The translations under genes and the position numbers were made by a program. Positions 1 through 64,000 of a stretch of 64,000 bases of DNA are shown in pieces (position 1 is the first letter of the stretch; the number at the start of each line of letters is the position of its first letter). The stretch is taken from NCBI RefSeq assembly GCF_003918875.1, contig NW_025764904.1, positions 2,170,001-2,234,000 of the forward strand, given 5' to 3'. The DNA is from Haliotis rubra. Its lineage: Eukaryota. The notes beneath the pieces were generated by a model. It was given only the letters and a program-made list of their open reading frames with translations. It was not told the origin of the DNA and ran no database searches.

Positions 1-1308
1 ATACAATACAATAATGTAATTCATGATTAGATCAGTCCACATTTAATTATCATTCAGAAGAGAAGGACACAACAGCAGTACACGTCTACCTTGACCTTAC
101 ATAGAAATTGTCATCATAGGGATTAACCGAAGCAGTCAGTGTTCTGTTGATGAATTAATACGTCTATATACAATAGGAATAACGGTGTTCCAGTGTATAA
201 CAGTACCTGTAAATCCAATGCGAATACCATGGATCATAGAACCAATGTACTTATTGACCTGGCAAATATACACATGCAGATGGTAGCTTATTGTACTGAT
301 GGCACAGACGTATTGATCAGAATGTACACAGGGCACCCAAGGGCATTCTTTGTCGAAGTGTTTCCCGAGTACATCACCTAGATGAAGACATGATGTTAAG
401 TGACTTGGCCTCCCAATGTTATCAAGTTGTTTGTTTGTTGTTGTTAAGAGCTCATCATTTCCCCAGCTATATGATGGCGGGTTGTGAATAATCAATTCAT
501 GAGTATCGATCTGGGTAATTGGGATACGATGACATGCATCAACCAGGTCAGTGAGCCTGACCACCTGGCCATTAGTTTCTAAGGAGTTGTAAGATAGACA
601 TAACGGTTTTGGGCTGTACGTTCTTAATGTAAACACTTGACATTAACCATACTAAAAAGAAATTCAATTAAAACATCTTTCACCAAACTGTTATTGCAGG
701 TGGGACACTAGCGGGTGGTTTCTAATCAAACTGGAGCAGCATCGCTTAGAAACTGCGCATCAATATTAGCTGTGTGATACAACCAATAAATATCGGTGAG
801 CCTACGGTCTTGTCGTTTTGTTCGTTGTTTAACACTTCAAGCCAATATCCCAGCAATATGACGGCGTTCTGTAAATACTCGAGTCTGGACCAGACAATCC
901 AGTGATCATGACTCATCATGAGTATCGATCTACGCAATTGGGATACGATGACATGTGGCATGTGTGTGCGTTCCAAGTTATCACACATACCATACAGTAT
1001 GTCTGGTCCACACTCAACTATTTACAGACCACAACCTAATAGTTGGGTGTCTCCGAAAGTGGAGTTGAGCATCAAATATTCAAGAAAGAACCGTAAGTGA
1101 CGAGCGAAAATCAACGTAATTAATGGACGAGGTGTAATCGAAAGAAACGGGCGTAGGAATGCTTGGTTACATTACATCATAAAACATGCACGTTTTTGCC
1201 ATACTCCATTTATTACCAGTGACTGTTAATATGGTTAATAATAGGATCCTTGTTTCACGAACAACTGGGTTCATTATTGACTTTCACTGATTACTTCAAA
1301 TAGTTTTA

Positions 1309-1474
1309 GGGGAGGTGCAGTAGCCTTGTGGCTAAAGCGTTCGCTCGTTACGACGAAGACCCGGGTATGATTTCCATCATGGGTACATTGTGTAAAACAA
1401 TTTCTCGTATCCCCCCGAAGCGATGTTGCTGGTATATTGCTAACAGCGGCGTAAAACCATACACATTCACACTC
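1309..1474 (+). mobile_element. tRNA-Asp-derived SINE (family A), diverged copy
   Basis: Matches the family A consensus (TAGCC..GTGG.TAAAGCGTTCGCTCGT.ACG.CGAAGACCCGGG ... GCTGG.ATATTGCT..CAGCGGCGTAAAAC). Confidence 0.75.
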
Positions 1475-1956
1475 AAATACTTTTCATAACTAGTTTTCCT
1501 TATAACGCCCAGTAGAATCTGTTTCGGCAGATGACCGAGACTAGTTGTTCTCTGATGTTGACGTCTTCTATATTTGTTTGTGGTTGTGACTTAGAGGTCT
1601 GCCCATAGTACCACCCAGAATATGTAGAGCGTATCATGGAAAATGACAAAAGTATATTTGAAAGGTTGGTGGACCCTCTTGTTGAAATATCCACATGGTA
1701 GAAAGACATAAATTCCATCAGGGCATGTGCTTATAAAGGCTCGGTGAATAACGTTTAATATACCCTCTTATTGTCTTGCGGACACCGGGTGTCATCACTG
1801 ATTGGCCCATACATATACTTGTCACCACTATTTTACCTTTTACAACAAAGGAATCTTGACCTTCTTGACTAGCATTGTTGAACTTCCAAAAACAAGTCTA
1901 AACTGAGTAAACGGAGTTTAAGGTGGTAAATAGAGGTTAACTTAAATAGAATCTGG

Positions 1957-2826
1957 TTAATGGGTTAACTTCGATAAACAGGGGTTAACTTTGATTGTGG
2001 ACATCTTTTTAGGAGGTGGCATCTGTTTCTTCAGCCGCTGTTGACGTTGCTGGTTTCGCTTGTAGAAGTCATTGAAATTGGCAGCGATTATGGCAATGGG
2101 CATCGGAATGACAAGAATCCCGAGAAGAGAACAGGTCGACCCCACCAGGTAACCACACACCCCAGATGGAACATAGTCCCCATATCCTACCGTTGTCATA
2201 GTAACCACTGCCCACCAGATTGATATTGGTACGGTGTCGAAGTGATTGTTTTCAAATTCGCAGTAATATTGTATAGATCCAAACACTGTCGCGAATATCG
2301 TGAAGCAAATCCCCAACAGGATTAGTTCCGATTTGCTACGGTTGATGGCCAAAAATATCACCTTCAGTCCGGTAAATCGCTCCGAAAGTCGTAAAAAGCG
2401 GAAAAGCCGGAATATATAGAAACTTCGAAGTACAACATACAAAATGAACATGTCGTAGTTTTTGGCAACGAATCCATTTCTGAATCCCATCTCGGTGAGA
2501 TACACACTCCATCCACCGGAAATCGTGACGATGTCGACCCATGTGAGGAACCTCTTCATGAACTTCCGTTTCCGTGCGCATGACAGGAAGTGAAGGATGA
2601 ACTCCACGGTAAAGATACAGAGGCAAACAAGATCAATGGCGCTCAGGGAAGGGTACACCTTCGTAAACATCAACAGTTCGATCTTCAAATTATTTCCACT
2701 GAGGTTCTTTCGAACTGAGCTGTTGATTTCTGCACCCGAGATTGGCACACGGAATTCAAGCATTGTTTCCAGACAATAGTTGATAGCAGACACAGCCACG
2801 AGGACCATAAAAACAGTGTTCCAGAT
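1957..2826 (-). CDS. Kv channel gene 1, exon 2 (S1-S6 transmembrane domain); joins exon 1 at 13442-13909 to give ~445 aa Shaw/Kv3-like subunit
   Basis: Six TM segments, S2 FTVEF, S3 VDIV, S4 LRSFYIFRLFRFLRL, pore WWAVVTMTTVGYGD, S6 GILVIPMPIAII. Splice acceptor tattttcag|ATCTGG at 2826, phase 0; stop at 1957. Confidence 0.93.
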   Translation of the reverse strand: MWNTVFMVLVAVSAINYCLETMLEFRVPISGAEINSSVRKNLSGNNLKIELLMFTKVYPSLSAIDLVCLCIFTVEFILHFLSCARKRKFMKRFLTWVDIVTISGGWSVYLTEMGFRNGFVAKNYDMFILYVVLRSFYIFRLFRFLRLSERFTGLKVIFLAINRSKSELILLGICFTIFATVFGSIQYYCEFENNHFDTVPISIWWAVVTMTTVGYGDYVPSGVCGYLVGSTCSLLGILVIPMPIAIIAANFNDFYKRNQQRQQRLKKQMPPPKKMSTIKVNPCLSKLTH

Positions 2827-5081
2827 CTGAAAATATAATTTGGAAAATATGTTAGGCAAGTTAGCTTGTATATTGATTAAATCTCTTTGGACTTCCGTTG
2901 CCAGTCTAAGAAACGAGATAGTGCTGTAGCCATTGATCCATGATCCATGTATCCATATTCCAGCAATATTCCAGCTATATCAATATATGTTATCGAGTAT
3001 GGACCAGGCAATCCGGTGATAAACATCATGAGCATCTATCTACGAAACTGGAATACTATAGCATGCGTCAACCAAGCAAGCGAGCCTGACCACACAATCA
3101 CGTTAGTAGAAGCTATACCAGCTATTGATACTATGACTAACGACCAAGGAAAGTCTATTCATCTTTGTGGACCAGTATTTCTGTCAATGGGTTTGTTGGT
3201 GACACAGTTGTAATTTACTTGATTTCATTCATTGTGCGTGTCTGAACTGCAAAGTGGTTAGTGTACGGCACACTGGAAACTGGAAGAAGTCATCGTGAAG
3301 TTGCCAATGTGATCAATGTTTGACAGTCGGTGATCAGCAGACTATACCAACAAACCACAGCTGACAATGGACCCCGTTCAGGTCGTCCCTGGTCAGTGTC
3401 TCCGATTCACCTTTTACTTCCTTGATAGGTGCAATCGTGTCTAGCAGCCTCGAATTTTAAACTCATATGTCGCTATAACAGAACGAAACCAGCTCCATAT
3501 TTTGCACCAAAACAAACGGTCAAAGAACAGGATGTTGTATGTTGCAAGGCGTGTTGGTTTGTCTTTCATGACAACGCCCGTTCAGCAAGACACCGAGGCT
3601 ACAGCCCGATGGAACACGCTCGACCTCCAGATTTGTGCGACATACATGTATTTTACGTTATTTCCAGATATCCGTATTTCAGTGTATATCTGGAATATCT
3701 GCCAAAGAATAGGGCATACCTTCATGGCATAATAAAGTTGTTGTGGATTAACCACAGGCTAGCAAAAACATCAAGTATATACAAGATTAATTATCATTTT
3801 CATTGGATTCTCTGGTCTAGACTCGAATTGTTTACAAACAACATCGTAAGCTGTAATACTGCTGAAACAAATACGTAATCATGATATAGTCATAATTGTA
3901 CAATCGACTCGGCTTTTTGAAGAGATTTTTTATGGATGTGGAAAGGGTTTTCTAGTTTCTATTTTAAGAAGATTACGCTGGAACGACATATATTCTTTCT
4001 ACGAAGATTATAAAGAATATACGCTAACTAAAACAGTGTTTTATCAGGGTGACACCATCAAGGCCTCAGTAAATATTTTTAAATGCTTTATAGTAGACCT
4101 GTGGACGACATTTCCAAACATCTGCATCTCTTACAAAACGGATATTAGATGCAATTAAAAGTCTCAAGTTGTGCAATATATTCTCGTTGGTTTTAAGGCA
4201 AATAATTAACTTGACTTTCTATGTGTTTGTGACAAACGCCATCCGTACGATAGGATACGCTAATGTAATCATATCATATTTCGAATTGTACAACGGACAT
4301 AACAAAGATATCTAATATTATCATGATTGGTAAAGATTGGTCACAATGTTATTTACACACATCCATCTATAATAAGTTATTTTGATAACGAAGACATACT
4401 GATAGCCGTGTTACACGTACCACAGCAGGACGCAAATGTATGTGCTATCTGACAACAAAGGACATATCTTTGAAGATTTATTCGACGAATGAATCATTAT
4501 TCTTTTCAATGTTCATAAGACACTTCATCTTTGTCTTCAGTTCAAACAAATTATGGGCACAACGTGTGAAGCCTATATATGGTGTCCCCATCACTCAAAC
4601 AAATAATTGTTTTCCAGAAAAAAACATTTATTGAAACAAACGGGTATAGCTCACCGGACAATATAAACAAACATTCTACACAATATAATGTACGTGGAAT
4701 ACCAAACATTAGGTTCGATGTCAACTGAAAAAATACGAATCCAGACACAAGATACACTGAAACCTCGTCTACAGCTCGATGTTTACGTGAAACGAAATAA
4801 ATGCCACATCTAATGCATGCTTCTTTATCCGGAAATCCGGTTTCCGGAACCGGGCAGTGAATTTCAATTATCAACAGTGAGAATTACAAACCAATAGGCC
4901 CCACTTAACCCACAACGACCACGCTTGAACATGTTCATGTTGCAATCCATCACGCGGCGGTCAACATGAAAGGGTCGGGTAGCATGTCATCACAGTATTT
5001 GGCTACCTGTATACCTGTTAATTGGGCAGTCAGGTGAGATCTGACTTGAGGTTTGTGGTAAACATTAAAATGCTGTCTCCA

Positions 5082-5279
5082 CCACAGGTCCTAGTGACTT
5101 TGCGAGGATTAAAGATTTTATCAAATATATACAAAAATTTGAGATGACTCCCGACTCGAAATGCTTCACAATACAACACATTATGATGCATTGTATTGTG
5201 AAGCATTTCGAGTTGGGGGTCATCTCAAAAACAATATTTTTTAAATCTTTAATCCTCGCAAAGACACGAGGGTCTGTGG
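5082..5279. mobile_element. 198-bp palindromic MITE (CCACAG...CTGTGG) with 6-bp TSD
   Basis: ~37-bp TIRs plus internal inverted arms (TTTGAGATGACTCC...GGGGTCATCTCAAA); TCTCCA on both sides (5076-5081, 5280-5285). Confidence 0.85.
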
Positions 5280-5786
5280 TCTCCACTGTACATTGTACCG
5301 CAGTCATCATGTGAGCCAACCTGGTAGCCTTATGGTTAAGCCATTCGCTCGTCTCCGATTCGACCAGGGTTCGATTCCATGTGACATTTCTGGTGTCACC
5401 AACCGCGATTGTTCTGGAATTTTTGGAATTGTTGGAATATTGAACCTGCTCATTGAACCTGATGAACGAAATACAATTCAGCGACAGCTCGGTAAAAGAA
5501 ATGGATCCATTAGTATGAAAACACACATCCTAACATTTGACTTGTTGAGTAATGGCTTCACAAAACTAGTTCGGTCATAACATCGGGAAAACAACAATTG
5601 TGGAAGTTGGTTGACCTTCTCAGAAGATTTATCGTAACCGTTGCCTTTCTGACATGTTCACTATCAAACAGAAGCGACAAAACCCTGTCTACATCCATAA
5701 GAAATATCCTCATATGTACAATTGTTACCATATCATTTGTTTCAGCATGGAAGGTGGATAGTTCCTATGGTCAAGCAATGTATCTG

Positions 5787-6053
5787 CAGTGTAGGAAAGA
5801 TGTAGAAAATCTAGCCTGTCCACAGGACTGGCAGGTCAGATTTTTTACCAGTCCTGCCAAAATCTGGCCTGTCCTCCAAATATAAATAAAACACCTTCGG
5901 CAGTAAATATTCAAAAAGGTTATAATCATTATATATATGTCATTGGTTTGCTAAAATTGACCCGACATGAGGACGGACTAGATATTTTTTTAACCCGTCC
6001 TCCACAAAATTCACCCGTCTCGGACGTTGGGACGGGCTATCTTTTCTACACTG
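5787..6053. mobile_element. MITE, hAT-like termini (CAGTGTAGGAAAGAT...ATCTTTTCTACACTG)
   Basis: 15-bp near-perfect TIR, subterminal GTCC/GGAC repeats, direct repeat GTATCTG at 5780-5786 and 6054-6060. Confidence 0.75.
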
Positions 6054-6834
6054 GTATCTGGTAGAAATATTAGCTTTATATCATGAAGCAATTAAACTGG
6101 ACTTGAAAATCCTTTTAAATCGGTGACATACATTTTTCACACCAGCTTTTTCAGTCAGACCCAAATGGACAAATACATACAAAGCCAAACCTTNNNNNNN
6201 NNNNNNNNNNNNNNNNNNNNNNNNNNNNNNNNNNNNNNNNNNNNNNNNNNNNNNNNNNNNNNNNNNNNNNNNNNNNNNNNNNNNNNNNNNNNNNNNNNNN
6301 NNNNNNNNNNNNNNNNNNNNNNNNNNNNNNNNNNNNNNNNNNNNNNNNNNNNNNNNNNNNNNNNNNNNNNNNNNNNNNNNNNNNNNNNNNNNNNNNNNNN
6401 NNNNNNNNNNNNNNNNNNNNNNNNNNNNNNNNNNNNNNNNNNNTGTCGTACAATATCTCATACAATACCAATTTACTGTGCCACTATTTGTACACGACAA
6501 CACGACGGTTTACTCGCCAAAACTATAAGAAAAAAATCGACATCAAGAAAGCCAAGTTGCCATTCGAGTGAAGCTTCCGGTTCCTCGAATAGATTCTGTT
6601 TTTACTTAGTGCATGCCAAAGGGACGAACTTTATAGGATATACATTAAGCCGTATACTATCCGAGATTACCTATCCGGCTTGTCTAGTCAGGTCTCGATC
6701 ATCTATCTGGTTTTGTCAAGACAGCCCTCGATTATTTATTAGTTTGTCTAGCCATGTCTCGAGTATTAGACCGCCGTCATACAACTGAAATACTGAACGT
6801 GGCGTTAAGCCACAACTAACATTATATGGGATAT

Positions 6835-7500
6835 TAGGCGCTCTCATGGGCTCTGATAAGGCGCCCCTCTGTGCTGATCGGTTTCTTTTTTTCCACTGTG
6901 AGTGGCCATATTATACCACATTGAAGGCTACTGCGTAAATACTTCGAGTTATCCGAGCCTTGACACAACTTTCACTGATGGCCAAGTAAGGAACACACAG
7001 AGACCCAGCTTTTACTTCGAGACAACGAGACAACCTTAGTTTAACACATCACAGTTCGACACAGCCGTACACTGATGACCAAGTAAGGAACACGCACAGA
7101 CCCAGCTTTTACTTCAAGACAACCGTAGGTTCGACACATCACAGTTCGACACAGCGGTATTTGACTTAAGTATTTAACTCCAGGTACATCGATTATCTGC
7201 AATGATCGTTCAAACATATTCATACAGCCTATTCCCTTCTACTGGTTTACACAGTTGAACCAGAAACAAAAGAGTGAATTTGTTTTATATTAAAATCAAT
7301 GCATGCAGATTCAGAGTGTAAAGAATATTCTCCACAAGACTGAAAAACAAGATGGGGGTCTTTCAACAGACCATTCTCCGTCCTTGTCAGTATACTCCGG
7401 CAGCACCAGCGTTTGATGTCTACAATTTACAACTAACAGCTCATGAGATTCAATCTTGTATGCACAGTCTACGGATATTTCAAAGACGTCATCTAAATTA
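6835..7500 (+). pseudogene. Degenerate Penelope-like retroelement RT fragment (duplicated at ~10315-10975)
   Basis: Translatable relics ALMGSDKAPLCAD.FLF (RT motif B'), NSRYIDYL (YxDD region), PAAPAFDVYNLQL; many frameshifts and an internal ~100-bp duplication. Confidence 0.55.
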
Positions 7501-8039
7501 GTTACCTACAAAGACGTCTTGCAATGCGTAGTCTTCTGCATCTCCAGAGAGGGAAACAATAGACAGACATTTCAATTGACTACGAACGAACAAAATCAAT
7601 ATTTGGAATATAATTTTTCATTGTTCCAAGTGGGTCAAATCCATTCGTATCACGATTAATCATATATCAGTATTCACAAAACCCATTGGATTTCCTGTGA
7701 GTACAATAAATCAATGTTGTCACACATTTCCGTTGTGGAGATGAATTGTATGAGAAAATTGGTATTTTTCTTGGTTTACATAACGTCAAACAACATCACT
7801 TTCATATGAAAACAACATTATGTGAACTGTCTAGACACGGAACATGGCATTGCTTGGATATCAAGTAATCTAAAATACAGATCCATGCTTTTGTCTGAAA
7901 AGGAAATTTATGGCAATTATGACATTTTCTACGTACATACACTCGTGGAATGCCTGAGGAAAAGTCCATTCCAGGTTCAGATTAAACAGGTGAAATGCTG
8001 GACTTAATCATGATACAATTTGGGGATAAAACCTTGAGA

Positions 8040-8585
8040 CAAGAAACAGACATCCCCATTGGCACCAGCTGTGCTCCCCTCCTGGCGGATCTGTATTTCT
8101 ATGCATATGAATCAAACTTTCTGCTCTGTTTTGCAAAGTAAAAACAAGGTAATTTAGCCAAGAAGTTAAACATAAGTTTCGGGTATATCGACGATCTAAT
8201 ATTGTGCAAAACCCATCCAATAGCCAATTCCCTTTCATTAATTTATTTTTCACAAATTAGGGACACAGGTGTTTCATCAACTGTTTCATAGTTATCTATG
8301 CATAAGATTTGGAGTGACAAAAATCTCCCAACATCAAATTGAGGAGACAAATGAGACCGCCTCAGCAGTTTCATATTTAGATATATACATCAAGATTGAC
8401 AAACAAAAACTCACCACAATGCCAAACAGGGATGATTTCTGCTTGTCAATTGTCAACTTTCCATTCATGTCGAAGAACATTCCAACTGTTCCAGCCGTTT
8501 GTGTTTATTTTTCACAACGTTTGAGGTACAATCGAGCATGCTCTTTTTACAAAGATTTCAAAGAGCGCCCAACGATTCTTGCTTA
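8040..8585 (+). pseudogene. Penelope-like retroelement RT fragment (duplicated at ~11515-12060)
   Basis: IPIGTSCAPLLADLYFYAYE, F.YIDDL, SYLDIYI, RDDFCLSIVNFPFMSKNIP..PAVCVYFSQRLRYNRAC: characteristic PLE RT and thumb motifs, broken by frameshifts. Confidence 0.8.
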
Positions 8586-8895
8586 TCATACAATCGAGAT
8601 TGTATAATGGACTTTCTTTATGATACAGTCACATGACACATGCTTATCATAGAGTCGATATCGTATAATGGACTTTGTTTACGATACAGTCACATGACAC
8701 ATGCTTATCATAGAGTCGAGATCGTACCATGGACTTTGTTTACGATACAGTCACATGACACATGCTTATCATAGAGTCGAGATAGTATAATGGACTTTCT
8801 TTATGATACAGTCAGATGACACATGCTTATCATAGAGTCGAGATCGTATAATGGACTTTCTTTATGATATAGTCAGATGACACATGCTTATCATA
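8580..8895. repeat. 61-bp tandem repeat, ~5 copies (duplicated at ~12052-12367)
   Basis: TGCTTATCAT recurs at 8580, 8641, 8702, 8763, 8824 and 8885. Confidence 0.95.
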
Positions 8896-11800
8896 CGAAG
8901 AAATCTGCATTTAGCAGAGATTTTGTATAATAATGGAAAGATGTTGTCCGTTTTGTCCGTAGTACCAAGAAATGCTCCTAGCTTTAAAACTTTAATTATG
9001 GTGTCAAGTTGCAGCTATAATTTCGCGCAGATTCTCCAACATGGTCGTGTTTATTTACTGCCGTTTCATGCTTTCAAGATCGTGTTTTGACTCTTATTTC
9101 ATTTAAACGTTATTTATGTACAATGTATATTATATATATTGCCATTGCACGCTTCCTCAACCTTTACCTTAAGTCATGAAAACATGAATCATAAAAAAAC
9201 ATATGACACATGTTTTTGTACGGCTGTACATTCCAAGGTACAGAGTGAAGTACAGTGTAAGTGGGTATAAGGGCGAGTTTATATGTATGTTCTTATTTAA
9301 ATTTGTTGGAATTTTCTGTACAGCTATGAATTACTGTGGTTAAGTGCATTTTTTTCAAAATGATCCAGGGACGTTCGTATGAACTGTCTATTATACTATA
9401 AGTCTCCAGACGAAACCATGGTAAGTGGGTTGATCGTTCGTATAATGTGTCTCATACAAACGGTTTTTACCCTGATTATGGTTCTTGGTTTGATATTATC
9501 ATAATAGTTATGATTGCGCCATCAGAGTACCATGACATGTCATGAGAGACTGACCATCTCATCCTTAAGTCGACTCTTACGGACTGTATACGAGAGGCCA
9601 CACCCCTGAAGATCAGGGTTGGAATTGGTCTTCAGTAACCCATGCTTGACGTAAGATGCGACTGACAAGATCGGTGGGTCAGGCTCGCTGACTTAGTTGA
9701 CACATGTCACCCCAATTGCGTAGATCGAAGCTCATGATCATTGGAGTGTCTGGTCAAGACTCGATTATTTNNNNNNNNNNNNNNNNNNNNNNNNNNNNNN
9801 NNNNNNNNNNNNNNNNNNNNNNNNNNNNNNNNNNNNNNNNNNNNNNNNNNNNNNNNNNNNNNNNNNNNNNNNNNNNNNNNNNNNNNNNNNNNNNNNNNNN
9901 NNNNNNNNNNNNNNNNNNNNNNNNGTCGTACAATATCTCATACAATACCAATTTACTGTGCCACTATTTGTACACGACAACACGACGGTTTACTCGCCAA
10001 AACTATAAGAAAAATCGACATCAAGAAAGTTGAAGTTGCCATTCGAGTGAAGCTTCCGGTTCCTCGAATAGATTCTATTTTTTACTTAGTGCATGCCAAA
10101 GGGACGAACTTTATAGGATATACATTAAGCCGTATACTATCCGAGATTACCTATCCGGCTTGTCTAGTCAGGTCTCGATCATCTATCTGGTTTTGTCAAG
10201 ACAGCCCTCGATTATTTATTAGTTTGTCTAGCCATGTCTCGAGTATTAGACCGCCGTCATACAACTGAAATACTGAACGTGGCGTTAAGCACAACTAACA
10301 TTATATGGGATATTAGGCGCTCTCATGGGCTCTGATAAGGCGCCCTCTGTGCTGATCGGTTTCTTTTTTCCACTGTGGTGGCCATATTATACCACATTGA
10401 AGGCTACTGCGTAAATACTTCGAGTTATCCGAGCCTTGACACAACTTTCACTGATGGCCAAGTAAGGAACACACAGAGACCCAGCTTTTACTTCGAGACA
10501 ACGAGACAACCTTAGTTTAACACATCACAGTTCGACACAGCCGTACACTGATGACCAAGTAAGGAACACGCACAGACCCAGCTTTTACTTCAAGACAACC
10601 GTAGGTTCGACACATCACAGTTCGACACAGCGGTATTTGACTTAAGTATTTAACTCCAGGTACATCGATTATCTGCAATGATCGTTCAAACATATTCATA
10701 CAGCCTATTCCCTTCTACTGGTTTACACAGTTGAACCAGAAACAAAGAGTGAATTTGTTTTATATTAAAATCAATGCATGCAGATTCAGAGTGTAAAGAA
10801 TATTCTCCACAAGACTGAAAAACAAGATGGGGTCTTTCAACAGACCATTCTCCGTCCTTGTCAGTATACTCCGGCAGCACCAGCGTTTGATGTCTACAAT
10901 TTACAACTAACAGCTCATGAGATTCAATCTTGTATGCACAGTCTACGGATATTTCAAAGACGTCATCTAAATTAGTTACCTACAAAGACGTCTTGCAATG
11001 CGTAGTCTTCTGCATCTCCAGAGAGGGAAACAATAGACAGACATTTCAATTGACTACGAACGAACAAAATCAATATTTGGAATATAATTTTTCATTGTTC
11101 CAAGTGGGTCAAATCCATTCGTATCACGATTAATCATATATCAGTATTCACAAAACCCATTGGATTTCCTGTGAGTACAATAAATCAATGTTGTCACACA
11201 TTTCCGTTGTGGAGATGAATTGTATGAGAAAATTGGTATTTTTCTTGGTTTACATAACGTCAAACAACATCACTTTCATATGAAAACAACATTATGTGAA
11301 CTGTCTAGACACGGAACATGGCATTGCTTGGATATCAAGTAATCTAAAATACAGATCCATGCTTTTGTCTGAAAAGGAAATTTATGGCAATTATGACATT
11401 TTCTACGTACATACACTCGTGGAATGCCTGAGGAAAAGTCCATTCCAGGTTCAGATTAAACAGGTGAAATGCTGGACTTAATCATGATACAATTTGGGGA
11501 TAAAACCTTGAGACAAGAAACAGACATCCCCATTGGCACCAGCTGTGCTCCCCTCCTGGCGGATCTGTATTTCTATGCATATGAATCAAACTTTCTGCTC
11601 TGTTTTGCAAAGTAAAAACAAGGTAATTTAGCCAAGAAGTTAAACATAAGTTTCGGGTATATCGACGATCTAATATTGTGCAAAACCCATCCAATAGCCA
11701 ATTCCCTTTCATTAATTTATTTTTCACAAATTAGGGACACAGGTGTTTCATCAACTGTTTCATAGTTATCTATGCATAAGATTTGGGTGACAAAATCTCC

Positions 11801-13078
11801 CAACATCAAATTGAGGAGACAAATGAGACCGCCTCAGCAGTTTCATATTTAGATATATACATCAAGATTGACAAACAAAAACTCACCACAATGCCAAACA
11901 GGGATGATTTCTGCTTGTCAATTGTCAACTTTCCATTCATGTCGAAGAACATTCCAACTGTTCCAGCCGTTTGTGTTTATTTTTCACAACGTTTGAGGTA
12001 CAATCGAGCATGCTCTCTTTTACAAAGATTTCAAAGAGCGCCTAACGATTCTTGCTTATCATACAATCGAGATTGTATAATGGACTTTCTTTATGATACA
12101 GTCACATGACACATGCTTATCATAGAGTCGATATCGTATAATGGACTTTGTTTACGATACAGTCACATGACACATGCTTATCATAGAGTCGAGATCGTAC
12201 CATGGACTTTGTTTACGATACAGTCACATGACACATGCTTATCATAGAGTCGAGATAGTATAATGGACTTTCTTTATGATACAGTCAGATGACACATGCT
12301 TATCATAGAGTCGAGATCGTATAATGGACTTTCTTTATGATATAGTCAGATGACACATGCTTATCATACGAAGAAATCTGCATTTAGCAGAGATTTTGTA
12401 TAATAATGGAAAGATGTTGTCCGTTTTTGTCCGTAGTACCAAGAAATGCTCCTAGCTTTAAAACTTTAATTATGGTGTCAAGTTGCAGCTATAATTTCGC
12501 GCAGATTCTCCAACATGGTCGTGTTTATTTACTGCCGTTTCATGCTTTCAAGATCGTGTTTTTGACTCTTATTTCATTTAAACGTTATTTATGTACAATG
12601 TATATTATATATATTGCCATTGCACGCTTCCTCAACCTTTACCTTAAGTCATGAAAACATGAATCATAAAAAAACATATGACACATGTTTTTGTACGGCT
12701 GTACATTCCAAGGTACAGAGTGAAGTACAGTGTAAGTGGGTATAAGGGCGAGTTTATATGTATGTTCTTATTTAAATTTGTTGGAATTTTCTGTACAGCT
12801 ATGAATTACTGTGGTTAAGTGCATTTTTTTCAAAATGATCCAGGGACGTTCGTATGAACTGTCTATTATACTATAAGTCTCCAGACGAAACCATGGTAAG
12901 TGGGTTGATCGTTCGTATAATGTGTCTCATACAAACGGTTTTTACCCTGATTATGGTTCTTGGTTTGATATTATCATAATAGTTATGATTGCGCCATCAG
13001 AGTACCATGACATGTCATGAGAGACTGACCATCTCATCCTTAAGTCGACTCTTACGGACTGTATACGAGAGAGGCCAC

Positions 13079-13313
13079 ACCCCTGAAGATCAGGGTTGGA
13101 ATTGGTCTTCAGTAACCCATGCTTGACGTAAGATGCGACTGACAAGATCGGTGGGTCAGGCTCGCTGACTTAGTTGACACATGTCACCCCAATTGCGTAG
13201 ATCGAAGCTCATGATCATTGGAGTGTCTGGTCAAGACTCGATTATTTACAGACCGCCGCCATATAGCTGGAATATTGCTGAGTGTGGCGTTAAACAATAC
13301 ACAAACAAAAACA
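13079..13313 (+). mobile_element. Family B retroposon (structured-head SINE-like element)
   Basis: ACCCCTGAAGATCAGGGTTGGAATTGGTCTTCAGTAACCC head, shared GCTGGAATATTGCT...GGCGTTAAAC tail, (AAAC)n end. Confidence 0.85.
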
Positions 13314-13441
13314 AGGGGCCCAATCTTACCCAGAATCCCAAGACAAATGTATAATGATCTTCCCACAAATCGAATGCGCATACTAAATACACAAAGAACA
13401 TTTTTTAAAACTCTGAGGAAATACTCCTAACAACAGCTTAC

Positions 13442-13909
13442 CTTTGCAATCCTTGAATAATTTGGTTGGTCGAGGCATTTCCAAAGACTATCCCGGAATC
13501 TGCCACAAGGTGACTCTGTTTCCACGTTGGTAGACTTTTCAAAGTTAGCAGCCAAATCCTGACTGATCTCCTCGCCCTGGTCCACTTGGAACATGATGAT
13601 CCAACAGCACTCGGAGATCTGAGTCTCAGGAATCTCCCAAAACTCCAGTTCCCGTCGTATGGCATTGCCGCAGATGTTGGACGGAAGATGAAGTTCAGAT
13701 GTCCTATACATATTCAGAATACAGCTGAACACGTTAGGGTCCCTGTCGAAAGAATACACATCACAAGTCCGGTCATAGTACGGACTCGACTGACTTATTT
13801 TACCCAGTTTGGTTTCAGGGAATCTTGACAAGACTTCAGTAGATGTCGTAAAGGAAAACCCGCCGACGCACAGTTTAATACGTTGTTTTGTCATACCTTT
13901 TTCTGTCAT
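13442..13909 (-). CDS. Kv channel gene 1, exon 1 (T1/BTB tetramerisation domain)
   Basis: IKLCVGG, YSFDRDP, ILNMYRTSELH; HX5CX20CC Zn motif (HLPSNIC...ISECC) of Shab/Shaw/Shal T1 domains; donor GCAAAG|gtaagc, phase 0; in-frame stop 16 codons upstream of the ATG. Confidence 0.92.
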
Positions 13910-15470
13910 GACTTTTTTTGCAAATATAAAAAAGACGTCAAAACTGGAGAATAATTAGTCTTGATTGTCCTCCGAAACAGATTCCTCTGGACATGAAGCA
14001 ATGCAACCTGGTTGAGGGGATTCGTCGTGATGTGAGTGATTCGACAAGATCACCAGTAGTTGAGTTACTGGAGATATTGTGGGGTATTGATTCTATAGCG
14101 TGCATTGCGACGAGGTTGTCGCATTGGTTACGGGTATCGATCTGACGACTTTTTTATTGAACACACTTGTCTGTCAAGGATATGTCGCTTAATTTAAAAG
14201 TACTTGAAGAACATCGATAGTGACTAATTTGTCTGTTTCATTCAACAAAATATGTTTGGAAGGGTAAGAAGTCAATGAGGTATTTCTGTATGTTTCTGTA
14301 AGGTCCGAAAGCAAATATGTAGATGTTTGTGATACAACCAGATCAAACTGACTCAGTTTCGTCATATTGATGTGAGGTAGAAGTTTTCTGTTTCGTCAAT
14401 ACGACAGCAACTGCGTCTACACCACAAATGCTTCTTTTGCATACATATAATATTTGCCTGTACATACTACACCTTGCAAGGCCCCTTGAACATCCGGGCT
14501 GGATTGAACTTCAGAAACCAATGCTTTTCTTTAGAGGCGATTAACGGGTGCTGGGAACTGGTATCATGTATCCTATACCAATCCCGTGTTTACACACAAT
14601 AAAATTTGTTTAAGGACAAATCATTTATTAATTATTATTTTTCTGATCCACAATTCAGTTTTCGTATCAATATATTTTCCTAGTATATTCGATGTGGAAT
14701 GGTTCGGGTTTATACACAATAACATTATCCTTATAAAAAATCATTCATTCATTGTTGTTTGTCCTGATAGACAAAACAGGAAATGAATCACTATACATTT
14801 CCAGTATATTTGAAGCACAAGCCTTTCGCTTTGTTTTATTCGACGATGGAGACGGATAATGAAGGCTTTATCAACTATATTTCTTTTGTCCGAGGTCTTT
14901 TTGCCGTTTCTCAATGCCAATAATCCCAACAGTAATAAGTCAAAGTTCCAACACATTTAGGAGTCGAGCTCTGTTCTATATTTAATGAAAGTCAGCGGCT
15001 ACTTAAAACCCTCTACCTTAATTATCTAAATAGCTTGAACACCAGGACGATACTCCCTAGGGGTCTGATATCAGTTGTAAATATTCATGGTCCACCTGTA
15101 TCTTTGATCGCCAGACCATTCCTAACTGTACAATCATCAAAATAAAGAAACACATTGCAAATATAAAACATTACTTTATTTCAAGAAATTGATTAATACA
15201 GCACAAAAGGCGACAATACACGCTGTACAATGTTGTAGAATTTAATATAATTGAGGGAAACGTCTTTGTGCAATAGGAACTTAATGGTGAATGACACAAT
15301 CAGAGGAACAGCAGTACCGCTGCTGGAGATGTTGTGGAACATTGATTCTAAAGGAGTGTACGATGCCACTGCAGATGTCACTTGGGTTGATAATTGATTC
15401 TAAAGGAGTGTACGATGCCACTGTGGATGTCTCTTGGGTTGATAATTGATTCTAAAGGTGTGTACGATAC

Positions 15471-15643
15471 TGTTACGTGTTCGTTTATGTGTAGTGATTC
15501 AGAACAAGGCACAACAAAAGAGGAGATGGACGATGATCCTTTTTACTTGAACATCATGGCTGACTACACCAACTAATGACGTAGCACACATATCAAAGGG
15601 ACGTAACTCGCAATTAGTGCGTTCACTTGCATACCACGTAACA
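15471..15643 (-). repeat. 3' LTR of the Gypsy element
   Basis: Matches 20139-20311; adjacent polypurine tract. Confidence 0.95.
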
Positions 15644-15939
15644 TCCCTTTTCCTTTAAAAGGAAAATAGAAAGAACACTTTAGATGAACAGTTATTAACT
15701 TTAAACTTTACCAGAACTAAACGTTGACTAGAGGCACTTTAAACGTTGAGTGAGATGAAAAGGCTTCTTTATCACCACACTTTAACACTCTAGAGTACAT
15801 ACTAATACTGAGTGATGATACTTAACTGAAACTCAACTCAACCATTTATGAGTCCTTTGGCGTAAATAAAACATCATCCTACTTGGATTAAAAGCTTCAA
15901 TGGATTAACTTTAACGTTTGAGAATGAACACTTTACAGT

Positions 15940-18900
15940 CTATGCATCATATCGCTTCGTTGGTTTCACGACACGGCCGGACCGAGTTCTGTAGGGGAGC
16001 ACTTGAACTGTCTCTGGAGTGCTCTCAGGAACAGGGTGCTGTTTGCTGACAGGGATGCCAGGAACAACACTAGTTATTGTCTCGGGAGTGTCATCGGACT
16101 GCACATTAACCCCTCCTTCAGAGTGAATAGGAGTGTTGTCTACGGCCTCAGGCTCAGGGTCGTTGTTCACAGGGTTACGCGTCAGGCGTAACTGTTGGCG
16201 ATTTCTTCTATAGGTCTGCCCAGTCTTGGACATGACAGTGTATGTGCGACTTTTCAGCTTAGATTGCACAGTGGCTTGAGTCCATTCTTTTTGTTCATGC
16301 TGAATTGGTTGCATTCTGACATGATCGCCTATGTTGAGAGGTGGGAGTGGTTTACCAGAGTATTTGCGGTTATGTCTGGCAAGTACGTTCATGCGTCTGT
16401 CGACCAGGTCGGCTGTGGTGTTGGTCTCAGACAAAGGCTTGAGGTTGGAGACCGGGCTTGGCAGGTGAGTCTTCGTTGAACGTCCAAACAGGCGTTGGGC
16501 TGGGCTGGTCTCCATACCTTCAGTAGGAGTATTTCTAATGTTTAAGAGTCCTAGGTAGGGATCTTCTTTAGCTTCTCTGCATTTTCTCATCATTCGCTTA
16601 GCGACTTTCACAGCAGCTTCTGCGGCTCCATTCGCCTTGCTGTTCCCCGGGACTGGATAGCTCGTGAGCAAGGCCCCATGTTTCACAAAATGTCTTAAAC
16701 TTCTCACTTGTGAATTGTGGACCGCCATCACTGATGATGACGCGAGGAATGCCATGGCGGGCAAAGTGATGCTTCAGTTTGTGGAGCACTGTTTCTGAGG
16801 TAGTGTCTGGTAGGAAGTCTAACTCGAAGAAGTTGCTGTAGTAATCGGTGGTTACCAAGTAGTTTCTTCCTTCTATGGTGAAGATATCACTTCCAACTTT
16901 TTCCCAGGGGGTGATCAGGAATTTCATGCATGTAGAGTGGTTCAGGAGAATGCTTGTCACAAAACTTCTGGCATATGTCACAAGATTCTATGTACTGTCT
17001 GATGTCACTTGACATCAGGGGCCAGAAAACTGTACTCTTAGCACGTCGGAGACAAGAGTTGATTCCCATGTGTCCCACATGAAGTTTTCTCTTCAGCTCT
17101 TCACGCATTGAGGCAGGAATCACAACGCGTGATCCACGGAGAAGGAGACCATCATGCACAGTCAGTTCATCACGATAACTGAAGTAGGTCCTCAGTTCAG
17201 GCGAGAGATCATTCTTGATATCAGGCCAGCCTTGCACAATGACGGTCTTGAGTTGAGAGAGTATGTCGTCAGTCAAAGTAGCTGCTTTGATCTGATCAAG
17301 GCTGTGGTCTGTGATGTTTGTGTACATCACACTGTTCACCTGTACAGGCTCTAGCTGTGTCTTGTCAGGTAGAGGAGCTCGAGAGAGAGTATCCGCAATT
17401 GGAATAGTGGTTCCTGGTTGATACTGGAGGTCAAAGTTGTAGGTTTGAGTTCTGAGTAGGAGACTTTGGAGACGAGTAGGAGCTTTTTGACAAAGGTTTT
17501 CCTCACTATGGCGACAAGAGGCTTGTGATCTGTGATGACAGACACATGTCGGCCATAAGTATAGTGATGGAATTTCTGTAGGCCGAAGACTACTGCAAGT
17601 AGTTCTTTCTCAATTTGCGCATAACGCCTTTCTGCATCAGTTAAAGAGTGACTAGCATATGCGACAGGACGGCCTTCCTGTAACAGCACAGAACCAAGTC
17701 CATGTTCACAGACGTCATTCTCAAGAGTTGCTGGTTTTGCTGGGTCATAGAATGACAATACAGGAGTAGATGAGACTAGAAACTTGACCTTGTCGAAGGA
17801 GTCTTGTTGAGACTTGGACCATGTCCAGGGTACATCCTTCTTCGTGAGGTTGCGCATTGGAGTTGTGACTTCAGTCAGGTTTGGGAGAAATTTGGCTAGA
17901 TAGTTCACTAGCCCAAGGAAGCGACGTAGTTCCTCAGTGTTGGAAGGGACAGGCATGTCATGTATGGCCCTGACCTTCTCTGGATCCGACTTGAGTCCGT
18001 CTTTCGTGATCACATGACCCATGAATGTGATTTCACTGAGTCTGAGCTCTAACTTGTTGGGGTTAAGTCGAATGTTCTTTTCTCGACATCGAGTAAGAAA
18101 CTGCTTGAGGTTCTCATCATGGTGATTGACATCTTTTCCATGTATGAGTACGTCGTCGGCGATGCACACTACGCCAGGTAGACCATCTAACGCTTCAGTG
18201 AGTTTGCGTTGGAATATCTCAGATGAGACATTCAATCCAAAAGGGAGCCTAAGCCACCTGTACCTCCCGAAACAGGTTTGGAAAGTAGTGATGAAGCTGG
18301 ATTCTTCATCGAGTACACAATGCCAGTATCCAGATGAGAGATCGGCTTTGGAGAAGACACGAGACTGTCCGAGTTCATGGAGAGTGTCCTCAAGAATGGG
18401 AAGAGTATAGTGTTCCCGTTGGAGTGCTTTATTGAGTTCTTGTGGGTCAAGACAAATCCTGAGATCACCTGAGCGCTTTTGAGTAATGGCGATTTGGCTT
18501 ACCCATGGAGTGGGCTGACTGACCGGAGCAATTACACCAAGTTTCTGCATACGATCCAGTTCAGCTTTCAGTTTCGGACGGAGAGTAATCGGCACACGAC
18601 GAGAGGGCATGACAACAGGGGTCACAGTGTCATCCACAGAGAGATGGACGGTGCCGTCAAAACTACCTAAAATCCCTTGAAGAACATCTTTGTAGTTGTC
18701 CTCAATTTGCACGTAAGACACTCGCTCAATGTTATTCTCATTGAACGACACAAGTCCCATCTGTGTAGCTGCACGTACACCAAGAAGAGGGGTCAACTCA
18801 TCCTCGACAATTGTGAATTCGACATTGTATTTCTTCATATTAGCTGGGTTGCTTACAGAGAGTCGTATTGACCCAAGTGGAGTAACGTCGGAGTTGTTCC

Positions 18901-19117
18901 ACATCTTGAGATTCTTGGTTGTGGGTTGGAGTTCACCAATCTTGTCTTGAACTACAGTCACAGGTAAAACATTCACAGAAGCTCCAGGATCGATGGTGAA
19001 GATGACGTCACAGTCCGCGACTGTCATGCGACACTGAACAGGTCTCTGAGGTTTGGCTTGTACAGAGAATACCCAATCCTCCTCATGATCCAACGAATCA
19101 TCATTCGATGATTTCAC
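15940..19117 (-). pseudogene. pol: Gypsy pol (protease-RT-RNaseH-integrase), split over 4 reading frames
   Basis: PR IDPGAS; RT LRICLD, FSKADL..GYW, LPFGL, IADD; RH YAQIEKELLAVVFG, TDHKPL; IN HVGHMG...CDIC, PWEKVGSDIF, SDGGPQF, NGAAEAAV. Confidence 0.92.
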
Positions 19118-19142
19118 ATTATTGACTTTGTGGTTTCTGTTT

Positions 19143-19968
19143 TCAAAGAGTCACATTTAGAAGAGTAATGGTTCTTGCGTTTACATTTGGAGCATGTCTT
19201 TCCCCATGCTGGACACTGTTCTTTATCATAACGTGAGTATTTCCACAATAAAGACATTCTCTGGTTTGAGCAGATGAGTGACTAGTAGTTTGTTGTCTGT
19301 TGTGAGACTGAGAAGAGTTTGAAGAGTGAGGCCTAGCCTTGTTAGCACCTTTCTGACTGTTCTTAGCAGGTCTGTGAGAAACTTTATTCACAAGTTCAGG
19401 TCTGAGAACCTTAGATTGAGTAGAGGCATTTTCAGAAGCTTTGCAAATGTCAATACATCTTTCTAGAGTTAAGCCTCGTTCTCTCAACAAAGATTGCTGA
19501 GTTGTCTGATCTCTAATCCCTAGCACAAGACGATCTCTAACAATAGAGGGTACACACTCCCTGCAATAGTTGCATGTTTTTACAAGATTTCTGATTGCAC
19601 CATGAAATGATTCAAACGATTCACCTTCCTTCTGACGTCTGTTATTGAAGACAAAACGTTCATATGTTTCATTTACTTCTCTTATTGCAAATGCATCAAA
19701 CTTTTCAATGATTTCTGCTACAGTCCTTTCCTCTTCAGGAGTAGTAAAGTGAAATCCATTATAGATTTTCATGGCATCATCACTGAGAGTGTTTAGAATC
19801 ATGGCAACTTGATACTTGTGAGGATAGTCAGATAGCTTAGTGAGAATGTAGTAGTTTCTCCATTTTTGACGAAAATGTTTCGGCAATGTTGGAGTCAAGA
19901 TTGAAGTTTGGAGGTCTAATTCCGCTAACCGGTTTGAGAACTGGTTGTGCCTGGACTTGATCTACCAT
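19143..19968 (-). pseudogene. gag: Gypsy gag (frameshifted)
   Basis: NETYERFVFNNRRQKEGESF, IVRDRLVLGI, and a double Zn-knuckle CLYCGNTH...CPAWGKTCSKCKRKNH read across a frameshift (Mag hallmark). Confidence 0.85.
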
Positions 19969-20138
19969 ATCGGTGAATAGAGAAGAGAGATTGAGTTCAC
20001 TACACATCCACAAGGACGACGCACGTGGGTTGTGTTAGGGCGAGAGTTCAACACATTACAGTAAGAGAGAGAGTCAAATTTCACTATTGAGAGCGAAATC
20101 ATACGGGCGAGAGCATTCGTAGTCACCTGCTGCCATCA

Positions 20139-20311
20139 TGTTACGTGTTCGTTTATGTGTAGTGATTCAGAACAAGGCACAACAAAAGAGGAGATGGACG
20201 ATGATCCTTTTTACTTGAACATCATGGCTGACTACACCAACTAATGACGTAGCACACATATCAAAGGGACGTAACTCGCAATTAGTGCGTTCACTTGCAT
20301 ACCACGTAACA
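20139..20311 (-). repeat. 5' LTR of the Gypsy element
   Basis: Matches 15471-15643; followed on the minus strand by the PBS. Confidence 0.95.
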
Positions 20312-20649
20312 GATACCACTGTGGATGTCTCTTGGGTTGATAATTGATTCTAAAGGTGTGTACGATACCACTGTGGATGTCGCTTGGGTTGATAATTGAG
20401 TTATATCATTTCACCTATACCGGATTCCATCCTTCCTCATAGATGTTTGCCAGATATATTCAGTATTAGATATTCAGGATAAATGCAGTGACAGTTTATC
20501 CTGAACTGGAATACATTACTGCGTGTCAGAAAAGCGTTTTACGTGTTATTAGTGTAATGTAGAATTGTCAATTGTTAAAAACTCTCGAACTGTCAGAATA
20601 TGTTCTGGGCTCCCAAGATAATACTTCCCTCTAGAAGAGGTTATATGAC

Positions 20650-20881
20650 TGTTTGTTTTATGTTTCACGCCGCACTCAACAATAACCCAGCTGTGTGGCA
20701 GCGGTCTGTAAATAATCAAATCTTACAATCCAGCTATCAACATCATGAGTATCGCATTACGCACTCGATATACGATGACATGTGTCAACCAAGTCAGCGA
20801 GTCTGACCACCCGATACCGTCAGTGGACTCTTACGACCAGCATGGGTCGCTGAAGACAGATTCTAACCGGGATCTTCTCGG
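20650..20881 (-). mobile_element. Family B retroposon, diverged copy
   Basis: Reverse-complement match to the family B consensus. Confidence 0.75.
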
Positions 20882-21079
20882 ATTAGATGTAAATGGAAAC
20901 GTTAGGTGAGTGAGTGAGTTTAGTTTTACGCCACTCTCAGCAATATTCCAGCTATATGGCGTCGAAGCACGAAGGAGGAATGTGAAACACAATTGTTATG
21001 CAAAATACAATGTACATATATATTAAAGATACTCTTCCAACTACTGTCCGTTCAAATATATTATATGACTTCAGAATTC

Positions 21080-21400
21080 CAGACTGATTTTCCATCCAGT
21101 GGATCTAAGCGCTCAACTAGCTCTATTATTCCATCGACTGTAAGGTTATGGAACACTATTCAAGGTATAAGGCATCTGCATTCCAGTTTTAGTCGTACAT
21201 AAAAGAAAATGTGTTGCACCTTCGTGTTTTTCTCATGCTGTAAAAAGTTGAATATTTATCATACCCAGTTACAATACACGAGCCAGTTAAATTATGATTT
21301 ATACAGAATACATATAAAATGTCATCCTACGTCTCAATGTTGTGATCCATATGGTTCATTGTTTATCAGAGTGTCCACTGTATAACCACCAAGAAAAATC
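21080..21400 (+). pseudogene. 3' fragment of a CR1/L2-group LINE ORF2
   Basis: SSIIPSTVRLWN, then KLNIYHTQL...LNYDLYRIHI..HP..QC-like C-terminal Zn-finger region; degenerate. Confidence 0.55.
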
Positions 21401-21936
21401 TATGTTAAGTCATCGATCTCTAGCCCGGGTTTGAAAGGCTCTAAATGATGAACAGTACGGGAGTAGCTGGGGACATTGTGGGTATTGATTGTAAAAGGTT
21501 TTGCTTTGCCACCCGGGTTGTCATTACTGATTCCACCCTTCCCTATCGATTGTTGCCAGATATATTCAACATTAGATGTTGCTGTTTGTATACAGTCAGT
21601 CACAGTGAATATACATGGCAAGTCACTTAGGTAACAAGAACTAAAATAAGTTTTAAGGGCCTTGTACTGTGTAGTGCCATTGATACAACATCAGGCAAAA
21701 CCTGTTCTTGCTGAGGCGTCAAATCACTCTGGTCTGAGAGAAGTGACCATCCCACGCATATCACATTTCATACTGACGGCGATTCCGATGCAATTCTCAT
21801 TTGGATTTGTACCATGCGTTCTCGAATTATATCAGGAGGACAATTGACTAGAATAGGGCTTTGCACTGTGTCGTCTCACTAACACAACATACACAAAACC
21901 TGTTCTTGAAGAGGTGTCATACCCCGTCTGAGATAT

Positions 21937-23427
21937 GGGTGGGCAAATAGCCCTCGGACCAAAAAAACCCTAGGCTAAATGCCCCCATGACAAAAAGCCC
22001 TTGCACAATTTCACCCATAGGATAAAACACCCTTTGTGTTGATTTTGGGTTGACAGGTGATAACACGATGTTTTCTAAGCAATTCCTCCCACTGTTGACA
22101 GTTGTTACAAGTAAGTAACATATGTAAACCCATATGCACCCAGGATCCTCAGTCACGATATTATTTTAACAATGGAATGAAGTCTGCTAAATGTTGTTTC
22201 AGAGAATTGGCTAAAATTGGTCACTTGCTCCTTACTTATCACACTGCATCATGGAGGTTCTTAGAACAATAAAGGTGGTGTCAAGCTAGCGCTAGATGGG
22301 TATATGTATACCAAGAAAAGTTATACTAGATGGGTATATGTATACCAAGAAAAGTTATACTAGATGGGCATATGTATACCAAGAAAAGTTATACTAGATG
22401 GGTATATGTATACCAAGAAAAGTTATACTAGATGGGTATATGTATACCAAGAAAAGTTATACTAGATGGGTATATGTATACCAAGAAAAGTTATACTAGA
22501 TGGGTATATGTATACCAAGAAAAGTTATACTAGATGGGTATATGTATACCAAGAAAAGTTATACTAGATGGGTATATGTATACCAAGAAAAGTTAACTAG
22601 ATGGGTATATGTATACCAAGAAAAGTTATCATACTAGATGGGTATATGTATACCAAGAAAAGTTATACTAGATGGGCATATGTATACCAAGAAAAGTTAT
22701 ACTAGATGGGTATATGTATACCAAGAAAAGTTATACTAGATGGGTATATGTATACCAAGAAAAGTTATACTAGATGGGCATATGTATGCCAAGAAAAGTT
22801 ATACTAGATGGGTATATGTATACCAAGAAAAGTTATACTAGATGGGTATATGTATACCAAGAAAAGTTATACTAGATGGGTATATGTATACGAAGAAAGT
22901 TATACTAGATGGGTATATGTATACCAAGAAAAGTTATACTAGATGGGTACATGTATACCAAGAAAAGTTATTCTAGATGGGTATATGTAAACCAAGAAAA
23001 GTTCAAATATTAGTCGTACTGGGTGGCAATGTACAAATAGATCAGCCTTGGATTGTCCCAGTATTCCACACACCAACCTGAATATAGAAGACCCGATCGT
23101 GACAAAGGAACGCAATCATCCTTCTGACACTACCAAAGTCAGTATCACCACGTTCAGGAATAAACTGTATGATAGTGTTCCTGTAGCTATTTATGTGCCA
23201 TTATATATGCGTCATGTTGCTGATGTTAAATCTTATATACTATTTTAAATAATATATTCATGTGAGAATAAATTAATGTGCTGCAAAAGGATTTGTTGGT
23301 ATTCTATTACATCTTTTCATTGAGGGCCTTTTTTTCCTAACCATTGAGGGCTTTTTGTCATGGGGGCGTTTAGCTTAGGGACGTTTTGCCTGGGGGCTTT
23401 TTTCTGAGTGGGCCTATTATCCTACCC
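21937..23427 (+). mobile_element. Non-autonomous Mutator/MULE-like element with a FLYWCH remnant
   Basis: Imperfect TIRs (CCTAGGCTAAATGCCCCCATGACAAAAAGCCCT versus AGGGCTTTTTGTCATGGGGGCGTTTAGCTTAGG); internal KGGVKLALDGYMYTKKS...WQCTNRSALDC...RNHP. No TSD found. Confidence 0.7.
22293..23003. repeat. 34-bp minisatellite, ~21 near-identical copies (TAGATGGGTATATGTATACCAAGAAAAGTTATAC)
   Basis: Period 34 (22293, 22327, ...); head-to-tail units with no spacers. Confidence 0.97.
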
Positions 23428-23897
23428 TCCACACAATTCCCTATTTTGACTTATACCATACGTTCCCGAATTATTTCAGGTGAACAATTGACTAGTCTAT
23501 GCATATGTTTATGACACGTGGCACAGGTAGAGCAGGATACGCTCACCTTTTCGCGAACACCTGGTATCATCACTATGTCATAGTGATTCATAAATACATG
23601 CTCTGTCATCGTATCGTATGGTGACAATCACTGGATTATCTGGTACGGACATGATTTGTTTACAAACAACATCGTACAGTCCTAATACTGCTGAAACAAG
23701 TAAAATATATACTAATGATATAGTCACAATTGTAAATCGACTCTGCTTTTAACAGAGATTTCTTATGGATGTGGAAAGGGTTTGTCAGGGGCGCTGTCTA
23801 GTGGTTCAAATGACTTTACCCCCACCTGTCCGCTCTGCCCGACCTCCCCAACATACAGCCAGACTGGTAGAAACCAATCCCCCTCGAAGGGCCTTAG

Positions 23898-24112
23898 ACC
23901 GTGAAGATCTGTGTTAGAATTGGTCTTCAGCCACCCATACTTGTCGTAAGAGGCGACTAACGGGATCGGGTGGTCAGGCTCTCTGACTTGGTTGACACAT
24001 GTCATCGTATCCCAAATGCGTAGATTGATGCTCATGTTGTTGATCACAGGATTTGCTGACTCGATTTTTTACAAACCGCAGCCATATAGCAGGAATATTG
24101 CTGTGTGCGGCG
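23898..24112 (+). mobile_element. Family B retroposon
   Basis: Consensus match from ACCGTGAAGATC to GCGGCGT. Confidence 0.8.
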
Positions 24113-24484
24113 TCGAAGGGTCTCGAGCAAGGAACTTTGAGACGGGTGTGAGGTATGGAGTTGAGTCTAATCCATGGTTGTTATTCACACCACAGAAGCC
24201 GCCATATAGCTGGAATATTGCTGACTACGGCGTAAAACTAAACTCACTCACACCACAGAACAACCTTATCAAAAAAAGCTCTTGACATTTTACGGACGCT
24301 TCATTATTGTTCTCACAAACATTTATCATGAGTGAGATTAGATCAGTGACTTTAGATTTATGTCGCTTTCAGCAACATTTTCGGAGACACCACTTTGTAT
24401 CTATGTATACATTCGAACCTGTGTCTCCGGCGTGACGAGTGAACACTTTAACCACTAGGCTACCCCACGGCCTCTAACATATAA

Positions 24485-24706
24485 TATTGATCTTCAGTAA
24501 CCCATGCTTGTCGTAAGAGGCGACTAACGGGATCGGGTGGTCAGGCTCGCTGACTTGGTTGACACATGTCATCAGTTTCCAATTGCGCAGATCGATGCTC
24601 ATGCTGTTGATCACTGGATTGTCTGGTCCGGACTCGATTATTTACAGACCGCCGCCAATTATCTGGAATATTGTTGAGTACGGCGTAAAACTAAACTCAC
24701 TCACTC
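24485..24706 (+). mobile_element. Family B retroposon, 5'-truncated, with a family A-type (ACTC)n tail
   Basis: Consensus match; ends GGCGTAAAACTAAACTCACTCACTC. Confidence 0.8.
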
Positions 24707-25673
24707 AAGCAAACATACTTCTGTTGGTACACGGCCACACATTTGAATATTGCAAATTGTTTTGTGCAAAATTCCCTAATTAAACGTATTTACCTTTAGT
24801 CTCATGGCAATACAAATAAATTATGTTTACATTACAGCTTCTTATGGATGTGGAAAAGGTTGTGTCGCTTTTCATTATAGCATTGATGTGGATAAACACG
24901 TCAGGACAATAGGTTTAATCCATTTCTGTTTCTTCTTATTCCTAGCGTATGTTCTGAAAACATCGTGCACTGACTGAACTAACACAGAAAGACTTTCAGT
25001 AAGTTCTTTTTATTTGTTATTTTTGTAATCAACAAATCGGCATGGATAATAAAATACAAAATGAGAATTACTGAATATACAAAAATGTACGGCCACCTAT
25101 ATCTGTGCTCCTCCGAGTAATATATCGATCCAGTGACCCAGTACACAAGTGTATTTACACATCACTTAAGGCGGTCGTTTTCATTCGACTATCCAAAGTC
25201 GCTTTAAGTGTAATATCCGCCTAAACAAAAATGCGGTATGTGTTTAATACTAGACTAAGAACCATGGAGGCTAGCATTAGTCAACAGAAAAGCCATTATA
25301 ATTCAAGAACTTCTTTATATGTTTCTCACGATGTTTCTGGGCTAGTTCTTGTCCCTCAGGTGGATGTGTTGGGTTAAACGTCGTGAGAAATAAATAAAGA
25401 AATCGTTATCCATACGATTTGTCTTGTATGACTACACCAGCTTCTAAATGCCATTTCGCCATTATAGTGGTTTCTACTTAGATATCCTACATATTTGCAG
25501 TAAGAATGGAATCACATTATGAAATTCCGTTTATAAGAATTCTTTGCAACATTTAAGGTATATCGGAACGGAAGAATGTATTTAATATTACATATTTTGT
25601 CCGGATGCAGAGTCAGAACAGATCCACAATGCTTTTGTTATGAGGTTACTAAGGCAGTCCACAGACATATAAC

Positions 25674-25915
25674 ACCCGTGGGGATCCGGGTTAGAATTGA
25701 TCTTCAGTAACCCATGCTTGTAAGAGGCGACTAACGGCATCGGATAATCAGGCTCGCTGACTTGGTTGACACATGTCACCGTATCCCATCTGCGTAGATC
25801 AATGTTCATAATGTTGATCCCTGGATTGTCTGGACCAGACCTGATCATTTACAGACCGCCGCCATATAGCTGGAATATTGCTGAGAGCGGCATAAAACTA
25901 AACTCACTCACTCAC
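25674..25915 (+). mobile_element. Family B retroposon, full length
   Basis: ACCCGTGGGGATCCGGGTTAGAATTGATCTTCAGTAACCC head through (ACTC)n tail. Confidence 0.87.
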
Positions 25916-27924
25916 TAAAGACATATTGCTAGTAGTATGCAAAGAAATCTCCGAGAGTTTTGGACCTTTGTGAACATGATCAATTCTACTGAGAACAAAA
26001 CGTGTTGCTGTGATCCTTCTAACGACTTTGGTACAACCAAACGATAATGCCTCAAAAAGGTCTTAGTGTGGAGATGTTCCTTAAACAGAGAGCACTGTTC
26101 CAACTGCCGCATCCGTCACACACACATGCACAGGCTAGTAAATTGCAAGGGTCACTATGAACCGATTTGTCGTATCTGATCTTCTGATGTTCCTTCTAAT
26201 ATTTTCAAAGGCATCCTGAAATCTGTTTTTCGTTTCGTCTGCAAATGTGTGGACATCCACATTCTCATCAGGTTTTGGTTACAAGAGATGTGGCAGGTTG
26301 ATTTCCATGACAACATTCAAACGCGTGTGCTTTGCACATTTGTAACTAAGCATACACTCTACGCTATGTAAAACGAAACTGCTCTTACAAGAGGGCACCA
26401 AAGACGTGTAAAGCTTTTATTGCACCTGAGCACCACCCGCTGTACCAAATTACAGCTGTCAAGATCATAGAAAGCTTTCAAAGCGTTTTATAGTAGACAT
26501 CTTCCTTAAACAGATAGCCCTGATTCAGCTCCATCCGAACACATGCAATGGTAAGTAAATTGTTCACTTGTAAATACCCGAAATTATATTAATAATACCA
26601 GGTCAAATTAGGGAATTGTATCGGAATTGTCAAGGAAGCGTCGAATTGGGAATTGGTCTTAATAACTTAAAGAAGCTTAAAGAAAACTTAAAGGTCATAG
26701 ACGTATAGGCTACCTGACCTACATGATTTAATATTTTTTTTCTCACATTTTGACAATAGCCCTAAAGTGTTGTATCGTATTCAAGCAAGACTACAAACAT
26801 GCACATGTCATATAAACGTGTACCACAAATTGCCTGTCTAAGAAGTGCAATTTACAGTATTTTACACCAAACNNNNNNNNNNNNNNNNNNNNNNNNNNNN
26901 NNNNNNNNNNNNNNNNNNNNNNNNNNNNNNNNNNNNNNNNNNNNNNNNNNNNNNNNNNNNNNNNNNNNNNNNNNNNNNNNNNNNNNNNNNNNNNNNNNNN
27001 NNNNNNNNNNNNNNNNNNNNNNNNNNNNCAGCTAGCCCCGCCTCCGTTGATTTATAAGTCAAGAGCACAATAGTTCAACAGCACGCTATGAATCTTGAGA
27101 TAACAATACGACATAATGTCTGAAAATGCTTTAATTAAGTTTTTCTTTCAGCGTTCCGTTCATTTTAATCTACTGCCACAAAGACATTGTGATATTAAGT
27201 CTTTTCTCGTTGTACAGACTTGTATCCTTAAATCGAGTCCGCTGGTTCGAATCCTACATTTTCCCTGATTCTGAAACGTGGTTTGCGAACATGACATCCG
27301 ACAAGGACTTTGGGCTACTGACAACGGGTCAACCGCTCACTTAACCACTCACTCAACGAATCACTCACCCACCCTGTCACACAACTAATCACTCACTCAA
27401 CCAAACACTCTATCAACCATTCAACCATTCACGCAACCACTCATTCAACCATTCCTCAACCACTCACAAATTCAACCACTAAATCACTCCCCCATTTAAC
27501 CACTAACTCAACCACTCACTCAACATACCCTAAATGTCGAGCATGCATGAACGCAATGTAAACCCAATTTCCGCACACCAGCTCTTAAATAGTCGCTACC
27601 AGTTCAGCCACTGCCTCTCCAAAGTGATAGCCGATCGCGTGTACGGTTCGTAAGCTTGAAATCAGACACTGTTGTATACACGTGACTCACACACTTACTT
27701 TATAAAGCAACAAATGGCCTAGCTTCGACCTCGACCCACTGTTAGAAATAATTCAAAGCAGCGTTAATCCCATCTCACTCGCTACAATATTCCTTTGACG
27801 ACAAGACTACCATAGATGGTAGAACAAACACACCGAAATTGTAATCACTTTACTTGATGTGTCTAATTGATGATGTATCGATTTGCAGCCTCGGCCGGGA
27901 ACCTGTATCAATAACTTGATTGCA

Positions 27925-29301
27925 TACTGACGAAAAATTTAACTGTGTATGACATAAAAGTGCATAAAATACAAGTTTCTTGAATATAATTTTTATTTAT
28001 AAAAATAACCCAACATAAATGTGCAGCAAAGCACTTTGCTTAAAATTTGATGCCACGTGGACTTTGTGCACAGTGAACTTACCCACTTTCTGTAGGCTTT
28101 TTGACACCTGAAGTTCACACACCTGATATTGAAAAATTAACAACGGGTGATTATTCTCGAAGCTCCGAATGTTGTGGAAAAAGCGTTAATTTCAACCTAA
28201 ACTGCGCGTACTTCATGCCACGGCTTACAGAAATGCAGCGTCTCCGGCCTTGGGTATGCCGGAGACTGGAAAGACCCAAAATGAAAAAATGAAGTGGCCA
28301 AACATGTTGGTGTCCATCGAAACACGATCTCATCTCTATGGAGACGTGTTCAACATAATGGGAACACGAGAGATTTGCCTCGGACCGGCCGTCCACACTG
28401 CCACTTTGACTGATCGGACCATTCCTGGCTTACGTCCAATCAGTTCCAGGACTGGACGGAACCGACTGAGGGAGCACAACATCCAGCCCCGACGGCCTGC
28501 AATACGTCAAAATTTGCTCCAATGTCATGCACGTCTTGCCTGGTGCAGACAGCATCTACGGTACAGGAGACGAGAATGGGATGGTGTTTTGTTCACTGAG
28601 AGGTCGAGATTGACAGGGCAAGGGTGTACAGACGGCAAGGTAACCGCTATGCTGACGCGTGCATTGTTCAACGCCGACAGTTTGGCTGAGAAAACGTTAT
28701 GGTATGGGGTGCCATCACATCTCATGATCGGACACTATCTAACAGGTCTGCGATACAGGGATGAGATCACTGGGTCCCATGTCCAGCCGTTCATTCAAGG
28801 TCAGAGACTTGACACTTCAGCAAGATAATGCCCGTCCACATGCATGTCGCTTATGTTGTGACAGATTTCCTGAGACAGCAGAACATTCCAGTACACCTCT
28901 TGCCAGCGGTTTCCTAGGACCTGTCCCCTATCGAATACACTTGGGATGAAATGGAGCGACGTTTACGTCAAACCCAGAATCAGCAATTGACGTTAGCTGA
29001 ATTGGGACAAGCATTGTTTCACACATGGAGCAACATTCCCCAAGCTTTCTTCAATCGCTACGCGACGTCTATTCGTCGTCGTTGTCAAGTTTGCATCAAC
29101 GCCAAAGTGGACACAAACGATACTGAATTTGTGAACTGACATTTCACACCGCATCTTTTCAAGAACATGTGTCACGATGCCGAGTGTCAAATCCTACAGG
29201 TTCAGTTCGATATTATCCTGTCGACAATTAAACATTGATTAAGGAAAATACGACAAATCATGTTATAATCAAATAATGTACAGTTACTTATTTCAGTAGT
29301 A
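27925..29301 (+). mobile_element. Degenerate Tc1/mariner transposon
   Basis: MPRLTEMQR start (28216); frameshifted relics RLAWCRQH...WDGVLFTE, LQQDNARPH, DLSPIEYTWDEMERRLR, SIRRRCQVCINAK; imperfect TIRs TACTGACGAAAAATTTAACTGT / ACAGTTACTTATTTCAGTAGTA. Confidence 0.85.
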
Positions 29302-29454
29302 TGCATATGGATAAACCCTACGTATACTCTCGACACATATAATAAAACGAATGATTTAAGAAAACGCTCGTTTGTCTCCATTTACGATACTCCGGTTCTA
29401 CTTCTAATCACAATTAAAATTCACATCATGGATAAACAGCGCGTGTGTCCAAAT

Positions 29455-29613
29455 TAGTGAGTTTGGTTTTACACCGAGTTTAACAATATTCCAGCAATAT
29501 CGCGGCAGGGAACACAGAAATGGGCTTCACACATTAGATTCATGTGGGGAATCGAACCCGGGTCTTTAGCGTGACGAGCAAACTCTTCAACCACTAGGCG
29601 ACCCAACCACCCC
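29455..29613 (-). mobile_element. tRNA-Asp-derived SINE (family A)
   Basis: Reverse-complement match to the family A consensus. Confidence 0.8.
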
Positions 29614-30459
29614 ACGTGTGTGGGCCTCACAGACACTTACAATCAATAATGCAGTTGAAGTAAGAAGACCATTTGAATGAGACATTCTCTTAAAGACAAA
29701 ATGGCGAATTTAAGACAGACTGCTGAATTTTCACACCTACTGGAGCAGTACCGTCAAACGGATGGTGTTTGATTGAGACCGGGTCCTAAAAATGGCACCA
29801 ACACTCGTCTTGTTACATTAATTGGACCAGTCTGGTCCTGTTTTGGGTATTGTGAATTGGCATTTAACTGGCCTGTGATAACTTCATGAAATTGTGGGTC
29901 CAGTCGTTGTTCCATTCGCTAAAATTATTTTCGGGAATTCTGATGATGACAATGCCAGACCATCACCGTTTATCCCACCCGTGAAGATCCGTGTTAGAAT
30001 AGGTCTTCAGCAACCCATGCTTGTCGCAATATTAACACGGCAAAACTAGACAAAGTTTTACCAATATTTATGACAGTATATATTATTGAAAACTGGACAT
30101 GTACAGATTAACTGACCTCTGTTCCCAATCTTCAAGCTGCCAAGGGTCACATTGATAACGAACATCCGAAACCAGTATCTGGTCCGGGTCTGCAGATAGC
30201 AATAAACTAATCAAATTCACTGTGAACTTCACCCATCAACACCGATGTCTTCAATACGTTTATGAAAATTATCATATAATCCGGTCAAGATAGAGTAGCT
30301 TAAGTGCGCAGTTGGCACCGTATCGTCAGTCGAGTTAGGCAATAGGATTTAGATATAGCAACTGAAGTTCACAACAACAACTTTATCGTCAGTGTATCAG
30401 TAAATGGGATTATCTATGATAACTGGAATAGGTATAAAACAGGGACAACACACAGTCAC

Positions 30460-31069
30460 AAATCGTTCAGTGACTGCTGTGTAATAAACTCCTTGTTTAT
30501 TTACTCAGGTAAGAAACTTTACTTTCTTCTACTTTGACATATATACCATTGTTATTCTAGGTTAACTTTAATCTATTGTAAATACCTTAACTATAAGTTA
30601 CAACCCTGGCAGTACCTTCAGGTTTATGTGGAACGAGGCATCCCTTAGTATGTGTCTCATATCTTCTGTATTGCAGTTTAGGATTGTGTATTTCATACTG
30701 ATTGACACTACACTGTTTTGTGACTATTATAGAATGTATAGAGTGTGTCGGATATTTTAACTATTGTATTACGTTGTGCATGAATACTATATGCTGTTTG
30801 GGACCGTTACAGAATGTAGATTGTATGAAACCCCACTGGGGTGATGTGTAGAGTTCTGAACTATTGTTGTGTACATTGGAATATGTATCGCGATTAATGT
30901 AGTATGTGTCGTGTATAACGAATCTACATGTGATGTTTATGTACTTTGATATCTGATTGCATTCTGATCATGTTCTAATAATTAATTGTAAACTATGCTA
31001 TTATTGACTGATTATGTAAAATCGTTCAGTGACTGCTGTGTAATAAACTCCTTGTTTATTTACTCAGGT
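30460..31069. repeat. Pair of perfect 51-bp direct repeats (30460-30510, 31019-31069) ~510 bp apart
   Basis: AAATCGTTCAGTGACTGCTGTGTAATAAACTCCTTGTTTATTTACTCAGGT occurs twice. Confidence 0.9.
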
Positions 31070-31893
31070 GTTGTGTTGTGTGTGGGTTGGTATGGGCAGA
31101 CCTCTTGCCAAGCGAGCTGATTCCCCAAAACTCGCGTTTTAAACTCGCGTTTTAATAGCCATGTAGCTGGAATATTGCAAACACCGATCTCCGATGAGGC
31201 TTCATACGGACATTTGAGAGCCTGGTTCAGTCCCTTGGCATGTCCCAATAGAGCATCTATGCGATGTTCTCGGGTGTATGCCAGAGACCTAGAGACCACC
31301 AGGGGTAGTTGGCTGAGTAAACGAGGGGATACCACAGGCACATTAATTGACAGTATACCATGAAAATTAGGCGTATGTATTGCTCACCATCGTGACACAC
31401 CAAATATTGATCTCCACGCCAGAAATGAATTACACAGACATTTATCGTCAATACTCGATCCCTAACATTTCATCAGTTCCTTTATTTCTGTTGGTAACAC
31501 ATTACTGATTAATCCAAAGTATAATTTAGAAGTCTTTCGTGATCATTAACGCCTGTGGTTTGTTTTGTTGATTTCATCAATATGTTTCATTGGTCGTCAT
31601 GACAACATGACATGTCGATTGCATTTTGATGGACAGCGATCACTTAGTTATATATGACAAGCAATATCAACGAAGCGCATTTACAAATACCAATAACTCC
31701 CGATCCGATTATCTAACCGTATCACTACCAATTCTACCAAACAGTCGATCAACGAAATGTGATTACTCTAAAAGCCTCCAAATAAACGCCGACATGACGA
31801 CTATTTGCATAACAAGTCTCTACATTTACACTAGGGGAAGGCATTGTCTAACATATCAGACTGGACACAATCTCCGTGATCTGTAGTTTGTCC

Positions 31894-32451
31894 ATGCGAC
31901 TTCATGGCATAGTTGGAGCTTTACATCCCACTCTGCGTTTAGCAGAGATTTCGTATGGACGTAGAAAGGGTTCTGCAGTTTCTATTCCAATGATGAATGT
32001 CATAACCATCAATGTTGGAGGAACGTTGTTCCAAACATCGTTGGCAACTCTAAACCAGGTCCCAGACACGTTACTGTCTAATGAAAGTCTCCTCTCTCAG
32101 AACTTCCAGCCCGATAAGCAAATCTACTTCTTCGACAGAGATCCCCAGATGTTTCATTACATCCTCAACTACTACAGAACGGGAGAGCTTCATCTTCCTC
32201 CAGGAGCTTGCAGCTCGTCCATCAAGAAGGAGCTTCATTTCTGGTGCATCCCTGAGACACATGTGTCCGAGTGCTGCTGGAAGGTGCTTTACAAGGTCCA
32301 GAACGACATGGCGGTCCTCGCCAAGCTTAATCAAGTGTTTCATGATGAAGTGTCTGACTTCTGTATGTCCAAGAAAATGGCGGGTCAGTCAAGAGTCCGA
32401 CATGCTGTCTGGATGTTCCTGGAGTATCCGGGATCATCTTTGCCAGCCAAA
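31894..32451 (+). CDS. Kv channel gene 2, exon 1 (T1/BTB domain); start is ATG 31894 or ATG 31990
   Basis: ITINVGGTLF, YFFDRDP, ILNYYRTGELH, HX5CX20CC (HLPPGAC...VSECC); donor GCCAAA|gtaaga at 32451/32452, phase 0. Confidence 0.9.
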
Positions 32452-32551
32452 GTAAGAAATTATGTTTGTTTCATATTAAATGTAACATATGTTATATTTT
32501 GCATTACATTTTCTCAGTAAAGTACAGATTCTAGCAATTTTGTTGGTTTGA

Positions 32552-32644
32552 GGCCCATCCTGGATTCGAAGCCACACCCTCAGAGTCAGGCACCTAATTG
32601 CCAGCACACATAGTAAGCGCCTAACCCGCTCAGCCACCGCGGCT
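32552..32644 (-). mobile_element. tRNA-like (long variable arm, Ser/Leu-type) SINE head or tRNA pseudogene in the gene 2 intron
   Basis: A box TGGCTGAGCGG and B box GCTTCGAATCC on the minus strand; no clean cloverleaf. Confidence 0.55.
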
Positions 32645-32837
32645 CTTGCTGAGGAAGTGTAATCCCAAATTATAAAAGTAGGTCCAACTTTAGCCCCAGG
32701 TGAAAATTGACAAAAACAGAAACTTCCATTGCTTACAGAAGTCCAGAAAAAAACAGAACTGTTTAGCAATTTAATTTCGTAAAACAAATGTTAAAGACTA
32801 TGACATAATTCAAACCGTGGGTCATGCTCTGTTTCAG

Positions 32838-33734
32838 CTGTGGGAAAAGTTCTTCTTCACGCTGATATGCACCTCGACCCTGGTGTTCATGTTTGAAACC
32901 GTGAAAAGCTTCAGAGAAGTAGATCCCGACATAAAGACCAAATGCAACATCACTAAGATTTTAAACGGAACAGTACTTTTTCGGGGATGGAAAAATGAGC
33001 TGGCTTTTTTCACCACTAGACCGTTCCTTTTTTTGTCTCACATCGATCTAGTTTTGGCGGTGATATTTACAATCGAATTTGCAGTCCGATTCATCACATG
33101 TCCGCGAAAGTGCAACTTTCTTAGGAGTTTACTCAATATGATTGACCTCCTGTTTTTGTTATGCAAATGGCCCTCTTATTACATGGAAGGATATGCGTGT
33201 GTGCTAAACAGCACCAATATGTTGATGTATATCGTTCTGAAGGGACTAACCTTTTCGAGAATATTCCGACTATTCCGTATCGGAAGGTCATGTCAAGGGT
33301 TCAAGGTCATGTTAGTGGCGCTCAAGTCCAGCTCGGGTGAACTCTGTCTTATGGTTGGGAGTTTCATCTGTGTGACTCTTATGTTCGCTGTTTTGGCGTT
33401 TCTTAGTGAACTGCGTGAGGCTACCTTCTCAAATGTTCTGTCGGCGTGGTGGTGGGCGGTGGTTACGATGACGACGGTAGGCTATGGCGATATCTACCCG
33501 GTCAGTGCTACTGGTCAAGTGATAGCGTCGATGTGTGCTGTGACAGGGATGGTTATTCTCACCCTACCTATTGCTATTATTGGTACAAATTTCGCGGAGT
33601 ACTATAGTGTCAACCGAGAAAGGGAGTTATATGGAGGAAAGCAAACTAAGTGTGAAATGATGATGGCAAATGAGAAGAAAGGAGCTCTTTTAACAAGGAA
33701 TAAAATACATCACACTAAAGTGACCAAGTTTTGA
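32838..33734 (+). CDS. Kv channel gene 2, exon 2 (S1-S6); spliced product ~452-484 aa, Shaw/Kv3-like
   Basis: Acceptor ctgtttcag|CTGTGG; FTIEF, NMIDL, S4 LKGLTFSRIFRLFRIGR, WWWAVVTMTTVGYGD, S6 GMVILTLPIAII. The 386-bp intron is at the same position as in gene 1. Confidence 0.93.
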   Translation: MWEKFFFTLICTSTLVFMFETVKSFREVDPDIKTKCNITKILNGTVLFRGWKNELAFFTTRPFLFLSHIDLVLAVIFTIEFAVRFITCPRKCNFLRSLLNMIDLLFLLCKWPSYYMEGYACVLNSTNMLMYIVLKGLTFSRIFRLFRIGRSCQGFKVMLVALKSSSGELCLMVGSFICVTLMFAVLAFLSELREATFSNVLSAWWWAVVTMTTVGYGDIYPVSATGQVIASMCAVTGMVILTLPIAIIGTNFAEYYSVNRERELYGGKQTKCEMMMANEKKGALLTRNKIHHTKVTKF

Positions 33735-34484
33735 AGAAACAAATCAGTGTCAAGGAACATTTTCTCGTAATGGTGTTGTTCAGGATATACACCCAAAGCT
33801 AACTGTTGGACGTTTGGAGGTTTGAATTCGGGTTGCCAGGTCGGTGGATAGCCTAGTTGTTGAAGTGTTCGCTCGTCTCACAACGGCCCGGTTCGAGTTT
33901 GACATGGGTACAAACAATATCCACTCACTCATTCAAGGAGTTGGGCGGTGGGGTAGCCTAGTGGTTAAAACATTTGTTCGTCACGCCATAGACCCGAGTT
34001 CGATTCCCCAAATGCGTACAATATGTGAAGTCAATTTCTGGTGATATTGCTGGAATATTGCTAAAAGCGACGTAAAACTAAACTCACTCACACATTTAAA
34101 TAGATTCAGATTCCAGAGACCATTAATGTGAGATGTCAGATACATATAAACACACTGTCTGGTTGATGATTTGAAGATCAGGAGCGAGAGGAACTCTTTG
34201 CTGGGTTAGTAGAAATGGAGGTTCTGTGTACATATCATGAGAGAATTACATAAACTTCCCCAGATAATCGAGGATGAATTATTACCGGTACGAAGACTGG
34301 AAAGTGTATCATACAGTGATAGCATTGAGCGTGTAATCATTGGTGCTTGGAATTGTTACAGCAAACATCCAACCGAACTCACTCACAAACTCATTTTTCA
34401 CACACTCATCTCACTCACTCCACACACACACACACACAGACACTAACAGATGTGCATGCATGTCGCTATAGAAATGCAGCTCAT

Positions 34485-35020
34485 TCAACCACTCACTCAA
34501 CCATTCTCATTCGTTCGTTCAACCACTCACCAACCATTCTCATTCGTTCGTTCAACCACTCACTCAACCATTTCTCATTCGTTCGTTCAACCACTCAACC
34601 ACTCTCATTCGTTCGTTCCATTCAACCACTCATTCGTTCGTTCAACCACTCACCAACCACTCTCATTCGTTCGTTCAACCACTCACCCAACCACTCTCAT
34701 TCGTTCGTTCAACCACTCACCCAACCACTCTCATTCGTTCATTCAACCACTCACTCAACCACTCTCATTCGTTCGTTCAACCACTCACTCAACCACATTC
34801 GTTCATTCAACCACTCTCAACCGCCTTCGTTCATTCAACCACTCACTCACCAATCGTTCATTCAACCACTAACTCAACCACTCTTTGTTGCTCACTCAAC
34901 GTTCATTCACTCACTCTCAAACACTCTCATTCGTTATTCAACCACTCACTCAACCACTCTCATTCGTTTATCCAACCACTCACTCAACCACTCACACATC
35001 CAACCTCTCACTCAACACAC
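34485..35020. repeat. Compound (CAACCACT/CACT/TCGT)n microsatellite-minisatellite
   Basis: ~30-bp higher-order unit CAACCACTCTCATTCGTTCGTTCAACCACTCAC; related tracts at 27340-27525 and 50280-50730. Confidence 0.9.
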
Positions 35021-36233
35021 ACCAAATGTTCTGCTCATCAACGCTCAGATATTCACTAACAGTTCACCCATTGATACTCCAGTATGATAGCTTATCACAA
35101 TTAGCACAGACTGTGTGGAGTCCGTGTTTCATGAGCGTGAAACCAGACACTATGCCTGGCACTATTCTATACATGTGACAACACGATCACGCACTAATGT
35201 GCCACGCTGACAGTGTGGATGTGTAATTGTACACCATTGTTAACAGTTAATGTACCTCAGCTATCACGTTGTCATTGGTACAGGCAATAAAACCAACCGC
35301 GAAATGGTTTTATATGCAGGAATGACAAGTGGAAGCCGAGTTCATGAGAACAGAAGAGAAGATGCAGCAAACCAAAGTCACCAGATTTGTAAGAAACCTA
35401 TCGAGGTCAAGAACATGTAAATTTGCTTTTGTCACTAACTTTGCACCATACTTTTCAGCACTGTCTCTGATGGCGTAAACAGCCCACCTTACTTGTGGTC
35501 TGGTACATCCTGGGCTTTGGCACATGCAGTCCCTGCAAATGATGTTGAGGGAGGTCACATGAGAGTCCTCTGTATAAACAACATGTGCAGAGGCCCAGGA
35601 AGCACCATGTCGGACAACTACATGATGTTGTTATAATCCACAGGTTTCTTTTGGGAAAGAAATACATCAGCCACAGCATGGACTATGTAGTTCCTGTCAC
35701 AGATAATTGTCCAGTGACTTTGCTTCTTTGGCCTCCGACTGTTTCTGGGAATAATCGAGACTGGTTATATTCTGGCGATGACTTTTACTTAGTCTGTCAA
35801 GCAGACCCTGAAACAAATATACCTGGAGTAGATTACCACAGTTTTTTAAAAATGAAGAATTAAGTCTCTAAGCTCCTTTTTGTTATATTTTAGTAACATA
35901 ATTTCGAAACTGTTTTTCTTATAAAGAAATGTTTTTTTATAGACTAGACATAAGTCTAACTTTTAGTATTTAGAGTGTACAACCCAAGTTGCCTGTTAAT
36001 CGTTAGCCTAGTTGATAAATTGTTCGCTCGCCTCGCCAAGGTTCGTGTTTGATTTTATCAACTTTGTGTATGCTATTTCTGCTAAATTGTGCTGAAAGCG
36101 TTGTGACGTCACACTTACTGATCCTATCGATTAATTATTCTTGCTTGGAAAACAGAGGCTAATTCCAAACAATGCCACTTGACAACACATGTTGTTTTAC
36201 CACCTATATCTGTTAAGTGCTTGTATATGAACA

Positions 36234-36396
36234 GGGGCGATGGGGTAGCCTAGTGGTTAAAGCGTTCGCTCGTCACGCTGAAGACCCGGGTTCGATTCCC
36301 CACATGGGTACAATGTTTGAAGCCCATTTCTGGTGTCCCCCGCCGTGATATTGCTGGAATATTGCTAAAAGGCGTAAAACTAAACTCACTCACTCA
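36234..36396 (+). mobile_element. tRNA-Asp-derived SINE (family A), full-length reference copy
   Basis: A box TAGCCTAGTGG, Asp-like arm CGCTCGTCACGC (GTC), B box GGTTCGATTCC, (ACTC)n tail, 14-bp TSD CTTGTATATGAACA. Further copies at ~5325, 24330(-), 33840, 33942, 36490(-), 37375, 37588, 39992, 48771, 49028(-), 49946, 58010(-), 59514. Confidence 0.93.
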
Positions 36397-36628
36397 CTTG
36401 TATATGAACACATGTCACAAGTTACAAATTATTAACAAGGAGATTTGCACATAGACAGCCATAGCTTTGATAGTTTCGATATGTCTTGCCAATACTGTGG
36501 GTGAGCCTCACAATATTCCACCACACCAATAACCCGACCGGGGACCAAGAAATGGGCTTCACACATTTTACCAATGTTAAGAGTCGAAACCGCGCCTTGA
36601 CGTGACGAGAATACAGCTAATGATAAGA

Positions 36629-36788
36629 GGGCGGTGGGGTAGCCTAGTGTTAAAGCGTTCGCTCGTCACTCCAAAGACCCGGGTTCGATTCCCCGCATAG
36701 ATACATGTGAAGCCCATTTCTGGTTTCCCCCGCCGTGATATTGCTGGAATATTAATAAACGTGGTGTAAAACTAAACTAACACACTCA
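36629..36788 (+). mobile_element. Family A SINE
   Basis: Consensus match; TSD CTAATGATAAGA/CTAGTGATAAGA. Confidence 0.9.
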
Positions 36789-36834
36789 CTAGTGATAAGA
36801 TATAGAAAAGTGAAGACGGTGAAGCATGTGACGA

Positions 36835-37005
36835 GTGAGTGAGTGAGTGAGTATGGTTTTACGCCGCTTTTAGCAATATTCCAGCAATATTACGGCGGGG
36901 GAAACCAGAAATGGGCTTCACATATTGCACCCATGTGGGGGAATCGAACCCGGGTCTTCAGCGTGTCGAGCGGACGCTTTAACCATTAGGCTACCCCACC
37001 GCCCC
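36835..37005 (-). mobile_element. Family A SINE
   Basis: Consensus match; 12-bp TSD AGCATGTGACGA. Confidence 0.92.
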
Positions 37006-37688
37006 AGCATGTGACGAAGTAACCCAGGTAGTGATCATAATAGAATAAACATTTAATGAGACTGTCTAGTCGATAGTCTCTGAGAGTTCCTGGAGAATAA
37101 AGCCCAACCCATAAGTATAATGAATGAACGAGTTGATAGCTTCGGCTCTTGAACGACATTAAGAATTGCTCTGGGCTCGTTTTAGAATATATTCATTTTC
37201 CACTTTTAAGTGTATTTTTAAATATGACAACTTTATTTCTGGAACTAAATGTCAGTGTACATAACGCAGGATGTAGATACTCACGCTTCCGGGAAATCAA
37301 TACATCAAACAAAGGATCTATTGAACGTATTCCCACGCATGTAAATTACACCGAAGCCCCACAAGCCTCGCAATATATAGCCTAGCGGTTAAAGCGTTCT
37401 GTCGTCACGCCTAACACCCGAGTTCGATTTCTCACATGGGTACAGTGTGTGAAGCAATTCTGCAATTCTGCTGTGATATTGCTGGAATATTGCAAAAAGC
37501 GGTGTGAACCTTATTCACTCACTAATGTAGACAGTTTGGCGATCTGGTACATCCAAAGTCAACTCCACGCCTTCGTCATTTAACATCGGCGGCGGCGCGG
37601 GAGTCTAGCAGTTTAAGCGTTCGCTAGTCACGCCGAAAACCCTGTTTCGAATCCCCACATGGGTGCAATGTGTGAAGCCCATTTCTGG

Positions 37689-37928
37689 GTGAGTGAGTGA
37701 ATTTAGTTTTACGCAGCACTCAACAATATCCGAGCTTTATGGCGGCGGTCCATAACTAATCGAGTCTGGACCAGACAATCCATTGATCAAAACAGCATCG
37801 ATCTACGCAATTGAGATACCGTGTCATGTAACAACCAAGTCAGCGAGCCCCACCACCCGATCCCGTTAGTTGTCTCTTACGACAAGCATGGGTCACTGAA
37901 GATCAATTCTAACCCGATCTTCACGGGT
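37689..37928 (-). mobile_element. Family B retroposon abutting a truncated family A copy
   Basis: Reverse-complement consensus ending TTCACGGGT. Confidence 0.82.
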
Positions 37929-38556
37929 CCTTTAAAATCGAAAAAGGCATTTCCGTAGTTGTAAGAAATCTACACTAAAAGTAGACTATCAAATAACGAT
38001 ACTACCAAGTGTTCGGGAAACGACGTTTACCAAGGATACCCGGCATGCATGGCGCCCGGCATTAAGGTGATAAAACAAGGTCGGCTCAGAAATATCGAAT
38101 ATCCATGTTAAAGGGATACTGATCTAGACTCTGAGCAATTCCCCGGACCGGTTGTTGCTTTTGTTAATGTTATTTTCCCCGCGACTACCGGGATAATATC
38201 CCAGAATTCTTGACTGGGTTGCGATCTCGGTTGCGCCACCCGCAAGCGCAATTGGTATTATACCAGCTTATCCTTACATCCATCACAAAGATGAATTTGG
38301 AATTAATTGGAAAATATATATAGTCATCTTTTGACCCATTAAAATTTCCATCTTGATTATTATGATAACAAATCAAAACATTTTGAAGTTTCACTTCATC
38401 TGCCAGAAGTAAAAACTGTTAGGATCGAAAAAGAACGTAGTCAATGTACGTCTTTATATTTCTGCCCTATGATCCTGGCATCATTGATTTATTGTTATCT
38501 GTTTTTAGTGAATTTATAAAGTGACTGTAATATCTGGACGTTTTATATATTGCCTA

Positions 38557-39000
38557 TAGTCTGTTTGCAGTGAAAACGTACCGATGAATTTCACTTTAAA
38601 CAAAAACGTAAGGTCAAATAATTTTATTTATTCTCAGAATTTTATTCAACTTAGGATAAAAGTTGTTTAACAAACGATCATAGTTTCAAATCGCTATTAT
38701 TGGTTTGTATTACAAGGGGGGTACATACATTAAAATACATCACTGTTCCAATTAATGCGTTTACTCCCTTGTAATACAAACGTGCATTTGTATCAATACT
38801 GCGACTGAATCTATGATCGTCGATTTAAACTAACTCTTCTGTTAAACAACTTTTATCCTAAGTTGAATCAAATTCTGAAATTTAAATGTTTAATTGGCAA
38901 GGGAAAATTATGATGATTCGCAATCTTAATTTCACTTTATTTGATTTACTTTTTTGTTTAAAGTGAAATTCATCGGTACGTTTTCACTGCAAACAGACTA
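38557..39000. mobile_element. 444-bp foldback MITE with TA flanks
   Basis: ~50-bp perfect TIR TAGTCTGTTTGCAGTGAAAACGTACCGATGAATTTCACTTTAAACAAAAA plus nested inverted arms (TTCAACTTAGGATAAAAGTTGTTTAACA; TTTGTATTACAAGG). Confidence 0.88.
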
Positions 39001-39695
39001 TAAGTGGCATGGAATCTACATAGACTTGTTCTATAACCGGCATCAGTCTTACTGGTAGACACGCCCACACACCCACACACACGCACACCCACGCGTACAT
39101 GCACATCTGCAGTTCATCTTCAACACGTATTTCGGCCATCAGTTCGGCCGATACCTCTTCATTGTACCAACCCATCACGCTTCGCATAGCACCTGCACAA
39201 CGGAACCATTGTTCACCAGTTGGACTAATGTGTACATGGGACAACATCATATGGCAGTTCTAGTCTCATGGGCCATGATGACGGTGTCGATGTGTTTTAA
39301 ACCATCAACCGTTACATTTGCCATTAACAGTTAATGTAACTGTTCTATCGGACGACGCGTGGTTCATTGTTACGTGTTTTCCGGACACTTGTACTGAGCC
39401 TTTAGAATGTGTACATTATATGCGCTTGTATTCATTGCTCGTATAATTGTGGTAGATATTACACATGTATATATTCATCGCTTGTAAAATTGCAGTACAG
39501 TACAGCAAGCTACGGTTATAATGAACTCCAAAGGACCCTCTTTTCTGTTCGTTACAACCGTACTTCGTTTTATGCATTTCGAGAAAAATTTGAAGTGGCA
39601 GGGACAGAAAAAAGTTCGTTACATCCGACAGTTCGTTATAAACGTAGTGTACTCTATTCCACCTGTATGACGGTCTGTAAATAGTCGGGACGGAG

Positions 39696-39922
39696 CATGG
39701 TAACCCATGATAATCCAGGGCATGATAACCCATGATAATTCAGGGCATGATAACCCATGATAATTCAGGGCATGATAACCCTGAGCATGATAACCCATGA
39801 TAATGCTGGCATGATAACCCATGATAATCCAGGGCATGATAACCCATGATAATCCAGGGCATGATAACCCATGATAATCCTGGGCATGATAACCAATGAT
39901 AATCCTGGGCATGGTAATCCAA
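39696..39922. repeat. 25-bp minisatellite (GCATGATAACCCATGATAATCCAGG), ~9 copies
   Basis: Period 25 at 39721, 39746 and 39771. Confidence 0.9.
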
Positions 39923-40383
39923 TGGGTTGTTTGCTGTTTAACGCCGTAATCAGCAAATATTCTACCCATATGACGACGGTTTGTAAATAAAGGGGGCGGT
40001 GGGGTAGCCTAGTGGTTAAGGCGATCGGTCGTCACGCCGAAGACTCGGGTTCGATTTCCCACATGGGCCAAGCCCATTCCTGGTGTCCCCCGCCGCCATA
40101 TTGTTGGAATATCGCTAAAAGCGGTGTAAAACTAAACTCACTCACAGCAATTAAACGAGTATGGGCCAGACATTCCAGTGATTTACATCATGAGCATGTC
40201 ACTACGCAACTGGGATACAATGATACGCATCAAACAAGTCAGGAAGTCTGGCACAGGGTCGAATATTGACAGGACGTCCTGATACATCTGAAATATTTGC
40301 GATTTCTATTGCATTGATGCTTCGATTTTATTCAATAAAATACATAATACATTTCAAAAATGTTCGATGTCACTGAAGTTTGA

Positions 40384-41570
40384 CTAGATGTCCACAGCGT
40401 CAGTAAACTGCAGCAGTGTTTTTCTGCCTGTGGACAACTGGTCTTTCAGTCCTTGTATTTTGGAGTCCAAATCTTTGTAGATTCGGGACCGCTGTCGTCT
40501 GGTGCCGCCGTGTTCCAGTTGTCTCCTTAAGATGCGCTCTTCAGACTCCATCTTCTTAAGTTCTCTAATAAGTTCGTATATGTTAGGGTCGGTTTTCTTG
40601 ACTCTTTTCTTCCACCCTTTGTGGAAACCTACCAAGTGGTTGTTCCAAGTGGTTGTTGGTCATTGGTCCAGTCTTGCAGTGCTGGTTCCACATTCTGACA
40701 GGGAAGCAGGCGTCGTAGTCTAGCCACGTAGTTGTCATGTAATCGTTGGATGTTTGGATCTTGTAATCATCTGGTCCAGACTCCATCACTTCCAGACATC
40801 TTGGACAGCTATTCTCGAAACGTTCGTAGCCCTACGAACTTCTTAAGCCCATTCTTAACACATTGGCTACGATCAAAGTTAAGAATTCTTAGGGCTATGA
40901 AGGTTACGAGAATAAGGGCCCTGGACGATGTCGGCTTGCAAAATCAGCAACTCTTCTGACATAGGACTGTACACGGGGATCGTCACGATACTCTGAAACA
41001 AGACCTTTCTCTGAGACATGTCGTCACAGTGCTTGAGTGTAATGGAAAAAACACCCTCTGATGTCAGCTTCTGGAAAAACGCCTTCGACTGCTCTGACTG
41101 CGGCACACTCAAAGTCAGTCTGCACTGTATCTGAAGACAGTTCAATACCAAGTCGTCTTAAAACATCTTCAGTCAGTAAGATAAACAATCTGGTGAAAGT
41201 GTCACAGGACTTGTTGGGTAGGAGACAGAAGGCAACAGGAAACATCCTCCCCTCTACAAGACAATGTACAGTGTACAGCTGCAGCCAGAGATTTGGACAA
41301 AAGAGGAAGGTACCGTCCATGTATATACTGTCCGCGTCGGCTAGAGTCTCCACACTAAAAATCTTGTTGTCTTCCCCATCAACGACGGATAGAAACTGTC
41401 GTCCATCTGTGTTCTGTGTCCATGGTCCTTCTGAAGATACGTCACGACGCGTCTGGGACAAAGGTGGAAGAACTTTTCTGCGGTCGCGGTACATAGCTGA
41501 TTTCACACTTGGGAAAGAGGCAACAGTCGCAGCAACATCGTCGTCGAGTGAAGCTATCTCATCGTTCTAA
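40384..41570 (-). pseudogene. Mutator/MULE transposase fragment
   Basis: YMDGTF..CP..W.QLYTVH, FPVAFCLLPNKS, TDFECAAVRAVEGVFP...GCFFHYTQAL, then frameshifted WN...MTNNHLE and PNIYELIRELK: classic MULE DDE domain. Truncated at its 5' side by the MITE at 41581. Confidence 0.9.
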
Positions 41571-41580
41571 ATCTGCTGAA

Positions 41581-41694
41581 CAGGGCTGGGTGATCCACAA
41601 AACGTTCGTAGCGCTACGACATCGTAAGCCTATGATAAACTATAGAAGTACGACAGGTCGTAACGTTACGAACGCTTTGTGGATCGGGACTCTG
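41581..41694. mobile_element. ~110-bp hairpin MITE, PIF/Harbinger-like (second copy at 55114-55223)
   Basis: GATCCACAAAACGTTCGTAGCGCTACGAC...GTCGTAACGTTACGAACGCTTTGTGGATC inverted arms; CAG/CTG flanks. Confidence 0.75.
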
Positions 41695-42587
41695 ATGTCG
41701 TTACAAACACGCTGTCTAGGTCGGCTCAGTAGAAACCACTGTGTTAAGAAAACGTTTTAATCTTGTTGAGTAGAGGGCTATTGTTTTCATAATGAAGGAT
41801 GATCGGTTAAATATCTCAGCAGATCATAGGTTGTAAGTGGGCAGAGGGCTAATGTTGGATGTAGGACCTTACATGTAAGGGTCATACCCCTAAGTATTCC
41901 TAAGTAGAAAAAAGGATTTTAGTTCCCAAAACAACAACATTTGTAGGCAAATTGGGATGTAGGCACATTGGGAACATTGACACAAATTAATGAGGACAAA
42001 GATATGTGAATACAGCACAGTGATATACAGCTAATTAAGTGACAATTAGAGTTACATAGCCAGAGATGTACATGTATATACAACGGGATCGGTTGGTCAA
42101 GCTCGCTGACTTGGTTGACACATGTCATCTGTTTCCAACTGCGCGGATCGATGCTCATGTTGTTGACCACTGGATTGTCTGGTCCAGACTCGATTCTTTA
42201 CACACCGCTGCCATATAGCTGTAATATTGCTGAGTGCCGGGTAAAACTAAACTCACTCACTCACTCACTCACACGAAGTCCATTAACAGTGAATCATAAC
42301 TCACTCACTCACTCACTCACGTCTAAGTTATATACTAGCGTCACATAAGTCATACATTAACGTAATAAAATAGCAGAAACTTTCACCAACGGACTGCCGA
42401 GATTGTTCAACAGTTTTAAACTGAAGATAAAAATTTCATCAATAACCTTTGAAGTCATTTTTTCGCATAACATACATAAAGTTCGTAACCTAAGAAATTT
42501 GTTTCATATGAGACAACGGCTTGTGCACAACCAACACAGAAGAAAACATAAAATATTTTCCCGAGACTTTTACAAGAAATGATAATA

Positions 42588-44118
42588 AACTCTGTCAAAA
42601 AAAGAAACGCAACCCCTGTCCTCAGATATGAAAAATTCGTTTGAATGAAGTTATTGCTTCCAAACTAAATGTTATTCGAATGTATTGAAATGATACACGT
42701 AATTAATGAAGATTACCATCCAAACAACTGCATTTGTACGCATAAGTGTATTTTATTGCTTATTCCGTCACAACGCATGAAATGACCCTCATGGTGACTT
42801 CGCACAAAAAAAACACATGCAAATCATGAAAATGGCAGTTAATGTAGGGGTGTATAAAAGCCCATGTGCTTCCGTATTATATTCATTCATTTGTCGCCGA
42901 AAAGCTGTGTTAAAAATGCCACGATTGAGTGCTGCCGACCGAAATATCGCCATTGGTCGTGTTCAAGCCGGAGAAAGTTTTGGAACTGTTGCACGGCACC
43001 TAAATGTTCACAAAACAACGATATCCCGACTTTGGAGCCGCTACAACAACTTCAATTTGACCAACGATCGCCCGAGAAGTGGAAGGCCAAGAATCACGAC
43101 CCCCCTTCAAGATCGGTACATCCGGGTCCATCACCTGCGTAATCGGCATGCCCTACCAACCGTGACTGCCACACAAATACCAGGTTTGAGGAGAGTGTCA
43201 GCTCAAACGATTAGGAACCGTCTGAAAGAAGCGGGTTTACGTGCCTGTAGACCAGTTGTTGGACCTGTACTACGCCCCCTACATCGACGCCGACGACTCA
43301 GGTGGTGCAACAACGTAAGGATACGGACTTTACAAAACTGGAGGCGAATCTGGTTTTCTGATGAATCACGTTTTCTTTTGCAACGTCACGACGGAAGACA
43401 GCGTCTGTATAGGAGACGTCATAAACGTTTAGCGCCCATCTGCGTCCGACAGGTGGACAGATTTGGCGGAGAAAGCGTCATGGTTTGGGGAACCATCTCA
43501 TACAACCAGAAATCTGACTTGGTGATCGTTCCAGGGAACCTGACAGCCCAACGTTACATCAACCACGTGTTAGAGCTTCACCTTCTCCCGATTATTGACC
43601 AACAGACACAGATTTTTCAACGGGACAACGCCCGGCCTCATACTGCACGTGCAACAATGAACTTCCCTGCAGAATTCCAACGTCAATGTCTTGCCATGAC
43701 CCTCTAAATCACCAGACCTCAACCCTATTGAACACCTGTGGGATACTCTGGATCGACGCGTACGTCATCGTCAGCCGCCGCCACAGACGCTGCAACAGCT
43801 CGCCGTTGCACTGCAGGAGGAGTGGAGAGCCATTCCCCAGGAAAGAATCCGGCGTCTTATCCGTTCTTGTCCAAGGAGATGCCGTGCAGTGATTGCAGCG
43901 AGTGGTGCTCATACGAGATACTGAGACAGACGCCCCCCTGGTGACAAACTGGTGTCTGTGAGATGACTTTTTAAAATGACAATTTTAAACATGCCCATCT
44001 GGGTTATTATTCTGCCAAATTTCAGACTTCTGTCTTAAATAATAAAAATGCCGTGTCGTCCTAAAACTTCAGATCAAAATCTCTAAAATACAGGGGTTGC
44101 GTTTCTTTTTTGACAGTT
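42588..44118 (+). mobile_element. Tc1 (DD34E) transposon, near full length
   Basis: TIRs CTGTCAAAAAA(A)GAAACGCAACCCCTGT at both ends, TA flanks. Confidence 0.95.
42916..43924 (+). pseudogene. Tc1 transposase with one frameshift (~43666) and a TGG>TGA stop (43697)
   Basis: MPRLS, GRPR, WFSDESRF, VMVWG, QRDNARPH, SPDLNPIEHLW; 34 residues lie between the second D and E when repaired. Confidence 0.92.
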
Positions 44119-44630
44119 TATTTTCATTTTGTTTCATGTAAAAAAATTCAAGTATGGAATCCTACAAGGAACGTGGTCACGTTGTCGCTCTTACGAAAAT
44201 AAGCAAAATTTACCAAAGCGCAACATTGCGTCATTATCAATAGAACGCGTTGTCACTCATTTGAAAATTGTTTGGGGGTCATATTTTAGATTTAATCATG
44301 AAAACTATCGGATTGTTGCATTGCGCGGCTTGGTTAATATTGACATGTCCCTTCTGGGATTCCAAAGAAAAGTCTGCCTATTACAAAACTGGGATAAATT
44401 AACAATCACGAAAATCCCGATTAAGTGCAAATATTGAAGATCAATGTAATTTCCCCAAACAATCACAAAATAATGCACGCTGTCAGTCCAGGAGGGAAGA
44501 CTACAATTCAATTATCCGGTGGTTACACAACATAATGATTTTTTAAAGTTCTTATTATTGTCAATATCGTGTGTTCAGTCACGTCGCTAGATGTTTACTA
44601 TCCCCGTTATTGGATAGACACAAGAACGAC

Positions 44631-45806
44631 ATCAGCCCTTACACAAATATAGTGTTAAAAATAAATAAATATGTTTTATATGTGCCGTTAGATATATGCA
44701 GAACAGAAATTGTCTTTACATTATAAATAAGGATATGTTTATATAGTCAAGTTGTTTAAGATCAAAGCCAAGATTAAAGCACTCAGATGTTAAACGGTCA
44801 TGTGTTTGTATGTGGTTCTGAAATCAGCCCCTTTACATAGATAGTATTAATTAGGGCTGCACAATATAACCGGTTTACCGGTATTTACCGGTTCCGACAT
44901 GAAAACGATACGTATTGCGATACGCTGATCGAAAACCGGTATTTTCACTTGCATTCGGAAAACTTCGTAACACTCGGAAATGTTCGGATATGTCCTTGTT
45001 TCATTTGTGCCAAATATTATTCACATTTTTATTTTATCATGATTAAAAGTTGTTATTAAAGCTTAAACAAGCCTAGTGATTTTGTTGTGTTTTTGCTCTA
45101 TAAATCAAGAAGTAACTCGATTATAAGTATTTTTGTGTTTAAAAATACTTCATGCAATATATTGCAATACATATCGCAATACATGCTTTCGCATCTTAAT
45201 ATATCGCAATATGAAAATTCTCTGCAATACCCACCCCTAGTATTAAACATGCTTAAGGTATTTTATATGTCCAGTTAGACACGCAGAACAAAAATTATCT
45301 TTACATTATGAATAAGAAGGATATGTTTATATTGTACGGTTGTTAAAGATCACAGCTAAGATTAAAGCAGAAAGATGTTAAACGGTCATGTTTTGATATA
45401 TGATTCTGGAATCAGCCCTTTTACAAATATAGTATTAAACATGCTCAAAAGTATGTCATATGTCCAGTTAAACACATGCAGAGCAGAAATGATCTTTAAT
45501 ACGAATAAGAAGGATATGGGTCTTTTATATTGTAAAGTTGTCAGATGTCCAAACCAAGATTAAAGCACATAGATGTTAAACGGTTTTGAGTATGTATATG
45601 GATCTGGAATCATTCCCTTTACAAATAAAGTGTTAAACATGCTCCAAAGTATGTTATGTGTCCATTTAGAAATATGTAGAGCAGAAATAATCTCATCAAA
45701 TGAATAAGAAGGATATGGAGTTTTTTATATTCTAAAGTTGTTAGATATCAAAACCAAAGATTAAAGCACATATGTTAAACGGTTTTGAGTGTATGTATGG
45801 TTCTGG
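44631..45806. repeat. ~195-bp diverged tandem repeat, 4 units
   Basis: ATCAGCCCTT...GATGTTAAACGGT unit at 44631, 44823, 45411 and 45610; unit 2 is interrupted by the hAT MITE. Confidence 0.85.
44852..45239. mobile_element. hAT-type MITE (TAGGG...CCCTA)
   Basis: Termini TAGGGCTG / CACCCCTA, 8-bp TSD GTATTAAT/GTATTAAA, ACCGGT and ATCGCAATA subterminal repeats. Confidence 0.8.
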
Positions 45807-46499
45807 TCGATAAATTATGTATATTACTAACCTACCCCCTGCATGTAGGTATCAGATATCAACGAGGGCGGATAATACCACACATTCAGATCCCTGTGAA
45901 ACATATATACTACAGCTGATATGATTGAGGCCAATCACTGCATTAAACAAGTTAAACGCGTATATTGAGATACGCTCGTGTCTCATCACGCCTTACAGCG
46001 GGCGGTGTTTAAGGAAAGACTACTACAACACTAATTCCCCAAACACTGATAACACCACTACCCAACCGATATCGAATTAACCCTTAACTCACCATGGTCC
46101 GTCCTCCAAGCGAACTCAGCGCCACGACTGCCGTCAGTCTGTGATAGCCCGTCCCAATACCGAGTTTGGGCCTGTGTTAACGGATAGAAGTTAGGAACTT
46201 CTATGATCACTTTGTGAAACGGACAATCATCGCCAAGAAACTGACAATAAGAGATTCTGAAGAGGTACGTAACATAGGATTTGAGTCTCTGTCGCGATTG
46301 TTACAGTTTAAGTTGACTTGTATATCAGTAAAATTTGAAGCAATTGATAATATATTTTATGAAATAATTATAACATGGAGGGAATTGGGTGATTAACTTC
46401 ACAAAATTTTGGCAAAATATTTTGGCCTCAGGTCTAACCCTTAAAACGTAAAAAGATACATATGTGCAGTGACCGAAATAGTATTTTGTAAGAAGACCC

Positions 46500-47330
46500 T
46501 GTCCCCATCCTGACCCTTGTCCCTCCGTCTACGTCCACACCCACGGCATATCAACGTCCCCGTCCCCAACCCAGTCCGCGTCTCCATCTCTGTCCACTTC
46601 CTCGTCCACATCCACGTCCCCATCAACATGCACGTCTCCATCCCCGGTCACTATCCCAGGACACTATCCCTATTCACATCCTTATCCCCATCCCCAATCC
46701 CAATCCACGTCCACGTCCACGTCCACGTCCACGTCCACGTCCGCTTCCTCGTCCCCACCCTAGTCCCCATTGACATACATATGCACGTCTCCATCCCCGT
46801 CCCTTTCTCGACGTNNNNNNNNNNNNNNNNNNNNNNNNNNNNNNNNNNNNNNNNNNNNNNNNNNNNNNNNNNNNNNNNNNNNNNNNNNNNNNNNNNNNNN
46901 NNNNNNNNNNNNNNNNNNNNNNNNNNNNNNNNNNNNNNNNNNNNNNNNNNNNNNTCCCTCCATCCCATCCCATCCCATCCCATCCTCCCTCCGTCCCTCC
47001 ATCCCATCTGATCCGATCCCATCGCATCCGATCCCATCCTCCCTCCGTCCCTCCATCCCCCATCCCATCCCATCCCATCCTCCCTCCGTCCCTCCATCCC
47101 ATCTGATCCGATCCCATCCCATCCGATCCCANNNNNNNNNNNNNNNNNNNNNNNNNNNNNNNNNNNNNNNNNNNNNNNNNNNNNNNNNNNNNNNNNNNNN
47201 NNNNNNNNNNNNNNNNNNNNNNNNNNNNNNNNNNNNNNNNNNNNNNNNNNNNNNNNNNNNNNNNNNNNNNNNNNNNNNNNNNNNNNNNNNGATCCCTGTG
47301 TCGATTCCCCATCCCCATCCACGTTGACAT
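46500..47330. repeat. Low-complexity (GTCCAC)n/(CATCC)n tract with N-runs
   Basis: Direct inspection. Confidence 0.9.
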
Positions 47331-47354
47331 CGTCTCTGTTTACGTCCATGTCAG

Positions 47355-47597
47355 ACCCGTGAAGATACGAGTTAGAACTGATCTTCAGCAACACATGCTT
47401 GTTGGAAGGGGTAACTAACGGGATCGGGTGGTTAGGCTCGCTGACTTGGTTGAGACATGTCATCGTATGCCAATTACATATGTCGACGCTCATGCTGTTG
47501 ATCACTGGGTTGTCTGGTCCAGACTCGATTATTTACAGACCGCCGTAATATAGCTGGAACATTGTTGAGTGCGGCGTTAAACAACAAACAAACAAAC
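47355..47597 (+). mobile_element. Family B retroposon, full length
   Basis: ACCCGTGAAGAT head through (AAAC)n tail. Further copies at ~436(-), 812(-), 2950(-), 9602, 29977 (5' part), 42081, 49581, 51485, 51930, 56245-56468(-). Confidence 0.87.
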
Positions 47598-49490
47598 GTC
47601 AATGTCAACTTTCAACATCCAAGTCCCAGTCCCCATCCCAACTCCGTCCACGTCTACGTCCACGTCTACGTCCACGTCTACGTCCCCCCATCCCTAACAA
47701 CTGCAGCATGCATGATACGAGATCGTGGCTTACATGGGGCTTTAACGTTATCAATAAGTTTGCTCTACATGCGCAAGGGTTAATCTGTTAATAGGTCATG
47801 TGAAGTGTTTTTTATCTCTCACAAGCTGGCCCAACGCATACGTTCGTCAACATGGCCAACGACGGCCACCAACACGAGAAGTATGTTTGTTCCTACCACA
47901 TGTATATTCCGGTAAGATGTTTTGCTTACTTATGTCTCATTATTCATAATTCTAAACATTTATAATTATATTATGCAAATACAGAAGTCTTCCAATCGAC
48001 AACATGCCTTCCCATGCATGATCTGAATGCAGGAACTAATTTTCATGATTCACCAAGACATATTTCCTTAATATTTTGATAGATATAATTATATATTTTC
48101 ATTTTATCTCTAATCACTCATCAAACATATGTTATGTCAAAAAAAATGAAAGACGGTCTTTCAGTCTTTTTTTAAAAAATATTTAACGATAAACCTTGTT
48201 AGTCCGGAATATTCACTCTCAGCGTGAATACCTAAAGAATGTTACTAGTATTAACAGTTACTAATATTACCAATGTTACCGAATACCAATTTTTATTTAA
48301 TCTAGAAATGTATTCACACGGACACTTTTGTTTGAAACGGCATCGTCCGGATTAACGAGGTTTCAGTGTAGGTCAGCTGATTGAAAATGTGAACCTAAGA
48401 TAAGAATCGATCCATGAACGATTTTAGGCATAAAAAATTCAAACAATAACTAAAATTACACATGTGTTATGGGATTTTTTATATTTTTTAAAAACGGAGC
48501 TATTATTTTAAAAAATATGTTGACTCACAAAAGTTGTGTACGTGTTGCCAAAACACTGCCAGATGTGTACTTTCTTTTTGTTCGTCAGTCTACATAAACA
48601 GAGACAAAGAGAAGTCGAGTAACAAACACCCCGTCAGATTACATTGCCGTTCTCGCTATCTATTTTGTAAATTAAATTTTAGGAAACCGTTGTTGTGAGT
48701 GATATAGTAATGAAATATGTATTGAAACAAGTAAATTCGGTTTTATCATTTCATAAATGTTATCTAAGTGTTGTGGTTAAAGCGTTTGATCGTCACGCCG
48801 AAGACCCGGGTTCGATTTCCCACATGAGTACAATGTGTGAAGCTCATTTCTGGTGTCCCCATTTGTGATATTGCTGGGATATCACTAAAAGCGGCGTAAA
48901 ACCTCACTCACTCACTCACTCACTCAGTCACTCACTCACATACATCGTTTGTGTGATAGACTTGATGACTGGCTCATTAACGATACATTTGTTCCAAACA
49001 ATGACTAGGATATCTGCGTGGAACAACTGAGTGAGTGAGTATGGTTTTACGCCGCTTATGGCAAAGGTCCAGCAAAATCACGGCGGCGAGCACCAGAAAT
49101 GGGCTTCACGTACCCATGTGGAGAATCAAACCCGAGCCTTCGGCGAGACGAGCGAATGCTTGAACCACTTGGCTAACCCATCGCCCCCTGCATGGAACAA
49201 AACCAGTTTAGACGACAAGAGTATAAAATACGAAGGTAATATGCATTGAACATTATCAGATTTCACAGAGTGCATGTTGGTCAAAACAATTATTAGCGGT
49301 AGTCACAAGATAACAGCTGATTAGGATAGGAATAAGTATTATCGTGGCACGCTTGGTACATTAAAATTGTGTCAACGATATGTTATCGTGTGAATATGTA
49401 AGTATGTGCAGTCTTATGAGACACGTTAAACAAGTAGACCCTAAATTAAAATACATAAACGCTGTCAGACCAGTGACCCTTTCATTTATA

Positions 49491-49541
49491 AGTGAGTGAG
49501 TGAGTGAGTGAGTGAGTGAGTGAGTGAGTGAGTGAGTGAGT
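49491..49541. repeat. (GAGT)n microsatellite
   Basis: ~12 perfect units; same motif as the SINE tails. Confidence 0.95.
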
Positions 49542-50645
49542 ATGGCGTTTGTGAATGGTTATATGATTAGCAAACAAAGCACCTGTGAAGATCCAGGTTA
49601 GAATCGGTCTTCAGTAACCCATGCTTGTCGTAAGAGGCGACTAATGGGATCGGATGTTCAGACTTGGTTGACACATGTCATCGCATCCCGATCGCGTAGA
49701 TTGATGCTCATGCTGTTGATCTCTGGGTTGTCTGGTCCAGACTCGATTATTTACAGACCGCCGCCATATATCTGGAACATTGCTGAATATAGCGTTAAAC
49801 AACAAAACCAACAAAGCGAGAGATAGTGGTGGTAAATATTATAAGTGTGATACCCACATCTTATGGTGGGTATTGTAAAATAATATGCAAACACTCTCTT
49901 CAAAGACATATTGATCTAACAGTTTATTGCACATACCAAAAACAGAGGTCATGGGGTAGTCTAGTGGCTGAAGCGTTCGCTCGTCACGCCAAACACACGG
50001 GTTCGATTCCTTGCATAGTTAAAATACCTGAAGCCCATTTCTGGTGTCCCCCCACGTTGGTATATCTGGAATATTGCTAAAAGCGGCGTACAGGCATACT
50101 CACTCTATTAATGCATCGTGACATCTTCTATTCACCCAGACATCTGGAATTATCCAGATCTCATCAACGACCTACCGTACAAAGTACACACATCTGCAAC
50201 GACGAATTCGCAGCATCATGTAATAATTCTCTCCACTATCTGAACTCACATTCAGACACTTCCATACTCACTTCAACACTCGCATGGGTCAGCCACACAC
50301 CTTCGTGCTCAACTGTAGCCAACAACCATACACTAACAACAACTAGCATACAGCCACACTCGTACATTCAGCCACACACTCACACACTCAACTGTTAACA
50401 ACACACACACACACACATACACACACATTCAAGCCCACTCACCCACAAACAACCATCTACAACCAACCATTCAAGCTGCTGTTCCAGAACACAAACATAC
50501 ACTCAACTATCCACCCACGCACCTAACGATCCACTCACACACTCAACTCTCCGCTCACACACTAAACTATATACTCACACACACACACACGCACACACAC
50601 ATGCTCAACTAGGCTCACTAATTCAACCACACTCTCATAGGCTCC

Positions 50646-50700
<55 letters not shown>

Positions 50701-51537
50701 GAGCGCGCATATACTCAACATCACAACCACGTACTCGACATTTACACGTTAATTTGGTTGAATCGTTCCGTAAATGATACTTACTTATGTTATTTTACTC
50801 ATTTTAACCACCTGAAATCTTCTCGCTTGACAGGCACAGATTAAAAGATGCGCTCATAAAAGACCTTTCTGTGGCAGGTTCGTCATTTCACCGAAGTAAC
50901 AATATGTTATTTTTAACAGAATATCTGCATGTTTACAGGCTCAACTACTGGCGCAACCATCCTCACATAACCACCAACTCACATGTTCACCTACACATTC
51001 AAATGGTGGACCATCTAGACACTTAAATGTTCAGTAAGATTCTGGCATTTCTAATCACACACTCATATACTCAGTCACCCCACCAAATACTCAACAACAC
51101 ACTCTCATGTTCAACAGCCACATATTCTGTCATACAGACCCTGAAACATATACCCAATGTAGCCCAGGCAAGTCTAGAAATTGTGGCAAGTCTAGATAAT
51201 CACAGTTTCAGTGAAGAAAGTCTCTGTGACTCCTATTCATTATATATCATTAACATAATTTTAAAAACGTGTTTTCTGTCAAATTTGTTCATTTCAGAGA
51301 CTAGATGTGAGTCTACCAGGCACACTGTATAACTACACTCACTCAACCCAGCATATCAAAGAACCCTTCTTTCAAAACTAAACGTCGTCTCTATGTAATC
51401 AACCAAATACGATATCACACGCTTCCAAAATACACGCACGTGTCCGGCTCGCTGTTCATCCTGCATTAGTCACACCTGTCGCAGACCCGTGAAGATCCCG
51501 GTTAGAACTGATCTTCGGCAACCCATGCTTGTCTTAA

Positions 51538-51917
51538 TAATAATAATAATAATGAGTCCATTTATATAGCGCCAAACTCCACACTAGGTATGCTCATAGC
51601 GCTAACAATCAAGGCACAGCACAATATTACCCCGAATAACCCAAGCTGCCTGTTAGGCGCTAGAAGGTTATAGTCATATGACTTTTTTCCACCGGGTACC
51701 CATTTTCTGCTGGGTGAACAGAGACAATTTTGAAGAAACTCACTTGCCTAAGGTGAGACCACATGTGCCACATGTGCTTCGTTGTGGGGCAGGACTCAAG
51801 TCCTAGAAACTCTCAGGAGTCAAGCTGCCAAACACGGTCACCCATCCAAGGACTCTCCGAGCTCGACGCTGCTTAACTTTACCGATTTGTGACCTGAGCT
51901 TTGAGCACACCGCCACC
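51538..51917 (-). mobile_element. 5S rRNA-derived SINE (SINE3) with CORE-like body and L2-type (ATT)n tail
   Basis: Minus strand AAGTTAAGCAGCGTCGAGCTCGGAGAGTCCTTGGATGGGTGACC matches the 5S internal promoter (A box-IE-C box); GGCAAGT...CTCTGTTCACCCAGCAGAAAATGGGTACC is CORE-like; GCGCTATATAAAT...(ATT)n tail; 7-bp TSD GTCTTAA. Confidence 0.82.
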
Positions 51918-52164
51918 GTCTTAAAAGGGACCCGTGAAGATCCGGGTTAGAACTGATCTTCAGCAACCCATGCTTGTCGTAAGAGGTGACTAACGGGATC
52001 GGGTGGTCAGGCTTGGTGACTTGGTTGTGCTTCCCAATTTTTGTAGATCACTGGTGATGCTGTCGATCACTGGATTGTCTGGTCCAGACTCTATTATTTA
52101 CAGACCGCCGTCATATAGTTATATACCTATTGAATATTGCGTTAAAAAGCAAACAAACAAAAAA

Positions 52165-52515
52165 ACACCTGTTGCATATCCGATTCTGACACATGTTATC
52201 GTACCTCAACTATGTAGGTGGAAGCTCATGATGTCAATCACTTGATTGTCTGGTCCAGACTCTATTATTTACAGACCGCCGCCATATAGTCATATACCTA
52301 TTGAGTGCTGTGTTAAACAAACAAGCAAACAAACAAACACACCTGTTGCATATCCGATTCTGACACATGTTATCGTACCTCAACTACGTAGATCGAAGCT
52401 CGTGATGTCAATCACTTGATTGTCTAGTCCAGGCTCAGTTACTACAGACCGCCCTTATATAGTTATATATGTTTTGAGTGAGGTGTTAAACAAACAAACA
52501 AACACTCCTGTTGCA
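52165..52515 (+). repeat. Two extra tandem copies (~175 bp) of the family B 3' half plus flank
   Basis: CCTGTTGCATATCCGATTCTGACACATG...CAAACAAAC unit repeated after the copy starting at 51930. Confidence 0.8.
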
Positions 52516-52766
52516 TTATGACAGAGACAAGGTGCAGATCTACTGCACTGACAGACATGGTCGTATCTATGTCAACCTGCCCGCTGTTCACACCTACTAC
52601 AGCAGACAAACACGCTGTCTAAGTTTGCTTTAAAGTTTAACTAAACATACTGCACCCTCTCCCCACTACGAATATGCACTAAAGTACATTTACCCGTCAA
52701 AAAGCTATTGAGGGCATGTGTTTGGGTTTGACAAGTTCTCCCTGTGAGATCGTTGGGTTATATATA

Positions 52767-53204
52767 GGGCTGTCTTCAAGGTAGGCTAACGCTTAGTCTT
52801 CAATGTAGGTTAACGCTTAATCTCTGAATCTGTATAATCTTGATCGTAACAAATACACCCATTTAAATTGAAAAGGATCCCCAGGGGGGCCAGAGATTCA
52901 GAACCGAGGAAATCTAGACTTGCTTCAGGGCTTTAGCATTGCAGGGAAGGCTTGGTTGTAGGGAAAATTATATGGTTCAAGGACTGTGAGACATTCTATA
53001 GTTAGGGCTGTCTTCAAGGACTAACGCTTTGTCTCTGAAAATGTGTAATTTTGATTGTAACAAATAAATCCATCTAAATTGAAAAGGAGCCCCAGGGAGA
53101 CCAGAGAATCACCAGGGGAATATAGACTTGGTTCATTTAGGGCTTTAGCATTGAAGGGAAGGGAAGGCTGTAAGTAAAATCATATGGTTCAGGGACTGTG
53201 AGAC
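52767..53204. repeat. Diverged two-copy tandem duplication (~235 bp)
   Basis: AGGGCTGTCTTCAAGG...GGACTGTGAGACA at 52767 and 53004. Confidence 0.8.
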
Positions 53205-53440
53205 AGACTATCTACATGGGTGAGTGGTTTCACAGCGAGGGACAGCTGGTGGTGTTGTATCTGTGTGTCGTCCTGTTAAGAGAAGTTTGAATCAAAGAGG
53301 ATGCAAACTGTGTAATATTCATAAAATACAATTAAATGAAGCAGTTTTTCATTTCAAGAAGAAACGGAAATTACGGTAATCTAAACGTGCCACATATTCT
53401 AGACTTGCAAGGGGTGTGTTGGGTATATTTGTGAGATTAT

Positions 53441-53680
53441 GTTGGTTGGTTGGTTTGTTGCTTAACGCCGCACTATTGCAGCTATATGGTGGCGGTCTGT
53501 AAATGATCGTGTTTGGACCAGACAATCTAGTGATCAACAACATGAGCATCAATCTACGCAAATGGGAACCGATGACATGTGTCAACCAAGTCAGCGAGCC
53601 TGACCACCCGATCCCGTTAGTCGCCTCTTACGACAAACATGGGTTACTGAAGATAAATTCTTACCCGGAACTTCACGGGT
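53441..53680 (-). mobile_element. Family B retroposon, full length
   Basis: Reverse-complement consensus ending CTTCACGGGT. Confidence 0.87.
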
Positions 53681-55113
53681 GGTATATTTGTGAAATTGTG
53701 TGTGTGCGCGCGTGTGCATATAGGCGATTGAGTGGGCATGTGTACGTTGGCGTTCATGTAGGACGCGTACGTGTATGTGCACGTGAGTGTACGCGTATAT
53801 ATGTTTGCGTTCGTGTACGTGTATGTATGTATATGTGTACATGTTTGTGTGTGAGTGGATTTTATTTCTTATTCGTGCTACAGTCATACATTTATGTTTC
53901 AACCACTGACCCTTACATACAGAGATATGTAACCAATTAAGCACCAGGTGACGCTTACAGATTCACACATTCATCGTCCACAGTAACATATTGCCATTAA
54001 CACACATGCGTCACGCATACAGCACTCCTCTCATACGTACATATAATATGTACATCATTCATTCCAGCCACACAGGCGCAGCATATGTACAGGTAGACAC
54101 AGGTGTACATGTCACATCCGATATAACGCGATCGCGGTATAACGGGGACTGGCGGTTGTCGCCAACATGACGCAGCCCAGTGAGACAAGGATGTGGGACA
54201 AGGAAAACAATCCAGGTTTAATCTTTTTTAATTTCCTGAATCTTATGACCTGACCTCCTATTAAGTCCTGATTATCATATATAACACTTTTACGGAGCAA
54301 CGCTTTCAATTTTTCACTATTTTCCGGGTTCTGAAATTAATGTCGTTCTTGGTGTGTCAGACTCGAGCTCGGCAGAGGGCATGGCGAAGAAAAGGTCAAA
54401 TGATACACAAGAAAAATTTAATTATTGATTGAACACAATGATTATTCGTTTTTCTCAATCAAGGCGATAAATCACATTAAATATAGAATAAAGAGACTGA
54501 CAGAACAAGACGGGTGTCCCCAACACCAATATCACCTGTTCCACCCCTTCCAAGTCAGAAATCCTACACCCTTTTGTCACTTCTAGACGAACATTTAGTC
54601 TCTGAAATGAATATGTTTTACAGAAAAACAGTTAATGAATTATATTCATTAACCATGATAAAAATTAGTCCAGAGTCTTCATTTTCAGAAATTTAATCCA
54701 TAATCTAGACTTGCCATATATTCTATACTTGCAGGGGCTACATTGGGTTATGAACTGTTTGAGGGGCATTCAAGTAGTTGATCATCCATAACCACTTGTC
54801 ATTCCTACATCAGGTATATTTGTTCCAGGGTCTGTGTGACAGACTGGGGTCACTTCCTCTATTAAAATTCTTGTTTGCTCTGAGACTTGAAGGGGTACAG
54901 AGCTTCCTCCTACCAAATCACGCCCCTTTTCAAAACCAGGGTTCGGAAGTCTCTGATACACAAAGTTAATGCTCAAACGAATTCGGATTCTACACACTCA
55001 TGTTAGTACGTATATGTGCAGTTACTAGCAACACACGCTGAGACAGTCATTACATCACACATACAAACACGTCCTTGATATAAACTCGAGAAGTATCAGC
55101 AATAAGCCTTCCC

Positions 55114-55223
55114 GAGTCCCGATCCACAAAACGTCCGTAGCTCTACGACTTTCGTAAACCTATGACAACGATAGAATTACGACAGGTCGTAAAGTTACGA
55201 ACGCTTTGGTGATCGGGACCCTG
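55114..55223. mobile_element. Hairpin MITE, same family as 41581-41694
   Basis: GTCCCGATCCACAAAACG...CGCTTTGGTGATCGGGAC. Confidence 0.75.
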
Positions 55224-56063
55224 TACTCCCATCTCATCTTCACGACAACTAAAACCCACCGATCTCGTAAACAACCCATATACTTTATACACACACAAAA
55301 TAAATATCCACAAAGAAACAGCCTCCCCTGCACGGATGAACGCATCAAAAGAATCATCCATGAAATATTCCCATCAAACCATAAACCTGACATGTTCTAA
55401 CTCGACTAACGACATTTATTAAATAGCAGGGAAATAATCCTAATTATCCCCTCCCTCCCCTGTGTAGACATGGGCTCCATGGACACTCGATACAATGGCG
55501 CTGTACTGTACAGTCTTGAATGTCACCATCCTGGCTGGCCAATAACCCGTGACTATAAAGTCCTGTCTATGAAAACCTGTCTGGGCGCACCGAAAGAAAC
55601 CCTACACGCATTCTTCGCTCACTATGGAGGGTGAAACATCATATTATGACTCCCTTGAATGAGTCATCACCCCTCAGTTGGAGACCCCCCGCCGAGAGTA
55701 GGTCTATTACAACCATTAATCGGGTATCTCGGATTAAGACCATCTTGAGTACAGGATTTACGTGGGTATATATCAAGTACAGCTATCACTTGTACATGTT
55801 AAGGCTAAAATTAGACAACTCCTCGAAAATGGCAAAGTTTGTTTGTTTGTTTGTTTAATGTTTGACGTCCCTTTATAGCGGCGGTATGTAATTAATCCAG
55901 ACAATCCTGTGATCAATAGTATGAACATCAATCAACTGAACCTATATGCTTAAAGTTTGGATTTATAGATGATTAAAATAGGCAAAACAAGACGTTTAAA
56001 TCAGGCAGGTATAGGGCAAACAATGGTGCAAATGTGTTAATAGATACACATATTTTATATACA

Positions 56064-56229
56064 GGGGCGGTGGGGTAGCCTAGTGGTTAAAACGTTGACT
56101 CGTCACGCCGAAGATCCGGGTTCGAATCCCCACATGGGCACAATGAGTGAAGCCCATTTCTGGTGTCCCCCGCCGTGATGTCGCTGGAATATTGCTAAAA
56201 GCGGCGTAAAACCAAACTCAGTCAGTCAG
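56064..56229 (+). mobile_element. Family A SINE
   Basis: Consensus match; TSD TTATATACA. Confidence 0.92.
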
Positions 56230-56867
56230 TTATATACAGATCATGTTTGTTGTTTAACGCCACTCTCAGCAGTATCCCAGCTATATGGCGGTGGTCTGTA
56301 AACAGTCGAGACAGGACCAGATAATCCAGTAGTCAACAGCATGAGCATCGATCTACGCATTAGCGTGCATCAACCGAATCATCAAGCCTGATCACCAGAT
56401 CCCGTTAGTCGCCTCTTTCGACAAGTATGGGTTACTAGAGATCAATTCTAACCCGCATCTTCACGGGTGAAAAAGCCAAGTAAACACTCATGTGTGATAG
56501 TCACTACAAATGAAACAAACAAACATGGTTAATTGATGGTGATGTATTTAAGACGGGTGTCATTGTGTCATTGTAAAATATGAGTTTACTGTGTTTCGGT
56601 GACTCTTTTCAGCCTAGTAATGTTTTGATTAAGTTGATCATGTTTTAGGTCAAATTTCATTTTCAAGAGTATACTCTCTTGCTCGACGGTCTTGGTGCAT
56701 TTCCAAATTCAGTCCATCAAAATACAGGGTAGATGATAGTGTAGTCTTTGTCATTTATTTTCTTTGACGCAGTAATTTGCAAAGTTTCATTATGAGGAAA
56801 GCCTGCCTTTAAAATCAATCGTATGACTGCTTCATCTTAAAACATTAGGTCAGTGGCATATAATCAG

Positions 56868-57035
56868 GAGTGAGTGAGTGACTATGGTTTTACGCTGCTT
56901 TTAGCAATATTCCAGCAATATCACGGCGGTTGACACCAGAAATGGGCTTCACACATTGTACCCATGTGGGGAATCGAACCCGGGTCTTCGGCGTCACAAG
57001 CCAACGCATTAACCACTAGGCTACCCAACCGCCCC
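56868..57035 (-). mobile_element. Family A SINE
   Basis: Reverse-complement consensus match. Confidence 0.88.
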
Positions 57036-58809
57036 ACATATGAGGAAGATAACGGGACATGCCACATGAAAAAAAAAATTGAAAAAAGGTTTAGGATGGG
57101 GCTAAAAAAACAACGATTTTTAAGAGGTAGTTTTTATGTACATTGACCTGGAATAAACACAGGTGTATTCCTATCAAAACAGGTAACTGTGTTGCTACCG
57201 CAAGTGTTCAGTGATGTTTTCTATTTATTAAAGGTGTTCTCAGCTCAAATAATAGTACGTCAGTTAGATTTTAAATGATTTTTAACCGAGCAGATGCATA
57301 AAAATTTAAATTGAATATATAATTGTATTTGTTTTCAAAATGCACCCGTTCATCTCCTTTAAATCAACATCTCGTCACGACACGGTGGTATCGACTGTTC
57401 ATTCCCGCATGTTTAATAAACACGAAACTTTTAAAAGTAATGGTACAAACTTGCAGTCCAAACACAGAACGTATGCTCGTTCATGTGTGGATCTCTATTT
57501 CTAAGACACTTGACTGACTAGACTTGAAAAAACACGGAACCTGTCCTTCAGGTATGACTACACGGGAACAGATTAACTATGTCGTGACAGGGCTATATCT
57601 TGTTTAACTAGAATGACGTCGTCTTCAACAGTTCCCAAAGGCATTCCTTGTAATTCATTCATTGCTGATAGATGATGATTTTTGTAATGAACATGGCATT
57701 TATGTAATTGAAGATGAATTTCACTTTTTTTAGTGTGTGTAAAAAGTACGATGTTTATAGAGTCAAATATAAGTCGTTAGTTTTGGTAGCGTCCATCAAA
57801 ACATAAATTTATAAAGCTGTTGAAGTCTACTGATAAAAATACTCTGTTGTTTTTAGCAAAATTTATTAAAGAATGTATGTATCGTAAATAATCATGGGCC
57901 ATGTCCTGCCTCATAGTCTGTTTATCATTTATCATTTATACTGTAGATGAGGGGTTGAGGGAAAACAATTCTCTGAAATAAAATCTGTTCTGTTCCGCTA
58001 ACTTTGGTTTATTGCGAATCGAACCCAGACTTACCGCGTGACAAGCGAGTGCTCCATCCACTAGGCCACCCCAGTTGTTCTACGGAATTCCCATTATATG
58101 ATGGCATGTCAAGTTTAATGAAGATGGAAATCGCGTCACACGAACATCTGGGTTTGATCACAAGTTTTCAGTTATCAATTCTCACTGCTGTTTTGCCTTT
58201 CACGCTCTGTAGAATCTGCCGCGGTGGATAAGTGAGGCTGGTTATTCACAGGCGTTGACATGCATACCCTTTTCGCGAACACATGGTGAAATCTCAGGGA
58301 TCTATTCATATGTTTTTCTTCGCTGTTTTGTCTTTTATGAATTGTGGAATCTGTTTCAATAGACGATTGCAACTGATTATTTTCAAGTTTTGTTATTATC
58401 GTTTAAGTATTGTGAAGTTTCATCGCGGGTCTAATGTTGACAGTGCAAGGTTCAAAATCGGTCGTCACACTTATGCCAAACGGATCCTGGTAAGGCTACG
58501 TAACGTAACTCTCCACGGAGAATTGGTCGCATCCTGTCCATTGATTCCCTTTCGAACACAAGTAGGCACACCCTCGGTTATCCAGCATATTGTCTTCATT
58601 CCATTATGATAAGTATACCATGGAGATAATCGAGGGTGACACGTGATCAGACATGGTGCATCTTGACTGATCGTCAACACTCCATATTGTCAATATCTTC
58701 CAAAGCTGCCAAGGGCTCTGGTGGTGTCGAAGGCACACATGCCATAACATAAATGAAACACAGTTTAAAGCTGCCTTTACCCCCAATCACCCAATCACTC
58801 AAGTGGGAT

Positions 58810-59048
58810 ACCCGTGAAGATCCGTGTTAGAATTGGTCTTCAGTAACCCATGCTTGTCGTAACAGGCGACGATCGGGATCGGGTGGTCAGGCTGGCTGAC
58901 TCTGTTGACACATGTCATCGTATCCCAAGTAGGTAGATCGATGTTCATGCTGTTGATCACTGGATTGTCTGGTCCAGACTCGGTTATTTACAGACCGTCG
59001 ACATACAACTGGAATATTGCTGAGTGCGGCATTAAAGAGAAAACAAAT
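58810..59048 (+). mobile_element. Family B retroposon, full length
   Basis: ACCCGTGAAGATCC head through GCGGCATTAAA tail. Confidence 0.87.
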
Positions 59049-60068
59049 ACTCATATGGATGTGATCGGATGGTAATTAAAGAATTCTCACGCTGAAGGCC
59101 TGATTCCACACATTCCTGATACCCATTTCTGGTGTCCCCCGTTGTGGCATTACTGCAATATCGTTACAAGCAATATAAAACAGAAACAACTCACTTTGCT
59201 CGTTTGCTTGATACTTTCACCAACAAAAATCAGCAAGATTAAAGCCCTGTCAAGCCATGGCACTATTGTCATTAGAATTTATAAGAATACCACTTAAAAT
59301 TTACAACAGCAAGTCTAGAAATTGGACCCTGTCGTTTTATTCACACTGTTAGCTTGCGTCTTTTTGAAACATCAGAATCCTAATTTTGTGTGTTCGAATC
59401 CAGGTTTGACCGGATTCTGTTTCAAGGTTTGCAGGTACCATCGCTGTGTTGATGGGTTTCAGTAAGTAGTAATCGTCGTGACTATCACTTCGGACCTGCC
59501 CTCCACATCTATCTGGCGCGGTGGGGTAGTCCAGTGGTTAAAGCGTTCGCTCGTCACGCCGAAGACCCGGGTTCGATTCCCAACATGGGCACAGTGTGTG
59601 AAGCCCATTTCTGGTGTCCCCGTGAAACCCAACTCACTCACACCACATCCATCTGACAATTGTAAATGCGACATTAAACCAACAGCATTCACTCAGTAGG
59701 GAGAAGCTCCGAGAAAACCACAACATATTGAACCGTTACACTCAACTGAATACCTGCTAACCCGGGTTACAAAGTATGTTGACGACTGTTTACACAAAAT
59801 TGTCACTTCAAAAGATTTAATCTTCGCAGTGTAAATATGCATCAAGTTGGTCCTGCCTCCGAGCAAATAATCTTTGAACATTTCCTTTGTCGCATATACT
59901 GCCAGGGGCTTTACGCGACCTTGAGAAAGTCTGGGTAAATGAGCCTTTGAGTTGACAAAATATATGACTGTCATGTAGTGACGAACTGTCGCGAACACCT
60001 GGTGTTCTCTGATTTTCAGTGATCCATGCATTTAATGTTCTTAGCTATGTTTCTCGTTTAAACCAAAC

Positions 60069-60225
60069 GGGGCGGTGTGGTAGCCTAGTGGTTAAAGCGT
60101 TCACTCGTCACGTCGAAGACCCGGGTTCAATCCCCCACAAGGGCACAATATGTGAAGCCCATTTCTGGAGTCCCTGCCGTGATATTGCTGTATTACGCGG
60201 CGTAAAACTAAACTCACTCACTCAC
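60069..60225 (+). mobile_element. Family A SINE
   Basis: Consensus match; TSD TTTAAACCAAAC. Confidence 0.92.
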
Positions 60226-60859
60226 TTTAAACCAAACGGGGGGTTGTTTATATTTAAGTAATGAAATATAGATTAACCGAGACTTTTCTCATAAGAAGTG
60301 TATTTTTGAACTATTTATTTGAACTGTTTTGGAATGTCTTCAGTTCCGTGAAGCGATTTGTCAAATCAGAATCTAATAGATAGCACCAAGGAGATACCGA
60401 GGCGTAATGAGGGAAGTCCAGGAGTTGACGTGTCATTGCTGGGATGAAATTAACACTTAAAACATTCGCAACTCCTTTGATTTTGTTTCAACGTTCTTTG
60501 ATGTCAAACTATCAAATATTAATCACACTGAAAACATGGAAACCACTTTTATCATTTTCCACGTATACATCAATGTCAGCTATTAATTACAGTCTGTAGC
60601 TCTACATGACAAGGCCGATGTTAATCTATAATTGTCATATCCTGACACCTGTCACTCAAACTGACACCGCCAATCATCGGCATGAAATTATAGTATAATT
60701 CATGCGTAATCTATCATATAATGTTTAATCCGCGCCACACCTGAGCTATGCATCATATTTCTAGGCGTACCGCACTGCAAGTAGTCTATTGATTCACTGT
60801 GAACTAGGTCGCCGACGTATCCTGGCGATATATATCGATTCTCGGGTAAATAAAACCAC

Positions 60860-61090
60860 CTGTCCGCCATTTCTCGACAAGATGCCGTTCAACCAACAGG
60901 TAGGTTCCGATCGTGTGCTTACTGACTGACTGGGTGCGCTCACCCTGCTGCACGTGCATGCACGAGATTCACGTGGATCTACAGTGCCGGAAGTGTCAAA
61001 TGTTTTTTTGCACCAGGTATCCGTGCTGACTGACAGGGTTTACTGACGTTGTAATTGAAAAATTACAATATTGCAGGGCACGTGATTGTG
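60860..61090. promoter_or_regulatory. Possible promoter or enhancer motif cluster
   Basis: YY1-like CCGCCATTT (60864), E-boxes CACGTG (60951, 60970, 61079), ETS CCGGAAGTG (60987), in a locally CpG-richer stretch with no repeat recognised. Confidence 0.3.
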
Positions 61091-62783
61091 TCGGGTAGTT
61101 GACAAAACTGTAATTGTCATATTGGTATGCATACATTGAGGAAAATCTACAATACAGAACTAATTACATAGGGCATTATGATTATTGCAACATTTACTTG
61201 CATTTTCAATCACTATGCTTTTGATAGTTATTATGCCCATTAACACACCTGAATGCATGACAATGTTTACATATCAGTAACAATTATCGAATATCGAACC
61301 TGCGTTGACTTAACGGGTCGATGTTTCTCTATCCATTAAAACCAATGTTTATGCTACCAAATGTAAATGAAACATGTTACACTTCGAAAACGGTCCGAAA
61401 ATATGCCCTTATATATTATGCACTACCTTATATACATTAAAAGTTATATTTTAGATAACACTTTCTCAGTAACCACTTTCTAAATAGCATTGTGTACTTA
61501 TATATATTGCTCGGTATTACTGTAGAAAGAGGTTGAATTATTGACATAATTAGCTAAGATACATGCTGGACTTTTATATATTTACCTTTAATATAATTGG
61601 CAATGTACAATTTCATAATTCATAATATATTGTATGTTACATTATTTCACTTTAAAGTATAATATGTCCAACCTGTCTATGTCAAAAGCGTATTCCTATT
61701 GTATATTGTACGCTTAGCCATGTGGCTTTTGATAGTGATTAAATATCCTCAACTCTAACATAAATCATTTTATTGACATGAATCGATGGCAAGAATGTGA
61801 GACCTTTGAATGATAAGACTTAACAGAATGAAAAATCATTGAATCAGACTATAAATATCAAACTGTCTCATGTGAAACTCGAGTAAATTTTACCAAAATC
61901 TTTTTTCGGAATTTTCTTTGATGGTACATGTCTATAAACCCCCGTTTTAACGCTGAAGTCCTCGCATATAACACCACCTGCCAGCAGACGGAGGGGGTAG
62001 CAGCAGTTTACGTATTATCTCAACCTGCTATCGATAGTATTGATCTTATATGACAATAGATTCACTGTAGACGATGTTATCGCCCTAGAAGGCAATATTA
62101 GGCTGATGAGAATAAATGTCTCGTTCCTCTTAGCCCTCCCGGGAAATTGTCAAGTGTATTTCATTCTTTAAAATAAACTGACCTATAAAGGAAAATGCCT
62201 GCTGTAAAGAATACCTGTAGTGTTTTTGCAACACTTTTTAAAATATTTACTTTATTCTTTGGAAAATAAACACACACACACACCCACACACACACACCCA
62301 AAGCAGGTGTTTTTGTAAATTTTAAGTTTCGTTTTTGAACCCATTCGTTTCTTTTCATTTGTACCTCGCGTTGCAAAAGACATGGTCAAAAACGGTCATG
62401 TTTACCTTCATAACTTTAACTTACAAAATACACGATAATAATAATATTTCTCTCCCAACAGTGTCAGTTTTGAAGAATACCATGGAAAAAACAACAGTTC
62501 AGGCTTTATATTCACATAAAACCAAACTCGAGCACAACAACCTAGTGGTCGACAGAACCCATTCGTTTCTATTTCTTTGTACCTGGTGTTGCACAAGACA
62601 TGGTCAAAATAGGTCAAGCGGTACAACAGAGTCATGTTACTTTAATAAAATCTTTAACTTACAAAATAAACGACAAAAATAATATTACCTTGTGTTTATA
62701 CTAGGTCTCTGAGCATGTCTGACACTCTTCGTAGCGTAACGGATAGAGTGCCTGCCCGGGGTAGCCGGAGGTCTGCGGTTTGA

Positions 62784-62949
62784 GTGAGTGAGTGAGGTTG
62801 GTTTTCCGCCGCTTTTAGCAATATTCCAGCAATATCACGGCAGGGAACACCAGCAATGGGCTTCACACATTGTACCCATTTGGGGAATCGAACCCAGGCC
62901 TTCAGCGTGACGATCGAACGCTGTAACCACTAGGCTACCCCAACGCCCC
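62784..62949 (-). mobile_element. Family A SINE
   Basis: Consensus match; TSD GTCTGCGGTTTGA/GTCTGTGGTTTGA. Confidence 0.9.
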
Positions 62950-63507
62950 GTCTGTGGTTTGACCCCCAGCCTCGTTTATCAAAACACGTTGAAAGATGCT
63001 ACTCCGTGTTACTCTGCCTGGTGCTCGGTATTAACGGGATAACAAAAGGACAGGTCTGTTCGGAGTCATGTATATTATATATGTGTATGTGCATTTTGGT
63101 ATCCAAGTTGGCTGGAGCTTTAAAAGTGCCTATTCAAGTATAACCTGCCAGAAGCATGAATGGGACATGTGTCTTGTTTGGACACGTCTCGTCTTTGGAA
63201 GATGGAGTAGTAAAAAGTAGACATATGCACACACGTGCATGCATGCACATCCGTGCTCGTCCAGGTGATTGAAATTGACCATTCTAGATAATCATAAGTA
63301 TATGCATAAGCTTGGCAAGTCTTGACGATTTATATAACCAAATCTAGATTCTTAAAACAGACGATTATAGATGATTAGAATCGGTACATTTATATGCTTA
63401 AAACTTGTATTTCTAGATCATTACAATAGGCAAACCAAGACGCTTAAAACTGGCAAGTATGGGGCAAACAGTGCAAATATTTTAACAGATATTTTTTATA
63501 CCGATCT

Positions 63508-63765
63508 TGTTTGTTTGTTTGTTGGTTTGTTGTTTAACGCCGCACTCAACAATATCCAAGCTATACGGCGGCGGTCTGTAAATGATCAAGTCTGGACCAG
63601 ACAATCCGGTGATCAACAGCACGACCACTGAACTACACAAACTGGAAAACGATGACATGTGTCAACCAAGTCAGTAAGCCTGACCATTGCACCCGATCCC
63701 GTTAGTCGCATCTTACGAGAAGCATGGATTGCTGAAGACCAATTCTAACCCGGATCTTCACGGGT
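63508..63765 (-). mobile_element. Family B retroposon, full length
   Basis: Reverse-complement consensus ending GGATCTTCACGGGT. Confidence 0.87.
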
Positions 63766-64000
63766 ATATTCTGATTTAGTCCAAGAGAAGTTTACGGACT
63801 AAATTATAGTTGATGGAAATGGTTATTGCCCTTTTCTTCCAACGTGTTACCAAAATGTTAGTCAATATTTTCGATGCTTAATAAATTATTATATGCATCA
63901 CTATTTAATTATCATATGGGATGTTTTATGTCTCAAAATAATATCACGTAATTTAGCAATAAAGGTGAAGTTTAGGAGGTGTTCAAACTGTTTGACTCAT

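Follow-up and report, generated by a model that had tools for sequence, protein, structure and literature searches.

Silent Kv subunits are proven only in vertebrates (Kv5, Kv6, Kv8, Kv9 and Kv3.5) and in cnidarians, and candidates exist in ctenophores and choanoflagellates. The window analysed here, a stretch of 64,000 nucleotides of Haliotis rubra DNA, raises the question of whether molluscs have such subunits too: it contains two divergent (head-to-head) Kv genes, each of two exons, whose S6 gates depart from the canonical form. An initial annotation had proposed that they are Shaw/Kv3-like paralogues with a degenerate gate and candidate lineage-specific regulatory subunits. RefSeq already names the two genes "Shaw-like" and "egl-36-like", an annotation that predates our analysis, and our spliced translations are identical to the RefSeq proteins (P0001, 445 aa, for gene 1 and P0121, 484 aa, for gene 2). 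The locus is laid out as follows.

1957..2826, minus strand: gene 1 exon 2, 289 aa and the stop codon, covering S1-S6 and a short C-terminal tail, acceptor TTTTCAG
2083-2100, minus strand: gene 1 gate P-I-A-I-I-A
2176-2196, minus strand: gene 1 filter TTVGYGD
2377-2430, minus strand: gene 1 S4
2827..13441, minus strand: gene 1 intron, 10.6 kb
13442..13909, minus strand: gene 1 exon 1, 156 aa covering the N-terminus, the T1/BTB_2 domain and the T1-S1 linker
13604-13690, minus strand: zinc motif H-x5-C-x20-CC in gene 1 exon 1
13910..31992, no strand: intergenic region of 18 kb that separates the divergent genes
15940-19898, minus strand: broken LTR retrotransposon inside the intergenic region
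31993..32451, plus strand: gene 2 exon 1, 153 aa when counted from 31993, covering the T1/BTB_2 domain and the linker
32191-32277, plus strand: zinc motif H-x5-C-x20-CC in gene 2 exon 1
32838..33734, plus strand: gene 2 exon 2, 298 aa and the stop codon, covering S1-S6 and a short C-terminal tail, acceptor GTTTCAG
33237-33287, plus strand: gene 2 S4
33471-33491, plus strand: gene 2 filter TTVGYGD
33567-33584, plus strand: gene 2 gate P-I-A-I-I-G

Exon 1 of gene 1 was defined by its open reading frame and a donor site (AAG/GTAAGC), and its best match in the PDB is the Aplysia Shaw T1 domain (82.5 bits). The gene 2 donor is AAA/GTAAGA, and every splice site in both genes is canonical and in phase 0. 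Pfam recognises BTB_2 (E = 2.4e-22 for gene 1 and 4.3e-26 for gene 2) and Ion_trans (1e-31 and 5e-32) in the two proteins. RefSeq places the start of gene 2 at 31894; the alternative start at 31993 gives a protein of about 451 aa. DNA contigs from another individual have an altered sequence at both the 31894 and the 31990 ATG, and the H. asinina orthologue begins at the equivalent of 31993. At 445 and about 451 aa, the two encoded Kv subunits are compact, each with a T1 domain and a six-TM core.

The S6 segment reads VIPMPIAIIAANF in gene 1 and ILTLPIAIIGTNF in gene 2, and the spliced translations and motif coordinates confirm the gates that had been read from the DNA. Compared with the canonical P-V-P-V-I-V, these gates have alanine for proline at the third position and alanine (gene 1) or glycine (gene 2) for valine at the sixth. 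In a HMMER alignment the P-I-A of gene 1 matches the P-I-P of Kv2.1 (P-I-P-I-I-V) column for column, so that the residue replaced by alanine is the normally invariant second proline, the one whose loss had been claimed. Gene 1 has an additional proline two residues upstream of the gate (P-M-P-I-A), and its PxP is thus displaced, not simply lost. As the initial annotation had also stated, the TTVGYGD filter is intact in both genes, as is the T1 zinc motif, which is common to Shab, Shaw and Shal and missing from Shaker. In alignments, S4 of gene 1 has R1, R3, R4 and R5 while its positions 2 and 6 are occupied by Tyr and Glu, and S4 of gene 2 has K1, R3, R4, R5 and R6; the charge-transfer residues F228, E231 and D254 (Phe and Glu of S2, Asp of S3) are conserved. 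After S6 the two proteins read NFNDFYKRNQ and NFAEYYSVNR, and the canonical Shaw motif YYSHAQA is absent.

Two trees, one of 120 rows under LG+G4 and one of 60 rows under a mixture model, both built from sets without Kv4 sequences, place the two genes in a Shaw superclade with support of 94 and 96 (SH-aLRT 96 under the mixture model). Within it lies a mollusc clade marked by a P-x-A gate (support 97, again without Kv4), which nests stepwise among lophotrochozoan Shaw-like clades (support 93-99). Gene 1 and gene 2 are 34% identical and fall in separate branches of this clade, which contains gastropod and bivalve proteins and whose named members are all molluscs; a count of the P-x-A paralogues of H. 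rubra gives at least five. A molluscan expansion is thus upheld, whereas the idea of a lineage-specific pair is not, and the clade, judged by its membership, is old and common to gastropods and bivalves. In a published four-subfamily phylogeny the limpet Lottia has 13 Shaw genes, 1 Shal and 1 Shab, and Capitella has 9 Shaw genes (Jegla et al. 2012, PMC3519636); the sequence table of that paper includes a Lottia protein with the same type of gate, S-M-P-I-A-I-I-A-A.

It could be objected that the clade is not Shaw at all, being derived from Shal (Kv4) or forming a fifth subfamily in its own right, with a separate assembly group, and that long-branch attraction drew it into Shaw. Its branches are indeed long. 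The trees contained no Kv4 sequence: a word search with the gene 2 T1 alone retrieved 3 proteins and no Shal reference, and none of 413 retrieved proteins carries a Shal-type post-S6 motif. The T1 of gene 2 scores about the same against Kv4.2 (84.2 bits) as against Aplysia Shaw (83.6 bits), and the TM core of gene 1, taken alone, ranks Kv2.1 and Kv1.3 over Kv3.1. The full-length clade profile nevertheless favours Kv3.1 in the PDB (338 bits, against 328 for Kv2.1, 313 for Kv4.2 and 305 for Kv1.2), and its T1 part favours Aplysia Shaw over Kv4.2 (111 versus 97). In an exhaustive profile search the P-x-A proteins were followed directly by Shaw-type proteins (360-370 bits) and then by Kv2-type proteins (at most 339 bits), with no Kv1 or Kv4 type among the best 150. 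Given also the stepwise nesting and the Lottia census, a non-Shaw origin seems quite unlikely, and the proposed descent of both genes from the Shaw (Kv3) lineage, within the known lophotrochozoan Shaw expansion, is supported by trees and profiles alike. An AU test rejected the union of the P-x-A clade with Kv2/Kv5 (p = 0.004), which supports the further proposal that the P-x-A genes arose independently of the vertebrate KvS subunits.

Is the gate degenerate, as had been suggested? Among 33 cluster representatives of the clade the first gate position is proline in 32 and the third is alanine in 31. In this alignment the clade gate, P-[IV]-A-x-x-[A/S/G], is a variant that has been conserved, not one that has decayed.

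Nor do the genes themselves appear to be decaying. The ratio dN/dS, which would be near 1 for pseudogenes, lies at 0.22-0.30 in gene 1 and at 0.21-0.24 in gene 2, and constraint is strongest in T1 (0.10 and 0.08). Neither reading frames nor splice sites are disrupted in H. rubra, H. rufescens, H. asinina or one further abalone contig. Both genes are under purifying selection and selectively maintained. That they are pseudogenes in the making is accordingly very improbable, being largely refuted by the intact reading frames and the dN/dS values, and all key motifs are kept. On the other side, these values are above the usual for Kv channels, and 11 of 21 coding differences in another individual (an incomplete list) alter amino acids. 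Searches of sequencing runs found no RNA for either gene: the contigs matched (X1-X3) are genomic and cross the gene 2 intron unspliced, and a Logan contig coding for P0003 is likewise genomic.

What, then, do the two proteins do? By analogy with known systems, we put at roughly 45% the probability that they act as regulatory ("silent"), obligate-heteromeric subunits. This reading stems from a published rule, drawn from mouse and sea anemone only, under which atypical S6 gates are found in 42 of 43 verified regulatory subunits (PMC6279357); the replacements at the third and sixth positions make both abalone gates atypical in this sense. The initial annotation had relied on the same association and on the loss of the second proline in KvS subunits, and both premises hold. 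That proline is missing from all KvS subunits, and in Kv1, Kv2 and Shaker channels substitution of alanine for the PxP prolines is poorly tolerated (PMC3440756). In addition, vertebrates have a silent Kv3 subunit, Kv3.5 (bioRxiv 10.1101/2025.09.21.677649). The compact size and short tails of the two proteins resemble those of regulatory subunits, as does their fast divergence (PMC3519636); they diverge faster between abalone species than other paralogues do.

If the two proteins are silent, their Shaw-type T1 would direct co-assembly with a pore-competent Shaw-family subunit, for which the canonical P-V-P-V-I-V Shaw still present in molluscs (for example, Lymnaea P0321) is a candidate. Alanine at the third gate position would make S6 less flexible within the tetramer, and alanine or glycine at the sixth would provide a smaller seal residue; together, a stiffer S6 and a smaller seal would shift the voltage dependence and kinetics of the tetramer. 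Alone, the subunits would be expected to give little or no current. A broader and somewhat more tentative proposal is that the whole P-x-A clade consists of mollusc-wide obligate-heteromeric Shaw modifiers, numbering five genes or more in each abalone genome, whose gate changed stepwise. The sixth position would have changed first from valine to alanine (as in annelid P-I-P-I-I-A and scallop P-V-P-I-I-A), the third from proline to alanine thereafter in molluscs, and gene 1 would have gained its displaced P-M-P later.

Nearly as likely as silent subunits, however, are self-sufficient homotetrameric Kv channels in which P-x-A-x-x-A is an adaptive variant with unusual gating, such as a low-threshold, slow or partly open-at-rest K+ conductance. 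The motif is strongly conserved, not variable, across gastropods and bivalves, the remaining functional elements are all intact, and both genes are under purifying selection. Moreover, the replacement is alanine, as against the polar Ser/Thr plus aromatic residue of Kv6-9, and the displaced P-M-P of gene 1 could restore the hinge. Zhao et al. are said to have found in 1994 that aKv5.1, a non-canonical Kv subunit of Aplysia, is functional on its own; the literature that we searched yielded no functional data on aKv5.1 or on silent Kv subunits in molluscs. Many other lophotrochozoan Shaw-like proteins have non-canonical gates, for example T-V-P-I-V-V, and some of these are long-tailed with the Shaw YYSHAQ, which suggests that the PxP rule may be looser in lophotrochozoans. 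P-A-G suffices for function in KCNQ channels (PMC3440756). Set against self-sufficiency are the poor tolerance of alanine at the PxP prolines, the gate rule and the resemblance in size, tails and divergence to regulatory subunits.

Comparison with known systems brings out both sides. Like the two genes, the KvS subunits (Kv5.1, Kv6, Kv8 and Kv9) combine T1 and six TM segments, keep filter and voltage sensor intact, and have lost the second S6 PxP proline and altered the sixth gate position. KvS subunits descend from Kv2, however, whereas the trees place the abalone genes within Shaw, and KvS subunits mostly have Ser/Thr at the third position and an aromatic residue at the sixth; their silent phenotype is proven, whereas that of the abalone genes is putative. 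Closer in descent are the Nematostella Kv3 regulatory cluster and vertebrate Kv3.5, which, like the abalone genes, are compact and arose within Shaw/Kv3 (PMC6279357; bioRxiv 10.1101/2025.09.21.677649). These cnidarian and bony-vertebrate subunits arose independently of the mollusc clade, and a probable fish Kv3.5 (P0308) has the gate P-I-P-V-L-V and lies at the base of the Shaw clade, apart from the molluscs. Finally, canonical Shaw/Kv3 proteins (Drosophila Shaw, Aplysia Shaw and Kv3.1) share with both genes the zinc motif, a reduced S4 charge and the T1/S1 exon boundary, and Aplysia Shaw (3KVT) is the closest T1. The canonical proteins differ in having the P-V-P-V-I-V gate, the post-S6 motif YYSHAQA-K-LPKK, long C-tails and a T1-S1 linker that is longer and contains the motif I/V-A-R-x-F-G.

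Our literature searches found no description of silent Kv subunits in protostomes. If the clade is silent, its members would be the first in protostomes as far as that literature shows, and a further independent origin within the Shaw subfamily; they would account for much of the lophotrochozoan Shaw expansion, uncharacterised since 2012, and their sister groups would offer a natural series on how changes in the S6 gate limit stoichiometry. Should the subunits instead work alone, they would be naturally occurring Kv channels whose gating does without the second hinge proline, and the rule that an atypical gate means a regulatory subunit would need qualifying. The advance is modest in either case: the genes were already annotated and the outcome would match a known pattern.

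Finally, we note some features of the locus itself. The coding sequence of both genes is free of N gaps; two gaps (6194-6443 and 9771-9924) lie within the gene 1 intron and one (26873-27028) is intergenic. An exon hidden in the gaps was ruled out: the gene 1 protein is colinear with its H. rufescens orthologue, whose locus is free of N, so that no hidden exon is required. Within the gene 1 intron a stretch of 3.3 kb is duplicated in direct orientation (6445-9770 and 9925-13247, 99.4% identical), and without the gap at 9771-9924 and the copy at 9925-13247 the intron would measure about 7.1 kb, as against 7.09 kb in H. rufescens. The head-to-head layout is kept in H. asinina, in which the gene 2 orthologue has, about 10 kb upstream and on the opposite strand, a gene for a 437-aa protein with BTB_2 and Ion_trans domains.

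The two potassium-channel genes of the window, gene 1 and gene 2, are a protein-coding pair transcribed divergently (head-to-head), an arrangement also kept in Haliotis asinina. Each contains a single phase-0 intron, placed between the T1-S1 linker and S1 and flanked by consensus donor and acceptor sites:

13909-13442, minus strand, gene 1 exon 1
2826-1957, minus strand, gene 1 exon 2
31894 or 31993 to 32451, plus strand, gene 2 exon 1
32838-33734, plus strand, gene 2 exon 2

The spliced translations were identical to the H. rubra RefSeq proteins named "Shaw-like" (445 aa, gene 1) and "egl-36-like" (484 aa, gene 2); the host is therefore the blacklip abalone, and both genes had been annotated before. 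RefSeq starts gene 2 at 31894. In DNA contigs from another individual, position 31894 is G and position 31991 is C, so that neither the ATG at 31894 nor that at 31990 survives; translation of the H. asinina orthologue begins (MN-I-TINVGG) at the site matching 31993. As judged from these sequences, 31993 is the probable true start, which gives a product of 451 aa.

Both products contain a BTB_2/T1 domain and an Ion_trans core. As the initial annotation had reported, the T1 zinc motif (H-x5-C-x20-CC) and the filter TTVGYGD are intact and the S6 gate is altered, reading P-I-A-I-I-A in gene 1 and P-I-A-I-I-G in gene 2. The P-I-A of gene 1 aligned without gaps with the P-I-P of Kv2.1 (HMMER). With gate positions numbered after Pisupati et al., in which the sixth is the hydrophobic seal residue, two are atypical in both proteins, with Ala replacing Pro at the third and either Ala or Gly replacing Val at the sixth. 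In gene 1, and likewise in the H. rufescens orthologue, an extra proline two residues upstream of the gate creates a displaced PxP (P-M-P-I-A). Elsewhere in the alignment, conserved residues include Phe/Glu in S2, Asp in S3 and the glycine of mid-S6; S4 has K/R at positions 1, 3, 4 and 5 in both proteins and also at position 6 in gene 2. The second S4 charge is absent from both, as is frequent among Shaw channels.

Single-domain pairwise scores against solved structures were ambiguous as to Kv subfamily. A full-length clade profile scored 338 bits with Kv3.1, 328 with Kv2.1, 313 with Kv4.2 and 305 with Kv1.2, and the T1 domain by itself scored 111 bits with Aplysia Shaw versus 97 with Kv4.2. 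When 1.84 billion cluster representatives were searched exhaustively with the profile, 3239 proteins reached E 1e-30 or better; the best 150 of these 3239 were led by proteins with a P-x-A gate (alanine for the third-position proline), followed by Shaw-type and lastly Kv2-type proteins, and included none of Kv1 or Kv4 type. We also built Kv1-rooted trees without Kv4 sequences (LG+G4, 120 rows; LG+C20 mixture, 60 rows). Both recovered a Shaw superclade (support 94-96), with Kv2/Kv5 as a separate clade. The canonical gate P-V-P-V-I-V is found at the base of the superclade, in Trichoplax, Hydra-type, arthropod, nematode, sea star, Lingula and Lymnaea sequences. Nested within the superclade is a lophotrochozoan clade of gate variants (T-V-P-I-V-V, S-V-P-V-I-V, A-I-P-I-I-S, P-I-P-I-I-A and P-V-P-I-I-A), and nested within that is the P-x-A clade (support 97), with gene 1 and gene 2 on separate sub-branches. 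Union of the P-x-A clade with Kv2/Kv5 was rejected by the AU test (p = 0.004), and the gate change is therefore independent of that in the vertebrate silent (KvS) subunits. Profile, search and Kv4-free trees all point to Shaw descent. The trees uphold the Shaw-like assignment of the initial annotation and the independence of the gate change, placing the clade inside Shaw and apart from Kv2/Kv5; separation from Shal (Kv4) is indirect, through the profile scores, the search ranking and the Lottia counts given below. The placement agrees with the published "lophotrochozoan" Shaw expansion and its counts for the limpet Lottia (13 Shaw versus 1 Shab and 1 Shal); the sequence table of the same study includes a Lottia protein with a P-x-A-type gate (PMC3519636).

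All named members of the clade are molluscs (Haliotis, Patella, Nucella, Littorina, Mytilus, Mizuhopecten, Argopecten, Pecten, Ylistrum and Pinctada), and at least five of these genes belong to H. rubra. The molluscan expansion that had been suggested is thus evident, but it is mollusc-wide, and the pair belongs to different sub-branches of it. A protein of the brachiopod Lingula (P0274) has the full P-I-A-I-I-A gate and takes a tentative position just outside the clade. In a set of 33 clade representatives, proline occupies the first gate position in 32; the third position holds Ala in 31 and Gly in 2; the sixth is filled by Ala (21), Ser (10), Thr (1) or Gly (1), and Val never occurs there. 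As judged by these alignments, P-x-A is a conserved variant gate rather than the degenerate one originally described, and not a product of random decay. The nearest outgroups retain the third-position proline yet already have alanine at the sixth position (P-I-P-I-I-A in an annelid, P-V-P-I-I-A in a scallop; sister-group proteins P0261 and P0270 of Owenia and P0263 of Ylistrum), which suggests that the change at the seal residue preceded the loss of the hinge proline. Together with the brachiopod gate, these sister-group gates hint at stepwise or repeated change.

Clade members are compact (median 451 aa, with about 36 residues past S6), whereas canonical Shaw proteins have 500-670 aa. The exhaustive search also returned several predictions of 770-1750 aa with two to eight consecutive Kv cores (P0239, P0242, P0277, P0304 and P0327; P0242 has two P-x-A gates), which look like tandem arrays of P-x-A-type genes of other species fused by gene prediction. 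A compact, Kv3-like fish protein (Sardina pilchardus 'KCNC1-like', P0308, 452 aa) forms a basal branch of the Shaw clade; its gate, P-I-P-V-L-V, precedes V-N-K-F, and it is probably the silent subunit recently named Kv3.5.

Gene 1 and gene 2 are real, maintained genes, and gene 1 is evolving quickly. Gene 1 is 83% identical to its H. rufescens orthologue (dN 0.10, dS 0.35-0.46, dN/dS 0.22-0.30) and gene 2 is 88% identical to that of H. asinina (dN/dS 0.21-0.24); other H. rubra paralogues of P-x-A type are more strongly conserved between the same species (88-99% identity). Constraint is strongest in T1 (dN/dS 0.10 in gene 1, 0.08 in gene 2) and weakest in S1-S3 for both genes. Neither open reading frames nor splice sites are disrupted in H. 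rufescens, H. asinina or one more abalone genomic contig. Pseudogenes, for which a dN/dS near 1 had been anticipated, are thus at odds with the intact frames and the overall range of 0.21-0.30. The H. asinina RefSeq model of the gene 2 orthologue (locus L002, 10001-12055) is 356 aa long and skips about 90 residues of exon 2; a deletion was ruled out, as the reading frame stays open throughout exon 2 in the genome, and the short model is an annotation artefact. RNA support for either gene was sought in sequencing runs and none was found: the runs with these exons were all genomic, as judged by contigs that continue through the gene 2 intron.

What might such subunits do? The most likely reading, to which we assign a probability of roughly 0.45, is that they are regulatory: they would join tetramers with a pore-competent Shaw-family partner and modify the gating of these mixed tetramers. 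We favor it because of a published gate rule (atypical S6 gates in 42 of 43 experimentally verified regulatory subunits of mouse and Nematostella, which have no consistent T1 signature; PMC6279357), the loss of the second proline, the fast evolution of regulatory subunits (PMC3519636) and the existence of a silent Kv3-family subunit in vertebrates (bioRxiv 10.1101/2025.09.21.677649). The S6 PxP is a gating hinge whose prolines poorly tolerate alanine, and the second proline is, as the initial annotation had stated, absent from all vertebrate KvS subunits (PMC3440756). A serious possibility, at somewhat less than even odds, is that the products are self-sufficient channels with a variant gate. 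The conservation of P-x-A is consistent with this, as are the many lophotrochozoan Shaw-like proteins that depart from PxP, the displaced PxP of gene 1, the functional KCNQ channels with P-A-G, and the replacement by alanine, unlike the polar/aromatic pattern of Kv6-9.

The gene annotation (RefSeq) and the lophotrochozoan Shaw expansion were already known. New, from sequence comparison, is the definition of a mollusc-wide P-x-A gate clade, with its placement and selection regime; its putative function is also new and a prediction only. In the literature searched, we found no description of a silent Kv subunit from any mollusc or other protostome.

Three N gaps lie within or between the genes:

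6194-6443, N gap, within the 10.6-kb intron of gene 1
9771-9924, N gap, within the same intron
26873-27028, N gap, intergenic between gene 1 and gene 2

The coding sequence of both genes is free of all three. The gene 1 protein is colinear over the exon junction with its orthologue at the N-free H. rufescens locus; no hidden coding sequence is therefore required, and an exon concealed in the gaps was ruled out. A 3.3-kb direct repeat occurs twice in the intron, with one copy after each gap (6445-9770 and 9925-13247, 99.4% identical). The duplicate is probably a scaffolding artefact, since the intron without the second gap and the copy behind it would measure about 7.1 kb, as it does in H. rufescens.

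Finally, we note several repetitive elements. An LTR-retrotransposon-like element (15940-19898, minus strand) with gag, protease-RT and integrase ORFs lies between the genes, broken into at least five ORFs in differing frames. Very high-copy repeats, probably SINE-like, occupy the gene 2 intron (32440-32720) and the region just 3' of gene 2 (33850-34130), where summed contig depth reached 1e5-5e6 versus about 50 in the flanks. A Tc1/mariner-type transposase ORF (296 aa, 42817-43707), a related fragment (28250-28828) and a MULE-like transposase fragment (41024-41506) are unrelated to the channel genes. Low-complexity tandem repeats at 34347-35087 and 46500-47500, the latter broken up by N gaps at 46815-46954 and 47132-47290, give rise to long spurious ORFs in several frames.

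What the first reader, a model, noticed from the sequence alone, without database searches (positions are those of the whole stretch)
51930..51997. Promoter-less retroposon whose precise 5' end is a compact pseudoknotted RNA: candidate new self-cleaving/processing ribozyme
Seen: family B (~240 bp, ~20 copies) has a LINE-type 3' tail but no tRNA, 5S or 7SL head and no A/B box. About 14 copies start at the same base, ACCCGTGAAG (9602, 13079, 23898, 25674, 29977, 47355, 49581, 51485, 51930, 58810; minus strand 37928, 53680, 56468, 63765), in unrelated flanks apart from 9602/13079, which are the two halves of the duplication. The first ~68 nt can fold as a closing stem CCCGU/ACGGG, a hairpin GAAGAUC/G(A/G)UCUUC whose loop GGGUU(A) pairs with downstream (U)AACCC (H-type pseudoknot), and a hairpin GUCG-UAAGAGG-CGAC followed by UA. 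Common variants preserve pairing (GGTCTTC vs GATCTTC; GGGGATC in 25674 gives G-U). Established: non-LTR elements lacking their own promoter (R2, RTE, L1Tc, Penelope) cut themselves from read-through transcripts with 5' HDV-like, twister or hammerhead ribozymes. Inference: this head does that job. By eye it matches none of the hammerhead, HDV, twister or pistol consensus cores, so it may be an undescribed motif.
Basis: partly seen in the sequence, partly recalled or inferred. Interest (0 to 1): 0.85.

Follow-up and report, generated by a model that had tools for sequence, protein, structure and literature searches.

The report
Abalone SINE headed by LINE RNA module
This very abundant abalone short jumping element starts with a real folded RNA piece borrowed from the leader of its partner long jumping gene, but the evidence suggests its RNA starts by capped transcription rather than by cutting itself, and the element family was already described in 2016.

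Summary
About 14 window copies and thousands of genome copies start at the same base, ACCCGTGAAG, in unrelated flanks.

The family fits the published abalone "LP-SINE" (Matetovici 2016, PMC4758252), whose ~68-70-nt head is homologous to the 5' end of LINE 5' UTRs. I found the same module in Haliotis I/Nimb-type LINEs. There it lies directly after a 59-nt P4-less HDV-like ribozyme that sets the LINE's first base. The SINE carries the module but not the ribozyme.

The fold is partly proven. The 7-bp hairpin has three compensatory pairs between SINE and LINE, a fourth in another LINE copy, and an AU/GU/GC series among SINE subfamilies. The pseudoknot has one covarying pair, and a rival pairing fits equally well.

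The ribozyme reading is disfavoured:
- Full-length LINE copies keep the ribozyme upstream of the module.
- No Rfam family matches the head.
- About 27-42% of full-length SINE copies carry one untemplated G before base 1, the known mark of a reverse-transcribed cap. This G is absent from a tRNA-derived SINE and from the ribozyme-cut LINE of the same tail group.

The head's RNA-level role is unknown. The scan has noted this head many times on other DNA of this genome, with one follow-up (s1-327959).

The parts
51930..52175 (+). Full SINE B (LP-SINE) copy that holds the finding: head, body, LINE-type 3' region and a (CAAA)n-like tail
   Evidence: the family consensus is about 228 nt plus an (ACTC)n or (CAAA)n tail.
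51930..51999 (+). Head module, element bases 1-70; the base before it (51929) is G
   Evidence: CM R1 scores 103 bits here. The module is homologous to the post-ribozyme 5' UTR module of Haliotis LINEs.
51936..51961 (+). Hairpin S2: bases 7-13 GAAGAUC pair with 26-32 GAUCUUC; 12-nt loop CGGGUUAGAACU
   Evidence: SINE versus LINE: 8:31 AU to UA, 9:30 AU to GC, 12:27 UA to AU. The L038 LINE has 12:27 CG. Whole-genome counts for 11:28 are AU 5929, GU 3878, GC 2138, AC 365.
51944..51969 (+). Proposed pseudoknot: loop bases 15-19 GGGUU with 36-40 AACCC
   Evidence: Pair 18:37 is UA in the SINE, GC in L052:1272 and GU in L052:3373 and L054:3374. The rival pairing 1-5 with 14-18 also covaries: 1:18 is AU in the SINE and CG in the LINE.
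51931..51997 (+). Closing stem S1: bases 2-6 CCCGU with 64-68 ACGGG
   Evidence: Present in the MFE folds. The LINE keeps it with a G5-U65 wobble. No double change was seen, and within-genome copies are uninformative.
51976..51990 (+). Hairpin S3: GUCGU-AAGAG-GUGAC; bases 47-51 pair with 57-61
   Evidence: The sequence is nearly the same in the H. rufescens and H. cracherodii LINEs. It is absent from the L038 LINE variant.
53607..53680 (-). Head of another full-length SINE B copy, with a 13-16 nt target-site duplication and no extra base
47355..47428 (+). Head of a full-length SINE B copy with one extra G between the target-site duplication and base 1
49581..49654 (+). Head of a full-length SINE B copy
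51485..51537 (+). Head-only fragment (bases 1-53), followed by (TAA)n and another SINE
56880..57035 (-). tRNA-derived SINE 'T' with a SINE B-like 3' stem-loop and (ACTC)n tail; used as the Pol III control

Best explanation
Family B is the abalone LP-SINE, a roughly 230-nt non-autonomous retroposon with on the order of 10^5 copies. It is probably mobilised by an RNase H-bearing I/Nimb-type LINE, because its 3' stem-loop and (ACTC)n tail resemble that LINE's.

Its 68-70-nt head is a copy of a structured RNA module from the 5' UTR of that LINE group. In the LINE the module directly follows a 59-nt P4-less HDV-like ribozyme, and that ribozyme sets the LINE's first base. The SINE took the module without the ribozyme.

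Shown: the shared 5' end; the homology to the LINE module; the ribozyme-module tandem; covariation in the main hairpin; and an untemplated G at -1 that is specific to this SINE.

Inferred: the SINE RNA is a capped, probably Pol II, transcript that starts at A1 from an internal promoter in or near the head, as Matetovici et al. proposed. The extra G would then be the reverse-transcribed cap. The conserved fold would serve an RNA-level role shared with the LINE, such as binding the LINE's proteins or the ribosome. It would not serve self-cleavage.
For: - Common 5' end.
- Literature: Haliotis LP-SINEs have a ~70-bp head homologous to the first ~68 bp of LINE 5' UTRs, with variable target-site duplications and terminal tandem repeats.
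- Target-site duplications flank the copies here too.
- Similar 3' stem-loop and (ACTC)n tail in SINE B, tRNA-SINE T and the LINE in L038. The stem differs by compensating changes: CGCCGC/GCGGCG against CGTCACG/CGTGACG.
- CM R1 hits lie ~560 nt upstream of ORF1 in the H. rufescens and H. cracherodii LINEs, E 1e-10 to 1e-11.
- Four LINE copies with unrelated upstream flanks all begin GGCAC. The module follows base 59 directly in three of them, and after a short spacer in the L038 variant.
- Rfam HDV models match LINE bases 1-59 below the gathering score (HDV-F-prausnitzii 28.5 bits, E 9e-4) and nothing matches the module.
- Hairpin covariation.
- Base -1 is G in 3577 of 8556 SINE B copies (41.8%), against 19.9% genome G. 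That implies about 27% untemplated G.
- In copies with a resolved target-site duplication, 8 of about 19 have one extra G outside the duplication.
- Controls from the same tail group: tRNA-SINE T has 23.5% G before its start and 0 of 10 resolved copies with an extra G. The ribozyme-cut LINE has 26 G among the first 100 non-C bases listed, against 24.8 expected.
- Untemplated 5' G on L1 and SVA insertions is attributed to the reverse-transcribed m7G cap, and about 33% of SVA copies carry 5' G (PMC3287187).
Against: - No promoter activity or cap was measured, and no recognisable Inr, DPE or A-box motif is present.
- If the module is an internal promoter that starts transcription at its own first base, its position 59 nt inside the LINE is awkward.
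- The extra G could be templated from master loci or reflect start-site wobble. I could not test that per subfamily genome-wide.
- I could not compare my consensus with the published Hdi/Hmi_LP or Repbase sequences, because they appear only in figures.
- The hexamer before the tail reads AATATT here, against AATATA in the paper.
- The LINE copies that carry the full module come from other Haliotis species. The one G000 LINE copy I could read (L038) has a variant module without hairpin S3, and I did not read the 3' ends of the other-species LINEs.
- The public runs found were contigs of uncertain library type and gave no 5'-end information.
Confidence: 0.55

Rival explanations
1. The head is a new self-cleaving ribozyme that cuts at its own first base and frees the SINE RNA from read-through transcripts.
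For: Exact shared 5' end with no Pol III head. Compact fold with real covariation in one hairpin and a possible pseudoknot. The size and position resemble known 5' ribozymes of non-LTR elements, such as L1Tc Pr77. The SINE has A at base 1 where the LINE has C, which could in principle switch activity.
Against: In the LINE the same module follows a true HDV-like ribozyme, and the four full-length copies I read keep that ribozyme; 666 genome copies of its 5' end have varied preceding bases. So the module does not cut efficiently at its 5' edge there. No Rfam ribozyme model matches the head even at E 10. The extra G at -1 is absent from the ribozyme-cut LINE of the same tail group, so SINE B RNA ends differ from 5'-OH ends. 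No conserved catalytic core can be named.
Confidence: 0.06
2. The head is an exonuclease-stalling structure (xrRNA-like). Read-through or decapped transcripts are trimmed 5' to 3' until the pseudoknot blocks the nuclease, which leaves a fixed 5' end. The LINE is protected instead by the 5'-OH left by its ribozyme.
For: Hairpin-loop to flank pseudoknots, on either side of the loop, are the architecture of plant-virus xrRNAs (from memory, not tested). This model reconciles a promoter-less SINE with the LINE keeping its ribozyme. A stall one base early in masters that have G at -1 could mimic an extra G.
Against: No Rfam xrRNA match. The G excess appears in both the A11 and G11 groups of my small sample, which fits a general cap effect better than a leftover master base. 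Viral-contig scans gave only chance-level hits. No direct test was possible.
Confidence: 0.1
3. The head is a decayed 3' half of a tRNA-type SINE head (variable loop plus T arm with B box), and the element is still a Pol III SINE.
For: Bases 7-25, GAAGATCCGGGTTAGAATT, resemble GAAGACCCGGGTTCGATT in the co-resident tRNA-SINE T, which has a similar tail. A B-box-like GGTTAGAAT is present.
Against: No A box is present. ARAGORN and the Rfam tRNA model find nothing in the head. The resemblance is weaker in the LINE version of the module, GGAACCGGGGTAGAAT. The hairpin that covaries is not a tRNA pairing. The extra G is absent from the true Pol III SINE T.
Confidence: 0.05
4. The RNA does start at the head by transcription, but the G at -1 is not cap-derived. 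It is templated from master copies or reflects start-site wobble, so the polymerase and cap status remain open.
For: Only composition and target-site-duplication evidence is available. A daughter copy with an extra G that became a master would pass the G on.
Against: The frequency (27-42%) and the single-G form match cap-derived additions on L1 and SVA. The excess is specific to SINE B among three element types of one tail group.
Confidence: 0.15

Closest known systems
LP-SINEs (LINE-promoter SINEs) of gastropods and bivalves, including Haliotis diversicolor/midae Hdi/Hmi_LP (Matetovici et al. 2016, PMC4758252)
   Same: Abalone host. A head of about 68-70 nt that is not a small-RNA gene and is homologous to a LINE 5' UTR. 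Variable target-site duplications, terminal short tandem repeats, and the body and tail shared in modular fashion with tRNA-derived SINEs.
   Different: I could not align to the published consensus. The paper places the homologous stretch at the very 5' end of the Nimb and RTE LINE consensus sequences. In the Haliotis LINEs read here it follows a 59-nt HDV-like ribozyme. The paper gives no RNA fold and no cap evidence.
L1Tc/NARTc Pr77 of Trypanosoma cruzi: a 77-nt 5' module that is both an internal promoter and an HDV-like ribozyme (PMC3383444, PMC3185411)
   Same: A short 5' module shared by an autonomous LINE and its non-autonomous partner, sitting at the exact 5' end.
   Different: Pr77 folds as an HDV-like ribozyme. 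The abalone head does not match the HDV models. In the abalone LINE the ribozyme and the module are two adjacent, separate units, and the SINE has only the second.
HDV-like ribozymes at the 5' ends of R2, RTE and other non-LTR elements
   Same: The related LINE here uses one (a P4-less, 59-nt form), immediately upstream of the module.
   Different: The SINE head itself lacks the P1/P2/P3/P1.1 topology, the L3 UCCUCG motif and the J4/2 C. Rfam HDV models score nothing on it.
SVA and L1: Pol II-transcribed, capped non-LTR RNAs with untemplated 5' G on full-length insertions (PMC3287187)
   Same: A single extra G between the target-site duplication and the element start in roughly a third of full-length copies.
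   Different: Different LINE clade and host. Here the cap is inferred only from genomic junctions.

Membership tests
LP-SINE (Matetovici 2016) | Head of about 68-70 nt homologous to the 5' part of a LINE 5' UTR rather than to tRNA, 5S or 7SL | tested here: met
   CM R1 hits in H. rufescens and H. cracherodii LINE 5' UTRs, E 1e-10 to 1e-11. No tRNA, 5S or 7SL hit.
LP-SINE (Matetovici 2016) | Variable target-site duplications and 3' short tandem repeats (LINE-dependent insertion) | tested here: met
   10-16 nt duplications in about 20 copies. (ACTC)n or (CAAA)n tails. The tail resembles that of the L038 LINE.
LP-SINE (Matetovici 2016) | Sequence identity to the published Haliotis Hdi/Hmi_LP consensus and to Nimb-17_LMi, I-3_DR and RTE-9_CPB | not testable with these tools
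   The sequences appear only in figures and no supplement is held. Repbase is not available.
HDV-like self-cleaving ribozyme | Nested double pseudoknot (P1, P1.1, P2, P3, with or without P4) with an L3 C-rich loop and a catalytic C in J4/2, cleaving 5' of base 1 | tested here: not met
   No HDV-family hit on the head at E up to 10. The same models do hit the LINE's first 59 nt. The head's helix order, an outer stem enclosing two hairpins, does not map onto the HDV topology (by inspection).
Hammerhead, twister, twister-sister, pistol and hatchet ribozymes | Match to the family covariance model or conserved core | tested here: not met
   Rfam 15 gathering scan of the window and an E<=10 scan of 51880-52180 gave only a chance snoRNA hit, E 0.88.
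tRNA-derived (Pol III type 2) SINE | tRNA-like head with A and B boxes | tested here: not met
   ARAGORN found 0 genes and Rfam tRNA found nothing on the head. Only a B-box-like GGTTAGAAT is present, and no A box (sequence).
Capped Pol II retroposon RNA (as for L1 and SVA) | Untemplated single G between the 5' target-site duplication and the first base in a sizeable share of full-length copies | tested here: met
   41.8% G at -1 against 19.9% background. 8 of about 19 resolved copies have the extra G. It is absent from the Pol III SINE and the ribozyme-cut LINE.
Capped Pol II retroposon RNA (as for L1 and SVA) | Direct evidence of an m7G cap, Pol II dependence or internal promoter activity | not testable with these tools
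   The only public runs found were contigs of uncertain type, with no 5'-end information.
Exonuclease-resistant RNA (xrRNA) | Match to known xrRNA models, or Xrn1 stalling | tested here: inconclusive
   No Rfam hit. Stalling cannot be tested here.

The most novel reading that the evidence does not exclude
The head is a new class of portable RNA module that moves between LINE 5' UTRs and SINE heads across animal phyla. It would fix or protect an RNA 5' end at the RNA level, by stalling exonucleases, by weak or conditional self-cleavage, or by recruiting the LINE's proteins or the ribosome. That would make it a retrotransposition signal at the 5' rather than the 3' end.
Probability: 0.12. Interest if true: 0.8.

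Novelty: already known. Interest (0 to 1): 0.35.

Why it matters
SINEs are defined as Pol III elements with small-RNA heads. A family with about 10^5 copies whose head comes from a LINE leader, and whose insertions carry a cap-like extra G, is genomic support for the proposed Pol II "LP-SINE" class. No cap or RNA-fold evidence for that class turned up in the literature I could search.

The head is also a conserved, covarying RNA fold of unknown function. It sits right behind a self-cleaving ribozyme in the LINE. Working out what it does could show how uncapped, ribozyme-cut LINE RNAs are translated or packaged, and why SINEs copy that piece.

For this scan, the result explains a feature that first readers have flagged many times in this genome as a candidate new ribozyme.

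Tried and rejected
- Rfam gathering and E<=10 scans of the head gave nothing except a chance snoRNA hit. ARAGORN found no tRNA.
- The pair-count test on 56 genomic heads showed no significant covariation overall: 149 and 112 of 500 shuffles did as well. This is expected, because inserted copies decay neutrally. Only pair 11:28 stood out.
- The head-only copy at 29977 is followed by a host Kv-channel gene, not a LINE.
- The divergent head-like stretch at L045:4294-4368 is not next to any ORF and is followed by an unrelated young repeat.
- The apparent second family at window 14482, L047:623 and L050:323 is one old SINE B copy in a segmental duplication.
I therefore used whole-genome pattern counts instead.
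- The LINE in L038 was missed by the head model because its module is a variant without hairpin S3.
- LINE loci from Gigantopelta, H. asinina and two ENA assemblies showed no detectable module.
- Four viral-contig scans gave 0, 0 and 0 hits and one set of 13 hits. That number is close to my rough chance estimate of about 8, and the best CM score among them was E 0.24.
- The single metagenome scan returned only abalone-like SINE B copies.
- Public runs were four small contig sets of uncertain type. Contigs run from copies of the head into unrelated upstream sequence, but nothing shows a start, an end or the strand.
- No ribozyme-to-SINE-head junction (GCTCTTC + NCCYGTGAAG) exists in the loci held.

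Full report
**1. The observation**

The motif ACCCGTGAAG, with up to one mismatch, occurs 13 times in the window against 2.9 expected. BLAST with the copy at 51930-52175 finds 24 matches, and 13 or 14 of them start at query base 1. Printing 40 nt of flank shows that similarity stops exactly at that base and that the upstream DNA is unrelated. The exception is the 9602/13079 pair, which is a duplication.

In the whole 1.38-Gb assembly the 40 best copies start at base 1-6, nearly all at base 1. In 360 kb of sampled sequence, 73 of 101 nhmmer hits begin at model position 1-3, and the rest are scattered 5' truncations. A covariance model of the head gives 42 significant hits in 264 kb of contiguous sequence. 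That extrapolates to roughly 2x10^5 copies.

The family consensus is about 228 nt plus an (ACTC)n or (CAAA)n tail. Target-site duplications of 10-16 nt flank many copies. So this is a genuine, very abundant retroposon with a fixed 5' end.

**2. What the head is not**

- The Rfam gathering scan of the window finds only one tRNA-like hit, in another SINE.
- A permissive scan of 51880-52180 finds only a chance snoRNA hit at E 0.88.
- ARAGORN finds no tRNA.

No hammerhead, HDV, twister, pistol, hatchet or xrRNA model matches. There is a B-box-like GGTTAGAAT at bases 16-24 but no A box.

**3. Literature**

Matetovici et al. 2016 (PMC4758252) describe "LP-SINEs" in Littorina, Haliotis diversicolor and H. 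midae, Ostrea, Saccostrea and scallops. In these elements the first ~68-70 bp are homologous to the first ~68 bp of the 5' UTRs of Nimb-17_LMi (locust), I-3_DR (zebrafish) and RTE-9_CPB (turtle). The authors propose that this piece is a LINE promoter, possibly Pol II. They mention the L1Tc Pr77 promoter/ribozyme as an analogy. I found no later paper that uses these terms.

Host, head length, lack of a small-RNA head, target-site duplications and tandem-repeat tails all fit family B. Direct comparison with their consensus was impossible because the sequences are only in figures. The assembly appears to be a Haliotis, probably H. rubra: its size and contig count match what I recall of that assembly, an H. 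rubra protein was withheld as belonging to "the genome in which your window lies" or one very near it, and ORF1 relatives are all Haliotis.

**4. The related LINE and where the module sits in it**

A tRNA-derived SINE in the window (57035-56880, minus strand) ends with a 3' stem-loop and (ACTC)n tail like those of family B. An RNase H-bearing I/Nimb-type LINE in L038 ends the same way, and its stem differs from the SINE's by compensating changes.

Earlier notes of this scan said that the abalone LINE starts with a minimal HDV-like ribozyme followed by a pseudoknot that recurs as a SINE head. I tested this as follows.

- ORF1 of the L038 LINE found homologues in four Haliotis species and in Gigantopelta.
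- I fetched four LINE loci.
- The head model hits L052:3373-3444 (H. rufescens), L054:3374-3444 (H. cracherodii) and L052:1272-1346. All are on the ORF1 strand, and the first two lie ~560 nt upstream of ORF1 (E 1e-10 to 1e-11).
- Alignment of these copies and of L038 shows that homology begins at GGCAC after unrelated flanks.
- The first 59 nt are GGCACUCGUGAAGAGCAACCUCCUCGUGGUGAGUGCUGGGUAGCGCUAAUAGCUCUUC. By inspection I read P1 as GGCACUC/GAGUGCU, P2 as GAAGAGC/GCUCUUC, L3 as UCCUCGU, and no P4.
- Rfam HDV models match this stretch below their gathering scores (28.5 bits, E 9e-4; 21.3 bits), and nothing matches the module.
- In the three H. rufescens and H. cracherodii copies the module starts at the very next base: CCCCGUGUGGAACCGGGGUAGAAUAUUUCCACAGCCUCCCAUUGCUGGUCGUAUGAGGCGACUAAAAUGGG.
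- The G000 copy in L038 has the ribozyme with a compensating P1 change, then a short spacer and a shorter variant of the module: hairpin GUGGACC/GGUCCAC followed by CAACCC, without hairpin S3.

Base 1 of the SINE therefore corresponds exactly to the first base after the LINE's ribozyme in the full-module copies.

**5. Is the fold real?**

The z-scores are only -1.2 to -2.1. Within-genome copies give no significant covariation overall, as expected for neutrally decaying insertions. Subfamilies and the LINE are informative.

*Hairpin 7-13/26-32*

| Pair | SINE | LINE | Source |
|---|---|---|---|
| 8:31 | AU | UA | |
| 9:30 | AU | GC | |
| 12:27 | UA | AU (H. rufescens, H. cracherodii); CG (L038) | |

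Whole-genome counts for pair 11:28 among SINE copies are AU 5929, GU 3878, GC 2138 and AC 365, an odds ratio of 9. These correspond to three large subfamilies. This hairpin is established, and the tolerated G-U states point to the RNA strand.

*The loop G-run*

Pair 18:37 is UA in the SINE, GC in one LINE copy and GU in two others.
- The rival pairing of 1-5 with 14-18 also covaries: pair 1:18 is AU in the SINE and CG in the LINE.
- The partner stem 38-43 with 64-69 is better in the LINE than in the SINE.

The closing stem and hairpin S3 are compatible with the data but are not tested by double changes.

**6. How is the SINE's 5' end made?**

Two lines of evidence argue against self-cleavage.

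*First, the LINE keeps its ribozyme.* The four full-length LINE copies I read keep the ribozyme upstream of the module, and 666 genome copies of the ribozyme's 5' end have varied preceding bases. A module that cut at its own 5' edge would remove the ribozyme.

*Second, the base before A1 is G far too often.* It is G in 28 of 48 sampled copies, while positions -2 to -8 look like background. Genome-wide it is G in 3577 of 8556 copies, or 41.8%, against 19.9% G in the sampled sequence. Among about 19 copies with a clear target-site duplication, 8 have exactly one extra G between the duplication and A1. That G is not repeated after the 3' copy of the duplication. Ten copies have no extra base and one has an extra A.

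Two controls from the same tail group lack this excess:

| Element | 5' end made by | G at -1 | Source |
|---|---|---|---|
| SINE B | in question | 41.8% (about 49% among non-C bases, estimated) | |
| tRNA-SINE T | Pol III transcription | 23.5% (3306 of 14047); 0 of 10 resolved copies with an extra G | |
| LINE | HDV-like ribozyme cleavage | 26 of the first 100 non-C bases listed, against 24.8 expected | |

The differences are large: chi-square 837 for B against T, and Fisher p 3e-6 for B against the LINE.

[quoted passage not shown] The simplest reading is that SINE B RNA is capped, so it starts by transcription at A1. This is what the LP-SINE hypothesis predicts.

It remains an inference. 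A G inherited from master loci, or start-site wobble, is not excluded. I also see no recognisable core-promoter motif.

**7. What the fold does**

This is unknown. Because the stem sequence changes while pairing is kept, a sequence-specific DNA-binding site is unlikely to explain the hairpin. An RNA-level role shared by the LINE and the SINE is more likely. Candidates are binding of LINE proteins, ribosome docking or translation of the uncapped ribozyme-cut LINE RNA, and protection of the 5' end. An xrRNA-like stalling role would also explain a fixed 5' end without a promoter, and I keep it as a minor rival.

**8. Searches elsewhere**

- Four viral-contig scans gave only chance-level hits.
- The metagenome scan returned abalone-like SINE copies only.
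- LINEs from Gigantopelta, H. asinina and two ENA assemblies have no detectable module.
- The public runs were contigs of uncertain type. They cover only the repeats and give no end information.

**9. Verdict**

The new-ribozyme part is disfavoured. The element family and the LINE origin of its head were published in 2016. New here are three points: the ribozyme-module tandem in the related LINE (also noted by earlier agents of this scan), the covariation evidence for the hairpin, and the cap-like extra G with its two internal controls.

Noticed in passing
G000:C890:714732-715593; G000:C56:152191-152324; G000:C2:4365764-4365845 (coordinates): The first ~52 nt of the SINE head recur head-to-tail at 52-bp (or 104-bp) spacing, which looks like a head-derived mini-satellite. 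The window copies at 29977-30029 and 51485-51537 also stop at about base 53.
   Followed up: no
SINE B bases ~51-99; text of PMC13170236: The pull-down probe for the causal non-coding SNP rs26532113 in ITGA8 of Haliotis gigantea (orange-muscle trait) is a copy of this SINE. The G/A SNP falls at about SINE base 72 (GGGATC[G/A]GG), so that regulatory variant lies inside an LP-SINE insertion.
   Followed up: partly
L038:2725-9500 (+): A near full-length, decayed I/Nimb-type LINE in the same contig as the window. It has a 59-nt P4-less HDV-like ribozyme with a compensating P1 change relative to the H. rufescens copies, a variant 5' module without hairpin S3, ORF1, EN, RT and RNase H, and a 3' stem-loop plus (ACTC)n tail like those of both SINE families.
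   Followed up: partly
window 56880-57035 (-) and ~45 other copies in the sampled loci: A tRNA-derived SINE (GGGGCGGTGGGGTAGCCTAGTGG...) with at least 14,000 exact-head copies. Its stretch GAAGACCCGGGTTCGATT resembles bases 7-25 of the SINE B head, which may be chance or shared ancestry.
   Followed up: partly
window 1960-2979 (-), 31852-33731 (+); L033:313-1395, L033:4611-5525, L046:766-1773: Several Kv-type potassium channel paralogues (BTB_2 plus Ion_trans) lie in a region with local segmental duplications. Examples are the 9602/13079 pair and shared flanks between L047, L050 and the window.
   Followed up: no
L045:4404-4695: A young ~290-bp interspersed repeat: 96-97% identity among the 39 best other copies, and 667 first-look candidates.
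   Followed up: no
window 17354-19150 (-); window 42781-43704 (+): An LTR-retrotransposon-type RT/RNase H ORF of 599 aa and a Tc3/mariner-type transposase fragment.
   Followed up: no
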